A stretch of 62,968 bases of DNA, filler included, from Folioceros fuciformis (taxonomy: Eukaryota), in NCBI GenBank assembly GCA_049999805.1. It is 9 parts of 9 records of this genome, joined end to end, with 100 filler letters (N's around TTAATTAATTAA, not from the genome) between each part and the next. Parts side by side here need not be neighbours in the genome. Positions count along the whole stretch, not along the records: positions 7,433 to 23,361 come from JBNGIO010001973.1; 8 more parts are not named here. The stretch is one strand, 5' to 3'. Numbering within the stretch: the stretch's first letter is position 1; each line of letters opens with the position of its first letter. Positions 1 through 62,968 of the stretch are shown piece by piece. A program made the translations under genes and the position numbers. Below the pieces are notes generated by a model. That model was not told where the DNA came from, did no database searches, and saw only the letters and a list, made by a program, of their open reading frames with translations.

Positions 1-257
1 AGGCTCTATCAGCCTCAGGGCGCACTCCCTGACCAGCTGGGGTGCTGCATGGTTCCACTTCTGGGTCATAAAGCTCAGACCCCGCTCTGCCACCAACTTC
101 CCTGCCCTGACCCTCCAGTGCTCCATATTGGGCCACAAGAGTAGGTCAATTCGGGGGACAGGAGGCCCCCCCTCCTGTCCAGAGGCTGCTGCTCCAAGGA
201 TCAGTTCAGGCCGCGCCCTCATCTTGCCTGTCCTCCTCCTCTCACACCTTGCGCCAT
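1..257 (-). pseudogene. Degenerate accessory ORF downstream of the family-A PPT (apparently inside the LTR)
   Basis: Translates ..LWPNMEHWRVRAGKLVAERGLSFMTQKWNHAAPQLVRECA.., matching 43930-44454. Both copies share the GAGAGATGGCGC start context. TATA-like TATAAAAACCCT at ~361-372. Confidence 0.7.
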
Positions 258-2322
258 CTCTCCCATCGTCCTAGCGCTTTCCCCTCTTTCAGCCGCTTCA
301 CGCTTCAAGTTACTCCCGCTTCCCGTACTTTCGGATGCTGGACAGAGCTCCCCTTTCTCTAGGGTTTTTATACCCTGCCTACTTTCTCCCCTTACGCTCG
401 TCGGGCTACCTCCAGTCGTCCCTCCGGTAACGGTTGCCGGCTACCATTGCCCTGTCACCTCGGGCCCTTACTTTTGCCTACCTTAATGTTCTCAATGACC
501 CGAGGGCCAAGGAGGCACTCGCTGCTTCCCCCTCCTTGTCCCGATCTCCCGTACTCCCCAAACCCCGAAGCCCAAGGTGGACTTTGGGGGTAAACACCCC
601 AATCTTACTCGCTTACTAAGCCGATTCGCCTATCCCTTCACAAAAGAATCACAACCTGCTTATTCCGTCAAGGACCGAACTATATCCTCCAGTTCAGAAG
701 ACCCCGCCACTCTGATCAGCAAGGACGGAGGAACCCCCACAAAATTCGGGTAAGGATGTTACAGGCGGCTGGGCCGAGGAGTCAGCACTGCGCGTGGAGG
801 AAGAACGACAACCCGAGAAGGGGACGGGCCAGAAGGCAGAAGAAGGAGGAAAGGATTTGCGGCTGGATGAAATGAGGAAATTGGGATTTCCTCCGGATGT
901 GCGTTAGGAGGTGGCTGATATGATCCAAGAGGAGTTGAATCAATCACTGGAGGATGCGGCAACGAAAGGGGGGCCAATGGGGGTTCCGAAAGTTTTTTTT
1001 CGTTCACATACTCCCCTTCTCATTTGTTGGCGCCCTCGCCAACCTACACATAATACCTCTTCACCCGCCACCCATTCACCCTGGTTGGCAGCAGCTGTCC
1101 GTCCATCTGTTGCAGCTGAATGGAGCCATTGTCAAAAACCTCAGCGACCCGGTATGGTCCCATCCACCTCAGATGCAATTTCCCTGGAAAGTGCATATAC
1201 CTGCTGTCATACAGCAGAGCCAGATCACCAGGTACTACCCATTCCTGTTGCTTCATCCTGCGGTCATGCCATTCCTTCCTCCTAGTCTGCATCTCCTGCA
1301 TCGTTTCCAACGCTTTTTCCATGTCTTCAGTGTGTTTAATGAAACTAACGAGGAGCTCCAGCTGACTTTCCTCCACTGTTATCCGCTTCCTGTTTTGAAC
1401 ACGTAGGGTTAACACTTCAAACTCCACAGGCATCACTGGGTGATGGCCATAAGTAAGATAGTAAGGAGTTTTCTGGGTGGTGACCCTCTCTGCAATCCGG
1501 TATGCCCACAGCGCCGAATGGAGCTTGAGATCCCAATCATAAGAATACTCCACTGTCACCTTGTTCAGTATTCGACACAAAAGACCATTCGCTTTCTCTG
1601 TCAGCCCATTCGCCTTCAGATTGTAGAGGGTAGTTTGCCTGTGCTGCACATTGAAATGGTCCGCCAGATGGGTGCTTACCTCATTGACAAAGTGGGTACC
1701 CCGGTCACTTACTAGCTCCAGCGGACAGCCATACCGAGCAATCACTTGCTCGAACAGAAATTTCGCGACCACATGCGCAGTGTCCACTTGCAGGGGCTGC
1801 GCTTCCACCATCCTTGTGCAGTAATCCGTCGCAACTAGAATGTATTGATTCTGCCGAACTCAAGTCTTTGGTTGGATCGGTCCCACAAAATCGATTCCCC
1901 ACTTCTCGAAGGGTGCCAAAGCCAGAATCGGCACCAACGGCCATTGCGTCGACGGGGTAGGCTTCCCCACCCGCTGGCAGGCATCACATTTTTTCACGTA
2001 CTGTGCTGTATCTTTGTACATCGTGGGCCACCAGTATCCTGCCTCCAGGATCTTCCTGCAAGTAATATGTGCTGCGAAATGGCCACCTGCCTCCCCGTCG
2101 TGCAGGCCCCTCAGCACTTGCTCAATCCTCTCTCTTGTTATCCATAGACGTTGGCGTCCGTCTGGCCCGATTTGATACAGCTCCCCTCCGCTGCGAGTGA
2201 AAGGTCGGGTGTAGTGCACCCAAGCTTGCCCCCGCTGCCTCGATACATCGCTAGGAATGACCCCCGACTCTAGGAATTCCGCTACTTCCAAATAGGTGGG
2301 CCGAACAATCTTGATCCTCCCC
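1..2322 (-). mobile_element. Non-chromovirus Ty3/Gypsy 3' part (family A): integrase, PPT and 3' LTR running off the window
   Basis: Integrase HHCC zinc finger (H..GGH...CDAC), core WGIDFVGP / LVSDRGTHF and GPY/F tail WMGPY..RVNGWRVKRYY in ORFs 1860-2399 and 1044-1811, with a frameshift between them. PPT GAGAAGGGGAGTA at 1009-1021; LTR starts TGTGAACG at 1008. Confidence 0.9.
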
Positions 2323-2323
2323 T

Positions 2324-2537
2324 TAATAGGAATATAAGATGCTGAATAGCAGTCAAGACAACTTGACATCTTGTGCGCGTAGTGAGAGATAGATATCAAA
2401 AGAATCCAGCATGATAATTAATGAGAGAATAATTAATAATGAAAAGGTAAAGGTATTTATAGCCAAGCCCTAAACTAATTAGGTCATCTATTCATGCATA
2501 CTCCTAGGTTACCCATAACAACGGGTTATTTTCAACA
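2324..2537 (-). repeat. 3' LTR (~214 bp) of the Copia element inserted into the Gypsy pol
   Basis: On the minus strand PPT-like TATGTGGGAG is followed by TGTTGAAAA. The segment is AT-rich and ends TATTA (decayed TATCA) where Gypsy pol resumes. Confidence 0.7.
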
Positions 2538-2747
2538 CTCCCACATAACCTAGGCAGTGTGCATCTTCCTTTAGATGAGAGTCGAGCGCCGCCCTCTCCC
2601 GTTATCGCACACGCTCGTTAGCCAGAGCTCGCACTGTTACGCGCTGGGAGCTGAAGCGACGACTGTGACACCATGTCGCAGCTACTTGCGATTGTGGCCA
2701 CCATCCTCGCCTCCTTCTGTTTGCTCATACTGTGGTAGCAGCAGAAA

Positions 2748-3183
2748 ATGACTACAAGAAGCGGTGCGCGCTACAGGCCTGAAAGGTATGGAGAGGGTGC
2801 TGTCCCAAGGAAGAAACGTGCGGTGAAGAAACAGGAAGAGGTTGCAGCTGGTGCTAGGAACACAAGGGCTTTGCAGTGGAGACCTTCCAATCTACAGCAC
2901 TACATCAGTAGCTGCGGCTTGGAAGTGGAGGTGGCAGCCAACGTGACTGTGCGCAAGGTGCAGGAAACAGGCAGGGCAAATTCAGCTGTGAAGGAAAAAA
3001 GAGATAGTGGCTGAACTCCTGGACCCGCCTAACCCAGACCCCCTCAGAGGGATGAAGGTTAGATGGCGCGAGGCAATCAGGACCCCACTGCCTGCTGATG
3101 AAAACGTGAAGGAAGAAACAGAAGTAGAAAGGATTGATCCAGCAGACGGGAGACAGCTCCCACAGAAGACAACAAACCCCTAA
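2748..3183 (+). CDS. Putative ~145-aa antisense ORF in the Copia 3' region (one frameshift in an A6 run)
   Basis: MTTRSGARY.. ORF 2748-3014. Removing one A at 2995-3000 extends it, stop-free, through ..EIVAELLDPPNPD..WREAIRTPLP.. to TAA at 3181-3183. Confidence 0.4.
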
Positions 3184-6100
3184 AGTGCCATGATTAGGTA
3201 AACACTGTGATGATTCATCCATGGCTGTGATGGTGATAGACAGAAGCAAGTCTGACCAACTAATCTGTATGTATGTGCTGCAGAACACATGGCAGGACTG
3301 ATGAGAGGACAACTTTAGAGCTGGGTCTCACAGCTAAAATTATGATAAACTATAAAACCAGGGGACTGAGGTCCCCATCCCCCCAATTCCAAACAGGTCA
3401 GACTGTCACCACTGTTTACCTTACTCCTGTTCTTGGTAACAAATAGCTGAAGTCTCGTATACCCAGGGATTCCATGTGATGCGAATGCTTGAGCTTGGGT
3501 AGTGACTTTGTCATGATATCTGCAGTATTCTCCGTTGTTGGTATATATTTTACTTGTATGACTCCTCGTGCCACTGCATCTCTAACATAATGATGTTTGA
3601 TCTCGATGTGTTTTGTACGAGCATGAAAACGCGGGTTGGCAACAAGGGCAATCGCAGAGTTGTTATCACAATACACAGTAGTAGGACTGGCTTGCTCATG
3701 ATGAAGTTCCTTGAGGTATGATCTTGCCCATTTAGCCTCCTTAGCAGAGTCTGTAAGTGATACATATTCTGCTTCGGTTGAGGATAAAGCAATAGCTGAT
3801 TGCTTCTTGCAGGACCAGGTAACGGCCCCACCAACTAGCAGAAAACAATATGTGGACAAACTCTTACGGGAGTTGGGATCAGAAGCCCAATCTGCATCTG
3901 TGTAAGCTTCAAGTGTTAGACCAGAAGGAAGACCAGCTTGGTAGAAGATACCGTAATTCATGGTCCCCTTCAGGTAACGATAGATTCTTTTCACTGCTGC
4001 CCAATGAATTCGTCCCGGCTTCTCCAGAAATTGGGATACACAGAAGACTGAGAATGCGATATCAGGTCTTGTCCAATTTGATATGAAGATGAGGCAACCG
4101 ACAGCGTGCCTATAGGGAATCTTCTCCATATCAGCAATCTCCTCTGGAGTGGAAGCACATTGATCAGATGTTAACTTAACACCGACTGAACCAGGGGTGG
4201 ACACAGGCCTGGCTTCATCAAGCCGAAAACGCTTCAAAATCTCAGATAAGTATTTCTTTTGATGAATGACTATGAGGCCTTTTTCTCTGTTCCTTAATAC
4301 TTGAACACCCAGGCAGAATTTAAGTGCTCCCACATCTTTCATTTCAAATTTATCCCTTAAAAGGTCTTTAACCTTATTCAAGATATGGGTATCTGTACAG
4401 GCAAAGATGCAGTCGTCTACATACACTGCAAGAATGCAAAAGGCTGAGCTGTCGACAAGATAATATACAGATGAGTCTGCTGAACTTTGTGTAAAACCTA
4501 GAGCTTTGAGTTCAGCGTCAAGTTTCTCATTCCATAGCATGGCACTTTGCTTAAGCCCATACAGGGCTTTGAGTAGCCTCAGTACCTTGTTAGGAAAACG
4601 TTTATCCACATAACCCTGGGGCTGCTCCATGTAAATTTCCTCCTTAATCTCCCCATGTAGAAAAGCAGTACACACATCCATTTGATGCAATTCCAAGTTC
4701 AGTTCCGCAGATATGGCTAACAGCATCCTAATAGATTGTGCTCGTACGACAGGGGAAAAAGTTTCCTGGTAATCCAGGCCAGGAACTTGAGAAAATCCAC
4801 GAGCGCAGAGCTTGGCCTTATAACGGGCAATCTCACCTTCAGCATTAAGTTTGGTCTTGAAGACCCATTTACAAGTGACAGCCTTCCTACCAGGTGGCAA
4901 GTCTGTAAGTTCCCATGTTTTATTTTTAGACTGGTATTCCTCCTCTACTGCAGCTTGCCACTTATCAGCATCAGGACCAGCATAGGCTTCATCCATGGAA
5001 ACAGGATCCAGCAAAATGGGAGTGCTGCCAGGAATGGCAGCATGAGTAGAAGGCCGGAAGTCATAAGAAGCATAAGGAGGTTCTGACCATTGGGCACGAG
5101 GTAGGCGGGCACGAGGAGGATTGCGTCTAGGAACGACAACAGCAGGAAGATCCTCCTCTTGATCTGGTGTGTCTGGATCAGGGTAGGGTAGATCAGCAGG
5201 TTCAGGGAAAGGGTCTGCGACAGGGTCCTGAACTGCATCAGGAAGGTCAGGAACATGCACATCCAGAGGATCAACAGGGGGAACTTGCTGTGGAGCTGAT
5301 ACAGGAATTGGAGGATTAGCAGCAGGGGAATTAGCTGCTGCTAGAGGTAGAACATGTTGTTGAGGGGCAGGAATACCCTGGGGAAACTGAGCAGGTTGAA
5401 TGTCATAACCTGTCAGGTCAACAAAAGTATCCTCATCATCGGATGAGTCAGAAGCGGACTCTGCATGAACTCCTGCGTTGGCTGGAGACCCAGGGGCAAC
5501 AATCTCCTTAAAAACAACACTCCGGGCTAAGACTGGGGCGTAGGTGAGGGGGTCTATCAATTTGTATGCTTTGGCCTCTTCGCTATAGCCTATAAAAAGC
5601 AAGGCTTTGGACCTATCATCAAGTTTCTGACGTTTGGCTTGTGGGATGTAGGCGTAAGCGGGAGACCCAAAAACTCTGAGGTGCATGATACTAGGTTTGC
5701 GACCCCAAAACAACTCAAAAGGAGTCTTGCCTTGTAAAGAAGTTGTGATCAGCCGATTAAGGATATAAGTCGAAGTGACCACTGCCTCAGCCCAATACTC
5801 AGCAGGTAAATTAGACCAACTCAACATACTTCTTGTCATCCCCATAAGTGTCTGATTTTTACGCTCCGCCACGCCGCTCTGCTGTGGTGTGTAAGGTACA
5901 GTGAGTTGGCGTATGATACCGCGTTCCTGAAGATATTGGTCAAAGAGACCGTTGCAAAATTCTGTTCCATTGTCTGAACGGATACACTTGAGAAAATTTC
6001 CAAACTGCCTCTATGCCATGGGTAACCACTCCTGAAAACAGCCAAAAGTATCACTTTTCTTGGCCATTGGGTAGGTCCAGGTGTAACGACTATAGTCGTC

Positions 6101-7332
6101 AGTGATGGTAAGATAATATGAAGAACCACCTATGGACTTAGCCTGCAGCTTTCCAGAGATATCAGTATGAACCAGATCCAGGACTGCAGAGGTGCAAAAA
6201 CCAGAGTGTGGAAAAGGCTTCTCCCTTTGCTTGGCGAGAAGGCAAGCTTCGCATACAGGTAACTCCTTAAAACAGGATGGCAATGGTTCTTCATAACAGC
6301 TTTCAGTTGACATTTTAATTAACATATTTTTGTTGACATGTCCGAGTCTGGCATGCCACAATCTGGCTTGTTCTGATGCAGGCAAATAGGCTGGTGTGGT
6401 TGCAGTAGCCACAGGGCTGGTGGTAGGAACCTCACATAGAACGTCCAGTCGATAAAGCTCTGAGTCCGGGACTCCGCGGCCAATACATTGTGCAGTAGAA
6501 GCACGTCTGAATATCTCACAAGTGTTGCCAAAGAATCGAAGTTCAAGATTGAAATGCATGGCGAGAAGTCTCACAGAAAGTAAATTCTTTGCCATTCCAG
6601 GTACGTACAGAATTCCTGGAACATTCAGGACTGAATTATCAGACATTACAAAAGGCATGTACCGTAGCCTTTGATGGGTAGGCTGGTTGACTTCTGTTCG
6701 TCCCCAAGTAGTACACACTGTGTCGAATGTGAAATGTCCTTGTAGCTGGTGAATAAGCTTTTGTCTTTGCAGATGTGTGCAGTCGCGCCAGAGTCCAAAA
6801 AACCAGCTGCCAGGATCACTTGAGGAAGAGGAAAGGCAGATGGTGTAAATCTTGACCACAGCTTTACCTCCTTCAGGCGAAGATCTTTCCTTGGCAACAG
6901 AATTAACTTCTGGCTTGGGACGACGAGGCTCGCCAGCCTTCTTACGGCGGCAGTCTCTCTCCCAATGTCCCGGTGTATTGCACCAATTGCAGCTACCAGG
7001 CTTCTTAGTATTTGAGGAAGATCCAGCAGCGGAGGTTTGGCTGATGTGTCGACCTCTACCGCCTCAGCCTCTCCCCCTCCCAAAACCTCCACGCTGGGTG
7101 GAGGTGAAGAGGACCCTGTCTGTCCGTATCTTGCTAGAACCACCTTGAGTATTTCGAAGGCGGCTCTGTTCCTCCTGAAAAAGGGCTGCAATAACTTGCT
7201 CCAATGTGATGCCTGCCGGTTGGCCCGCTGTGACGTTCTGACCAGCAACAGCTAAAGGCCCATTCTGAAGTGAAACGAATGTTTGGTATGATGCAGGCAA
7301 AGTGAGAAGAAATCGCGCGACGGCGTCCTCCT

Positions 7333-7432
7333 NNNNNNNNNNNNNNNNNNNNNNNNNNNNNNNNNNNNNNNNNNNNTTAATTAATTAANNNNNNNNNNNN
7401 NNNNNNNNNNNNNNNNNNNNNNNNNNNNNNNN
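7333..7432. other. Artificial contig spacer
   Basis: N44-TTAATTAATTAA-N44, with stops in all frames. Confidence 0.98.
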
Positions 7433-8313
7433 GCCGCGTCCTCCAATAGCCCATGTCAAGTGTGCAGCTGGATGAGGGAGGGGGGGGGGGGGGGTGTTCC
7501 GGGTCTTCTGTTCTGTAGATTACAACAATCAGGCCGTCTGTTCAGGCCTTCCTGTTGTATGCAGCCTGTGAGCACAACGCACAGCATATAATCAGACTAT
7601 TGACGAAAATTTCCATCCTCGCTGAATGCTGAACCAAGAGGTCCGAGGTGGTCTTCCTCTCTTTGGCTTGCTCCAGGCTATTACGATTTTGATGCCTTCA
7701 CAGCTGGGTAGCCCCCTGGGTTCCGGACAACGGCATCCAGCTCGTCTGATAGATCGACCCACATAGGAGATCATGGTTACAAATACGGTGGAAGGCTTTT
7801 ATCAATAACGACAGCCGACAGCAACTTACCAAAGATCATGTTTGCAGGACGCGTGAAGAAGGGTGTGGCCAGCCTGATTCACACCAACCCCAGTTCCAGG
7901 CAGCTGTCATCACTGCGAGGAGCAGCACAACGCCGAACATCTGCTCTCGGCTCTGGTGAGCAGTTGCGTGCCGGCATGCTTGGCGTCTAGTCCTTCGTGG
8001 AATCTCACTTCCAGCTGTCTTGCAGTGGAGCCGATTGCAAGGCAGGCATTGTGGGACAAGGATCTGACAGTGTCCCAGAAGTGGTGGGACAAGAAGGTGA
8101 GGTTTTGGGAAACTTGAAAACGTTGTGAATTTGCAGTCCATTTGCTGCCATGGCCGGCAGCAGGTCTTGGTGGAACTCTCAAATCGTTTGGGTCTGCATG
8201 GCAGAGGAGGTACCTGGAGGAGGTGGAACTACATGGGAAGCTAGGACCCGCAGCACAGACTGGTGGTGGGTGCACAACATCCGACCAGATAGCATGGGAC
8301 AGTAGAGCTGACT

Positions 8314-10830
8314 GTGAGAGGTCCGAACTGTGCTCCGCAATTGCACCTCGATCTGTCTTTAGAGTTGGATTATCACTCGATTGAGCCGTTCTGGGAATGC
8401 AGGAGTTTTGAAGTGAGAACGTGGGAGAGGCTTTGCCAACATGGGCAGCTGGGGGAGGCCGTCGAGGCCTTGGACCTTCTGGTGCAGGAGAGGTCGTACG
8501 TCCCTCCAGCACCTTTCTACCATGTTCTCAAGAAGTGTATTGCACAGAAAGATGTCGTTGTGGGCAGGCGTGCTCATGCCCTTGCTCTCAAGAGTGGTCA
8601 CGAGTTCGACACATTTCTGGCCAACCACATCATCCGCATGTATGCTTCTCAAGGCAGGTTGCAGGAAGCAGTTCAGGTCTTTACCAAGTTGTCTGCACCA
8701 GACTGCTTTGTGTGGGCATCCATCATTTTGGCACATGCTGAATACGGACAACCTACCCAGGCTATCAGATTCTACGAACAGATGCGTTTGTCCAGGGTGA
8801 AAGCAGACAACTACGTATTCGTGGCAGTCCTTAAAGCCTGTGGAGCTGCCGCAGATCTGGCATGTGGCAAGCAGGTGCATGCTGCTGTTTTGGAGAGTAG
8901 GGTTGAGCCCAATATTTTCGTCGGCAATGCCTTGTTGGACATGTATGCAAAGTGTGGGAGTTTGCAAGACGCACGACTGGTGTTTGATGGTCTGTCGACC
9001 AAAGATGTGGTGTCATGGACTTCCATGATTGCAGGGTATGCTCAGCATGGGCGTGGTCAAGAAGCCCTTACTCTTTATGCCAATATGCAGCAGGAGGGAG
9101 CAGTGGTGCCCAATGATGTCACTTTTGTCTGCCTTCTGAAAGCGTGTGCCTCGGTTGGAGCATTGCATGATGGCAAGGAGCTTCACCGTCAAATACAGCA
9201 AAGGGGATTTGCGACTGATGTGGCCGTAAGCAACTGCTTGGTGGACATGTATGCCAAATGTGGGAGCATAGGGGATGCTCGCAAGGTATTTGACAGCATG
9301 CCCAAGAGGGATTTTCTCAGCTGGAATTCTATGATTGCAGGGTATGTTCAGCATGGGCTAGGCCGAGAAGCACTGGCGCTGTATGGCTGCATGCAGCAAG
9401 CCCTTGCTGATAACGTCACGTTTGTTTGCTTGCTGAAGTCTTGTGCGATTGTTAGAGATTTGCGGGCAGGCAGAGAGCTTCATGGCCAGATTCAAGAAAG
9501 GGGTTTGGAAGCTGATACGCTCATTGGCAACAGCCTGGTGGACATGTATGCGAAATGTGGGAGTTTAGAGGATGCTCGGAGATTGTTCGACAGGCTGCCA
9601 ATACGAAACGTCGTGACATGGAATGCCATGATCACAGGCTATGCCCAGCAAGGGGTTGGTGAGGAAGCTTTGTTGCTTTATGCAAGTATGCAACAGGAGG
9701 CAATGACTGCCGCCAGTAATGTAACCTTCGTTTCCCTTCTGAAAGCCTGTGCTAGCACGGGTGCTTTGAATCAAGGGAAGCAGCTGCACTTGGACATCCG
9801 GGAACGAGGCCTGGAATTGGATGTCGTTGTTGGTAGCAGCCTTGTTGATATGTATGGAAAATGCGGGAGTGTGGCAGAGGCTCGCAAAGTGTTTGACAGG
9901 CTGCCAACCAAGAACGTGGTGACCTGGAATGCGCTGCTGAACGGGTACAGCCAGCACAACCACAGCCACATGGCAATGCTGTGTTTCAAAGAGATGCAAC
10001 GGTATGGTGTTGAACCTGATGAAACCACTTTCATCTGCCTGCTAGCAGCATGCAGCCACCAGGGCATGGTGAAGGAGGGACGGCAGTTTTTTGACAGTAT
10101 GGCGGAAGACTATGGCCTTGCACCCACCATTCATCACTACAATTGTATGGTCGACCTCATGGCCAGGTCAGGCCACCTGGATGAGGCAGAAAGGTTTCTG
10201 CTAACCATGCCGTTGGAGCAGGATGCCGTGGGATGGACATCCTTGCTGACCGCCTGCAAGGGCCACGGAGATGTAGAGCGTGGAAGGCGGTGCTTTGATC
10301 AGCTCATTCAGCTGGAACCGCAGAATGCAGCTGGGTACATGCTTCTAGCCAACACCTACGCGGAAGCTGGTAGGTGGAGTGATGTGGATATGATAGAACG
10401 CCTGAGAGTGTCTGCAGGCGCTTGCAAAAAACCTGCCATTGCCTGGATTGAGGTGAGGAGCAAAGTTCATTCTTTCGTAGTGGGGGAAGAAAGGGGTGAC
10501 CTTTACGGCAAGCTCAAGAGTGTGAACCTGCAGTTTGTACAGGAGGGAGGTCACGTACCCCACACGGAGTTGGTCCTGAGGCCAGTGTCAGAGACTGAGA
10601 AGCAAGATGCCTTGTGTGGCCATGCTGAGAAGCTGGCATTGGCCTATGGACTCCTTAACACTCCCGATGGCTCACCCTTGGTGGTCACCAAGAATTTACG
10701 CATGTGCAATGACTGCCACAGCGGCACCAAGATTATGTCCAGGATTGAGAAGCGTGAGATTATTGTCAGAGATGCACACCATGTGCACCACTTTGTGAAT
10801 GGTTTCTGCTCCTGTGGAGATGGACCCTGA
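8314..10830 (+). CDS. PLS-class PPR protein with E1/E2 and a complete DYW:KP-type deaminase domain (candidate U-to-C RNA editing factor); start codon uncertain
   Basis: About 17 P/L/S motifs ending P2-L2-S2-E1-E2. KKPAIAWIE replaces PGxSWIE, HAEKLA replaces HSEKLA, zinc ligands MCNDCH, C-terminus CSCGDGP. First in-frame ATG is at 8638 and there is an in-frame TAG at 8290. Confidence 0.92.
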   Translation: MRGPNCAPQLHLDLSLELDYHSIEPFWECRSFEVRTWERLCQHGQLGEAVEALDLLVQERSYVPPAPFYHVLKKCIAQKDVVVGRRAHALALKSGHEFDTFLANHIIRMYASQGRLQEAVQVFTKLSAPDCFVWASIILAHAEYGQPTQAIRFYEQMRLSRVKADNYVFVAVLKACGAAADLACGKQVHAAVLESRVEPNIFVGNALLDMYAKCGSLQDARLVFDGLSTKDVVSWTSMIAGYAQHGRGQEALTLYANMQQEGAVVPNDVTFVCLLKACASVGALHDGKELHRQIQQRGFATDVAVSNCLVDMYAKCGSIGDARKVFDSMPKRDFLSWNSMIAGYVQHGLGREALALYGCMQQALADNVTFVCLLKSCAIVRDLRAGRELHGQIQERGLEADTLIGNSLVDMYAKCGSLEDARRLFDRLPIRNVVTWNAMITGYAQQGVGEEALLLYASMQQEAMTAASNVTFVSLLKACASTGALNQGKQLHLDIRERGLELDVVVGSSLVDMYGKCGSVAEARKVFDRLPTKNVVTWNALLNGYSQHNHSHMAMLCFKEMQRYGVEPDETTFICLLAACSHQGMVKEGRQFFDSMAEDYGLAPTIHHYNCMVDLMARSGHLDEAERFLLTMPLEQDAVGWTSLLTACKGHGDVERGRRCFDQLIQLEPQNAAGYMLLANTYAEAGRWSDVDMIERLRVSAGACKKPAIAWIEVRSKVHSFVVGEERGDLYGKLKSVNLQFVQEGGHVPHTELVLRPVSETEKQDALCGHAEKLALAYGLLNTPDGSPLVVTKNLRMCNDCHSGTKIMSRIEKREIIVRDAHHVHHFVNGFCSCGDGP

Positions 10831-11156
10831 TTCTCACCTGGACAGAAGTTAGGCGAGTTGTACAATCCGTGGCCATGGACGTGTCCCCTGGTGCTCCGCT
10901 GGGGAGGTGGAGCACTGGTTGTTCTTGAATTAGGAACAAGATAATGATGGGATATAGCATTTGCCCGGGGAGTTCATTCATTGCCAACTTAGATGATAAA
11001 AATGTTGGACATGTCGATGACGGTGCCATGCTACCCAGTGTATATTCTTGACACAACAGTGTGGTTGTAGGAGACTCTAAACAGGCAGAAGAGTGTACCT
11101 GGAAGGAGATTGGCATGTTGCATCATCGCTTCCACTATCTCGGGAATTCCTTGGGA

Positions 11157-14100
11157 TCATTGTGACAGTGGGGCATAACCTGCCTCCTTGAGCTCTGAAG
11201 TCACGATGTCAAGCAGTTTGTAAAGTGCAACTGCTTGAGGATGACTGTGGTCTCCAACCACAAATGTGTGCAGCTCCTGGTCATGCTCGATGCAGCTCTG
11301 GCCAGGCTTTTTCCAGGCACCTGCGATTAGCCTCAAATCATCTATCTCCCGTGCGCAGTCGTGCATACTTGCCTCAGCATAAATAGTTGACATGAGCACA
11401 TAAGCAGCTGTATGCTTCGGATCTAAGCTGACGGCACAATGGAACGCCGTCTCCCCGAGTAGCACGTTGCCATGCGTTCTGCAGGCACCCAGCAAGCACA
11501 ACCAGACGGGCAGGTTTGGGGGCATTGGCATGTGTGAAAGATAGCCCTCTGCCTTGCTGAAGAGTCCTGCACGGCCAACAAGATCGATCATGCAAGCATA
11601 ATGCTCCAGCTCCGGATGGATGCCATGATCCCTGAACATACTGTCGAAGTAGTATAATCCATCGTCCACCATCCCAGCATGGCTGCAAGCTGACAGGAGT
11701 GCCAAAAAGGTGACCCGATCTGGTTTGACACCTGCCATGCACATGTTCTCGTAACATTTTACACTCATGGCGCAATCTCCTAACCGTGCATACCCAGCTA
11801 ACAGTGCAGTCCAGGACACCACATTAGGTCGAGCCAGAGACTGAAAAACGGACTGTGCGTCCACCATGCTCCCACATTTCCCGTATACATCGATCAGGCT
11901 GGTTGCCACTGAAAAGCTGGAGTTCCATCCATTCTCAACAACGCATTGGTGGATTTCTGCACACACTTCCAAGGCTCCTGTGCTGCTGCATGCCTCTAGT
12001 ACAGCAACAAACGTGGCCTCGTTTGAAGTCACACCTTCGGCTTGCATATGGGAATACAGTTGCAAGGCCTTGTGACCCTGGTCCTCCTGAGCATAGGCTG
12101 CAATCATGGCATTCCATGACACGACGTCACGCTGAGTCAAGGCGTCAAACACCTGCTCAGCGTCCTGAATACTCCCGCACTTAGCATACATACTTACCAA
12201 CGTATTGGCTACAAAAGCATCAGAAAGAAAACCACCAATCACAGCTCGGGCATGTACTTGCTTTCCCTTGCGAAGGGACTGAACCTTTACATTCCCCCCA
12301 TACACGAGCGTGTTCTCCTCCTCTCCTGCGAGGCTGCCACAGGCCTGCAGAGCACTTACAAAAGTCCGAGCCATTGGTTTGACACCTGCCTTTTGCATTT
12401 GCTCGTATATCTGCAAGGCGTTTTCTCCGTCACCCTGTTGAGCATAGGCTGCAAGCATGGCATTCCAGGAAACTACATTGCGGTCAGCAAGCTCCTCAAA
12501 GACGTGCCGTGCTTCCCTAACGTTCCCGCATTTTGCATACATACTGACCAAAGTATTCTGAACGAAGCCATGAGATACACAACCATTCACGGATGCTCGA
12601 GCATGTATATGCCTGCCCCTTTGCAAAGATCGGACCTTCACATTTTGCCCATCCACGGACACACTTTCCTCCTTGTCGGCAAGGTTACCACATGCTTGGA
12701 GGACACTGACAAAAGTGCGTGGATCGGCCTGGATCCCTTCCTCCTCCATTCTCCAAAACAGCTGCAAGGCCTCTTCTCCCTGGTCCTGCTGTGCATATGC
12801 TGCGAGCATCCCATTCCAAGACACTAAATTGCGTTCAGACAGTTGACGGAACACCAGCTGGGCATCCATGATGCTCCCACACTTTGCATACACACTCACC
12901 AGAGTGTTTTGCACATACAAATCCGATGTGAACCCGCTCTCGTTCGCTCCAGCATGCAGTTCCCTCGCCTTTCGCAGCGAGTCCACCCTGAGAAGTTGCC
13001 CATCCACAAGGACACTTTCCTCCTTGTCAGCCAGGCTGCCACATGCTTGGAGGGCGCTAACAAAGGTGCGAGCCACTGGACTAAAGCCTTGCTCTTGCAT
13101 CCGCCAAAAGAGGCGCAAGGCCTTTTCACCTTCGTCCTGCTGAGCATGAGCTGCAATCATGGCGGACCACGAGACCACATTGGGGTGGGACAAACCTTCA
13201 AACACCCGATGTGCATCCCTGATGCTACCGCACTTCGAGTACATGCTGACCAAGGTGTTGCCAACATAGACATCCGTCCCGAACCCAGCCTGCATGGCTT
13301 GGGCATGGACTTCCCTCCCCTTGTGCAGAGAACTCACTTTCACATGTAAGCCATCCACAAGTGTGGTATCCTGCTCCTCCTCAGCTAGGCAGCCACAAGC
13401 TCGGAGGGCGGCGACGAATGTGCGTGCATCAGCCCTGATCCCCTCTTGTTGCAGCAACTGTCGATAAATGTCAAGAGCTTTAGCTCCTTGCTCCTGCTGG
13501 GCATAAGCTGCCAACATGGCGTTCCACGACACCACATTGCGGAAGGGCAAAGCATGGAAGACTTGATGTGCATCCGCAACACTCCCACACTTGGCATACA
13601 TGCTAACCAAGGAGCTGCCCACAAACACATCCGACGCCAAGCCCAGTGCCCGAGCATGAACATGGATTCTCCTTCCCTCCTGCAAATCCTGCAGAATGGT
13701 GCAAGCCTTGAGCAGGGTGACCAACGTGTAGGTATCCGGCTGCACGCCTTCCTGCTGCATCCGGTCATAGCATGCCAGAGCCTGACGAGAATGGCCGGCA
13801 TTGCAGTAGCCGGAGATGATGGACGTCCAAGCATACACACTTCTGTGAGATAAAGTGCGGAAGACCTGTAGGCCATCCGAAAGACCTCCACAGCTGAGCA
13901 ACGTGGTGACTGCAAGGCTGCCCAAATGCGCATCGGAATCTAGCAGCCCGTGGCGTAGCAGGTGCTGGCACACACTCTTGGCCCCTGCCAAAGTCTTGTT
14001 GTGGGTGCAGGCGTGCAGCAGATTCTTATACACATGCGCCGAAGGAACGGTGTGGCAGCGGAGCAAAGCAGCCACCGCCTTGTCCAGAGGGCCGTGCTTG

Positions 14101-14210
14101 CACAAAATCTCTACATCCTCCAGCTCCCCAGAACACGCAGCAGCAGCAACTCCGCATGGGCTGGGAAGGCCCGCCAGGTTCATGCCACCTAGCTGATCCA
14201 GGATCTGCAT
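11157..14210 (-). CDS. PLS-class PPR protein, E+ type (PG box, no catalytic DYW), with four long-insertion L motifs
   Basis: Uninterrupted 1017-aa ORF of PLS triplets, then P2-L2-S2-E1-E2 and WKKPGQSCIE..HTFVVGDHSHPQ..EAGY, then stop. A transit peptide may be encoded upstream (14.4-14.8 kb). Confidence 0.93.
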   Translation of the reverse strand: MQILDQLGGMNLAGLPSPCGVAAAACSGELEDVEILCKHGPLDKAVAALLRCHTVPSAHVYKNLLHACTHNKTLAGAKSVCQHLLRHGLLDSDAHLGSLAVTTLLSCGGLSDGLQVFRTLSHRSVYAWTSIISGYCNAGHSRQALACYDRMQQEGVQPDTYTLVTLLKACTILQDLQEGRRIHVHARALGLASDVFVGSSLVSMYAKCGSVADAHQVFHALPFRNVVSWNAMLAAYAQQEQGAKALDIYRQLLQQEGIRADARTFVAALRACGCLAEEEQDTTLVDGLHVKVSSLHKGREVHAQAMQAGFGTDVYVGNTLVSMYSKCGSIRDAHRVFEGLSHPNVVSWSAMIAAHAQQDEGEKALRLFWRMQEQGFSPVARTFVSALQACGSLADKEESVLVDGQLLRVDSLRKARELHAGANESGFTSDLYVQNTLVSVYAKCGSIMDAQLVFRQLSERNLVSWNGMLAAYAQQDQGEEALQLFWRMEEEGIQADPRTFVSVLQACGNLADKEESVSVDGQNVKVRSLQRGRHIHARASVNGCVSHGFVQNTLVSMYAKCGNVREARHVFEELADRNVVSWNAMLAAYAQQGDGENALQIYEQMQKAGVKPMARTFVSALQACGSLAGEEENTLVYGGNVKVQSLRKGKQVHARAVIGGFLSDAFVANTLVSMYAKCGSIQDAEQVFDALTQRDVVSWNAMIAAYAQEDQGHKALQLYSHMQAEGVTSNEATFVAVLEACSSTGALEVCAEIHQCVVENGWNSSFSVATSLIDVYGKCGSMVDAQSVFQSLARPNVVSWTALLAGYARLGDCAMSVKCYENMCMAGVKPDRVTFLALLSACSHAGMVDDGLYYFDSMFRDHGIHPELEHYACMIDLVGRAGLFSKAEGYLSHMPMPPNLPVWLCLLGACRTHGNVLLGETAFHCAVSLDPKHTAAYVLMSTIYAEASMHDCAREIDDLRLIAGAWKKPGQSCIEHDQELHTFVVGDHSHPQAVALYKLLDIVTSELKEAGYAPLSQ

Positions 14211-15776
14211 CCTTGGACAGAGGAAATTGCCCTAGACCTTTCCGGGGTACCGCTCCACGGTCTCTGCTTGTGCTCATTCCTGTGAAGGTGTGCAAGCGTG
14301 CTTGGGCCCGAGCCTGAACCTGAGCCTATGTGAATCATCAGGGCAAACAGTCTATGTAGACGAACACAAACACAATAAGAGCTTACATGTATCTTGAAAC
14401 TGTCTACCGCACTACCGCACCCGTGAAGGGGACAGCCCAATTCAATTTCTAACCAAGTGCACATGAGGGCTTCGTCGTAATATCTAAGGCCCTCTTCGTG
14501 AGAAAACTGGAAGGTTGCAAATCCAGTGTTGCAAACAGATATCCATCTTGGGAGTGATCCATGGCAGCAGCAGCAGCGCAAGGCCCGCCCTGGGCACTGC
14601 TCCCCGGCAGCCGCTCGTCTATTACAGCGCGATGCAGAGGCACCGTAGGCAGAAGCAGCGCGAGAGCCATGGCACGCAGCTTGAGTGGAGCGTGTGGCAA
14701 GACTATAATGCCGTGCGCCGCTGGAAGCAGGGATTGCGCGAAGCTGCGTCCTGTCACAGTCACAGTCGGGGCTTTGCAGCAAATGACAACGACTTTGCTC
14801 AAATTCTGCCATGCTGAGCATCAAACGAAAAATTGGTGGTAAGATTCTCGCCGGTGTGCCTGTCTTGAGCTCGGTGGGCAGTAACAGCAGCAGGAAGAGC
14901 TGGCAGAGGCAAAGACAAGATGCACATAGCCAGGCGGGCCATTGCAGCGGGGATGGCATTCAGGCATCTGCCAGAAGACTGGCGGTGCCCCACATTCGGA
15001 GCTTCGCAGGGCTACTTCAGGGGCCAGATCGTTGAGGTGGCAAGCTTCGCCCAAAACCAGAGTTACGGCCTGGACGGCAACTGACTAACATCCGCGCAGA
15101 AAAATCTCTTGATCTATGGGACGTTGGCTCTCTTCTTTGCCCTTTTCCTGTCCGACTACTCTCTGCAATGACCATACACAGGATGGTGTCCAGTGCAGTG
15201 CAGTGCAATGCAACAGTTGCTGACATCAGGAACTGCGTAATCCATTGCATGACAACGTACAAAGGTAGGAGGATGTTTCTGAACGTCTGCTTGGTCAGCG
15301 CCTACGCAACATTGAATTACAAGAAGGAGTGCATACGAGTAGCTTAGCTTAGGAAGGATGGAGTCACTTACTTGGTGACAATCCCTGTCTTGTCCACCAC
15401 AACCCTCCTACCCGATTTCCCGGCTTCCCGGCTTGCACGAAATCTCCGCATCCTGATCCTCAGAGATGTGCAGCAGCAGCAGCTCCACATAGACTGGGAA
15501 ACGCCATCGGGTTTAGGCCTCACTTCTCATTCCTGTAGTCGGCGTGGTTTTTTAAAACAAGGTCATGTCAGGCTTTGAATCTAGACAAACACAAACAAAG
15601 AGAGAGGATTGTGTCTTATCCTAGTACATGCGCATTACTGCTTAAGCTGCCCGCTGGTGCTGTATAACGGGCTAAACGGGCGCCCACAGCCTAGTGCTTC
15701 AGACTCGCTCAATCGTTAGCCTGTCGTCGTGCCGAAACCAAAGCAAACGGGAGGAATCCCAGCTGGGATCTGATCC

Positions 15777-16394
15777 ATGGCAGCGGCTTCAGCAGCGTCA
15801 GCCCTTTCCTTGGCTCTTCTCCCCAGCAGTCCCATCTCTGTGGGAGCTCGCTCTAGGCCCAGGGCCTTATCTGGACGCAAAGTGGCAGCTCGGGCTCGGG
15901 CTCTGGTACCTTCCGGTGGCGATGTCCCTGACTCCGAGTCGTCACAGCCGCAGGCGGAGTCGGAGTCGGACGACGAATTCGAGGCTCGGCTGAGCAAGCT
16001 GCAGCGCAAGGTGACGAGCGGGACGGGCAAGAAGGCGGAGATTCGCAAAGCCAGGAAGGAAGGAGGAGCAGGGCCAGCAGCGGCGGCGGCGGCGATATCA
16101 GGAGATGGTGGTGGCAAAGCAGCCTCCCTGTTTTTGCCTGCGGTGCCCTTGCGGGAACCTGTGTCTAGCGGGCTGCCCGTGCAGCTGGGCTTCAATTCCT
16201 ACTCGGAGCGGCTCAACGGCAAGTTTGCAGCTCTGGGGCTGTCGGCCATCCTGCTGGTGGAACTGGCGACGGGCACCAGCTTCATCAATTTCCATGACTC
16301 CTCCACTATCTTCTTGCAGGTTTACTTCATGCTCAGCGCGGCCGCCCTCTTCATCAAGTTCGAGAAGGAGAAAGTCAGTGTCTGGCCCAAGTAA
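15777..16394 (+). CDS. Plastid LHC-like two-helix stress-enhanced protein (SEP5-like)
   Basis: Ala/Ser/Arg-rich transit peptide, chlorophyll-binding motif SERLNGKFAALG, a second hydrophobic helix and an FEKEKVSVWP tail. Intronless. Confidence 0.8.
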   Translation: MAAASAASALSLALLPSSPISVGARSRPRALSGRKVAARARALVPSGGDVPDSESSQPQAESESDDEFEARLSKLQRKVTSGTGKKAEIRKARKEGGAGPAAAAAAISGDGGGKAASLFLPAVPLREPVSSGLPVQLGFNSYSERLNGKFAALGLSAILLVELATGTSFINFHDSSTIFLQVYFMLSAAALFIKFEKEKVSVWPK

Positions 16395-16823
16395 TGTTAG
16401 CGTGTGAAGTCATGACTTCTTTAGTCTAGTGCTGCAGCACCGTTCCGTTCCTCCCCTTCTCCTTCGGGAGGATTAATGTCGTCCGGCCGCTGCCAGTTTC
16501 ACCTTCAAGGATTCTCCGCGTCCAAGAACCTGGATCAGTGACCAGGTGCCCCACCTCATTGACTCATCGCATGTGCCCCAAACTAACGGCAAGCCTTCAG
16601 CCCCGCTCCACCTGCATTCACTCTCTTTCGGCCACGTAGGTGAAGGTGAACACACGTCCGTGTCATTGCTTCTGGTGATAGGCCTGGGTGGATGGGCCCG
16701 TAGGTGCGTGGCCTGCGTCTCTCGTTTCATGTTACGTGATTGGGTGGATACCGTGGATGGGTAGGTTTGCTCATGTACTTGTTCCTGAATTCGTTCACCT
16801 GTTTCGTGTTGCTGTTCTCAAGG

Positions 16824-16924
16824 TTTGCTTGTGCTGCTGTTCTTCGTTCATCTTTGCTTGCGCTGCTGTTCTTCGTTCATCTTTGCTTGCGCTGCTGTTC
16901 TTCATTCAGCTTTGCTTGTGCTGC
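16824..16924. repeat. 29-bp tandem repeat, ~3.5 copies
   Basis: Unit TTTGCTTGCGCTGCTGTTCTTCGTTCATC. Confidence 0.9.
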
Positions 16925-17006
16925 AAGCTGGAATACCATGCTCGTAGTAACACAAGCCGCCGTTTGTGGGACTCCTCCCCCCATCTACTGCTTGCATTCC
17001 ATTGCA

Positions 17007-19616
17007 TTACACACATTCGTTCACGCAAGCGGTCAATTCCTGGACCAACCCGAGCAGCGCCGTCTCGTGCTCATACCTGCCATCTCCTACAAAAAATGTG
17101 TGGACCCTTTGCCCATACTCTGTCCAGCTTTGCCCAGGCTCCTTCCACGCGCTAGCTATGTGCCTCGACCTTTCCACCTCCACAGCACTCTCGTGCGTGC
17201 CCGCATCAGCATAGATGCTCGACATCAGACGATAGGCTGCGCTATGTTTTGGCTCCAACTCCACAGCTCGGTCGAAGGCGTGCTGTGCCAGTGCTATATT
17301 GCCATGCTTGCGGCAGGCACCCAGCAAACACAACCACACGCGCAAAGTAGGTCGCATGGGTCTGAGTACCTCTTCTGCCTTGTCAAACAGACCTGCCCGA
17401 CCCACGAGATAGCACAAGCGTAATGCTCCACCCCTGCCAAAATGCCGTAATCTCTGCTCATGCTCTCAAAGTACCTCAGTCCGTCCCACCATGCCCGCAT
17501 GACTGAAGGGCAGACAGAAGTGCCACAAATGTTTGCCCTGTTGGTTTCACGCCTGCGCTACACATGTCCTCAAAGCATCGCAGTGTCATCACACACCCAT
17601 CTCCTGCTTGGGCATAACCAGCCATCAGCGCATTCCACGTCACTACGCTGGGCCGAGCTAGGGTGTTGAACATGGACTGAGCATCCCCCATGCTTCCACA
17701 TGTGCCGTAAGCATGGATGAGACTGGTCGCCACGCGAATGCTGGACTCGTCCATCCCAGCTTCCACTATGTCTCTGTGTATGAGTTTGCACATGCCCAAG
17801 GCTCCTGTACTACCACAAGCTTCCAACACGGCAACAAATGTAGCCTCATGTGCCTCTACACCTTGCACTTTCATTTCACCATACAGTTGCAAAGCCTGCT
17901 CCCGTTGCTCCTGCTCCACATAGGCTGCAATCATGGAGGTCCACGCAACAACATCGCGCTGGGACAGCCTGTCGAACACCTCTTCTGCATCCTTGATGCT
18001 ACCGCACTTGGCATACATTCGCACTAGACCGCTGCTGACAAACAGGTCTGCTTCCAAGCCCCATCTAATTGCTCCTGCATGCATCTCCCTACCCCTCCGC
18101 AGTGACTCCAATTTTACACTTCGCCCAGCCACTACTACGCTTTGTTCCTTCTCTGCGAGCCTGGCACAGGCTTGGAGCGTGGCCACCAGTGTCCGCGAAT
18201 TCGGTCTGACGCCTTCTTCTGCATTTGCTGATACATATGCAAAGCTTTATGCTCGTGCTCGTGCTTGTCCAGTTGCTGAGCATAACCTGCAAGCAATGCA
18301 TTCCACGATACTGCACTCCGCCTGGGCAACCCATGGAACACATGTTGCGCATTGGCACACTTTGCATATATGCTAACCAACGTGTTCCCGACGAAAAGGA
18401 TGGAATCGAATCCCCTTCCTGCAGCTCCAGCATGGATGCCCTTCCCAGTACGCAGCGAATTCACCTTCACAGCTTGCTCGTCCACACATGCAGCCTCTTC
18501 AGCTTCCCCAATGCTGCCACAAGCTTGGAGAGCACTGACAAAGGTCCGTGCATCCGGCTCCACCCCTTCTTCTTGCATCTGCTTAAACATGTGCAATGCC
18601 TTTTCTCCCAGGTCATGCTCTGCATAGGCTGCAATCAGGGCATTCCAAGACACCAAGTCCCGTCTGGACAGCCTCTGGAAAGAGATTTCTGCATCCTTGA
18701 TGCTCCCACATTTTGAATACATCTTGACCAAAGCGCTGCCCACAAACACGTCGGCTTCGAACCCCAGCAATGTAGCGTCAGCATGCACTTTTTTGCCAAG
18801 GCGCAGGGGGTGAAGTTTGACAAACCGACGATGGACAAGTGCCCTTCTTACCTCCTTTTCCGCCAGGGTGTCACAAGCTTGTATCACAGTGACGAAGGTG
18901 ACTGCGTTTGGCTGCACCCCCTCCTCTTGCATCTCCTCATACAGCTCCAAGGCGAGCTCCGGATCCCACCGCTCCCTCCCGACGTATGCTGCCAGCATCG
19001 CATTCCAAGACAGCGCAGTGCGCTGAGGCAAGCCATCGAAAACCTGCTGTGCCTTGTGGATGCTCCCACACTTTGCATACATGTGAACCAATGTGTTGCC
19101 TACAAACACATCCGAAGCAAGGCCGTGGGCCACAGCGTCAGCATGCCTCCGCTTTCCAGTTTCCAGGTCTCGCACCTGGCTGCAAGCATTCAGCAAGCCG
19201 ACAAAAGTGTAGGTGTCAGGCTGGACACCCTCCTTCCGCATCTGCGCATAGCACGAGAGAGCCTGATGAAATTGTCCCACTCTGATGTGCCCAGAGATGG
19301 CTGCCGTCCAACAGAAAGCGCTTCTGTGCTTAAGTGTCCAGAACAATTGGTGCCCATCAGCAAGGGCTCCACAGTGGATGAGAGTTGTAACCACAAGGCT
19401 CCCCAGCAATCTGTGGGATTCGAATCCATGTTTGGCCAAACGAGTGTGCACTCTCTTGGCCTCAGCCAGGGCCCTCTTCTTCGTCCAAGCTCGCAGCAGC
19501 GCCTTGTACACGGGGACAGAAGGCACAGGTGCCTGCTGCTCCTCGCGGAAAAGAAGAAGCAATGCTTCATGGAGGCGGCCATACTTGCAAAGCACCTGTA
19601 TTAATCGTCCAGACAT
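17007..19616 (-). pseudogene. Frameshifted PLS-E+ PPR, paralogue type of 11157-14210
   Basis: Successive frames 18135-19616, 17476-18186, 17294-17500 and 17007-17417. Same long L insertions (LAEKE..V.GR.VKL); ends WKEPGQSWTE..HTFFVGD. Confidence 0.88.
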
Positions 19617-19880
19617 TGGCGGCTACCAACTTCCAGCAACTCCAAAACATCATGGGATTGTGGTGGAGCAAGAACGCAACGCATTCGTGCTGAAAAGAGA
19701 GGGAAAGTGGACAAGCTTTCTGGCATGGTGGTCAATAGCGCTGTAACCTTGCATTTGTTTATCTGAGAGTGATAAATTATCGTATATGATTATTTTTTAT
19801 TATTGAAAAAGAGATCGAAAGTTCCAAGCGACCCAGGCCGAGCAAGGCCAAAAGGTATTAGCCCATTCGACGTTATTCTT

Positions 19881-20062
19881 AAAAATTATATATTGCTCCC
19901 AAAATGTCTCAAAAATTATATATTGCTCCCAAAATGTCATGTGGAATAACAAAAGCATGACGTGGAATAACAAAAGGCTTACCTACCAATGCCATGATGT
20001 AGAATAACAAAAGGCCTACTTACCAATATCATGGTGTGGAATAACAAAAGGCTTACCTACCA
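19881..20062. repeat. 30-bp duplication followed by ~37-bp repeats with core GTGGAATAACAAAAG
   Basis: AAAAATTATATATTGCTCCCAAAATGTC x2, then four copies of the core. Confidence 0.85.
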
Positions 20063-20129
20063 TCGGTGCCGAAGAAGCCACTTGGCCTCCGCTTGTTATT
20101 GTTGGTAAGGCCAGCAAGAGGGCTAGCAG

Positions 20130-20690
20130 TTCGTCAAGTTAATGGTAGGGTAGACTAGTCTAGAATAATAGTGTGCTATAAACTATTGCTTTGGTTGTCG
20201 TGTCTTAGTGGTCAACCTATAGAGAGAGGAAAGGGACTAGAGCTAGGAGTCCTCTATAAGAAGCTGTGAGGCTCTAGACCCCACTTGTCACTTCACGATC
20301 TCTCTCGAGCTGTCCCTGCTTGGATGCAATAGTGTGTGCTGGCTCTAGACCCCACTTGTCACTTCACGATCTCTCTCGAGCTGTCCTTGCTGGGATGCAA
20401 TAGTGTGTGCTGGCTGTGCATGTTGTACAGCGTCTAGTAAAGCTTTGAGAAGTAGTGGTCAGTATTAAGGGCTAGGTTCTTTTAATTCTTGATTGTGCTC
20501 TCTATGTCATGCCCCATGATCTGTCATTCTTATTTCCTCGCAAGACTCGAGTGAGTGCCAACCATGCTTGCATGGTGTCTGGTAGGATCGTGGGTGGTAA
20601 CATGCTCTTCTTTGGGACTCTAGTGACTCTTGCCAAGTAGGGGAGTCAATAGGGGAGTGTAGAAGGTAGTGGTGTTGTTGCCAATCTGGC
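20130..20690 (+). repeat. Internal fragment of a family-B Gypsy LTR, including a 71-bp tandem duplication (20270-20411)
   Basis: Colinear with ~58300-58765 (CTATAAG TATA, CAGCGTCTAGTAAAGCTTTGAGAAGT, GCTTGCATGGTGTCTGGTAGGATCGTGG). Boundaries approximate. Confidence 0.75.
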
Positions 20691-21400
20691 CTAGTGCCCT
20701 GTTTCACCTTCCACAGGAAATGGAAAAACGCGACAGAAAAGGAGGTAGTCATGGGACTACACCTCAAGGATAGCACAAGCTTGGTGAAGAGTTTCCATTT
20801 GGGCTCCTCCAATCTCTCCGTCTTCCAACCATGCCGGCTCTTAGCATCTTCCCCACCCTTCATCATTGAGTGAGCTTCCCTTGCCACAGCCCTCCGGCCA
20901 TCCTGACACTTCTCCAAGAAGGTGGCTCCACCTTCCTCATTTGCTGGTAGCCCATAAATCTTCCATATGTGTTGGACTGTCCAACCCTTGGGATCTGTCC
21001 TAATGTCGCGAACCTCCAAGGCGGACAGATCTTCCTCATATATTTGCATGTGTCGGTGGCACTCCCCTACCATCTTGGGGTAGGCATAGGACCAACGCCA
21101 TCCATAGAGCCATTCCATCCTAATGTTAGGATTCGTAGCATAGGGACGGAAGTCCCACATATCCTTGGGTGACACCTGTCCTACAAGGCACAAAAATTGT
21201 CTTCTCCTACTTGGGGGCCTTCTTTGGCACTGGTGGGATGGGAGTGGAATCCACCTGTACCTCTGTCTCTCCCAGGCTCTTCCTTGTCTTCATGTTTCAC
21301 TTGTTGGGCCCCAAGTCCTGTCATTCCCGACAACACTTCCATTCGGCAAAGAGAAAACCATCTCAGCCTTGGCGACTCCTGCAACTGGGATCCTACTCAT
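20690..21400 (-). pseudogene. Degenerate copy of the Gypsy accessory ORF family
   Basis: WRWSYAYPKMVGEC..IRTDPKGWTVQHIWKIYGLPANEEGG..HGW..GTRPDW aligns with the 43.9 kb and 52 kb copies. Confidence 0.65.
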
Positions 21401-21407
21401 GACTCAC

Positions 21408-21540
21408 CGCAGAGGAAAAAAACTTTTGGGACTCCCATTTTGAGAGACAGAATGTGCAAGTTGTGATTTTTTTTTGTGAAAATACGAGTGAATCGGCTTA
21501 GCTTGTGAATAAGACTTGGGTATTTATTGTTAAGGGATAG
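21408..21540 (+). repeat. 5' fragment of a family-A Gypsy LTR
   Basis: CGCAGAGGAAAAAAA.. and TTGTG..GAATCGGCTTAG match 43303-43410 and the reverse complement of ~590-660. Confidence 0.6.
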
Positions 21541-22565
21541 TGTTGATAATATCTAGTCAATTAAAGGCACATATATAGTGGTTTATAGGGGTACTTATAA
21601 TAAATAATTATTAAGTACCCGTTCGTTAGGGTTGCGACTTATAACGAACAGTTATGTCGTTTAAGTTAGAACCATAATATCTTTTCAGCATATGTTTTAA
21701 GCTCTTCTTGATACACAATGTAATCTAACATTATTATTCTTGATAATAGACAAGTTTATTTGTTATGGTATCAGAGCCGGGTGTACAGAATGCATCCTAG
21801 TAAATGCATAAACATATGCATTGATTTATAGAATTATATGTTTTCTTGATTCTAAATATCAAGAAAATAAAAATGAAAGTCAAGAAGCATTTCTTGCTCT
21901 AAAGATTATATAAAAAATCAATAAAGAGGATGAAACCTAGCAAATTAAGGTAGTAGTCCCAGTGTACTTAGTGTACTTCTGCCAAATTGCTTCTTGAGCA
22001 ATTCGATGGAAATATACTAGGACAACTGCCTGCTTTGCAGGCAGTCTACAAAATATTTAAAGCAATAGAATGCAATAATCATTTTCTAATGCATTATGTC
22101 AAAATATTAACTGACCAAATGAATGGCCAGCAATCGAATCAAGCTAAATCAGTGGCTACCGCAATCTGGAGCGCGATTCCCGCAATGGCCGAATTGTCGC
22201 AGGATACACATGTCCAAAGGCAAGCAAGCCAGATCAACAATTCCACAGTACCTTCATCAGAAGATCCATGACTTGATAGCTCTCAATGAAGGCCAATCGA
22301 TCCTGGCTGTTGAGTTAAGGAAGTGCTTCAATACATTGATTGCGGTTATTTACCCTAATGAGCGACATTTGGCTATTACTTCTTTGCCCGAAGCTCATGC
22401 TCAATGTGCCTTCAATTTGAGAGCAAATCTTAAAGGCCCTCCTACTGCGCATGTTGAACAACACAATGCTGTAAGTAATTTGGCCAAAAGAATTGAAGCA
22501 CATTAGAGAAGCATGAATAAAAGATGTAACAATACTGGCTAGAGAATTGCCGCTGTTGGATCTGA
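21541..22565 (+). mobile_element. 5' end of an LTR element: LTR 21541-21765, tRNAiMet PBS 21766-21777, degenerate extra ORF; cut by a family-B LTR
   Basis: TGTTGA..TGTTA followed by TGGTATCAGAGC. ORF remnants CQNIN*PNEWP and NLAKRIEAH are homologous to 59.3-59.7 kb. Confidence 0.75.
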
Positions 22566-23361
22566 TGTGGAGGCAAAACCCCGGGCACTGATTGCCGACG
22601 GGTTCCACCTTTAGTGACCACACTTATCCCACTGTCGTTGAGACATTGGGTTTCGTTCCCACGAAGGAGCGATGGGGTTCCTTGCTGCTGTGGATGGAGG
22701 GTCGGACTTGATCAACTCGATGATGGATTCGAGGGCTCCCCTCCAGCTCCAATCAGGCGTAGGACAGGCCTCGCTGTCCGGCGGTCAGCTGCACCTCTCT
22801 CGGTGCCCACAAACTCACTCCAGTCACTACAACGACTCTAACCTCTCAGATCTGCGACTTCCTTCACTCACTCTCTCGCTCCAACACCAACACCAACAAC
22901 TACCAGCAACCAGCAACGACACCACTACCTTGTACACTTCCCTACGGACTCCTCCTACCCGGCAAGAGTCACTAGACTAACCCCAAACAAAAGGAAGAAG
23001 GGAACACACTCCCCTCTTGGGTATCTCCTCCCCAAAACCTTACCAGACGCCATGAGACATGGCCGGCCTACAGCACTTGACCAAGCAAGGAACAAGAGTG
23101 GACAGGTCGAGAGAAAGACACACCCTTTACAATCAAGAGCTAGGGGCAAGCCCCTTCACCCTGGTCATTACACCTTGTGATCCTACCAGACACTACACAA
23201 CCGGCAACACGCTGCCCGCGATCCTACCAGACACTGTACAGCCGGCAACACGCTGCCTGCGATCCTACCAGACACTGTACAGCCGGCAACACATGGCTTG
23301 CGATCCTACCAGACGTTGCACAGCCGGCAACACACTACAGGTCCTAAACCAAGCAGGGACA
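22566..23361 (-). repeat. Family-B Gypsy LTR, 3' part (ends ..GCCTCCACA), with a 41-bp x4 array at 23179-23342
   Basis: Reverse-complement matches to 23462-23712, 26627-26775 and ~58880-59130. Confidence 0.8.
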
Positions 23362-23461
23362 NNNNNNNNNNNNNNNNNNNNNNNNNNNNNNNNNNNNNNN
23401 NNNNNTTAATTAATTAANNNNNNNNNNNNNNNNNNNNNNNNNNNNNNNNNNNNNNNNNNNN
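23362..23461. other. Artificial contig spacer
   Basis: N44-TTAATTAATTAA-N44. Confidence 0.98.
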
Positions 23462-23712
23462 GAGTTTGTGGGCACCGAGAGAGGTGCAGCTGACCGCTGG
23501 ACAGCGAGGCCTGTTCTATGCCTGATCGGAGCTGGAGGGGAGCCCTCGAATCCATCATCGAGTCGATCAAGTCCGACCCTCCATCCACAGCAGCAAGGAA
23601 CCCCATCGCTCCTTCGTGGGAACGAAACCCAATGTCTCAACGACAGTGGGATAAGTGTGGCCACTAAAGGTGAAACCCGTCGGCAATCAGTGCCCGGGGT
23701 TTTGCCTCCACA
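23462..23712 (+). repeat. Family-B Gypsy LTR 3' end, abutting Copia pol
   Basis: Ends TTTTGCCTCCACA at the same base as the 22566 copy; no PBS follows. Confidence 0.8.
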
Positions 23713-25915
23713 TCTAGATGTCCTATATGTACATGGGTTTGACTAAAAACCTTGTATCTGTGCGGAAAATTGACGAGTCTGGGTGTTTCATTTGCTTCGG
23801 AGGCGGCAGATGCATTGTGGAATCACCCAAGGGTGCTCTGCTGGCAACAGGCCACCTACAGGCAGATGATCTATATCACCTGGATCTTCAACCAGGTTTA
23901 GCAAGCGCGTTGAGTACCTCACAACATTATGCACAGCCATCACAAACCTACCTCTGGTGCCTCCGCCTAAGTCATGTGAATTTCAGGAAGCTTCTACAAA
24001 TGCAGAGAGAGAAGCTTATCGAAGGACTCAGCCTGGATGTTGTCCAAGACTTTGGCGCGTGTGAAGCTTGTGTCATGGGGAAGCACAAGAAGGCAGCTTT
24101 CCCCGCGGATCCTACCACAAGGGCCACCAAACCACTCGAGTTAGTTCATACTGATGTGTGTGGCCCTCTCCCTTGCTCACTTGGAGGCAAGGAGTATTTC
24201 CTTACCTTCATCGACGTCTTCACTCGGTTTTGCATGGTGTATTTCTTACTTCGCAAGTCCGACACATTCTCTTGTTTTGTGGAGTTTCTTCGATGGGCAA
24301 AACTGTAGATTGGGCACAAGCTGAAAACCTTGCGATCAGATAATGGCAGGGAGTATCTATCCAAGGAATTCAAGGCATTCTGCAAATCCAATGGGATCTC
24401 TTGTCAGCTTACTACTCCGTACACCCCTCAACAGAACGGAATAGCTAAACTTGGGAACTCGAGACTTCTGCCTTCAGCATGCTGCATTATGCAAAGTTGC
24501 CCAAAAGTTACTGGGCGGAGGCTGTGGGTTACGTTACTTACATTCAAAATCGTATCCCACACAAGGCAGTGAAGGGTGCCACTCTGTACGAGCTATGGAT
24601 GGGAAAGAAGCCAACAATAGCTCATCTTCGTGTCTTTGGCTCTATGGCGTATGCACAAGTGTCCAAGGACGTCCGAAGAAAGTTTGAGCTGAAGTCTCGA
24701 CCTTGCATCTTTCTGGGGCTTACAAACGACATTAAACGTTACAAGCTGATTAACAAGCAGACTCGTCAGATCATGCATTCTCGTGATGTAGTCTTTGTTG
24801 AAGGAGTCGAAGCTTTGCAAACAGTGGGAGCCAGTGGGAGCACAAACCTGTCTTTTTTAGACAGCGACAGTGAGCAAGAGGACTTCCTGGTTGGAGACAT
24901 ATCAATTCCACTGCAGCCACCTCACATACCTGCACAGGTGGCACCAAATGCATAGGTTACAGTGCCTCCACAAGCACCACTGAGGACTCAGCTACCTCAT
25001 GTGCAGTCACCTAGCATGCACACACCAGCTAGGACCCCTAGACGGGCAGTTAGCAACAGGGATATTAGTGGCTCACCTCGGGTCACGTTCGACTTGGATT
25101 TCGAAGATGCAGTGTACACGCCTGCATCTGAAACCGTGCAGTCGAGGAGGAAACCAAAGCACGGGCATTTGGCACCTAGGCGCTCAGCTCGGACACATCA
25201 TCCACCAGATTTTTATGTACCAGAAGACAGCAGACATCATGAGTCACATATGACCTACTACTTAGCTGCAAATACAAGTCTGTATGAGCCATCCACTTAT
25301 GAGGAGGCTTTAAGTTGTCCAGATGCTACACAGTGGCAGCAAGCTATCAATTCTGAGCTGGCATCCTTGTATGAGAACAACACCTGGAAACTTGACAGCC
25401 TGCCTGCAAATAGAAAAGTAGTGGGGTCAAAATGGGTGTTTAAATTGAAGCTCGAGGTGGATGGTACAATAGCAAGGTACAAAGGAAGGGTGGTAGCAAA
25501 GGGGTACTCACAGATACCCGGCATCGACTTTGATGACACTTTTAGCCCTGTAGTAAAACTTACTACACTCAGAATGTTCATTGCCCTTGCAGCAATTAAG
25601 AACCTGGAGTTAGAACAGCTCGATGTCACAACCGCCTTTCTGTATGGCAACCTAGAAGAGGAAATTTTCATGCAAGTTCCTAAAGGAGTCACTGTGCCAG
25701 CAGAACTGCCTCAGCTAGTATGCAGATTACAAAAGACCCTGTACGGGCTCAAGCAAAGCCCTAGGGCTTGGTACTCTCGCATCGACACATACTTGAAGGA
25801 GTTAGGCTTTACCAGCATCAATGCAGACAACAACGTGTATATTAAGCAAGAAGGTGCGAATTTCCTAGCTCTGGCTATCTACGCGGATGATATTATCATA
25901 CTGAGCAGAATGTAA
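23713..25915 (+). mobile_element. Decayed Copia pol fragment (pre-integrase, integrase, RT N-terminal half)
   Basis: LVHTDVCGP, RSDNGREY, WAEAV, KWVFKLK, LYGLKQSPRAW, IYADD; contains stops and frameshifts. Confidence 0.92.
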
Positions 25916-26775
25916 AGTACCTGGCACAAGATGGCGATGTACTTGAGCAAGATCTAGCTTATGTTGAGGAGTATCCATCGATGAATGGGTCTTTCCAGTT
26001 GAGGGTATTGGATGGTGATTTGTTGCCAACTAGGGTCAATGGTTGGCAAGTCAAGAAGTACTATCAACCATGAGAGGGTTAGTTGTTTGCGAGGACGCAA
26101 ACAGCTGAGAAGGGGGGCATGTGAACCTCCAAAGTTTGGGGTAGTAGTTTGTTTTGGTTGAAAAAGGGTTAATAGTGGTATGGTTTGGTTTTCTTTTTCT
26201 ACTTCTTTTTCCTAAATTTTCTTTATTTTTTTTGTTATTTTTCCTATTTCTCTTTGTGCTAATTAGGTTAATTGACTAGGAAATAGTTGGTTTGGTTATT
26301 AAAGTGGGTACAGGTCTGGTTCCAGACCTGGGAAAGTTTAGGTCCGGTACTGGGCCATAGGGTTATGAAAGCCCAATGTGCTTAGACTAATGTAATTAGT
26401 CTAAGATTAGTGTCTAATTAAGTATCATCAGTTTAGGAAGCTTCTTGCATAGCTTCCTGTGAGCTTCTTGTGAAGCTTCCTTGGGAGCTTTTCTAGAGGG
26501 TATAAATACCCTCTTGAGCTCCCTTTGCAAGAGGGATGTGAGAGACACTGTGAGACCTCTTTCTCCTCTCCTCCTCTCTTCCTCTCCTCTTCTCTTTCAT
26601 CATGTGGCTCCCTTTCCGATCCTTCAAGGATCACAAGGTGTAATGACCAGGGTGAAGGGGCTTGCCCCTAGCTCTTGATTGTAAAGGATGTGTCTTTCTC
26701 TCGACCTGTCCACTCTTGTTCCCTGTTTGGACAAGTGCTGTAGGCCGGCCATGTTTCATGGCGTCTGGTAAGGTT
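25916..26775 (+). mobile_element. Family-B Gypsy 3' end: integrase tail, hairpin, PPT 26107-26119, LTR from 26120 (chimeric)
   Basis: LLPTRVNGWQVKKYYQP*, then GAGAAGGGGGGCA and TGTGAACCTCC. The LTR matches the reverse complement of 40311-40553. Confidence 0.85.
26358..26626 (+). repeat. Copia-type LTR segment embedded in the family-B Gypsy LTR
   Basis: Highly similar to 47690-47926, including TATAAATACCC; ends CCGATCCTTCA. Confidence 0.7.
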
Positions 26776-26875
26776 NNNNNNNNNNNNNNNNNNNNNNNNN
26801 NNNNNNNNNNNNNNNNNNNTTAATTAATTAANNNNNNNNNNNNNNNNNNNNNNNNNNNNNNNNNNNNNNNNNNNN
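26776..26875. other. Artificial contig spacer
   Basis: N44-TTAATTAATTAA-N44. Confidence 0.98.
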
Positions 26876-26981
26876 GATTGGGTGGGCAGGAAGTCTTCTT
26901 TTTGCTACTGTAGGAACTTGTGACCGAAGCGGTTTCGGAGATAATGTTTGTGGCCTTTGGCGGCTTGTACTCTTCCGCCAT
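26876..26981 (-). CDS. Possible start of an unidentified ORF cut by the contig end
   Basis: MAEEYKPPKATNIISETASVTSSYSSKKKTSCPPN, good ATGG context; no recognisable domain. Confidence 0.25.
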
Positions 26982-27525
26982 GCGATTTATGTATTTTGAC
27001 GACAGGCTGGCGCTTCTGTGTGCTGCCCTGTTGAATCCGGCAGCTCCGAATTGAGCTGTCATGCAAATCTGTCTGGCTGGTGTTCTCATCCGCAATCAGA
27101 GCTCGTGCAAGGGAACAGCTTTTGAAGAGGTGTGGGCTCCAGTAGTGCTAGTATTTCAGGGCCCTCTTATACTGCCATACCTGCCTTCCACCAAGCGCGT
27201 ATGTGTTGCCTGGGAGCGTCATGACATTGAGCCAACCAGGGCGCAAGTACAATGCGGCCTGGCTCCAGGAACGCGAACCATATCCCTCTCGAGGAGAAAT
27301 GGGGAGGCGTTTTGGGGACTCCCCACGTCCCACGAAGTGTCTCACTAGATGCACGCAGCGTAGTGCGTAATGACACGCCGGGGAATGATACGCCTTCTTC
27401 GATCCGATGACCGCTACCGCTTTGTGTAAGAGAAGAGCGATGTAAAACCTCAACTACACTCGACGAACGGTTGGTCTAACGCAGATCTCGAGGAGGCCGA
27501 GGCCGACGTCCCCCTTACTCCGACG

Positions 27526-27669
27526 CCACGGATTGTGCTCGAGTTACCTTGTATGAGAGCAACCTCCGTCATCGAGTCTCATTCTTAACTGTCCCACGGA
27601 TTGTGCTCGAGTTACCGTGTATGAGAGCAACCTCCGTCATCGAGTCTCATTCTTAACTGTCCCACGGAT
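27526..27669. repeat. 68-bp tandem duplication
   Basis: CCACGGATTGTGCTCGAGTTACC..TTAACTGTC x2, near-identical. Confidence 0.92.
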
Positions 27670-28175
27670 GTACAGGTTGGCCCGTTACATGACAGCATGA
27701 CTTTTCTCTCGTGAGTAATCTTCTTTGCAGTTCCGTTAAAAATGAATGGGATTCATGGTGCCTCACGACAGCATTCATATGACTGGGTTCACAAGAGGTC
27801 TCCTTTTCTTCGCAACAATGCTATGATGTCTTCTCCGCATACACCATGCTTTCTCTTCATGCACTGCGAGTAAGCCCTTCCACTTCAACTGTATTTGTCA
27901 CTCCTTACATGCTCAAGGTTGATAATCGTACGAGAAAAGCCGTGCCTTGACAAATAGGGTTTCGATTGTGCTGTGTTGACTAGAAGTGTAGGGGATACCT
28001 TAGAGATTATAACTGATCTACTTGGCTGCAGCAAACCATTTGTGCATAGGGCTGTTATTGACTTGTGCACAGGTATTGGTAAACATCTGCATGTCCGTTT
28101 TATGTTAAGTTACTGCGAGGCAAGAAATTCATCGACTGGCCATGGAGTTTTAGGCTTGGTGGGGTATATTTTAGC

Positions 28176-30600
28176 GTGACGATTGAAACGGTGAGAAAGC
28201 TGTGTCAGGAGGACCATCTCACTGATGCGGTTAAGGCTTTGGAAGTTCTACTGCAGACAGACGCTTTTGTTCCCAAATCTCTCTTTCATACTGTCCTGAA
28301 GAAGTCTGTGGTGGTTAAGGATGTTGTTTTGGGGAGTCGCATCCATGCTTTCATGGTGAAAAAGGGATTTTATGAGTCAGATACGTTCCTGGGCTTTCAC
28401 GTTCTGCGAATATATGCTTCTCATGGCAGGTTGCAAGACGCCATGGACGCTTTTGAGGCAGTTGCCAAACCTGATGCTTTCACGTGTCTGCCATTATCTC
28501 TGCTCATGTCAAGCATGGACAAGACAAGCAGGCGATACAACTGTATAATCGGATGCGCAGGTCCGGTGTCAAGGCCGATGAGCATGTGTTTGTGGCAGCC
28601 CTCCAGGCTTGTGCAAGAGGGTCAGACTTGTTAACTGGGCAGCAGGTGCATGCTGACGTGTTGGCCAGTAGTGTTAAGCTTGGTTTGTTCTTTTGGAGTT
28701 GCTTGGTGGACATGTACGCAAAGTGTGGCAACCTAGAAGACGCTCAAAGGGTATTCGATGGACTGGTTCAAAAGGATGTGGTGACATGGACTGCCATGAT
28801 AGCTGGGTATGCGCAGCAGGGCATGGGGTGGGAGGCCCTTCATCTCTACAGAGCTATGCTTGAAGAGGGTGTGGCTGTGCCCGATTCCATGACGTTTGTA
28901 TGCCTCCTGCAGGCATGTGCAAGTGTGGGTGCTCCGGCTCTGGAGAACGGGAGGCAATTGCATTTGCAGATTGTTGAACAAGGACATGAATGCGATGCAT
29001 TTGTAGCTACTAGTTTGGTAGACATGTATACAAAGTGTGGTAGCTTGGAGGACGCTGAAAGAGTATTCTACGGACTTGACCGAAGAAATGTGGTGGTATG
29101 GAATGCTATGATAGCCGGGTATTCCAAGGAGGGGATGGGGCAGGAAGCCCTCCGTCTGTACAGTGCTATGCAAGAAGATTGCATCACTGTACCCGATTCC
29201 GTGACTTTCGTGTGCCTCCTGCAGGCATGTGCGTGTGTCGGTACTCCGGCGTTGGACAATGGAAAGCAGCTCCATATGCAGATCAGAGAGCAAGGATACG
29301 AAAGTGATGTGTTTGTAGCCAGCAGTTTGGTAAATATGTATGCAAAGTGTGGCAGTGTTAGTGACGCTCAGAGAGTGTTTGATGCACTGGGTCGAAAGAA
29401 TGTGGTGACATGGAATGCCTTGATCGCAGGGTACGCGCAGGAGGGCATGGGGCAGAGGTCCCTTGCTCTGTACAGTGCTATGCAACAAGAAAGCTTAGAT
29501 GCACCCGATTCCGTGACATTTTTGTGCCTCCTGCGGGCATGTGCAAATGTGGGGCCCCCAGCTTTGAAGAAGGGGAAGCAACTTCACAAACAGGTCAGAG
29601 CACGAGGTTATGACGCCGATGCGTTTGTAGCCTGCAGTTTGGTAAACATGTAAGCCAAGTGTCGCAGCTTGCAGGATGCGGAGATAGTTTTTGATGGGCT
29701 TAGTCAAAAAGATGTGGTGACTTGGACTACCATGATAGCAGGATATTCCCAGGAGGGCATGGGGCAGGAAGCCCTGCGTTTCTACAGAGCTATGCTAGAA
29801 GAAGGCCTGGCGGTACCTGATTCCCTGACATTTGTCTCCCTCCTTCAGGCATGCGCAAATGTAGCAGCTCTGCATCTGGGAAGGCAGCTACATGTGCATA
29901 TTTTGGAACAAGGCTTGCAAGCCAACCTGTTTGTAGCTGACAGTTCGATTAACATGTATGGGAAGTCCGGGAGCCTTGTTGACGCCCAACAAGTGTTTGA
30001 TACGCTGACTGAAAAAAACCTCGTGACTTGGAATGCTCTAATTGCCGGCTACTGCTCGCAAGGGGAGAGTGAGGCAGTCTTTGACTTGGTGCGAAGAATG
30101 AGAGAGGAAAGCATAACGCCAGATAGCATCACATTCCTTAGCGTGCTCACAGTCTGCAGTCATACAGGTTTAGTGGAGAAGGGGTGGCACTTCTTTGAGG
30201 ATATGAGCCCAGCCTACAACATCACTCCAACGGAGGGCCACTACACATCCATGGTTGATCTGCTGGGCCGTGCAGGACAATTGGACGAGGCATTAGCTCT
30301 GGCACGATCAATGCCTGGACTCCCTAGCTCCGCTGTTTGGCACACGCTGCTGGGCGCTTGTCGAAAGTGGAGCAATGTCGAGGAGGGACGCCTGGCTTTT
30401 CACGAAGCAGTGATGCTTGAAAAGAGAGATTCTGCAGCATATCTGTTGTTGTCCAACATATACACTTGTGCCCAGATGTGGGAGCAGGCACTAATGGTGC
30501 AGGCAACAAGAAAAAGAGTGAGGGCTTGGAAGCAGCCGGGTCAAACTTGGTGGACAGACAAGGGCGGCTTTGTGCATAGCTTTTTAGTCGGGAATGAGAT
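28176..30600 (+). pseudogene. PLS-E PPR with a WW-type box, inactivated by one frameshift (~28486) and one stop (29651)
   Basis: Frames 28176, 28484 and 29669 are colinear PLS arrays, ending E1/E2 and WKQPGQTWWTD..VHSFLVG. Confidence 0.88.
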
Positions 30601-31299
30601 TCCTTTCCAAACTTTTGGGTATGAAGACATGTTATGGACTCGTGCCACTCTCTCGCCGCCCATAACTTCTCTTTGTACCCTAGACCCAGATGTCTGTATG
30701 TTTCAGGTGTATCCTATGTTTCAGATGTATACCGTGTTTTCACAGTCCGGAGTACTGCGGCACCATCACCGCCTTTAAGCAGGTGAAGATCCAGCCACGA
30801 GTGTGCGGTCATAAGTGAGGCGAGGTTATTAATACAGAGGCATAAACACAAATATAGAACAAAAATTATTCCAATTAAAACAACCCAACTGAAGAATTAA
30901 GCGCGCTCATTGGAGACTTCATAGGAAAACGGTTTCTTGTCCTGTTTCATGAACGCAGTGACAGAAGAAGAATATCCTGGAAGTACTAGGAAGTGACACG
31001 AAAGGAGAAAAGAAATAGAATAGTGCAGTCTACATTAAGCTCGAGTGGGTCTACAATAGGATTTTCAGCGGGGGCAAAAAGATGAAATGCCAGTTCAGAG
31101 GGTGTGACAGTGTAGACAGTCTGAACCGGTGGACGAATTTTACCCCAAGGATCCGTGCCATTGAAAATGTGGAGTCCCTAATAAAGCTCTACAAAACTGT
31201 GTGGTGTAAATCAAACTCAGGTGTCTACAAGATTGGTTCCGCCACCTGCATTCAACTGGAAAATCTCATCCACATCTTCACTAGGTATCACGGGCCTCA

Positions 31300-32519
31300 C
31301 TAATCATCCGGGTAGCTGAACTTGATGGAGTGAGACTGCAAGTCGATGGCGCCCCCTCTGTAAGTTCCCCGCTTTTTCTTCGTCTTCTCGTGCCGGAAGC
31401 TCCTGCGAGGGAGCAAAAGGCGAAGTTGTCAGCTGTTTCAGCACATCCTGGACACAGGGACTGCCAACAAATAAAAGCCGTTGAATCTCAGAACACTTAC
31501 TTTCCCTGCACACTCCCTAGTATTTCTTCCGCTTTCGCTCCCCACCCATTTATTGCTCCATCCTTTGTACCACAAGCAACATCCAAATCAGAGAACGGGA
31601 TGCGTTGCTCCAGCCAAAATAGCAGTACATTCCGATGTCTGGATCAGAAGACCGTAATTAAGCCTTTTGAGGTTGGTACCTTGGCCCAATAGGAGTTATC
31701 AGTCAGCCGGGGGTCCAAGATCTCCACCTGCAGTTGGAGTATACGTCATAAGTGGTGAGTAAACAATCCATTTCCACGGGCATAGTGACACCTTGCAATC
31801 TCCAAACCCGAAGACAGATTCCAAATTTCACAGACCTTTGCGGGATCTACCCTTCTGAAAGACCTCAAAACAGTATTCTGCACACGTATGACACATCTGC
31901 ACGTCAGTTTTTGAGAATCAACAACAGAACACCAGGTGTTTCTACAAACTTGATGGAAGACCTTACTTCCGGCGTCTTTTGGTTTTCCTTCTTCGCCTTC
32001 TTCTTCTTAGGAAGAGACTCAATCCCATCACTTAGAGCATTAGCATCAGCAGCAGTCTCCTCCTTCCCATCCTCATCATTCCTCTTCCTTTTCTTAACCT
32101 TATCTGTGATCCCCATTTCGCTGGCTTGTACCACGTCATCTGCCTTGATCTCCACATCAGCGACGGCAGGGGCAAAGCCTTCAGCTGAGAACCCATTTGT
32201 GCCATCCTTGCACTTCTTCACTTTCTTTTTGAAGGGAGTTGGAGCTGTAACCTCACTTTTCTGCAACCCGTTCCCCACGGATGTGGACCCAGATCCATTG
32301 GCATCCACTGCGTCGTGCGCTTTCCCTGAACCGTTTGCAATAACAGGTACAGGAAAAGGGCATGTTCCCTGTTTGTCTCCAGACTTCGTAATCTCATCCT
32401 GTACTTTCTTTGACTTCTTCCTAGAAGACGTTTGAGCTGCAATTGCTGATTCATCCGTTGCAAATGCGGATTCGTCCTTGACTGGCATATGGACATTCAC
32501 CCCTTCGTCAGTCCTTGCC
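31300..32519 (-). CDS. SRP40/Nopp140-like nucleolar protein, 3' exons (31967-32519, 31836-31877, 31680-31727, 31501-31562, 31300-31402)
   Basis: GT-AG splicing gives a Lys-rich region then FRRVD..[52 protein letters not shown], the SRP40 C-terminal domain. Confidence 0.92.
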
Positions 32520-32619
32520 NNNNNNNNNNNNNNNNNNNNNNNNNNNNNNNNNNNNNNNNNNNNTTAATTAATTAANNNNNNNNNNNNNNNNNNNNNNNNN
32601 NNNNNNNNNNNNNNNNNNN
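32520..32619. other. Artificial contig spacer
   Basis: N44-TTAATTAATTAA-N44. Confidence 0.98.
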
Positions 32620-32901
32620 TATTAATTTAATATCTATAAATTAATATTTTATTTTATTCTACCCGTAATATTACTTTATAACTTTATTAAAATGGCATAA
32701 AAATGAACCCTACAAAGACACATGGTCAGACTAGGAATCAAAAGGGCAAGAAATCTTGTGCTGCTAAGACTAAAGCAATGAGATAAACCTTGTTCTGGTT
32801 TTGAAAATCAAGCATTAAAAGTGATCTCATTTCTTCTCTATGGTACCTTGTGTTTCATGAGCTTCTCTATCTTCGACATAGGTTTGTGTTGTCTTGTCAC
32901 C

Positions 32902-33426
32902 ATGGTTGTTGTGAAATGCAAGGCTTGCACGATACATAAATACATCAATTCATTAGTGCTCGTAGTTCTGGTTCCTCATGTGGTTATTGCACAAAGCATA
33001 GTTTATAACTTTCAATGTGGTGGTGAAAGTGGTGATATAGGTATCAACAGCAACTGGGACCACATGTATCCATACAATGAAGTTAGAATTGCAATGGATA
33101 AGCTTGTTAGTGTCGTACCCACGTATTGGAATAGACGTGAGTCTTTCCAAAATCGAGGCAAGTTCATGAAAGTAAGAGGCTGGCATTTCTTTCCAACAGC
33201 GGATCCTACTACTTGTTCAGGATTTATTGTCTACATGGGTGGGTGCAAGGAATCCAACACTTGCATGACTCAAATGGAATGTTCTAAATGTGTTAGACTT
33301 GTTAGCACAACTCTGTTAATGAATTGTTTAGGACATACTGTTGGTGCTGCATATGCAAATGATTGTTTTGCTATGTATAGCGATACCTCTTATCTTCCTT
33401 CGCACCTGATGTGGCCTCCATTGTAA
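32902..33426 (+). CDS. Small Cys-rich, probably secreted single-DUF26 (Gnk2/stress-antifungal)-like protein
   Basis: Hydrophobic LVLVVLVPHVVIAQ, then VYMGGC..CSKC..LLMNC..GAAYANDCFAMYS resembling DUF26 cysteine spacing. Alternative ATG at 32857. Confidence 0.65.
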   Translation: MVVVKCKACTIHKYINSLVLVVLVPHVVIAQSIVYNFQCGGESGDIGINSNWDHMYPYNEVRIAMDKLVSVVPTYWNRRESFQNRGKFMKVRGWHFFPTADPTTCSGFIVYMGGCKESNTCMTQMECSKCVRLVSTTLLMNCLGHTVGAAYANDCFAMYSDTSYLPSHLMWPPL

Positions 33427-33764
33427 TGAAATGCTCTTCTAATTGAAGTATAAAGTTGATTCGATTTTATTCATGGGAAGGAAGGAAGGAAGGAATAGTG
33501 TTGATAAATGTGAATAAAAGTATTGAATATATAGTGAAAGAATTGTTTTTAATATGGCTGTATTATCAGTTTTGTTTTCATTGTAAATTAAGACGATTTG
33601 GCTGCGAATGCGATGTGAGGGATCGATTTTGAACCGTGAAGTGAGAAGAAGAGGTGGTGGGACGGGACAGAACGGCGACGAGGAGGGGGGAGCAGTTGTT
33701 TTTGTGTTTGAATGAAAGGGAGGCTGGCTATCCAGAGTGCTCGCAGTGCGTGCTTTCGCGAGCT

Positions 33765-36700
33765 ATGGCTGGTGGGTTAACCGGTCGGCTGGAAAGGGCT
33801 TCGGCTCGTGTGGTGTCATGGAAGCAAGGGTTGGCGCTCCACCATGTCGGGGGCTGCAGCGAAATTGCAAGAAAGCCAACGCGTTCTGGAGGATGTCTGG
33901 TCTCAGACACCCGCCGGCGTTGCAGCCAGGGCCGTGGCCAGGAGCACTTGTCGCCAAGATTATCTCGAGACTCCAAGATTTGGTGGGATGAGAGGTAACA
34001 GGATCGAGGCGTCCCTTTGGCTGATGTGTGACAGGGGAGGTGATGGATATGTTTGAACTGGTCGCCAGACCGGATGCCTTCATGTCGCATGCCTTTCTGC
34101 GCATGCTAAGTGCGGGAATGGCAAACAGGCGATAGAACTCTAATCATCGGATGCGGAGGTCTGGTGTGAAGCCGGATGGCTATGTGTTTGTGGTAGCACT
34201 TCAGGCTTGTGCGAAGGGATTAGACTTGAAAGCTGGTCAGCAGGTGCATGCTGATGTGTTGGCCTGTAGGTTGGAGAATGATTTGTTTGTGGGTAACGCC
34301 CTGGTGAACATGTATGCTAAATGTGGCAGCTTGGAAGAGGGGCAAAGAGTATTTGATGGACTTGGTTGCAAAGATAGAGTGACGTGGAATGCTATGATAG
34401 CAGGATATTCCCAGCATGGCATGGGCCAGGAAGCCATTCGTCTGTACAGTGCCATGGAAGACGAATGCGATGCTGTTGCCGATGTGGTGACATTTGTGTC
34501 CCTCCTGCAGGCGTGTGCCAGTTTGGGCGCAACAGCATTGGAGAAGGGAAGGCATCTTCATGAGAAAGTCAGGGAACATGGACTAAAAGGCAATGTGTTT
34601 GTAGCCAACAGTTTGGTGAACATGTATGCAAAGTGTGGTAGCTTGAAGGATGCGCAAAGAGTGTTCGACGGGCTTCATTGCAAAGATGTGGTGACGTGGA
34701 ATGCTATGATAGCAGGATACGCCCAGCAGGGGAAGGGGCAGGAAGCCCTTGGTATCTACAGTGCTATGGAAGAAAATGGTGTGGCGGTACCTGATTGCAT
34801 GTGCAAGCATTGGCGCACTGGCGTTGGAGAAGGGGAAGGACCTTCATAGGCAGATTGTAGAACGTGGACAACAATCTGATGTGGTTGTAGCCCGCAGCTT
34901 GGTAAACATGTATGCCAAGTGTGGGGACTTGGAACAGGCTGAAAGAGTATTTGACGGACTAGCTCAAAGAAATGAGGTGACGTGGACTGCCATGATAGCA
35001 GGTTACTCCCAGCAGGGCATGGGACAGAAGGCCCTTAGTCTCTACAGTGCTATGTTAGAAGAGGGTATGAGTATGGGTGTCTCCAATTCCGTGACAACTG
35101 TGTGCCTCTTGCAGGCATGCGCTAGTATTGGCACCTCATTCTTGGAAAAGGGAATGCAACTTCATAGACTGGCTGTAGAACATGGACATCAAACTGATCA
35201 GTTTGTAGCCTGCAGCTTGGTAAACATGTATGCAAAAAAGTATGGCAGCTTGCATAATGCTCAGAGAGTGTTTGATGGACTCGGGCCAAAAAAATGAGGT
35301 GACGTGGACTTCTATGGTAGCAGGATATTCTCAGCAGGGCATGGGCCAGGAAGCCCTGCGTCTCTACAGTGCCATGCAAGAAGAAGGCCTGTCTTACCCC
35401 ACTGCCGTAACATTCGTGTGTCCTGCAGGCATGTGCAAGTGTGGGCACTCAGGCGTTGGAAAAGGGGAAGGAGCTTCACCTGCTTATTAAAGAAAGGACA
35501 TCAAGCTGATGTGGTTGTAGCAAACAGTTTGGTGAACATGTATGCAAAGTGTAGCATCTTTGAACATGCACAAAGAGTGTTTGATGGACTTGCACAGGAG
35601 AATGTCGTGACTTGGACTGCCCTGATAGCAGGATATTCCCAGCAGGGCCTGGGTCGCAAAGCTCTTGGTCTCTACAGCGTTATGCAAGAGGAAGGCGTGG
35701 CTGTACCTGATTCTGTGACATTCGTGTGCCTCCTGCAGGCGTGTGCAGTTGTGGGCCCTCCAGCACTAGATAAAGGGAAGCATCTCCATGCACAAATCCA
35801 AGGAGGAGGGCATGAAGCTGACATGTTTGTAGCAAACAGTTTGGTTAACATGTATGCAAAGTGTGGCAACTTGGAGTGTGCGCAACATGTGTTTGATGAT
35901 CTTGTTGAAAAAAACGTGGTGACGTGGAATGCCTTTATAGCAGGATACTCTCAGCATGACATGGGCCATGAAGCCCTTCGTATTCATAGTGGGATGGAAG
36001 ACGAAGGCATTGCTGTACCTGATTCTGTGACTTTTGTATGTCTCCTACAGGCTTGTGCCAGTGTGGGTTCCCAGGCTTTAGAGAAAGGGAGGCAGCTTCA
36101 TGCACAGATTAAAAAACAAGGTCATCAAGCTGACGAGTTTGTAGCTACCAGTTTGATGAACATGTACTCCAAATGTGGAAGCCTGAAGGATGCTAGGACT
36201 GTGTTTGATGGACTCAGTCATAAGAAGGTGATGACATGGAATGCCATAATAGCAGGATATTCCCAGCAGGGTAGGGGGCAGGAATCCCTCCGTCTCTACA
36301 GTGCTATGCAAGTGGAAGGCATATGTGAACCCAACTCTGTGACATTTGTCTGCCTCCTGCAGGCATGCGGCAATATGGCGGCTTTGAATATGGGAAGGCA
36401 GCTACATACACAGATAGTGGAACAAGGAATTCATATTGATGCGTTTGTTGCAGGCAGTTTGATTAACCTGTTTGGGAAGTCCGGGAGCACAGTTGATGCG
36501 CTGCAGGTGTTTGATGTGCTGCCCAAACGAGACATTTTTGTCTGGAATGCGCTGATTGGTGGCTACAGCTGTGCAGGAGCCAGTGAAGTAGTGTTTGACC
36601 TGCTAGTGGAGAAGGGCCGGGAGTACTTCGAGGCTATGAAGACACATTATGGCATCATTCCCATGGAGGATCACGACACATGCATGGTGGATCTCCTGGG

Positions 36701-37042
36701 CCGCACAGGAGAACTAAATGAGGCTCTAGATTTAGTATGGACGATGCCTGTCGTACCTAATATGGCAATTTGGCACACTCTGTTGGGAGCAACTTGGAGG
36801 TAGGACGCCATGCTTTCAATGAAGCGGTAAGGCTAGACAAGAACGATGCTGCAGCATATGTGCTGATGTCGAACATATACACCGATGCTCACATGTGGGA
36901 GGAAGCACAGAAGATGCATGCTAGGAGACTGAAACGCAGGATATCCAAGCAGCCTGGTCAGAGCTGGTGGACAGACATGGATGGATTAGTGCACAGCTTT
37001 TTGGTGGGGATCCCCAGACTGCAGCAAGGCCGAATAAGGTAA
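33765..37042 (+). pseudogene. Multiply frameshifted PLS-E PPR, WW-type, paralogue of 28176-30600
   Basis: Frames 34151, 34749, 35230, 35304 and 36770; partial deletions in P2/L2 and E1; ends KQPGQSWWTD..VHSFLVG. 5' limit approximate. Confidence 0.88.
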
Positions 37043-37498
37043 CTCATAGTCGTAAAGTCTGGAAAGCCCCAGATGAAGGGTTTGGTTTCAGGAGGCTATT
37101 GACAGGCAGAAGGGTTCCGTTTCAACATGACCATCGACCCGGCTAGTGCCTCCTACCCTATCAGGGTCATTGTTGCAGCCCATAGTGTATTTCCTGCATG
37201 GTAAGCAGAAGCATAACATTTTCATTTTCTCTGTCGTCCCGAGGCGCGGACCTTACCTTCCCTTTCCTAACAATGGAAGAGATAACAGAGGTTCACAAAC
37301 GGATGCAATCGAGGTAATTCCTGGTCTCCCTCAATATCGTCTGGTTATTGTAGCGGAAACTGCTGTACTAATTTGGATTTGTGTTTGCGTATAGGTAGCA
37401 ACCAAAGCTGTTGCACCAACTTTTGGTTTCATGGACAGGAGCCATTTTTTCACTTTTGAAGTCCTGGAGAAGCAGGATCTTCTTAGTCTCTTTTCTCT

Positions 37499-37531
37499 CC
37501 CTAAACCCTAAACCCTAAACCCTAAACCCTA
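37499..37531 (+). repeat. Interstitial plant telomeric array (CCCTAAA)4.7
   Basis: Four perfect CCCTAAA units plus CCCTA. Confidence 0.95.
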
Positions 37532-37551
37532 CGTGATACGCTCACGAGAGT

Positions 37552-37710
37552 GTATCACGTAGTTCTTCTCTTGTTTGGTTAACAAGGGCATCATGTAGTT
37601 CTTCTCTCATTTGGTTAACAAGCATATTATGTAGTTCTTCTCTCGTTTGGTTAACAAGCATATCAAGCAGTTCTACGAGCGTATCATGCAGTTCTTCTCT
37701 GCTTTGGCTA
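37552..37710. repeat. 36-bp tandem repeat, ~4 copies
   Basis: Core GTAGTTCTTCTCT..TTTGGTTAACAAG at 37559, 37595 and 37631. Confidence 0.85.
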
Positions 37711-37911
37711 TAGAAGAATTGGTGAAGCAATTTTGACAAGATGGCTTTTCAATTTTACAATATTGATCAACAATGTGAAAGAAGTGATAATTAAGAAAGT
37801 CCGTCATCTTCACATTTAGATTGACCAATGCCTCAGTTGAGTGATCCCCCTCATAATGCCCATGATCCCCTTTCTAAGTAGTGAATGGCTAGTGACCGTG
37901 AGGACTTGATC

Positions 37912-39342
37912 TCAAAGAAACAAATTTGGCATAGGTTGGAAACACACCCAATCATATTGTGCAATAGTGGTGGGAAGCTTTCGCCAGAAATGCTCAAGCA
38001 TATCGTAGGCAATAGCATAGTTCTTGTATACATCCTCGAAATGCACTCTCAAAAAGAAAACCACCAAGTCTCTAACAACTTGAACATGCGTAATTTCTAA
38101 ACTAAGTGATGATGTCTCCAAAGATGAAAGCATGTGAGATGGTAAGTTCTCCACAATTTTCATCCACCCACGCCTAGCATTATCTAGCATCCAAATACCA
38201 TCGCAGCACAACAAGAGCCTTCCTTGGTATTCTACCAATGAAGGTATTGTAGTTGATCTCAAAATACTTTGATTTCCTATAAAGTTATGAGGAAGTGGTA
38301 GACTCCATAAAAGCCATGGGTCCCCACTTTCCATGTTAAGTTGTGCCACACTACGGGGTCTCAAATCAACCACTGTATACAACCCTCCATTGTACGATAA
38401 AAATGAATTGAAAAATTTTGTGAATATTTCTTGGTCAATACGAAATGTCTTCCACATATCACTAATACTATTATAAATGGCATAAGAATCGTAAGGAGAT
38501 GAAGGTCCAGACCCAAGTGGCCTAGCATATCTCACAAAGACCTTGAAGCTGGGAATCCTTGTTGTTCCACTATTCGTTTCCATCAATAGGCTAAAATCAC
38601 TATAGGAGCCTCGAAGCTGAAGTAAAGGCAAAAGTTTAAAGCACCTGTTCAAGGGATTCACAATGCAGACATGCATTCCTCGAGCTACTTGATACAATAA
38701 GCACATAAACCCAGAATGTGAACATATTCTTGTAGTAATGGATGATATGTTATCACAAAACATATCTGGCAAAAAAGACAAATCCACTTTCAGAGCCCTG
38801 TGGACAATTGGATGCCTCATTCTTGAACTGTGATAATTCATTTGGTCATCACACGTTTTGTACCCAAACAAAAGGGTGCACAACTTAAGTGCTGTTGTAT
38901 GTGACTCCAAGGCTCGGAGAAAGCTGTAATGGGGAAATCTTGCATCTGTGACGACGGTATGCCAATCTTTGCAGACCGTTTGGTAGCGAGTTTGCAATTT
39001 AATAGGTAATCGTAGCAATACCTCTTCTACTATGTTATAGCACAATTTAGAATAATTTTGAATCAAATGACTTGATGTCATACTAGTAGCTGGAGGGCTT
39101 GAACTATTTTCACACCAGTCGTCATCAATAGTTAACAAATAAATCATGACATAAATATCATACTTATTGCATTGGACAGAAGGATTCGCCTTTATTAAGT
39201 GAGAAGTAGAATTTGTCTCGTTAGAGAGAGCATCTTCTTGGTATGAAGAAATTGTATCCGACTCATCACTACTAGCCGATCCATCAGTTTCCCCTTGACG
39301 TTCATCATCAAAGTCTAACATTCTATTGTCCATGTCATCCAT
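37912..39342 (-). CDS. F-box protein with a beta-rich (FBA/kelch-like) C-terminal region
   Basis: 476-aa intronless ORF; F-box IVEEVLLRLPIK..VCKDW; HSGFMCL, CIVNPLNR..LLP, IYNSISDMW. Confidence 0.82.
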   Translation of the reverse strand: MDDMDNRMLDFDDERQGETDGSASSDESDTISSYQEDALSNETNSTSHLIKANPSVQCNKYDIYVMIYLLTIDDDWCENSSSPPATSMTSSHLIQNYSKLCYNIVEEVLLRLPIKLQTRYQTVCKDWHTVVTDARFPHYSFLRALESHTTALKLCTLLFGYKTCDDQMNYHSSRMRHPIVHRALKVDLSFLPDMFCDNISSITTRICSHSGFMCLLYQVARGMHVCIVNPLNRCFKLLPLLQLRGSYSDFSLLMETNSGTTRIPSFKVFVRYARPLGSGPSSPYDSYAIYNSISDMWKTFRIDQEIFTKFFNSFLSYNGGLYTVVDLRPRSVAQLNMESGDPWLLWSLPLPHNFIGNQSILRSTTIPSLVEYQGRLLLCCDGIWMLDNARRGWMKIVENLPSHMLSSLETSSLSLEITHVQVVRDLVVFFLRVHFEDVYKNYAIAYDMLEHFWRKLPTTIAQYDWVCFQPMPNLFL

Positions 39343-40178
39343 CTTTTACCCCAATACAAAAGATACGCACAATGCAAGTAATAACATAGAGTACTTAGAT
39401 ATTCAAGATGTTCAACAACATGCTAAACACTACAAGCCTAGAAGAGAGCCCTATGTATAGACTAGGCAGACCATATTAATATTATAGTAGGCTATAGAAC
39501 TAATCTAAGAAAACCATATTAATATAGTAGTAAAATATAGACCTTAAATGTCTATAATGGTAAGACCTCTTTATATACACTAGGAAGACCATACTAATAC
39601 AATACTAGAACATAGAGCTCAAATGTCCATAATAGCCGATGTCCTTTATATAGACTTAGAAGATTATACTACTAATATAAAAATATTATACTATTAATAT
39701 AAGATTAATATATATATATTATACTACTACTATAATAATAGAATGTAGATCTCAAATACCTATAGGAGTAAATGTTGTTATAAATGATCATGTGCATAAT
39801 GACCACTTAGCCTAAGTTTAGAACGTAATATTTCTATCATATGTATGGATTATTTGGGAGACCTATTCTTGTGGTATTATTCCTATCATATGTGTCCATT
39901 ATTAGGGATTATGATTGTGATAAGTTTTTGTACAATTCTTGGTAAGTTTTGAAAAGTCCCCGACTATGGTTTCATGGATCAAGAATGCTAAGTACTTAGT
40001 ACCTGCTCTTGTTGTTGTTCTAAAAACTAATTTGGCAATGCTCCTTGTAAAGCAATGGATATGCATTGTTTATTTATTTATTTATCATTAGGCGTATGCA
40101 GCCATGAGGCTATGACGCCGGAACGTGAATCAAAAACATGATTGAATGGACACTTTGGGAAAGCGCAAAAGAAAGAGG

Positions 40179-40278
40179 NNNNNNNNNNNNNNNNNNNNNN
40201 NNNNNNNNNNNNNNNNNNNNNNTTAATTAATTAANNNNNNNNNNNNNNNNNNNNNNNNNNNNNNNNNNNNNNNNNNNN
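40179..40278. other. Artificial contig spacer
   Basis: N44-TTAATTAATTAA-N44. Confidence 0.98.
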
Positions 40279-40553
40279 ATATCTTTAATTAATATTAAAC
40301 TAATCACCCAACCCTATGGCCTGGTACCGAACCTAAACCTTCCCAGCTCTGGGACCAAACCTATACCCCCTCTTATAACCAAACCCACTATTTCCTGGTC
40401 AATTAACCCAATTAGCACAAAGAAAAATAGGAAAAATGACCAGAAAATAAAGGAAAATTAGGAAAAATAAGTTGAAACAGAAAACCAAACCATACCACTA
40501 TTAACCCTTTTTCAACCAAGACAAACTACTACCCCAAACTTTGGAGGTTCACA
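40279..40553 (-). repeat. Family-B Gypsy LTR 5' end inserted into Copia RT
   Basis: Starts TGTGAACCTCCAAAGTTTGGGG and is colinear with 26120-26364. Confidence 0.85.
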
Positions 40554-41902
40554 CACATAGAGTTCTCAAAGTTGCTAACTTAACGATAGGTGCATATGTT
40601 TTCAAATAATCAAGGCCTGGTACTTGTGAAAAACCACGTGCAACCAGTCTCGTCTTATTCCTGTCAAAGGTTCCATCAGCCTTTGTCTTCAATGTAAATA
40701 CCCATTTACAAGATACCAACTTCCTTTTAGGAGGTAAGGGTGCTAATTGCCAAGTCCCATAGTGGCCAATCAGGCCTTCTAATAGCTTCATCTAAACTTG
40801 AAGGCTCAAGAGAAAGAGAATGGGAGACAGAGGAGTTAGTAGGACGAAAATCAAGAGCACAATAATAGTCCGGAGCACGCCTATCCCGAGTAGGATATCG
40901 ATGAGGAGGATCTTGTGAAGGTTCCTCTATGGAATCATCATTTGGAGATGCATCGAGAGGTTCATCATCAGCGACAGGGGCAGAGGAGGGAAGTTGATTA
41001 TGTAAGTCTGAATCTAAATTATAAGGAGTAGATTCTAGAGTTACTTCCCCCCTTGCAGGATCAACTTCCAGATTCTACTCTAAGGGCTGATGGGGAGGGG
41101 TATCAAGAAGACGATAATGTTCCTCATCTTCATCATCAGCAGGAAGCTCAACAGCTCCCACTGAAGCCCAAGTTCAGCTCTCATCAAAGGTAACACTTCG
41201 AGAGTAAATTACTTTATTCTTTAAAACATCATATAGTTTATATGCTGTAATGCCTTCTGTATACCCTATCATAAGGAGTTTCTTTGCTTTATCTGAAAAC
41301 TTTTTCCGTTTTTCCTTAGGTATGAAAGCAATAGGCAATACAACCAAAAACCTGCAAGTGTTGAATTGAGGGCTTTCTTCCTGTAAAGGCCTCATAAGGG
41401 GTCATTCCAACGACTGAAGTTGAAGGCAAACGATTCTTAAGGTAAGTAGAAGTCATAAGAGCTTCAACCCAATAGGTGAGAGGTAATTGTGCATGATGTA
41501 GCAAAGAAGCTGTCATTTCTTGGAAAGCCAAGTTTAACCTCTCAGCCACTCCATTTTGTTGCAGAGTGTACACAACAGTGAACTGCCTTCCAATGCCTTC
41601 ATCAATACAAAATGATTGTAATTCCTTGGAGGTAAACTCCCCTTCCTTATCTGATATGAGAATTTTTAATTGAATCTGTGTCCATCTCTCAACATGTTTG
41701 AGATACTCTTTGAAGTAGTTGAAGCAATCACTTTTGTGCTTCAATATATGGTGACAAAACATGTCTTGTCATCAGTAAAGGTCAAGAAGTATTTACCACC
41801 TCCAAGTGACTCTTGGGAAAGAGGTCCACATATATCAGTATGTACAAGTTCAAGAACTTCAGAGGCACGATGTGGAGCCTTCTTCTTGAAAGCTATTACC
41901 TC
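40554..41902 (-). mobile_element. Decayed Copia integrase/RT fragment
   Basis: LELVHTDICGP, QQNGVAER, CKWVF..RLVARGFSQVPG. Confidence 0.9.
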
Positions 41903-44460
41903 TCGCGACTGTAGACGGAGGAGGTTGTGTAGGATCAAGAAGATGAGTTTCCCAATGAAACTTTGTTCGCGGCAGAGATAGAGGATGAAGCGGCCGTGCC
42001 TAACCAAAGACAATCTGAGAATGAGGGCGCGGCAGGAAATGAGAAGGGGAGGGTCGGCTTCATCAGACCCACCTACCAGGAAGTGTCTGAATTCTTGGAA
42101 ACAGGAGTCATTCCCGCTGACTTGTCAAGGCAGCAGGTGCAGATGTTTGTGCACTACGCAAGGCCATTGACTCGCAATGGGAGAGAGCTGTACCGAATGA
42201 GACCAGATGGGCGAGAGAGGCTCTGGGTGATAGGGGAGAAGGTTGAGCGGCCTGCAAGAAGATGTTGGAAACTGGCTACTGGTGGCCGACAATGTACAAG
42301 GCCATAGTGGAGTTCGTCAAGAATATGACACGTGCCAGAGAGTGGGCAAACCAACAGCGATGATGCAGTGGCCCTTAATCCCCATTCTACTAGCCTTAGC
42401 TCCATTTGAGAAATGGGGAATCGACTTCGTGGGACCTATCCAGCTAAAGACTAGGGTTAGGCAGAATCAATACATTCTGGTTGCAACGGATTACTGCACA
42501 AGGATGGTGGATACAGCCCAGGTGGATACAGCTCCGATGGTAGCTAAATTTTTGTTTGAGCAGGTGATTGTCCGTTACGGGTGCCTCTTGGAATTGGTCA
42601 GTGATCAGGGGACCCATTTTGTCAAAGAAGTTATCACTCACTTGGTGGAACACTTCAATGTGCAACACCGACGAACGACTCCCTACAATCCGAAGGCATT
42701 AATGGATTGACGAAGAAAGCGAATGGTCTCATGTGCCGAATCCTGAACAAGCTAATAGGGGAGTACGCCTACGACTATGATCTCAAATTATACTGGGCGC
42801 TATGGGCGTACAGGACAGCAGAGAGGATTACAACGCAGAGGACGCCCTACTACCTCACCTATGGGCATCATCCAGTGATGCCAGTGGAGTTTGAAGTTCC
42901 AACCCTGCGGGTTCATAGGGAGAAGCGAATGTCAGTAGAGGAAAGCCAACTGGAGCGCCTAGTTAGTTTCGTAAGGCACACTGAAAATAGGGAGCAGGCC
43001 TTGGAGGCTATGCAGGAGATGCAGGCTAAGCGGAAGGAATGGCACGATTGCAAGCTGAAGAAGCAAGAGTGGGTGGTACCTGGGGACTTGGCCTTACTGT
43101 ACGATAACAGGTACATGCATTTCCACGGGAAGCTGCATCTAAGGTGGATGGGGCCATACCAGTTAGTTGAAGTTTTTGCCAAAGGCTCCATACAGTTGCC
43201 GCAGTTGGATAGCCACCTCCTGCCAACCAGAGTCAATGGTTGGCGAGTGAAGAAATACTATGTCTAGGTTGGCGAAGACGCCAACAAATGAGAACGGGAG
43301 TATGCAGAGGAAAAAAACCCTAAAAGTATTCAGAAACCTCTTTCTCAGTGGCATGAGGCGTGAACTTTGTTTTTTTTGTGGGAAAATGTGAGGAAACCGG
43401 CTTAGTAAGGACTAGTGTGAGGATATTTGTACATAAAGTCTCCTTGGTCTATGGCGTTTTGGACAACCGGGGTAGCAGGGCTAGGTGTCGAGAATGAGCA
43501 GGTTGGTCCTTGGCCTTTGGTGGGCAGGGGGTATTGGGAAGTCTATATATGCACCCCCCCCCCCCTTGAAAATAAAGAAATAAGACAGGGACCTCGGGGT
43601 AGGTAGTTGTGGACTTAGGCTAGAAAAGGGGAATGTTGTGACTCAGCGACGGTGGTGGAAGCCGAACCACCGTCACGGAGAACCAAACTGCGGTAGTGCA
43701 ACTAACGGTAGTGGAGCCCCGACGATCTAATAGGGATAAAACCCTAAGGGTAAAATGTTAAGTGCCATTTTTGAACAGGGGCGCAATCGGGGTGAGCGAC
43801 CAAGGTGGACGAGCGGCGGGTGGAGCGCAACAGCGGGGCAGCTCAGGCAAGAGCGAAGACAACCGGCCAGGGACTCGGATAGCAGCAGCGGCCAAACTGC
43901 GGTGGACAGCTCCCCATGCCTAAGGAGAGATGGCGCGAGAAGAGGAAACTGCGCAACTCAAATCGGGAGAGGACACCCCGGTGCAGACCTCGGCACCCAA
44001 AGTCGAGATGGCCTTTTGGCCGAACATGAAGCACTGGCAAGCAAGGGCTGGGGGAATGGTGGAGGAGCTGGATCTAGGCTTCATGACCCAGCGTTGGAAC
44101 CATGCAGGTCCAGGCTTGGTGCAGGAGTGCGCCCAGCGATTGCGGAGCCCGTGCAGGGGAGAGGGGATCTGAGGAAACCCACAGGAGTGAAACCTGGACC
44201 TAGTAAGGAGAGTGTATGGGCGCAGCTTGGAAGAGGAAGGAGGACTTGTCCTTGAGACGCCGAAGAAAAGGAGCACGGCGGCCGCGGCGCAGGCGCTGTT
44301 CAAGCTAGGGACTGTGAGGGAAGCGAACGAGTGGCTGGCCAGGGATCTAGCGACTGCCCAGCTGATGGGGTTGGCGAGGTGGCTCCTCTACTTCCTGCAG
44401 ATCAGGAAGCAGGACTACATCTTTGACCAGTTGCTGTTAGAAATCAAGCTCTAACTGAAT
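41903..44460 (+). mobile_element. Family-A Gypsy 3' part: integrase (ends 43267), hairpin, PPT, LTR from 43303
   Basis: Closely similar to the reverse complement of 1044-2322 (RPTY.EV.EFLE.GVIP, PFEKWGIDFVGP, RVNGWRVKKYYV); PPT GAGAACGGGAGTA. Confidence 0.9.
43930..44454 (+). pseudogene. Accessory ORF downstream of the family-A PPT, cut by a Copia insertion
   Basis: One frame with two internal stops: FWPNMKHWQARAG..QRWNHAGPGLVQECA..VYGRSLEEEGGL..NEWLARDL. Confidence 0.7.
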
Positions 44461-46768
44461 TGTTATTAAGAGCATACAACACTTAGGATAGTGTAGATTA
44501 TCCCATATTGAACTAGTAGTTATCTAACACCTAAGTGTTATCAGGATATATACCAGGATATTGCACCCTCGAGACTAAGGCTTACCTTATCAAGGGTTGC
44601 CCCGCCTGAAGGCTAAATATATAGCATCCTGTGCACCATAAGGAATGTATTGTGGAGTCCATCTAAGCTAGTGGTGCTATTTCAACATAGTATCAGAGCC
44701 TGAGAGAGCGCCGGTGGCCATGGTGGCTATGGTGGGGGTTTGAGGCTATGGCCATGAGCGTGAAGGTGGCTGGCAACGCAAGCCATTGAGAGGCGCAGTG
44801 AAGAGCACGACAAGAGCAAGAGCAAAAGACTGCTCACAAGCATTGGACTGAGAGAGCATGTAAAGTGTTACACTGACTCTCCTTAAGTATTTCATATGCT
44901 ATGGTCATACAGATCACGGGATGTGAGTCTCCAAAGGATGCATGGGACATACTCATGAGGAACTATGGGAATGTCATACATAGGAAAATCTACTTGAAGC
45001 AGATGTTCAACAACTTGTCACGAGGTAGGAGATCTATACTCATGTATACAACAGAGGTGAAGACCATAGCTGATCAACTTGCTACAATCGGTGCAAGTGT
45101 GACGGAAGATGACATGGTTGCAGTTACTCTGAACGGACTTGGCAAGGAATACAAGTCCTTTGAAAAATCAATCTGTGTGAGAGCTGAGTCCCCAAGTTGG
45201 GATGAATTGGTTGCTTTGTTGCTGCATGAGGAAGTTAAGCTTGGTCTGAACACAGGTTCAGGTATGTCTCAAGGGAGAGACACTATTTTGTTTTCTAACC
45301 AGCGTGGGAGAGGCCACAGAGGTTGTGGTTCATTCCGAGGATGGGGTGATGCTCGGAACACGCAGAATCAACAAGACAATTGGCGTGGAGGAAATGCGCA
45401 AGGCCATAGAGGATCTTGAAGTTTTAGAGGCGCAGGTAGAGCCACAAGAGGGAGAGATGGTTTTTTTCAATCTCATGACCATTCCAATAGAGACAAGGAG
45501 TGTTACTACTGTGGAAAGGTTGGTCATATTGCTAAGGACTGCTATAAGCAGCAAGCAGACATGAGAGGAAAAGGAAGGCAGCATGGGAACTATGCCTCCT
45601 CTAGTAATGCTGGAAATGACCAGGATAGGTTGTTTGCCATGCAATATCTCTCTAAACAGGATGGGCAGAATGATGAGAGATGGTATATTGATTCAAGAGC
45701 ATCAAACCACATGACTTCGCATGGCGAGTGGTTTAACAAGATGGATGCAGGTCCCCATGGTCATGTGTGTACAGGAGATGACACACAACATGACATAAAG
45801 CACAGAGGAATTGTTCCTCTTAGGATGCTGAATGGTTAGTAGAAGAGTCTACAATATGTGTTGCATGTTCCAACCATTACGAAGAACCTGTTGTCTGTTG
45901 CATAGATGGTTGAACAAAATCTACAGGTTGAAGAATATGACAGAGGGCGCAAACTGATTGCTAAAGGTAGTAGGAATGGACGGATGTTCACTCTGGATGC
46001 ATCCATTCCAGAGTTAAATGCAGCAATGTTTACAAATGATGCAGGTGCCATACGTGATGTTGAAATATGGCATAAGAGGATTGGTCATGTGAACATAGAG
46101 AAGCTAAAATCTATGCAACAGAAAAGCGTGGTGGAAGGATTGCCCAAGTTCAAGTATGCTGATCTTGGTCATGTGTGTTAAGCATGTCAATTTGGAAAAC
46201 AGTCAAGGTTTCCATTTGTGCGACACGTACAGAACAGCTCGAGACCTTTGCAATTGATACACTCTGATGTATGGGGTCCTTCACAGAATGCATCGTTTGG
46301 AGGAGCCCACTACTATGTCTCCTTCATTGATGATTTCAACAGGTACACGTGGCTGTACATACTGAAGCATAAGGATGAAGTGTTTGAGTCTTTCAAGGAC
46401 TTCAAAAAGCATGCTGAAAATGAATTCAGCTACTCCATCTCTTGTCTAAGATCAGATGGAGGGGGAAAATATGTCTCAAATGAGTTTGACAGGTATCTTG
46501 CAGATCATGGTATATGAAGACAGCTGACTTGCAGATACACACCACAACAAAATGGTGTTGCAGAGAGGAAGAACAGGGTAGTCATGGAAACAGCAAGGGC
46601 AATGCTGAATGAGAAGTGCTTACCTAATGATTATTGGGCAGAAGCAGTGATGACAACAGTGTATGTACTGAATCGAACTCCTACGGTAGGAATTCATGAT
46701 GCTACACCAATTGAGAGGCTGTATGGCTATAAGCCGGATATTAGGCACTTGAAAGTGTTTGGGTGCAT
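44461..46768 (+). mobile_element. Copia 5' half: LTR 44461-44687, decayed Met PBS 44688-44699, gag, protease, integrase
   Basis: TGTT..AACA then TAGTATCAGAGC; gag (UBN2-like) LNGLGKEY, knuckle CYYCGKVGHIAKDC, WYIDSRASNHMT, IHSDVWGP. Confidence 0.92.
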
Positions 46769-46868
46769 NNNNNNNNNNNNNNNNNNNNNNNNNNNNNNNN
46801 NNNNNNNNNNNNTTAATTAATTAANNNNNNNNNNNNNNNNNNNNNNNNNNNNNNNNNNNNNNNNNNNN
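46769..46868. other. Artificial contig spacer
   Basis: N44-TTAATTAATTAA-N44. Confidence 0.98.
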
Positions 46869-47926
46869 GTGCTTCAACGTTTCAATATGGAGAAGGGGAA
46901 GGTCTTAAGTACTCCGTTGCCTCCATATGTGAAACTTTCAAGCAAGGATTGCCCAAGTTCTGCGGAGGATAAAGCTGAAATGGAGAAGGTTCCATACTCA
47001 TCAGCTGTAGGGAGTTTGATGTATACAATGATTGCTAAACGTCCTGACATTGCTTTTGCAGTGGGAGTGGTTAGCAGGTTCATGTCAAACCCTGGCGGGA
47101 AGCATTGGGAGGCAGTGAAAGGAGTTATGAGGTATTTGAATGGTACAAAAGCTTTGTGCTTATGTTTTGGTAGTGAAGATGCATTTGTAGTGGGATATAC
47201 GGATGCTGATTATGCAGGGGATATGGACAAAAGCAGGTCCACATCAGGTTATGTCTTCATGTGCACTGGAGGGGCAGTCTCATGGCGATCTCGTTTGCAA
47301 TCGTGCATAACGCTATCTACCACAGAGGCCGAGTATGTTGCAGCGACTGAGGCTTGCAAGGAAGCCATGTGGCTTGCTCGTTTAGTGGGAGATTTGGGGA
47401 TCAAGGGTGAGCTACCAGTGTGGCATTGTGATAGCCAGAGTGCTATCCAATTAGCGAAGAATCCAGTGTTTCATGCGAAGACCAAACATGTGGAAGTGAA
47501 GTATCACTTCATTCGAGAGGTGTTGGAAGACAAGAGGGTACAATTTGTCAAAGTTCACACCAGTCAGAACCCTGCAGATGTTCTTACCAAGGGGCTCTCT
47601 ACGGAGCAATTCGCACAAGCTCGGACACTCATGGGCATGAGCTAGACCACTCTCTTATGAAGGTAAATTGGCCTTTAAGTGGGAGGTTGTAGGGTTATTA
47701 AAGCCCAATGTGCTTAGGCTAATGTGTTTAGTCTAAGATTAGTGTCTAATTAATGTGCTTAGACTAATGTGTTTAGTCTAAGATTAGTGTCTAGTTAAGT
47801 ATCATTAGTTTAGATTAGCTTAAGCTAATCTGTAGGAAGCTTCTTGTGCAGCTTCCTGTGAGCTTCTTGTGAAGCTTCCTAGGGAGCTCTTCTAGAGGGT
47901 ATAAATACCCCCTTGAGCTCCCTTGC
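46869..47926 (+). mobile_element. Copia 3' end: RT/RNase H to 47645, PPT, truncated 3' LTR from 47688
   Basis: YTDADYAG..SRSTSGY..KTKHVEVKYHF; AAGTGGGAGG then TGTAGGGTT. Confidence 0.92.
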
Positions 47927-47939
47927 CAACTACTCTCAA

Positions 47940-48830
47940 TGTGACCTCAAGCCTCAAACCTAAACACATGTCCACCTCCATGAGAATTAGGTGCAGAAGT
48001 TGGCAAGCAAGCTCCCTAAACACACTACACCTATGTGAGCAAACAGCACTAACACCGAGACCCAAAACACATGTACAGTTGTCATCCTCCTGCAACTTTC
48101 ACTTACCCTACCAATATATTAGTCTTGGCCCACAATCAGCAAGCAGCCGGAGCATGTCACTTATTGTTTGGACATTGCCAGCAACGTTGCCACATCACTC
48201 CAATTGCCCACCTCATACACACCAATGTCCTACCACTACACGCAGAAGATGGGTGGCAAGGGCACTGCCAGCCACATGGCACATCCTCACACCCGAGATG
48301 TCCAATGTATCTACCACACACAAAACCACTGAAGTTAGCAAGCCTCAAACCTAAACACATCTACCCCTCTATGAGAATCAGGAGCAGAAGTTGGTAAGCC
48401 TTAAACCCTAAACACATCTTTGCCTCCATGAAAATCAGGTGTTGAAGTTGGCAAGCCTCAAACATAAACACATGTACACCTCTATGAGCAATCAGCTCTA
48501 ATATCAAGACCCAAAATGCCTCTACAACTGTCATCCTCCTGCAACTTATGCTAACCCTACCAATAAATCAGTCATGCCCCATAATAAGCAGGCTGTCGAT
48601 GCATGTCACCAGTTGTTTGGACACTGCCAGCAACTTTCCCACTTCACGCCTATTGCCCGCCTTGTACACACTAACGTCTTACCACTGCACGTAAAAGACG
48701 GGTGACAAGGGCATTGCCGGCCACACAGCATATCTTGACACCCGAGCTGTCCACATGCTCGCACATGTATTTACCACACACAAAACCAAGGAAGTTGGCA
48801 AGCCTCAAATGCAATGACGTCCGTCTAAGC
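47940..48830. repeat. Composite repeat: ~450-bp tandem duplication plus ~57-60-bp subunits
   Basis: TGTCATCCTCCTGCAACTT at ~48080 and ~48530; AAGCCTCAAACCTAAACACAT..GAAGTTGGCAAGC recurs at ~47949, 48341, 48396 and 48453. Confidence 0.75.
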
Positions 48831-49891
48831 CTCAAACAAAGTGACATAAGCAAAACCAGTTGCTCACAGCAATCCTCAGTTTCGAGACCCACACCAGAAT
48901 GCACCAAACCCTGTGCCTATTGACCACAACTAGTTGCTATGGAATAAAGGCAGTTGTAGCAGCAAGCATGATCAGCAGTATCAGTCAGCTACTCCACTCA
49001 CGACTAGAACCAAGTTCCATCAGACAAACACGCGACCGGGTTTCACTCCTAAACTATGGTCAGCCCGCGACCGATTCATCACACCCTACTACCATTTCAC
49101 AGAACGCTTTGGATCCATGCATGCTTGCCACGGCCTTTTCCTAACACGCTCTGCATCAACACATGCTTGCCACAGATTTAGCAGCTAGGTCACTAGTGAT
49201 CACCCTCAATTCAAGTTTCCTCCCACCCAGCACACATGCCTTTCCCTTCACCCGGCACACACATGTAGAAAGAGATCGTATGTCGTTTCGTCAATTGCTA
49301 AACAAAGGGACCATGTGTTGGTGGACATATCACATGAACATTACTTTATATAATTTACTGTATTGTACTCATTTCCTGATTAATCTAATTTAAGAGGACC
49401 ATTACCTACCTATCACCTATCAGCTAAAAAAAAATTTCTGTCTTATTTGAGTCATAAATAATTAATTTAATTTTCTTGAATCTACAGAGGACAAAATACA
49501 TGTGTTTCACCCATTTCCCACTAAAGTGAACACCAAAGCATGCTTACACCCAGTGGGGGAAAGGGAGACGACAAGACAATCTGCCTGTGAAAGGGAAGGG
49601 GTAGTGGGCATAGAAGGAAGTCGTAGGGAGGAATATTGCGCAAAATGGGACTCTGAGGCCCTTGTTAAAGTAGAAGGCTGGGCCTTTATACAAAGCTGGA
49701 GCTACAATTTGGACATCGGTCATGCAAAAAAAGTTAAGATCTATTCTAGGGACCTGGTAGTCCAGTCTTGCCAAGAGCTAGCTAGCTATTGTCGCCGTGC
49801 CTTAATGGGACGACGGTGGTGTGGCTGGAGTGGGGCCAGGGGAAGATGGCGCTAGATGCATTCCTATGGGTGAGGTGGGTCCGGGGGAAGA

Positions 49892-52470
49892 TTATGCTCC
49901 GCCGATTGCGATAGGTAGATTGGCAGAGCTAACCTGCGGGGATCGGACCAATAGTTGAAGGTCCGGGGAAACGGGTCCGATGGCTTGGGGCTCCGGCTTG
50001 CTTGGTGCAAGGCACTCATCGGTGGGAGGTGTAAGGGTCGGTGAAGTTGCCATGGCCCCCGCAGTCTCAGTCAAGATCGAAAGGACTTCGCTGTAGAAGA
50101 ACGTGTGGCTGTCGTCCAGCTACTAGATGATGTCCACTATCATCCTTTGGAGCGTTCGATACTCCGGTCACCACCTAGCCTCCAGTAGGTTGGTGTGTTG
50201 TGCGGCAACGGTGGTGAAGTACCTCCGAAGCTCTTTGAGGGCTGTGGAGGTGATAGTGGCTGATTCCCTTAGGCATAGGTTGGACATAGCCCCTGTTTGG
50301 GCTCAATGCAAGGCCACCTCGCGATCATCTTCTTGGGTCTCAAAGTCCGCCAAACGAGCCTGCACTTCCTTTGCCTTGGCTCGGAAACTATTGACCCCCT
50401 CCACTAGGTTCTTGCGCCCTTCCTCCCATACCTATCCATGACTTTGCATGGTCTCGCTGGTCTGTGCGAGATCGGACTTCAGGGTCCGAACCTCTTGCTG
50501 GGCTACTTTTTCTTCGGCTTGCACCGCTTGGAGTTTGCCTCTCAGCTCTTCCACCTACCAAACTGCCTCAGTCAGTTTACGGGGGGCGTCCTTCTGCCCT
50601 TCAAGGCCTCGGTTTCACTCCTTACGGTAGCGATCTCGGTCCCCTATGTGTATACGACAGGCCTCCTGAGTGTCCGTCTCCTGCTTCTCCATGCTTGTCT
50701 TTCTTCAACATGGATAGTCTCCATAGAGGCTTGCGACCTGGAGTTCTCCCCCTAAGCCTCGCTGAGTTGTTTCTCTAAGGCGGCGGTTCGCTCCTTAGCC
50801 TGAGTTCTCAACATTTCCAGCTCCTGCAAGCACTTGTCTTATTCCTCGTATTTATCGTACTCCTCCTGAAGTTTGGAGGTATGTTAGGCTACTCATTCCT
50901 TTAGGTTGGACAACTGAGTTGCTAACTCCGTCATCCTCCTTTGGAGGACAACATTTTTGCCCTCCCAGGTTGCTACCTGCCCGAAGGACCACACCAGACC
51001 CTCCGCCACGTTAGTGATGATCACTTGGGCATGCCTGGGTGGCTCTTTTCACCGTAGCTCCGGTGTAGGACCGGTAGTTGGGAGGCAATTGCACCCTCCC
51101 GAAGGAAGTCCAAATAGCCTTCCTCATGCCTTCTGGGTCCATAATTCCCCTGTCCATAAGGTCCTCCAAGATTATGGACCGTGGCAGTGCCCTACGACGA
51201 TTGACTTCCTCTTGGGCCGGATTCAGAGCTGGTCTGGGGGACGGAGGTGGGATCACTCCGATGGGTGCCGGACTAGGTGAACGAGGCCCCCGGCCCTTCT
51301 TCCTCCCACGAGCTGTGGGTGGTCGTTTGAGTCGAGACGGCCGATCCTGTGCCGCTCCTTGAAGTCCAGTTGCTTGGCCAACCAGACCAATTCCATACGG
51401 TCCGCCTCTTCCCTAGTCCTTGGTACTGGAGCTAAGCAGTCCTGCGGCTCCGAACTGGTGGGTGGTGGGGCACTCTGCAGTGGAAGCCATTTCCCCGCCA
51501 TGGACATGGCCCTGACATTTCGCTGCTTGGGCGAGGGTGCCTAGGTTAGTGGTGCTCCTACCTTCCGCTTCAGAGGTTGGCTGGTTGAGGAGTTGGGAGC
51601 GGAGGCCATGAAGGGCGACTTTGATGCTGCTCCATGGCTATCCTCAAAGGGATTTGAAGCCGGTAGAGGCACCGGGGCGGAGGGGATGGCCTTGGGCTGA
51701 GTAGCCGGCATCAAATTCTTCTTCCCAGGGACCGGTGGAGGGGCAACAGGGGAGGGGGCCAAAGCGGGTGGCAGCCAAGAAAGTGATGCCTTCTCTAAAT
51801 CCATTAGGACCTTATCATGGTCCCAGATGTGGGAAAAGAAAGGTGAAAGGCTCGAGGCGGGCGGCTTCTCCTGCCTGAGCTTTCTAACATCGGATTGAAT
51901 CTGATGTGCCACTACCTTTCCCTAGTCCACTGGAGGGCCCTATGCCAGTCCGCAGAGAAGTAGCAGCATTCTGTCTGCTTCATGGTTGGTTTTCGTGACC
52001 AGAAGCCAATTGACAATCAAGCGCACCGCGCCCTTGATCTTGAGGTCCGCGATGTCATGGATTAACCACCCGTTGGTGGCCTTGGTCGAATCCTCCATTA
52101 GTAACACAGGTGCTACCTCCTTTACCAACTCCTTCTTGCATTGGGAGTTCAGGTAAAGTCCTCCCCGTTCTTGTGCCGGACGCCGATATACCTCCCACAT
52201 CATTTGGACAATTCGCAACATGGGATTGTTCCTGATATTTGTCGAGACAGCCTTGCCTCAAGTGCACTGCAGCGAAGTCTGAGCAAATTCCCGAATGATC
52301 ACCGCTGAATTGATGGCCCAGGGGAACTGAAAAATCCCCAACTCCTACTGCTCCATGAGGTCTCCCGTCGTTGCTATCCAAGGTGCAAAATTCGAATAGG
52401 AGCGCATCTGGATTTGCTTCGCATTAAGCCTTTAGGTGATGGCGACTTTGAGGAATTGTCCTAGCACCAT
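49892..52470 (-). pseudogene. Longest copy of the accessory ORF family (~850 codons): conserved N-domain, Pro-rich linker, coiled-coil-like tail
   Basis: WIATTGDLMEQ*ELGIFQFPWAINSAVIIREFAQ..IRNNP..VYRRPAQERGGL..NGWLIHDI; the stops examined match CAA/CGA/TGG transitions. Confidence 0.7.
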
Positions 52471-52749
52471 GGCAAAGGGGTCTTGAGAGATGAAAACGAA
52501 GGAGGGAGGGAGCAAAGGGTGGCGCCGCATCGTGGTATGAGGGAAGGAAGAAGGGATGCCAGGAACAAGCAGAGGGCAGGAAGGTCGTAGGGTGCTGGAA
52601 GACAAAGTGGAGCAGAAGGTGAACGGAGTGGAGCGAGAAGATCGAATGACGCTTAGGAGGAATTGGCGAGAGGGAGAGGAAGTGGAGTGAGGCGCATTGG
52701 CTGGCGTACGCCAGCGTACAGGTTTACGCTCGATCGCCCTAGTACGCAT

Positions 52750-52849
52750 GCAACCGTTTGGGGTGGTTACGCCTGCAACCGTTTGGGGTGGTTACGCCCG
52801 CAACTGTTTGGGGTGGTTACGCCCGCAACCGTTTGGGGTGGTTATGCCC
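52750..52849. repeat. 25-bp tandem repeat x4
   Basis: GCAACCGTTTGGGGTGGTTACGCC(T/C), no spacers. Confidence 0.95.
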
Positions 52850-53459
52850 TGCCTTCTACGTGATGTCAAGGTACCGGATCTTGAGCAGATTGTCCTTACT
52901 ATTAGTCGGTTTGGTGGGTAATCCGCCATGCCTTCTACTCCAAAGAACTTGGGGCTGCTGAAAATAGTCATTTAGAAAAACAAATCTTGCACTCACTTCG
53001 GAGATGAGTCTGGTGGGTCACCGGAGGACCACTCCAGTGATTATGTTCGGACTTGATAGTTGAATGCAAAACATTAAAGTCTGCGATAAAGAATACAACT
53101 GATCCCCTTCAACACGGTACGTATCTCCAATTTTTGAGACTTGGACTATCATGACTATCTCTTCAGTTACCTAGGATTGACTCATAGAATCCGTTATCAT
53201 GAGCTTGAACATGGGAAGGTGGCACACAATTGAGCACACCACCTGTCGGGAGCACGTTGAGGGCCACCTCTAGGATGGGTGGTGTGCACAAGTGTGCGTA
53301 CCCATCCCATCTCGGTGCACACTTGGGTGCGCCACCCAACCTAGAGGTACCTAAGATGAGGTGCTCTTCCTTGACGAGCGCGCACTTGTGCGCAGGCGTC
53401 AACGATAGTAGGGAGCTGGTCTACAAGGTGCCATGATGGGTGCACCCAAGTGCGCGCCC

Positions 53460-55200
53460 TCCTTGACAGACACACTCAAGTACTGTGTTTTGCGAAAAGA
53501 TTTCAAGAACCAGTCTTTTGCATGATGATTTTCATCCTCGACATGGACGAAGCTGTAGTGCTCATTATAATACCATTTGTTGTCGGTTGCCAGAGGTGCT
53601 TGAGGGAAAGCTTCAAGCTCATCGGAAACAGATCAAAGAAAAGTGTGCGAAACTTGGGAAGCATCGATTGAAATGTCAAGACCGACCCAAGCAATACCTT
53701 GGGGTTGCAATTGATGAGATGGACCAGACCAAGACTGAACTCCCTCATTTTACGAGGCCATCGAAGGATTTTTTAGAGAGGATTATCCACGTCCACGCAG
53801 TCGGTTGCCTCGTGTTTAATACGGGAATGCGTGCAAAGGTATATTTGAACTTTCCAAATATTCGAAATGATGCAAACTTGACAATTTATCCAAGATGTGA
53901 TTTCTACTTACGAGGGTGTTCTGCCCAAGACATTTCACCTTCAACTAGACAACGCTGTTTGTGAGAACAAGAACATGTTATTTTTTGTGTATCTGTCTAT
54001 GCTGGTAGAGAAACGGATCTTCCAAAAGGTGAAGATTGGATTTCTTCTTGTTGGACATACACATGATGTTGTTGATCAAATGTTCTCTTGTTTTTCCAAG
54101 GTTCTAAAACATAAGTCTCTTACATTAGGCACAATGTTGAAGTTGATAAGTCAAGCATACACGCCCAATCCCAATGTGAAAATCATGACTAAAGTTGCAG
54201 ATTTTACATGATGTGTCTGGCAAAATGGGATGGGCAAACGTGGTCGCAAGATGCAGTAGTTGGCAATCTACATAATCACAGCTACCAACATCAATGCAAA
54301 ATTACAAGGGAGAAGCAGTGGGGTGGGACACTTGTCACAATCTTACGTGGGAAGCATGTTTCCACATCTCAGCAATTGGAAACCCTTGAGGGTCTTGAGT
54401 TTCTACGTTGAATACCAACAACTCCAATCGTGAGAGTGGCACTATGTCCGCTTCATCTTCATGGCAAGCAACAAGCTGCAAATCCAGTACACAATTTGGC
54501 GCAAATCCGAAATGTCCTTAAACAACCAATGGATAAATACCTAAGCAAGAAGGACAAGGAGTGGTGGCAGGCATTCTGGAGGTCCCAAGAGGATATAGCA
54601 CACAAAATCATTTGCGGAGAGGACCGACATTTGCAAAATCCATGGGTGTGGTACAACGGAGAAGAGAGTCCATTCAAAAAGTTGTCTATGAGACATTCTG
54701 CACAGGTAGAGCAGGAACCGCCAGAATGGATGCTAGCTAAAGGCATGCATATGTATCTTGGAAACTATAGACCCATAGGCACTCAAGGATGGTAGGAGAA
54801 AGGCTTCATGACAAGGTAGACGAAATTCAAAAAAAGGACATTATTTTTATGCCTTGCAAGGGTGGCGACCAGAACTGGCCATTTTGGATTGCTTGAGTTG
54901 AAGAGGTAGACTTGATGTCACTGGAGCAAAGCCTTCTAATACAACGGTGGGTGATATAGAATGCAAACGCATTTGAAGCCAGATATTTGCCATAGGAAAT
55001 ATGTCCATCCAAGCAGCTGGGAGAGAGCGGCAAACGATTACACAACCGCAATGCAGTGACCTTAGATCGGCTTTTTATCGCAAAGACCTTTATATTGGCA
55101 TATGGATTTGCTTTGACCCGCGATAGCAGTTTCCAGTTATGGACGCAAGAGCTGATCAAAACTAAGTTGTATGAGCTCCGCCAACTACATGTGACCGTGG
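53460..55200 (+). mobile_element. Decayed DDD-type transposase-like gene (Sola-like/DUF7869-like); 3' limit approximate
   Basis: AIDEMDQ.K..LPHF, HLQLDNAVCENKN, KIGFLLVGHTHDVVDQMFS over frameshifted ORFs 53485, 53897, 54208 and 54430. Confidence 0.65.
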
Positions 55201-57151
55201 AGGATCATGTGCACAACAGCATGCTAAGGGAGGGAATACGATTGGACATGGACATGCACACATCGGAATCGCCGCACAGTGAAGCACAAAGTATTGCTGA
55301 AGTAGTAGCGGGCATTGATAGAGTAGTCGAATGTAGCCCTCAAAGAACTACATCTGGTCCACTAGCAACGCAAACTCATACAAGGGCTCACGGTTTGTTG
55401 CATGGGGAAGGTGCTTTCACAGACATGTTTGATGATAGCCCAAAGCAATTGCTAAAGAAGGGGCAAAAGAAGAGAGTGCCCAGATAGCAGCCCTCTTATT
55501 ATCTTGGAACTATCGACTGTTTCATGCCGTGTTATTTTAGTGAGGATTAGTGGATACCAAATGGCCCATCTAGAACATTTGTGTACATTTCAATTGTTCA
55601 TGCATGGCTCACCATTCAATATGAAAATGCTGCTGGTATGATGATTTTAGTCGTTGGGAGTGCACTGGTGTGTGCTGACTGTAAAGGGTGGTGCGCACAA
55701 GTGCGTGCCAAGCTGTCGAGTTTGGCATGGTGGCGCTTCACTCATACGTATCTCAAGAAAGCGAAACATGTTGAAATCTCTTCTTTTTCTAAAGGAAAAC
55801 AATTGATAGGACATGTTAAAAGATTATTGTCCGAAAGCAGTGCATGTCAAGGGGCGGCAACAGCCCGGATGGAGGCCCAACAGCATCCTGAAGACACGTT
55901 TAGTGGTTTAGGTCATTTGCAAAATTGGCAAAAATTAAATGGATTGTTGAAAATAGGCGAAACACATCTGGATTTAGGGTAAGACCCTTTTGTCTAGAAA
56001 ACCCCGATCTATTTCAAATGCAATTACATATGCTAAGTTGTCTTAGAAACCACTTTTTGATAGATAATTGCAGCTGTTGTCATCACAACATAAAAATACT
56101 AGTTTTAATACTGGTCATATAAGCTAGTTAGAGCCTTCTAGAAATACCAGCCTTAATGCTAGTTATGCACGCTAGTTCATTAGGTCATTTAGCACCCAAC
56201 TGCCAACACAAACATAAGGCCCAACTGCATCTTGTGGGGAAACACATGTAGTTGGTGTGAGAAACGGTTGTGATCATGAAGAAGACAACTTGGGCAGGCA
56301 GCGCTATTGACATTAGTAGCGATGAAGGAGAAAACTTGGACATGGCAGCTGCAACGGCAGTTGTTGAAGGTTCTTGCAAGGAGAGCTACACTTTCACACA
56401 CACCTTTTGTCTGAACCCTATTCTTGTCAAAGAAATCTCGTTGTGTTGCCAATCGGGATGCTAGAGATTGGGACAAGCAACTGCATGTGGAGTTGTGTGC
56501 GTGATGGACCTAACTCATAATTGCTTGATACAAGCAGCCCTTTTGAAAAATCAGCAAGTTGCAAGTGAGCACCATTGGTTTTTGATAGGAGTGTCATATT
56601 TTCACTTTGTGGCTTCCAAGTGGGCAAGAATGCTTACAAGATGCAGCTGGTGTGCATGCTTGCATTGTGAGGTCGTTGAAGAATGGAAATTGAACCATGA
56701 TGGTCAGTTGTATGGTGTTGTGTGCTGTATGCGATCAATCGCACAACATTCTCCCATTGTTGTATGTCTCTGTAACCTTTCCTAGGCTTATGCTTTTGTT
56801 TTTGTTTCAGAGATGGCTCCCTTTTAATCAGATAGCTCTGCATGATTCGCATCCTTTGCTCTTTGTGCCAAAATCAATGCATCAACAAAGAGAGGGCCTC
56901 ACTCTTTTATTTCCTCCTAAGATGGGTCATTGGCGGAAAGGTTGATGCAGTGCTCAAGACCTCCTCCAACCTGATTTTCTCAACTTTGGTACGCTCCACA
57001 TGGCATGAGTGCCCTCTTGATTAACACATGGGGGTTTTATACAAAAACGAACCGTACCCAAGTCCCTCTTCACATGTGTTAGATGTGGCCATTTTACTGA
57101 ATGGAGCTCATCATTCTTTTTAGGTCATTTCAATTCACAAACCAGCAATCG

Positions 57152-57385
57152 GCCCCTTGTTTAAGCCTTTCGAACATCATTCTACAACTATGCCCTCGAG
57201 CAGTTTCTGAGTGGTTCATGTCATGGAGCGCCCCTTGTTTAAGTCTTCAGGACATCATTCTACAACTATGCCCTCGAGCAGTTTTTGAGTGGTTCATGTC
57301 ATGGAGTGCCCCTTGTTTAAGCCTTTGGGACATCATTCTACAGTTATGCCCTCGAGCAGTTTCTGAGTGGTTCATGTCATGGAGC
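57152..57385. repeat. 78-bp tandem repeat x3
   Basis: GCCCCTTGTTTAAG..GTGGTTCATGTCATGGAG at 57152, 57230 and 57308. Confidence 0.95.
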
Positions 57386-57649
57386 TTCTTAAGATACTGT
57401 TTGTGCCTACTTTTAGCACCTATGTCACTAAGGAGTACTCATCTAACCCTCACAAAGTTGTAGCACGTGACCATCCTCAGTCTCCTTCACACTTCTCAAA
57501 AATAGTTCATTTTTTTCTCATGATGATCATATATAAACAACCAATGAGGTAGATTTTAGTTTTACTTCTTGTTCCATGTTGGTCGTACTTTACTATTGCA
57601 ACCTTGCACAGACATGTTCATGATAAGGGGTATATTTTTGTTCTCAAAT

Positions 57650-57749
57650 NNNNNNNNNNNNNNNNNNNNNNNNNNNNNNNNNNNNNNNNNNNNTTAATTA
57701 ATTAANNNNNNNNNNNNNNNNNNNNNNNNNNNNNNNNNNNNNNNNNNNN
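57650..57749. other. Artificial contig spacer
   Basis: N44-TTAATTAATTAA-N44. Confidence 0.98.
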
Positions 57750-58199
57750 GCCCAATCTGCCCCGTCGCGCCCAGCGTATGCCCGCTCTGCCCGTGCTGCC
57801 CGATCGTTGCTCGCCGCCCGGAAAGCTGCCCATCCCGCCTCCCTCCCCTTCTCCCTTTTTTTTTTTTGCTTTTTTCCGAGAGTTAATTCTACAAAGCATG
57901 AACCTTACCTACCTCACTTGGTCGACAGTTTGAACTGTCCCGGGACCCCGGGATCAGCTTTCCATGGCCAAGGAACCATTTCAGTTGGAAGCCGATTCTG
58001 CTGAATAAGCTGCCGATTTCAGGCCCGGTTCCGGCTGCTAATCCCACTTCTTCCCACCTCTTCCCTATCTTCTCCCATTGCTCATACTCCTCCCATGCAC
58101 GCAGGCTCAACCACCAAGGAGGAACAGCTGTAGGGGAAGGCTTTGCGGGTGGCCGTCCAGCAAGGAAGAGGCGACGTCCGCAAGAACTTTGAAGATCAG

Positions 58200-59132
58200 G
58201 CATCCTTCAAAGTCTTAGGGTAGTTTAAGAGGTGGTAGATACTTGTGGTTGTAGGGTCAGCAGGTCGTAGGGCCAGCTCATTGGTGGCATGATGTGCTAG
58301 GAAAGTCTAAATAAGTGGCTGGTGATAGCTGGCTAGGCTAGTGGTCCTATTAAAATAATATTTCTCAAGCTAGAGAGAGGTGAAGTCAGAGAGAGAGAGG
58401 CTCCTATAAGATCAGGTGAGGCTATAGGAGGCAGGTTGTCACTTTGCGAGATCTCTTAGGCTGTCCCTGCTTGGATATAGTAGTGTGTGTGCCGGCTGTG
58501 CATGTGTGCAGCGTCTAGTAAAGCTTTGAGAAGTGGTGGCCAGGATTAAGGGCGGGGTCCCTTTTAATTCTCGATCGTACTCTCCATGTCGTGCCCCCAT
58601 GATCTGTCACTTTTGTTTCCTCGCAAGGCTGGAGTGAGTGCCGACCGTGCTTGCATGGTGTCTGGTAGGATCGTGGCTGGCGGCATGCTTTTCTTGGGAG
58701 TTAGTCTTGTGACTCTTGCCGGGTAGGGGGAGTCCATAGGGAAGCGTAGAAGGTAGTGGTGTTATTGCTGGTTGCTAGTTGTTGCTAGTGCTGGTGCTGG
58801 TGCTGGAGTGAGTGAGTGAGTGAGTGAGTGAGTGAGTGAGTGAGTGAGTGAAGTCAAGTGAAGTGAAGTGAAGTGAGGGAAGTCGCAAATTTGAGAAGTT
58901 AGGGTCGTTTTAGTGACTGGAGTGAGTTTATGGGCACCAAGAGAGGTGCAGTTGTCTGCTGGACAGCGAGGACTGTCCCACGCCTGATCGGAGTTGGAGG
59001 GAAGCCCTCGAATCCGTCATCGAGTCGGTTGAGTCTGACCCTCCATCCAAAGCAGCTAGGAACCCCATCACTCCATCGTGGGAACGAAACCTAATGTCTC
59101 AACGACAGTGGGATAAGTATGACCGCTAAAGG
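58200..59132 (+). repeat. Family-B Gypsy LTR (3'-truncated) with a (GAGT)11 microsatellite at 58806-58849
   Basis: Matches 20130-20690, 23462-23671 and the reverse complement of 22608-22980. 5' limit approximate. Confidence 0.78.
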
Positions 59133-60260
59133 TCTTGTTTATTTTGATCTAGAAATGAAGTTTCTTAATCAAGAAACAAAGAATATAAAGCATATATTTT
59201 TGTGTTGATTGTTTATTAAGATCCACTTATAATTTCTATTAGATTAAGGGAGTGATCGCGACGCATCCCCTCTGATTTGCTACCTCAGCAAAATCAGTAA
59301 GAATGCGCTAGGATGACTACCTAATCCATAGTCAGATTATTAGTGGCATTCATATATAACACAAAATGTTTAAAAAGGAATTCTGTCAACACAAAAATTT
59401 GGCCAAATGAATGGCCGATCGAGTAGATGGCCAACATTGCCTTGTTGAGCGGATTCATCACCAAAATTGTCGTGGGGGCCAGAAGTCGTTGCGCAGGCAT
59501 CTTGGAACGTTGCAGCACAACAACTGCCACAAAAAAACTATAATCAGAGAGGTTTCCTAACTTCTCATTTCTCTCAATCACCTACAGTTGATGAATTGAT
59601 AAATAGGATTGAGGCACACCAGCAACAAGTTGACAAGCGCTTCGACAGTATCTCACAAAGGATAACTGCAATGACTGTTGACTTGCATGATTTAATTGAA
59701 AAAAATAGATCATTTGGACTTTAAACTTCTAACCTTGTTGAAGTCTACCCTGCTTGCTAATCCTGTATGCAGAGGAGCAGCTTGTAAGCACGCTAAGAAA
59801 ACAAGAAGAGCTCATACGTTTAACAGTCCAAATTTGTGTCCTTCCTGCGCACTATATTGGTACAACATGTTGGAGATTAGAAACCAGAGAATAGGGAACA
59901 CTGCACAGCATCAGGGGTTAGTAAACATACCTGTAGACAAGTTGTCTAACCTTGTTGCTAATATTCTTTGACTCTGTTGCTGAAGATACATGTGCCTGAG
60001 GTCCAGATAAATAAACCTACAAAGGTCAGTCATCTTTAGCATCTTAGTGTTTTGGGAGTAGCTAACCCAGAATACAAAAGAGGAAAAATGGCTGATCCCT
60101 CATCTAGCAATGGTGGGGAAGGGTTTAGGGAAAAGGACAGATTTGGTGGGCATGATTACGACATATGGGTAATCAGAATGCGTGGAGCTTTACAAAATGA
60201 AAGCTCTGGAAGATAGCTTTTGGTAATAAAGACTTCCCAGCTACTACCAGCACACCTACC
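59133..60260 (+). mobile_element. Copia 5' internal region: degenerate extra ORF, then gag start at 60088
   Basis: WPNEWP, ELINRIEAHQ, CRGAACKH..H..CPSC, then MADPSS..DRFGGHDYDIWVIRMRGAL..LWKI (Copia gag N-terminal F.G.(N/D)Y..W..RM...L....LW pattern). Confidence 0.7.
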
Positions 60261-60360
60261 NNNNNNNNNNNNNNNNNNNNNNNNNNNNNNNNNNNNNNNN
60301 NNNNTTAATTAATTAANNNNNNNNNNNNNNNNNNNNNNNNNNNNNNNNNNNNNNNNNNNN
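60261..60360. other. Artificial contig spacer
   Basis: N44-TTAATTAATTAA-N44. Confidence 0.98.
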
Positions 60361-60495
60361 TCCTGCCTTTTCTCCGTTCCTCTTCTTTCTTTTGCTGCAT
60401 CTACACCATCGTCTGTCTGTCTGATTGAGTGTGGCCGTCCGCGCGCTACCTGAATTAGACTGCACTAGACTCACGTGCCGCCGTGCTGTGTGCAG

Positions 60496-62968
60496 CCGAG
60501 GATGGCGACGATATTATGGACGAAGCCCACAACTCCAGGTTGCGTGACAGGACTAAGAAAGACAGCGCTGCTCCTGCTGCAGCGCATGGAGCAGCGCCCA
60601 ACAGTATGGGATCTGCTCCTCGAAATAAGAGGAAGAGGCAACAGGAAGTACACTTCCAGAGCCGCACTGCCCCCGCTGTCGAGGATGTTGAGGAAACTAC
60701 GGAAGATACGGAAATGGGGGTATCTGAAGACGACGATGATCCTCCTCCTCCACCCATCCATCGACGCCAGGGAAAGCCTAAGCCGCAAGGGAAGGTCAGT
60801 CCACGGGGCCACTCGGACTCACGTCTTCTGCTCGCTGCTCGCAATCGCTCACGGCCCGCACCTGCGTACTGTGGTTTGTTGCAGTATATGGAAGACACTC
60901 TATCGACGGATCTTCCAACTGTACCCAGAAAAGCCCGCACAGGTGTGTGTGCAATGGCCGCCGTCTCTCTCATCGCGCTGGGCCGCCATTTCTTCCTTTT
61001 CCTGCTCTGCCTGCACCAATCTTCGTGCGCTCTTCGACATTGCACTGAAATGCGGCTCTCTGTCTCTGTCTGTCTCTGTCTCTCTCTCTCTTTTTGGCTG
61101 TGAGCAGCTCTCATCAAGCGGTCTCAGGAGTCTCCTCCCCAACTACTTGCTGATCCCCCAGTACATCAGGCCCCTGCAGCTGTCCCGTCCACTCCTGGTC
61201 CTACAAGTGCACCATCATCCTCTTCAGGCGCCTCAGTCAAGCCGGGAAGGAGATCGGTGTGTGGCCTCCGTCCACATTTTGCTTGACGTTTCCGCCCCAC
61301 TTCCTCCTGCTCCTCCTCTGCATTGTTCTGAACCAGGTCTCTGCTGTTGGCCCGTTGGTTTTTGTGCAGAGGCCTAGTGGGTCCAAGCCCAAAGCCAAAC
61401 TGCCCAAGGTACAGCAGAAATTTGCAGTAATGTTTCTGCTGAGCTCCCGGGGGGCCTCCGTCACCTTCCCGGAGCTGACGCTACTACTTGCCGGATGCAG
61501 GTGTCAACTCAGGCAGCCATTTCTGAGCAGGAAGTTGAAGTTGCAGAAGCGCTGTTCGACCTATCACGGAGGTGTACGAATCCGCCTCCTGCTCCTCCTG
61601 AACCCAAGCTGGAGCCGAAAGTGGAGATTAAAATGGATGTGAAGCCTGAATTAAAGGCAACAGTTTCCTCCGCTGTCACTTCTCCGCCATCCCAAACTGT
61701 TGCTTCTACCTCTGCCGTGGGTCCTGCTGTTGCCGCTCCGACAACAGCATCAGCGACTTCCCCGGCTGGGGCTCCGTTACCGTCAGTTGCAGCTGCCTCT
61801 GCCTCCGAGTCACCGTCTCAACCTCCAGCCAATCCACCCCCTGCCGAAGGTATTCCTACTGTTCAGTGTACAATCTGCAGGATCATCATCAGTCTTGCAT
61901 AGTCCTAACTATTTTTGGTCGCCTTCAGCTCCCAAGCGCAAACGCCCTCGTGTCAGGACACGCACTGAGGATGGAAGAGGGGTGGCGCAGCAAGGCGCCC
62001 CAGGTGGTAGCACACCGAGCCTCTTGCCAACTTCTACTGCAAGTGTGCCACTCGTGGTCAAAGCCGAAGAGCAAGGTGGGAATCGAGCTGCCCTGTCGGA
62101 AAGGCCTGTTCTCAAAGCTGAGAACAGTATGCCTGGTCCAGCAACGTCAGGGGGGCTCTCCGTCTCTGTGCCTGTGATAAGTCCACCCAATGTGGTGCAG
62201 TCAGGAACTGTGTCCTCACCACAAGTTCCAGTGGTGAGGAACAACTCTCTGGAAAAGAAAACAGCAGTTCCAGAGAAAAGAACTGCTAAAGCAGATGGTA
62301 GCATTGCTTCATCTGTTGAAAAGAGGTCTGTGCCTGTGTTGCTTTCTGGTGAACGAAAGCAGTTTCCGCCTAATGCTTCTCCTGCTGCTCCGGCTACTAG
62401 GGATGTTGATGTCACTGTCAACAATCCTACTAATGACTCCAACTCACTGACAAAGCTGGAGCTTGGTCAAAGGTACGACATCTTCCTGGGCAAACCATCT
62501 GCTTGTGATTCAACTCTACTGTTATCATTGCTGACCCGTGTCACTAACGGTCGCAGATCCCAGACGCCCGCCTCTAGTGAGACTGGCAGATCAGGAAAGC
62601 TGGACATCGACCTGATGGTGTGAACCTTCTTCCCTTGGAAGCCATTGTTTAGTGCAAATGACAGCTGTGCTAGTTTCTGAGATTGTTTACATTCTGCAGG
62701 CTCTTCCACCCAAATCAAGTGATCTTCCAACTGCAGGAGATGTGCAGGATAAGACCTTGGTATTGTCGACGCCCCTGCTCGAACGAGCATCTATGTGCAT
62801 CAGTGTCTCAACTTCTCTGAGACGCCCATCTGACTTGACCTTCTCATTGCAGGTTGATTTGTCAAATGCCCCTGCTGCGGATAGTAGCTGGATGGATAGA
62901 GAGAGGGACTCGGAGAGGGAGCGGGAGAGGGATCGTGAGAAAGAGAAAGAGCGAGAGCGGGAACGAGA
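60496..62968 (+). CDS. TIC: TIME FOR COFFEE-like nuclear clock regulator, internal exons (about eight; both ends missing)
   Basis: Ordered motifs RLRDRTKKD, VPRKART, EVEVAEALFDL, APKRKRPR, KLDIDLM and an RE-repeat, joined by short GT-AG introns. Confidence 0.78.

Follow-up and report, generated by a model that had tools for sequence, protein, structure and literature searches.

The question raised by this locus is where a gene that lies behind both the integrase and the PPT of a plant retrotransposon belongs, and in particular whether, as an earlier note on this DNA had claimed, it is part of the LTR. The window (the whole stretch of DNA that was analysed, 62,968 nt, nine contigs joined by N44-TTAATTAATTAA-N44 linkers) carries two Ty3/gypsy copies of one family, family A, and in both of these the order is integrase (IN) stop, hairpin, PPT, TG, a spacer of 0.63–0.79 kb, a TATA/telo-box and a homologous extra ORF (eORF). 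The features discussed are collected in Table 1.

Table 1. Positions of the family A copies and of related features in the window
Feature	Position	Strand	Details
Copy 1 (A1) integrase remnant	1047..2417	-	Pfam rve E 6e-8, Integrase_H2C2 E 2e-15
Copy 1 IN stop, hairpin and PPT	1009..1046	-	stop 1046-1044; hairpin 1043-1026 (7-bp stem); PPT 1025-1011
Copy 1 post-PPT region, putative 5' part of LTR	223..1008	-	TG at 1008; starts TGTGAACG
Copy 1 post-PPT motifs		-	block CGGCTTAGTAAG 623-612; TATA/telo-box TATAAAAACCCTAG 372-359; GGAGAGATGGCGC 263-251
Copy 1 eORF, first 74 codons	1..222	-	ATG 222-220; runs off window
Copy 2 (A2) RNase H tail and integrase	41905..43267	+	Pfam rve E 1e-10; tblastn
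Copy 2 hairpin and PPT	43268..43302	+	hairpin 43268-43285; PPT 43286-43300
Copy 2 post-PPT region	43303..43929	+	TG at 43303; starts TGCAGAGG
Copy 2 post-PPT motifs		+	block CGGCTTAGTAAG 43398-43409; high-copy segment ~43506-43650; TATA/telo-box GATAAAACCCTAAGG 43735-43749
Copy 2 eORF, 168 codons	43930..44434	+	ATG 43930; TGA at 44170-44172 and 44188-44190
Nested Copia 5' LTR and PBS-like TAGTATCAGAGC	44435..44699	+	LTR 44435-44687, TG..CA; outside the family A element
Family B IN tail and LTR-B start	25984..26356	+	stop 26071-26073, hairpin, PPT, TGTGAACC at 26120
Second LTR-B copy	40279..40553	-	89.6% identity over 241 nt
Family C, decayed and distantly related homolog of almost the full eORF	49900..52425	-	tblastn 25% identity over 153 aa, E 5e-12
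Locus D, remnant of an A2-like IN tail with LTR start CGCAGAGGAAAAAAAC	21349..21777	+	LTR start at 21408; block 2; broken hairpin
P0002, open 260-codon frame, weakly eORF-like	20510..21289	-	tblastn E 2e-4 at 21097-20852; antisense to locus D

Two diverged copies carry the ORF behind the integrase

The IN of family A, in which the two copies are 76% identical at the nucleotide level, has an H2C2 zinc-binding domain and an rve core as the last pol domain, as in Ty3/gypsy elements, and no chromodomain was found after it, the frame stopping right after ..NGWRVKRYYV, as in non-chromoviruses. The window holds no gag or RT of this lineage. Both copies are decayed and lack their 5' ends: copy 1 has an in-frame stop in IN (1860–1862) and loses its upstream part to a Copia 3' LTR at about 2345, and copy 2 has frameshifts in IN, an IN stop at 43265–43267 and a 5' truncation at about 41905. 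The PPT of copy 1 (AAATGAGAAGGGGAG) is an exact match to the PPT motif, and the PPT blocks of the two copies are identical at 35 of 37 positions. The hairpins fold at −11.4 kcal/mol (z −3.25, copy 1) and −11.9 kcal/mol (z −2.66, copy 2), and the hairpin/PPT of copy 2 coincides with a peak of contig depth (500 for the bin and 913 per site, where single-copy sequence has about 10). The distance from TG to ORF is 786 bp in A1 and 627 bp in A2 (IN stop to ORF, 0.66–0.82 kb), and the spacers have 42 common 9-mers where 6.0 are expected (maximum 16 in 200 shuffles), these being confined to a few co-linear blocks with the remaining spacer poorly alignable. Directly before the ORF the conserved leader block amounts to the ATG context only.

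The proposal of the earlier note that the ORF belongs to the element and not to flanking DNA is borne out, since two diverged copies have it behind IN, the spacer is bridged to the ORF in no fewer than three other contigs from the same organism (X1 records 4 and 5; X2 records 11 and 13), in the Marchantia gene model P0063 the C-terminal part of an IN of the same lineage is fused to the eORF, and in a sister family an LTR begins directly behind the PPT. We therefore regard it as very probable that the eORF is a real, element-borne extra ORF behind IN and PPT. The order from integrase to ORF that had been described stands in both copies, but the GAGAG-ATG does not serve in copy 1, where it is out of frame and reaches a stop 12 codons on; the frame homologous to copy 2 opens at the ATG listed in Table 1. 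Nor is the copy 2 ORF open over 43930–44454 as had been thought: codons 81 and 87 are TGA stops in this frame, and its end lies in Copia DNA. The Copia LTR that cuts it at 44434/44435 is of very high copy number (loose contig ends at 44435 and 44687; depth bins climbing from about 100 ahead of the LTR to 21149 inside), with a PBS-like 12-mer (one mismatch) beginning at 44688 and Copia gag downstream, and the copy 2 ORF is therefore truncated, the TAA at 44452–44454 being Copia DNA.

The ORF is coding and encodes part of a long coiled-coil protein

The eORF is a real coding sequence that has evolved under purifying selection. The two copies are 55.6% identical over 54 aa (E 2e-18) and 72% identical over 122 nt, and over 54 codons dN/dS is 0.20, not near 1 (dS is saturated), the corresponding value for IN being 0.064. 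What the window contains is the N-terminal part of a protein of about 640–690 aa, in which a helical domain of about 230 aa at the N terminus is followed by a disordered Pro/Glu-rich linker and a C-terminal coiled coil. At E ≤ 0.001 there are 79 related proteins, and Marchantia ‘hypothetical proteins’ make up 68 of them. The match to the distant homolog of family C runs from 52425 to 51967; the homolog as a whole has the N-domain, a P-rich linker and a coiled coil, with a block-2-like motif upstream (52915–52890).

No Pfam match, including to the plant mobile domain (PF10536), was found for the window ORFs or for 30 family members, and none of the 30 matched ATHILA ORF-1 (PF03078) or Transposase_32 (PF20167) at E ≤ 10. 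Alignment of the eORF family with P0125 by hhalign gave a probability of 0.4. For the Marchantia N-domain the nearest entries in the ESM Atlas are ATHILA and Transposase_32 clusters (feature score 0.84, TM 0.59–0.62), which are leads only, resting on low-confidence models (AF2 pLDDT 50). Identity of the eORF as gag was considered and rejected because the Riccia polyprotein P0090 (gag-PR-RT-RH-IN; 55% aa identity with copy 1 IN), which ends like the IN of the window, has a separate gag of its own plus CCHC. The sequence is best explained as the 5' portion of an additional, lineage-specific ORF that a bryophyte Ty3/gypsy family carries. Its product is probably an accessory factor and might, speculatively, be an oligomerizing RNA- or chromatin-binding protein acting via the coiled coil.

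A sister family suggests that the DNA after the PPT is LTR

In family B, which a Copia LTR interrupts at about 26357, the hairpin shows a compensatory G-C to U-A change and is thus retained. The second copy of LTR-B starts at the same TG (40553) and directly adjoins a Copia RT (RVT_2 E 4e-15, ending at 40555) that is cut at profile position 67/244, and this abutment on an interrupted gene at the same TG makes it a true LTR start. The region after the PPT of A1 has its first 7 nt, TGTGAAC, in common with LTR-B. As the TG is a proven LTR start in the sister family, and as PPT-primed plus-strand synthesis sets the left end of U3, the DNA after the TG of family A is most likely LTR sequence, with the promoter-like motif and the ORF as parts of it.

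No PBS lies between TG and ORF, as the earlier note had stated, for the two types tried: iMet-type PBSs with ≤1 mismatch match twice in the window, neither time in a spacer (if ≤3 mismatches are allowed the matches number 59, where 58 are expected), and no Asp-type PBS is present on the element strand of either spacer. Since the full ORF is about 2 kb, the LTR would need to be about 2.8 kb or more. This is possible, as non-chromovirus LTRs reach about 5 kb (PMC6317226), although no such LTR is known to have been reported with an ORF. An LTR 3' end, a second LTR, a TSD and an ORF-bearing solo LTR were not seen, and no inverted copy of the LTR start was found downstream. On balance we give the location of the family A ORF inside the LTR a probability of about 0.4.

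Alternative positions of the ORF

The ORF may instead lie between pol and the true 3' LTR as an internal eORF-3'F of the Athila/SIRE kind, in which case the hairpin and PPT behind IN would be one of several PPTs, comparable to a central PPT, the TATA/telo-box would be an internal promoter for a subgenomic mRNA, and the true 3' PPT and LTR would lie downstream of the ~2-kb ORF, beyond the window. Extra ORFs of plant LTR elements lie most often at this position, according to the accessible parts of PMC7264820 and PMC6317226; here we consider it unlikely. An exact second PPT 15-mer inside pol of copy 2 (42037–42051) implies that the elements have more than one PPT and that the one behind IN need not be the 3' PPT, but no TG follows this internal copy, and in family B the hairpin-PPT-TG leads into an LTR start whose first nucleotides A1 shares. 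Copy numbers speak for an internal position, because a location in the LTR predicts an excess of at least 2:1 and neither contig depth nor the Marchantia clusters show one. The least conserved IN bins have a depth of about 45–47 and the spacer bins about 39–52 (spacer:IN about 1:1, single copy about 10), and the ORF-core bins (91–130) are not above the C-terminal half of IN (148–192), with depths of spacer, IN and ORF all about 1:1. The 80% likeness cut-off and the faster divergence of noncoding DNA are confounding factors in this comparison. In Marchantia all 68 eORF clusters at 90% identity (68/68) are single-member and adjacent gene models are just 46–90% identical, so that no LTR-like twin pairs are seen. 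The fusion of IN to eORF in P0063 also suits an internal ORF, as does the finding of no eORF-gag fusion among the family proteins (0/85), which counts against the LTR. Against an internal position, the C-terminal tail of the eORF precedes IN in P0088 (whose first 50 aa match this tail in 8/85 family proteins, IN then following), and the nearest named families (Transposase_32 and ATHILA ORF-1, leads only) lie 5' of gag where checked, Transposase_32 being N-terminal to gag in P0125.

It is also improbable, in our judgement, that the LTR is shorter than about 0.6–0.8 kb and ends just before the ORF, its PBS being unrecognized or decayed, so that the ORF is an Ogre-like first gene of the next unit (eORF-gag-pol) and the order IN-PPT-LTR-eORF comes from tandem units with one common LTR. 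Ogre has such 5' eORFs (accessible part of PMC6317226), tandem LTR-retrotransposon arrays exist, with gypsy elements more prone to them (accessible part of PMC11899658), and the arrangement in P0125 and a Marchantia locus with the order eORF – IN – eORF agree with it. Tandem arrays would give pol, PPT, LTR and the next element in succession, as at locus D, which resembles A2 (local alignment score 63 against 21.5 ± 3.3 for shuffles), has an internal-LTR-internal look and carries a perfect iMet PBS (TGGTATCAGAGC, 21766–21777) 358 bp after the LTR start with no ORF between, and so counts against an ORF within the LTR. The distance in locus D from the TATA-like motif to the LTR end (about 165 nt) would also place the LTR end of family A beside GGAGAGATGGCGC, which contains TGG. 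However, no 12-nt tRNA match is found there and the copies differ after TGGCGC, so the block suits a start-codon context better than a PBS. At locus D likeness to family A is lost at about 21525, and this together with the AT-rich turn from there across the PBS would fit a nested foreign element equally well; no second copy of the tail occurs in the window, and a fold test gave no hairpin. Shared LTRs would moreover require tandems in both informative family A copies (2/2) and at the Marchantia loci, whereas in plants tandems that share LTRs are a minority structure (accessible part of PMC11899658), and the family A order is found in every informative copy with no PBS seen; presence of tandems in every copy is thus unlikely, which supports the LTR reading.

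An assembly path switch at a repeat (for example the high-copy segment 43506–43650) that linked an IN-PPT piece with an unrelated repeat carrying the ORF, or a separate multi-copy gene or other transposon adjoining IN fragments by coincidence, is very improbable: the window consists of short contigs, no exact X1 or X2 contig among the matches listed crosses 43250–43644, the segment 43498–43685 has a depth of 280–415 and loose ends of its own, and the eORF-like copies of family C and P0002 have no recognizable IN upstream, but like order and spacing recur in two diverged copies, in further contigs and in the independently assembled Marchantia models, X3 contigs bridge 43235–43551 and 43598–44224, and the co-linear blocks are common to both spacers.

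Comparison with other extra genes

Retroviruses have ORFs in or overlapping the LTR, such as MMTV sag in U3 and the overlapping nef of HIV. If the family A ORF lies in the LTR it would resemble these, being copied along with the LTR, from which it would also be expressed, but the host element is a plant retrotransposon, the ORF extends for about 2 kb behind the TATA motif, and membership of the LTR is putative. No plant case of an LTR-embedded ORF was present among the literature matches listed. Ogre ORF1 (eORF-5'F, plant mobile domain), Athila ORF-1 and Transposase_32 are likewise lineage-specific extra genes of plant Ty3/gypsy elements (non-chromovirus OTA) found in most copies; they lie between PBS and gag, whereas the family A ORF follows the PPT, and it also differs from them in having no Pfam match, in its bryophyte hosts and in its long C-terminal coiled coil. 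The sense 3' eORFs (env-like) of Athila, Bagy-2 and SIRE are likewise on the pol strand downstream of integrase and possibly have their own message, but are upstream of the 3' PPT, whereas family A has the hairpin-PPT-TG between IN and ORF. The antisense 3' ORFs of Retand, Grande and RIRE2 (TRP28; PMC11963269) are matched in position by P0002, which is likewise antisense and just upstream of the hairpin/PPT/LTR start of locus D; the family A ORF, in contrast, reads in the sense direction and follows the PPT, and no Transposase_28 match was found.

Implications of a possible gene within the LTR

If the ORF does lie inside the LTR, reverse transcription would copy it into both LTRs, and it may have originated as a 3' eORF that is now downstream of a working PPT or as a cassette inserted into U3. 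The wider proposal, that the LTR of a bryophyte Ty3/gypsy lineage, one that occurs at least in liverworts as well, contains a gene of about 2 kb with its own TATA/telo-box promoter, is slightly more tentative again. Were it true, the 3' PPT would lie upstream of the gene and each full element would hold two copies of it, every solo LTR would be a putative stand-alone expression unit, and the family would provide a plant counterpart of the retroviral LTR genes and a new route by which an accessory gene of a retrotransposon may outlive its element.

An extra ORF follows the integrase gene in both family-A copies

The two copies of the Ty3/gypsy family A, A1 and A2, both show the order described in the earlier note, integrase (IN) stop codon, hairpin, polypurine tract (PPT), TG, TATA-like motif and extra ORF (eORF). 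In both copies the part upstream of the RNase H/IN junction is missing, A1 being cut by a Copia 3′ LTR at ~2345 and A2 adjoining a Copia pol fragment at ~41905.

Coordinates of features after the integrase genes, and of the linkers between contigs
Feature	Position	Strand	Remark
A1 IN stop	1046-1044	minus	
A1 hairpin	1043-1026	minus	7-bp stem; -11.4 kcal/mol, z -3.25
A1 PPT	1025-1011	minus	
A1 TG after PPT	1008	minus	
A1 TATAAAAACCCTAG	372-359	minus	TATA/telo-box
A1 GGAGAGATGGCGC	263-251	minus	GAGAG-ATG block
A2 IN stop	43265-43267	plus	
A2 hairpin	43268-43285	plus	z -2.66
A2 PPT	43286-43300	plus	
A2 TG after PPT	43303	plus	
A2 GATAAAACCCTAAGG	43735-43749	plus	TATA/telo-box
A2 eORF ATG	43930	plus	
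Family B IN tail	25984-26073	plus	third IN tail with the same hairpin-PPT module
Eight identical linkers (44 N, TTAATTAATTAA, 44 N)	7333-7432, 23362-23461, 26776-26875, 32520-32619, 40179-40278, 46769-46868, 57650-57749, 60261-60360		

That a homologous ORF occurs in two independent insertions, as had been proposed, agrees with the divergence of the copies: A1 and A2 are 76.2% identical over 1073 nt of IN and 72.1% identical over 122 nt of the ORF core, and their ORF proteins share 55.6% of residues over 54 aa (E 2e-18). The comparison of substitution rates suggested at that time gave a dN/dS of 0.20 for the ORF core, not near 1 (54 codons, with dS ~1.7 and saturated), against 0.064 for IN (188 codons). 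The ORF is a genuine coding sequence that was once under selection and is common to two independent, diverged insertions. Its proposed ends fared less well. The GAGAG-ATG block is kept in both copies, but in A1 the frame starting there ends after 12 codons, and the homologous A1 frame opens at ATG 222 and runs out of the window. The A2 ORF had been drawn as 43930-44454, a span that is interrupted by TGA at codons 81 and 87 and whose 3′ end is not the ORF's own. Public contigs from this organism include many that start at 44435 and many that end at 44687, contig depth jumps from ~100 before 44435 to 21149 in the bin 44438-44531 (single copy ~10), and a PBS-like 12-mer lies at 44688 with Copia gag beyond it; the A2 ORF has therefore been broken at 44434/44435 by insertion of a very abundant Copia element, to which the TAA at 44452 belongs. 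The LTR of this element (44435-44687) is 253 bp long, and its contig depth of ~21000, compared with ~10 for single copy, implies something like a thousand copies or more. A sequencing run guessed to be RNA matches only a 62-nt IN piece and this Copia LTR in the stretch compared.

The DNA between PPT and ORF is barely alignable between A1 and A2. The two spacers have 42 9-mers in common against 6.0 expected (maximum 16 in 200 shuffles), and these form co-linear blocks: the hairpin/PPT, CGGCTTAGTAAG, AAAACCCTA and GGAGAGATGGCGC. A segment of ~145 bp in the A2 spacer (~43506-43650, beside a C12 run; 43498-43685) has a depth of 280-415 and its own loose ends; the 43498-43685 segment is a separate high-copy module or small insertion. 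The GCAACCGTTACC hairpin motif found upstream of the TATA in A1 has a GGTGG..CCACC version in A2, and is related to a AACGGTTGC motif (MYB-core-like) that is carried by four ~25-bp tandem units at 52850-52760 (minus), upstream of the distant family-C eORF.

A conserved hairpin and PPT

The hairpin and PPT (43268-43302, 1009-1043 and 26079-26117) directly follow the IN stop and are far better conserved than IN, with a contig depth of ~500-913 vs 45-190 for IN and ~10 for single copy. In the sister family B the stem is kept through a compensatory double change from G-C to U-A (-19.7 kcal/mol, z -4.97). The hairpin and PPT are probably a cis element for plus-strand priming; the hairpin as PBS was ruled out, family B being without TGG yet retaining the stem. 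The 15-mer of the PPT, AAATGAGAAGGGGAG, has an exact second copy with similar flanks (42023-42051) in pol at 42037-42051, at the RNase H/IN junction, and this copy is a candidate central PPT; at ≤3 mismatches the 15-mer has 10 matches in the window against 2.4 expected. The truncation of A1 falls right at this internal motif (about 2345-2337). A pattern search for the PPT/hairpin in metagenome, viral and genome contigs gave 0 matches.

The ORF defines a protein family

Pfam gave no match for the window ORF. Searching 1.84 billion representatives with a profile built from four window sequences gave only 7 weak matches (E ~1e-4). Once these 7 were added, the profile matched 79 proteins, of which 68 are 'hypothetical proteins' of Marchantia polymorpha without a Pfam domain. 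The longest family members, P0079 (638 aa) and P0068 (690 aa), consist of a ~230-aa N-terminal domain, which the window ORF aligns with, then a linker rich in Pro/Glu and, at the C-terminus, a coiled coil, the last suggesting oligomerisation as a putative function. The window itself contains a decayed homolog of nearly full length (52425-49900, family C) in which all three parts recur. No further copies of this locus were found by tblastx, and an IN-tail/hairpin-like stretch upstream of it was not significant (score 33 vs 26.8 +/- 3.0 for shuffles). No longer protein was found for the protein P0001 among 2360 candidates; of the eORF alignments, A5 was too divergent as a search query and A6 had no matches in viral or genome contigs.

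The eORF as gag was ruled out, as the Riccia polyprotein P0090, which is 55% identical to the window IN and ends in ..NGWRVKRYYS, carries its own Retrotrans_gag followed by CCHC, protease, RT, RNase H and IN. The nearest ESM Atlas clusters to the Marchantia N-domain were ATHILA ORF-1 and Transposase_32 (feature score 0.84, TM ~0.6), and in the protein P0125 Transposase_32 lies N-terminal to gag. This likeness is treated as a set of leads only, because the predicted models are poor (ESM Atlas pLDDT 0.53; AF2 pLDDT 49.9), the corresponding HMMs match 0 of 30 eORF family members and hhalign against P0125 was not significant (probability 0.4). The N-domain may be a distant relative of plant transposon protein domains.

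The eORF is tied to one integrase lineage

In the Marchantia gene model P0063 the C-terminal part of an IN of the window lineage runs straight into the eORF domain. A second model, P0088 (AXG93_3459s1010), starts with 50 aa that match the C-tail of the eORF in 8 of 85 family proteins and goes on into IN; eORF models (s1000, s1030 and s1040) neighbour it. Additional contigs from the window organism connect 43496/43537-43719/43859 with 44040/44057-44210/44439 at ~85% likeness. Together these fusions and contigs show that the eORF is part of this Ty3/gypsy lineage in two distant plants, in line with the earlier proposal that the ORF belongs to the element. We regard it as highly probable that it is the element's own extra ORF, lying behind IN and the conserved hairpin-PPT-TG module, with a TATA/telo-box motif ahead of it. 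What is newly defined is a conserved, un-annotated eORF family without a Pfam model that accompanies a single integrase lineage in two distant plants. The match of the P0088 read-through to the N-part of P0015 (E ~1e-4) lies in basic low-complexity sequence and was too weak to use. Searches with the IN alignments (A3, A7) found no relatives in viral contigs, and in metagenomes an IN alignment found one locus only (L001, 27% identity).

Position of the eORF relative to the LTR

A location of the eORF inside the LTR is the leading reading, with a probability of roughly 0.4. The post-PPT sequence of family B, TGTGAACC... from 26120, recurs at 40553 with 89.6% identity over 241 nt, and this copy starts at the identical TG and directly abuts a Copia RT that is interrupted at position 67 of 244 of its profile. 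This is a clean nested-insertion boundary, and the TG after the PPT is therefore the 5′ end of the LTR in family B. The post-PPT sequence of A1 begins TGTGAAC, as in family B. This homology, together with the PPT marking where U3 begins on its left, means that the family-A spacer should be LTR. No PBS had been noticed between TG and ORF, and this holds for two PBS types: neither family-A spacer has the iMet 12-mer at ≤1 mismatch, and an Asp-type motif has no match on their element strand. At ≤1 mismatch the whole window contains the iMet 12-mer at just two places, 21766 and 44688; allowing ≤3 mismatches gives 59 matches vs 58 expected. As A1 and A2 differ after TGGCGC, the GGAGAGATGGCGC block is better explained as a start-codon context than as a PBS.

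Against an LTR location, no LTR 3′ end, second LTR or eORF-bearing solo LTR was seen, nor any inverted copy of the LTR start downstream. Judged by contig depth, copy number is about equal for the IN bins of lowest conservation (45-47), for the spacer (39-52) and for the N-terminal end of the ORF (21-30), and depth in the ORF core (91-130) is not above that of the IN C-half (148-192); an LTR location predicts at least twofold, although depths of this kind, taken from contig k-mers with an 80% cut-off, make the test weak. At 90% identity the Marchantia eORF clusters are all single-member (68/68), neighbouring Marchantia eORF models are 46-90% identical, and eORF-gag fusions number 0 among 85 family proteins.

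An internal 3′ eORF in an element with multiple PPTs is rather unlikely; the exact second PPT copy in pol, which also counts against an LTR location, makes a further PPT downstream of the eORF conceivable. Marginally less likely again is a 5′ eORF in LTR-sharing units. Tandem arrays of that kind exist but, according to extracts of one account, are a minority structure (PMC11899658). In the gene model P0003 an eORF C-terminal coiled coil is joined to an eORF N-terminus and in P0007 the same 63 residues occur twice, letter for letter, which suggests head-to-tail eORF copies and bears on the choice between LTR and tandem arrangement. Also against an LTR location stands an A2-like remnant, locus D (21349-21777), whose alignment to A2 covers the IN tail, the LTR start and a conserved spacer block, block 2 (score 63 vs 21.5 +/- 3.3 for shuffles); beyond this likeness it is AT-rich and then has a perfect iMet PBS 358 bp after the LTR start. 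Locus D is either a short LTR that lacks the ORF and leads into an internal region, which would be tandem-like, or a nested foreign element; its tail has no similarity to the Copia LTR at 44435. Set beside the same order of features in A1 and A2, artefact or coincidence is very improbable; the rest of the probability is not assigned to any reading. A further locus, 'E' (58136-57991), looked PPT/LTR-like by eye and was not significant.

Sequence context

Neighbourhood across the linkers between the nine window contigs is not to be assumed, and evidence from beyond the window comes from protein databases, one set of public contigs and papers. The window comes from a plant with many PPR/E/DYW genes plus Copia and Ty3/gypsy remains. 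PPR genes that lack introns and carry E, E+ and DYW motifs form a cluster (8293-10827, 11160-14231, 17479-19622, 28475-30775 and 34136-36800) with 64-74% mutual identity and internal repeats. At 37915-39345 (minus) an open frame of 477 codons, lying in an AT-rich stretch, has a weak F-box match (E 5e-4). In contigs from run X3, C>T accounts for 187 of 328 changed places and is almost the sole difference from the window; this pattern suggests that the run is a bisulfite-type library made from the same sample.

Implications

Extra ORFs are common in plant Ty3/gypsy elements and are not known to lie inside an LTR. Those of OTA-type gypsy elements are well known, and the main texts of three such accounts, as excerpted, place none inside an LTR (PMC6317226, PMC7264820, PMC11963269). 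A literature search for LTR-borne ORFs returned mostly MMTV, with no plant case among the matches listed, which were in extract form. Liverworts are absent from a 2019 survey, the main text of which has 'Marchantia' 0 times. If the LTR location is false, the ORF would be an eORF of the ordinary 3′ or 5′ kind, in a bryophyte lineage not described so far. If it is true, solo LTRs would be promoter-plus-gene units scattered in bryophyte genomes, which would bear on gene annotation, on the conflict between transposable elements and their hosts and on the acquisition of accessory genes.

Follow-up and report, generated by a model that had tools for sequence, protein, structure and literature searches.

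The window analysed here is a stretch of 62,968 nucleotides of Folioceros fuciformis DNA, and all positions refer to it. At 7838..10830 on the + strand it carries a coding sequence for a protein of 910 aa, divided into four exons by three GT-AG introns. This model was derived from a spliced contig of run X3 and from the joined frame, which is open across all 910 codons. The parts of the gene are as follows.

7500..7837, + strand: 5′ leader, part of exon 1; matched by X3 record 17 over 7500-7954 (0 other letters)
7838..7955, + strand: coding part of exon 1, with the start codon and a presequence-like N-terminal region
7956..8025, + strand: intron 1, 70 nt, boundaries GTGAGC..TTGCAG; spliced out of X3 record 17 and of X6 record 22, retained in DNA contig X1 record 2
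8026..8096, + strand: exon 2, from the spliced contig
8097..8204, + strand: intron 2, 108 nt, GT..AG, from the spliced contig
8205..8320, + strand: exon 3, from the spliced contig
8321..8402, + strand: intron 3, 82 nt, GT..AG, from the spliced contig
8403..10830, + strand: coding part of exon 4 up to the TGA, with the entire PPR array, E1, E2 and the DYW:KP domain

The initial annotation had placed the gene at 8314..10830. Its end stands, while its start does not: there is no start codon at 8314, the true start is the ATG at 7838, and intron 3 lies inside the interval. On translation of the + strand, the open frame of exon 4 begins at 8293, right after a stop, ends with TGA at 10828-10830, and has its first in-frame ATG only at 8638. 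A single-exon gene starting from ATG 8638 was considered and dropped, since this Met falls within an S1 motif, PPR motifs are also found 5′ of it, and the spliced contig leads to an upstream start. ATG 7838 is the first in-frame ATG past the stop ending at 7711. In the leader, four upstream ATGs open short ORFs of 10–46 codons, and the putative RNA contig X3 record 17 extends ~11 nt past 7500.

X3 record 17 (1298 nt, 0 other letters) aligns to the window in the blocks 7500-7954, 8025-8094, 8203-8318 and 8401-9046. X6 record 22, which comes from a related organism, has the same splice sites, and the depth of X3 in intron-spanning bins equals the value expected from the exon parts alone. X11 record 9 spans intron 3 unspliced (8294-8430). 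X3, X6 and X11 are classed as RNA runs by an automated guess; the X6 and X11 contigs, among the longest listed, end at 10626. The X3 contig, which would look identical if it derived from an intron-less DNA retrocopy of the same sequence, joins the exons, while the DNA contig of the same organism, X1 record 2, is unspliced and unbroken over 7666-8662. We therefore conclude that the locus is transcribed; the initial annotation had made its case depend on this point, and the spliced contig in the putative RNA run bears it out.

The encoded protein has the layout 5×(P1-L1-S1)-P2-L2-S2-E1-E2-DYW:KP, obtained by manual parsing together with Pfam, with motif types assigned by length (31–36 aa) and manual reading. 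Its regions and key residues map to the window as listed.

8413..10224, + strand: PLS-type PPR array of 18 motifs, 5×(P1-L1-S1) followed by P2-L2-S2 (manual parse, Pfam, AF2 model)
10225..10428, + strand: E1 (10225-10326) and E2 (10327-10428), from Pfam E_motif and manual parse
10429..10827, + strand: DYW:KP domain, 133 aa, from K-P to the C-terminal end (Pfam, alignment, profiles)
10429..10434, + strand: Lys1-Pro2, the ‘KP’ of the KPAIAWIE box
10621..10629, + strand: His65-Ala66-Glu67 (HAE), zinc ligand and catalytic Glu; H and E invariant in a 46-row alignment
10690..10692, + strand: Lys88 in TKNLRM, invariant in the 46-row alignment; role in U-to-C editing described for designer KP proteins in PMC11845758
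10705..10716, + strand: Cys93-x-x-Cys96 (zinc motif CNDC), with Met92 just before it (alignment)
10816..10827, + strand: C-terminal Gly-Asp-Gly-Pro (translation)

The PPR array matched the Pfam families PPR, PPR_1, PPR_2 and PPR_3 with E-values down to 5e-82, and the C-terminal part matched E_motif (E 7.1e-16) and DYW_deaminase PF14432 (E 1.9e-35), all far beyond chance. An AF2 model of the protein is a helical-repeat solenoid that is confident throughout (mean pLDDT 91.9). Its top match among solved structures is a synthetic PPR-DYW/RNA complex, 9kfx_A (E 9.1e-42, TM 0.75 on target). Matches in the ESM Atlas were generic DYW/E-motif clusters labelled Streptophyta. PLS-class editing factors have the order (P1-L1-S1)n-P2-L2-S2-E1-E2-DYW (PMC9478123), and, judged from its sequence, the window protein matches this arrangement.

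Translation of the + strand yields KKPAIAWIEV, CGHAEKLA, MCNDCH and the terminus CSCGDGP. The motif list of the initial annotation (KPAIAWIE, no SHP, HAE(KLA), CxxC, CSCGDGP) was recovered in full by translation and alignment. At 133 aa the domain is shorter than most PG-type rows (135–138 aa) and the xHP triplet is missing from it; PG rows carry S/xHP, e.g. GDKSHPQ, and the alignment to 9kfx and 7o4e shows a 4-residue gap at their SHP position. His65, Glu67, Lys88, Cys93 and Cys96 all occupy invariant columns of the 46-row alignment. According to the literature, KP domains have 133 aa without the xHP residues of PG domains and carry Met at position 92 where PG has Val95 (PMC9478123), and Ala, another hydrophobic residue or Cys replaces the Ser of HxE (PMC9478123, PMC11845758). 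All of these DYW:KP sequence hallmarks are found in the window protein: K1-P2, 133 aa without xHP, A66, the zinc and catalytic residues together with K88, M92, and a terminus other than DYW. Among the relatives retrieved, 60 KP-like termini were tallied, and none of them was GDGP.

A KP profile gave the domain 216.0 bits and a PG profile 160.5 bits, a margin of 55.5 bits, and a quick DYW-domain tree, on which the KP/PG split rests, set 62 KP-like rows (the window protein included) apart from 16 PG rows (SH-aLRT 99). Canonical PPR-DYW:PG C-to-U factors (the OTP86 DYW domain, 7o4e/7o4f, and the synthetic 9kfx) resemble the window protein in layout, in the HxE...CxxC zinc site, in the conserved Lys and in fold. 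They differ from it in having PG rather than KP, xHP (136 aa versus 133 aa), Ser rather than Ala in HxE, Val rather than Met before CxxC, and a DYW terminus. Solved DYW structures returned by the structure search were of the PG type only. By its hallmarks, its profile scores and its place in the quick tree, this native PPR protein carries a domain of the DYW:KP type, as had been proposed. The accompanying background claims, on the taxonomic range of KP proteins and on U-to-C editing by engineered ones, agree with PMC9478123 and PMC11845758.

The nearest relatives are 70–77% identical and end in DRH or GRP. Top identities were found with rows ending in GDRH or GDHH (70% across the final 206 aa, 75–77% over the DYW domain); a lycophyte protein reached 54% and fern proteins 49% or less. 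Near-length, shorter and representative searches of protein collections returned no protein above 77% identity, identity being counted over part of the query. The two hornwort subgroups were reportedly defined by Gerke et al. (2020, New Phytol). The definitions used here are those of PMC9478123, which describes the DRH and GRP termini as two hornwort KP variants and states that the GRP subgroup has lost the Asp of D-Y-W and replaced its partner Lys (‘K103’ in PG numbering, equated by our own alignment with column 101) by Glu.

The last three residues of the window protein, D-G-P, match neither triplet: the Pro is common with G-R-P and the Asp with D-R-H. The protein resembles the DRH subgroup, on which designer KP1 is based, in architecture, KP hallmarks, the Asp at –3 and the partner Lys101. 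It differs from this subgroup in ending with Pro rather than His, in having Gly rather than Arg at –2, and in carrying Trp6 rather than Cys6 in the KP box (KPAIAWIE versus KPAKACIE). With the GRP subgroup, the basis of KP2 and KP3, it has in common the terminal proline, the 133-aa domain, HAE, M92 and K88; GRP rows have Gly6 where the window protein has Trp, a residue found at this position in PG-type domains. In a 45-row tree (LG+G4; bootstrap unsettled, correlation 0.916) the window protein lies outside both the 4-row GRP clade (100/99) and the 15-row DRH clade (94/92), but inside a 22-row clade (97/98) that contains both subgroups, where its position is unsettled.

The initial annotation had read the DGP ending as a variant of the GRP-like terminus, and a GRP protein that has diverged, its GDGP being a variant of GGRP, is a less likely alternative. 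Besides the terminal Pro, it draws on the AU test, which did not reject one clade of the window protein with the four GRP rows (lnL difference 2.57, p-AU 0.461), and on the GRP profile score of 238.0 bits, no worse than that of the DRH profile (237.8 bits). The same score stands well below the 274–285 bits of the GRP rows against their own profile (a self-score, with no leave-one-out), and at six columns that separate GRP from DRH the window protein is GRP-like at only one, DRH-like at three and neither at two. Its Asp131 and Lys101 are retained, whereas in the four GRP rows residue 131 is Gly and residue 101 is Q/T/E/E. Given the retained pair, the placement outside the GRP clade and the equal scores from the two profiles, the ‘GRP-like’ label is not borne out, though the AU test does not reject it either. 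We conclude from the alignment, trees and profiles that within the KP family the window protein is neither clearly DRH nor clearly GRP.

A more specific and rather unlikely proposal is that it represents a natural intermediate between the hornwort DRH and GRP subtypes, combining a GRP-like Pro terminus with an ancestral Asp131-Lys101 pair and Trp6. Should this be true, the protein could reveal which residues decide the U-to-C activity of the KP domain, and it could itself act in both directions.

The reading that we prefer, with a probability of roughly 0.7, is that of a transcribed native PPR-DYW:KP gene for a putative U-to-C editing factor that belongs clearly to neither subgroup. Site-specific organellar U-to-C editing is its most likely function, by analogy with designer proteins. 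Residues 1–45 include 6 Arg, 2 Lys, 7 Ser, 6 Ala and 1 acidic residue, and because of the composition of this basic, Ser/Ala-rich N-terminus the protein would be expected to be imported into a plastid or mitochondrion. There, as in the family generally, the 18 PPR motifs with E1 and E2 would bind a single RNA stretch, one motif to one nucleotide, with S2 at –4. From the PPR code, the predicted target has U at –19, U at –16, A at –15, U at –13, U at –12, Y at –10, C at –9, A at –7, U at –6 and U at –4, perhaps with A at –3. The zinc site (His65, Glu67, Cys93, Cys96) together with Lys88 would then convert the uridine at position 0 into cytidine, possibly through a lysine-RNA crosslinked intermediate like that of designer KP proteins.

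This analogy draws on two studies. Designer KP domains derived from GRP or fern proteins carry out U-to-C editing, and the activity is abolished by the substitutions HAE to HAA and CxxC to AxxA (PMC9478123); Lys88 is essential for U-to-C editing by designer KP proteins (PMC11845758). All residues tied to designer activity in this way (HAE, CxxC, Lys88) are present in the window protein. The GRP-based designers KP2 and KP3 are obligate U-to-C editors, and the DRH-based KP1 is absent from the three active designers described in PMC9478123. As a counterpoint, by profile the window protein is as near to DRH, the basis of KP1, as it is to GRP. According to PMC11845758, activity has been demonstrated for designer consensus KP proteins and for no natural one, and a literature search for a natural KP protein with demonstrated activity found none.

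Despite the KP-type signature, the protein might edit C-to-U or in both directions, but this is improbable. The idea comes from designer KP6, which catalyses C-to-U editing as well and in which single substitutions flip the direction (PMC11845758). At the positions concerned the window protein is mixed: G64 and V113 are states that push KP6 toward C-to-U, whereas E47, A116 and V119 favour U-to-C. An attempt to read the editing direction from these positions was dropped, since they point both ways and have been assayed in a single designer background, that of KP6. Gly64 is shared by four natural GRP rows (CGHAEK), and the obligate U-to-C designers KP2 and KP3 are based on GRP. Trp6, in place of the DRH Cys or GRP Gly, and the retained Asp/Lys pair are features of PG domains; against them stand A66, M92, K88, the absence of xHP and the preference for the KP over the PG profile.

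A young pseudogene, transcribed but without function and set among decaying PPR genes, is a very improbable reading of the locus. In its favour, the window holds other PPR frames that are damaged, one (28475-30778) by an internal stop and one (34136-36803) by being broken up over three frames; there is a Copia-type element 0.8 kb upstream of the gene, and protein collections yielded no orthologue above 77% identity. Yet the gene itself keeps 910 open codons in four exons with canonical introns, every residue invariant in the 46-row alignment, splice sites identical to those in the related organism's X6 record 22, and a confident AF2 model. No direct repeats (LTRs) of at least 80 nt were found within 1-9000.

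Hornworts have a very large PPR family of over 1400 PPR proteins (review PMC10030945), and the gene described here, an intact plant nuclear gene with an editing domain of the rare KP type, follows the known plan throughout, being a fairly ordinary member of a large catalogued family. U-to-C RNA editing has so far been understood only through consensus-designed KP proteins. This natural gene, with its corrected, transcript-supported model, encodes an intact predicted active site behind a PPR array that has been defined, and is a usable first native test candidate. The protein's mixture of DRH and GRP features is relevant to the question why some designer domains work and others do not.

The frame running on the plus strand from 8293 to a TGA at 10828-10830 is open and encodes a long PLS-type PPR array followed by KKPAIAWIEV, CGHAEKLA, MCNDCH and a C-terminal CSCGDGP. 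Every element that the initial annotation had listed (KPAIAWIE, loss of SHP, HAE(KLA), CxxC and CSCGDGP) was found in this translation. Pfam searches with the focal protein returned PPR families (lowest E 5e-82), E_motif (E 7.1e-16) and DYW_deaminase PF14432 (E 1.9e-35). Counted from Lys-Pro to the C-terminus, the DYW:KP domain has 133 aa (10429-10827), with H65-A66-E67, K88, M92, C93-x-x-C96, K101 and D131-G132-P133 as key residues. The PG-type structures 9kfx and 7o4e carry an SHP triplet, whereas the focal domain shows a four-residue gap at that spot.

To assign the domain to the KP or the PG type, DYW domains were excised from 253 fetched relatives, 235 of which had a near-full domain. Pattern sorting gave 62 KP-like rows including the focal one (H[AVC]E) and 126 PG-like rows (HSE plus D[YF]W); 48 rows matching neither were excluded. 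In a quick tree of the 62 KP-like rows and 16 of the 126 PG rows (every eighth), the two sets split at SH-aLRT 99. The focal domain scored 216.0 bits against a profile of the 61 other KP rows versus 160.5 bits against that of the 126 PG rows. In a PDB sequence search, all its matches were PG-type (9kfx/9kfy, 7o4e/7o4f, 7w86). The focal DYW domain does not cluster with PG domains and is, by its sequence, a KP domain.

From 8293 onwards the first in-frame ATG is at 8638, and its Met falls inside an S1 PPR motif with more motifs upstream of it. The gene model was settled by aligning public contigs over 7500-11300. A 1298-nt contig of run X3, which comes from the same organism as the DNA runs X1 and X2, matches 7500-7954, 8025-8094, 8203-8318 and 8401-9046 with 0 differing letters (X3 record 17). 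A 3111-nt contig from a related organism (X6 record 22) has identical breaks, with 43, 5, 10 and 45 differing letters in the respective pieces, and DNA contig X1 record 2 is continuous across 7666-8662.

Introns of the focal gene, bounds set after sliding ambiguous bases
7956-8025, plus strand, intron 1, GT..AG
8097-8204, plus strand, intron 2, GT..AG
8321-8402, plus strand, intron 3, GT..AG

X3 depth in four bins over the focal 5′ region (5.21, 4.93, 4.16 and 4.02) equals the bin's exonic fraction times 8.95, by arithmetic on the depth table, so intron cover is absent from X3; X1 depth over the same bins is flat at 11.4. Together with the split X3 and X6 contigs and the unbroken X1 DNA contig, this leads us to conclude that the focal locus is transcribed and spliced. 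The RNA label of X3 is a guess, and an identical intron-less DNA copy would give the same picture; that the locus might be untranscribed is answered by the spliced X3 contig on this footing. X11 record 9 spans 8294-8430 without splicing. The joined frame from ATG 7838 to the stop is open over 2733 nt (910 codons); an upstream in-frame stop ends at 7711, within exon 1, and four further ATGs lie upstream in the leader, opening ORFs of 10-46 codons. Of the interval originally proposed, the end at 10830 stands and the start at 8314 does not: this position lies among the last bases of exon 3, and intron 3 (8321-8402) falls within the interval. X3 record 21 extends from 10710 beyond 11300 into the convergent neighbour gene and so sets no 3′ end for the focal transcript. 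With the corrected four-exon model, this is a genuine, expressed and intact native PPR-DYW:KP gene.

The convergent neighbour (11157-14231, minus strand) encodes a PLS-class PPR protein of 1017 aa that carries E and E+ motifs as well as the PG box KKPGQSCIE and ends soon past that box without a deaminase domain; one X3 contig spans the 326 nt that separate its stop codon from that of the focal gene. The E+-type PPR class is reported to be enriched in hornworts (PMC13386178). Three further PLS-type PPR frames look broken; in this PPR-rich region, they are probably pseudogenes or errors of the assembly. Remains of Copia-type retroelements lie at 3416-7063 (minus), 1044-1859 (minus) and 24956-25915 (plus), with further rve and RVT_2 fragments outside 3416-7063.

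Apparently broken PPR frames and Copia-type frames
28475-30778, plus strand, PLS-type PPR frame, in-frame stop 29651-29653 inside an S motif
34136-36803, plus strand, PLS-type PPR sequence divided among three frames
17476-19622, minus strand, PLS-type PPR sequence divided between two overlapping frames
3416-6010, minus strand, Copia-type frame 1: RVT_2 (E 1.3e-73), retroviral SH3-like domain, rve fragment
6011-7063, minus strand, Copia-type frame 2: gag_pre-integrase and rve; a stop divides it from frame 1

Counted along the window, the Copia-type element ends ~0.8 kb 5′ of the focal start codon; no direct repeats of at least 80 nt were found in 1-9000. In X6 record 22 the aligned part begins with 7548-7954, and the ~1650 nt upstream have no match to the window at 90% likeness, so the upstream region differs between the two organisms, possibly owing to the retroelement in the window. 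The 704 N of the window fall in eight places (7333-7432 and seven others), each made of two 44-N runs 12 bases apart; these resemble masking more than assembly gaps, and one pair lies ~400 nt 5′ of the focal start codon.

The N-terminal 45 residues (6 Arg, 2 Lys, 7 Ser, 6 Ala, one acidic) have a composition compatible with a putative organelle presequence. Exon 4 was parsed, with motif types assigned by length and manual reading, into 18 PPR motifs (8413-10224), that is five P1-L1-S1 triplets and then P2-L2-S2, followed by the E motifs and the DYW:KP domain.

E motifs, manual parse
10225-10326, plus strand, E1
10327-10428, plus strand, E2, with the DYW:KP domain next

For exon 4, AlphaFold2 with an alignment of 45 relatives gave a model of mean pLDDT 91.9; among solved structures, this model matches best the synthetic PPR-DYW/RNA complex 9kfx_A (E 9.1e-42, target TM 0.75, 49% identity). 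In the PPR code, the fifth and last residues of a motif specify the base (ND, U; NN, C over U; NS, C; TN or SN, A). Read by hand from the P and S motifs with this code, the predicted target would carry U at -19, U at -16, A at -15, U at -13, U at -12, Y at -10, C at -9, A at -7, U at -6, U at -4 and, perhaps through E1, A at -3.

The nearest proteins share 70% identity across the last 206 aa and 75-77% across the domain, and end in GDRH, GDHH, GDAH or GGRP; named relatives are farther off (lycophyte Diphasiastrum 54%, fern Ceratopteris 49%). Hornwort KP proteins form two subgroups, DRH and GRP, named for their last three residues (PMC9478123). These endings and the E+-type neighbour make a hornwort origin likely. 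The subtype tree was built from 45 rows (the focal protein, 36 hornwort-like KP and 8 chosen tracheophyte-like rows), using the C-terminal 345 aa. A careful LG+G4 tree, its bootstrap not settled, placed the focal protein inside a 22-row clade (97/98) that includes the GRP (4 rows, 100/99) and DRH (15 rows, 94/92) clades, outside both and in an unresolved position near rows ending in GDHH and GDRY; a quick mixture-model tree gave the same placement.

The initial annotation had taken DGP for a GRP-like variant. An AU test of the focal protein and GRP rows as a clade did not reject it (lnL difference 2.57, p-AU 0.461), and the tree neither supports nor rejects this view. The Asp of D-Y-W is described as a conserved residue of both PG and KP proteins, with the GRP subgroup as the exception; there, Glu takes the place of the Lys that pairs with it (PMC9478123). 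In the four GRP rows, position 131 is Gly and the partner column reads Q/T/E/E; the focal protein keeps both Asp131 and Lys101, so this residue pair does not support the GRP-like claim. At domain position 6 it has Trp, as in PG domains, in contrast to Cys in DRH and Gly in GRP rows. Six columns split 4 GRP from 13 DRH rows; the focal protein agrees with GRP in one (the final Pro), with DRH in three and with neither in two. Subgroup profiles scored it at 238.0 (GRP) and 237.8 bits (DRH), while true members favour their own profile by ~36-55 bits (self-scores, not leave-one-out). GDGP occurs in 0 of the 60 KP-like termini tallied, the nearest being GDSP (1), GDRP (2), GERP (1) and GGRP (4). The focal protein thus appears intermediate in DRH/GRP character; this and its terminus are its sole unusual points.

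Three designer proteins, the GRP-based KP2 and KP3 and the fern-based KP6, show U-to-C activity, which is lost upon HAE to HAA and CxxC to AxxA changes (PMC9478123), and Lys88 of designer KP proteins is essential and forms an RNA crosslink (PMC11845758). HAE, CxxC and Lys88 are all present in the focal protein. We predict, with a probability of roughly 0.7, that it performs U-to-C editing at a single organellar site or a few. Points against a firm assignment of the direction are that none of the natural KP proteins in the literature searched has an assayed activity (PMC11845758), that the DRH-based designer is absent from the three active ones (PMC9478123), that KP6 edits in both directions (PMC11845758), and that the KP6 tuning positions are mixed in the focal protein (E47, A116 and V119 versus G64 and V113).

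PPR-DYW:KP proteins have been catalogued before, in hornworts, lycophytes and ferns, and the gene matches the family plan in each tested feature. Its moderate interest lies chiefly in offering a native candidate U-to-C factor for a first activity assay.
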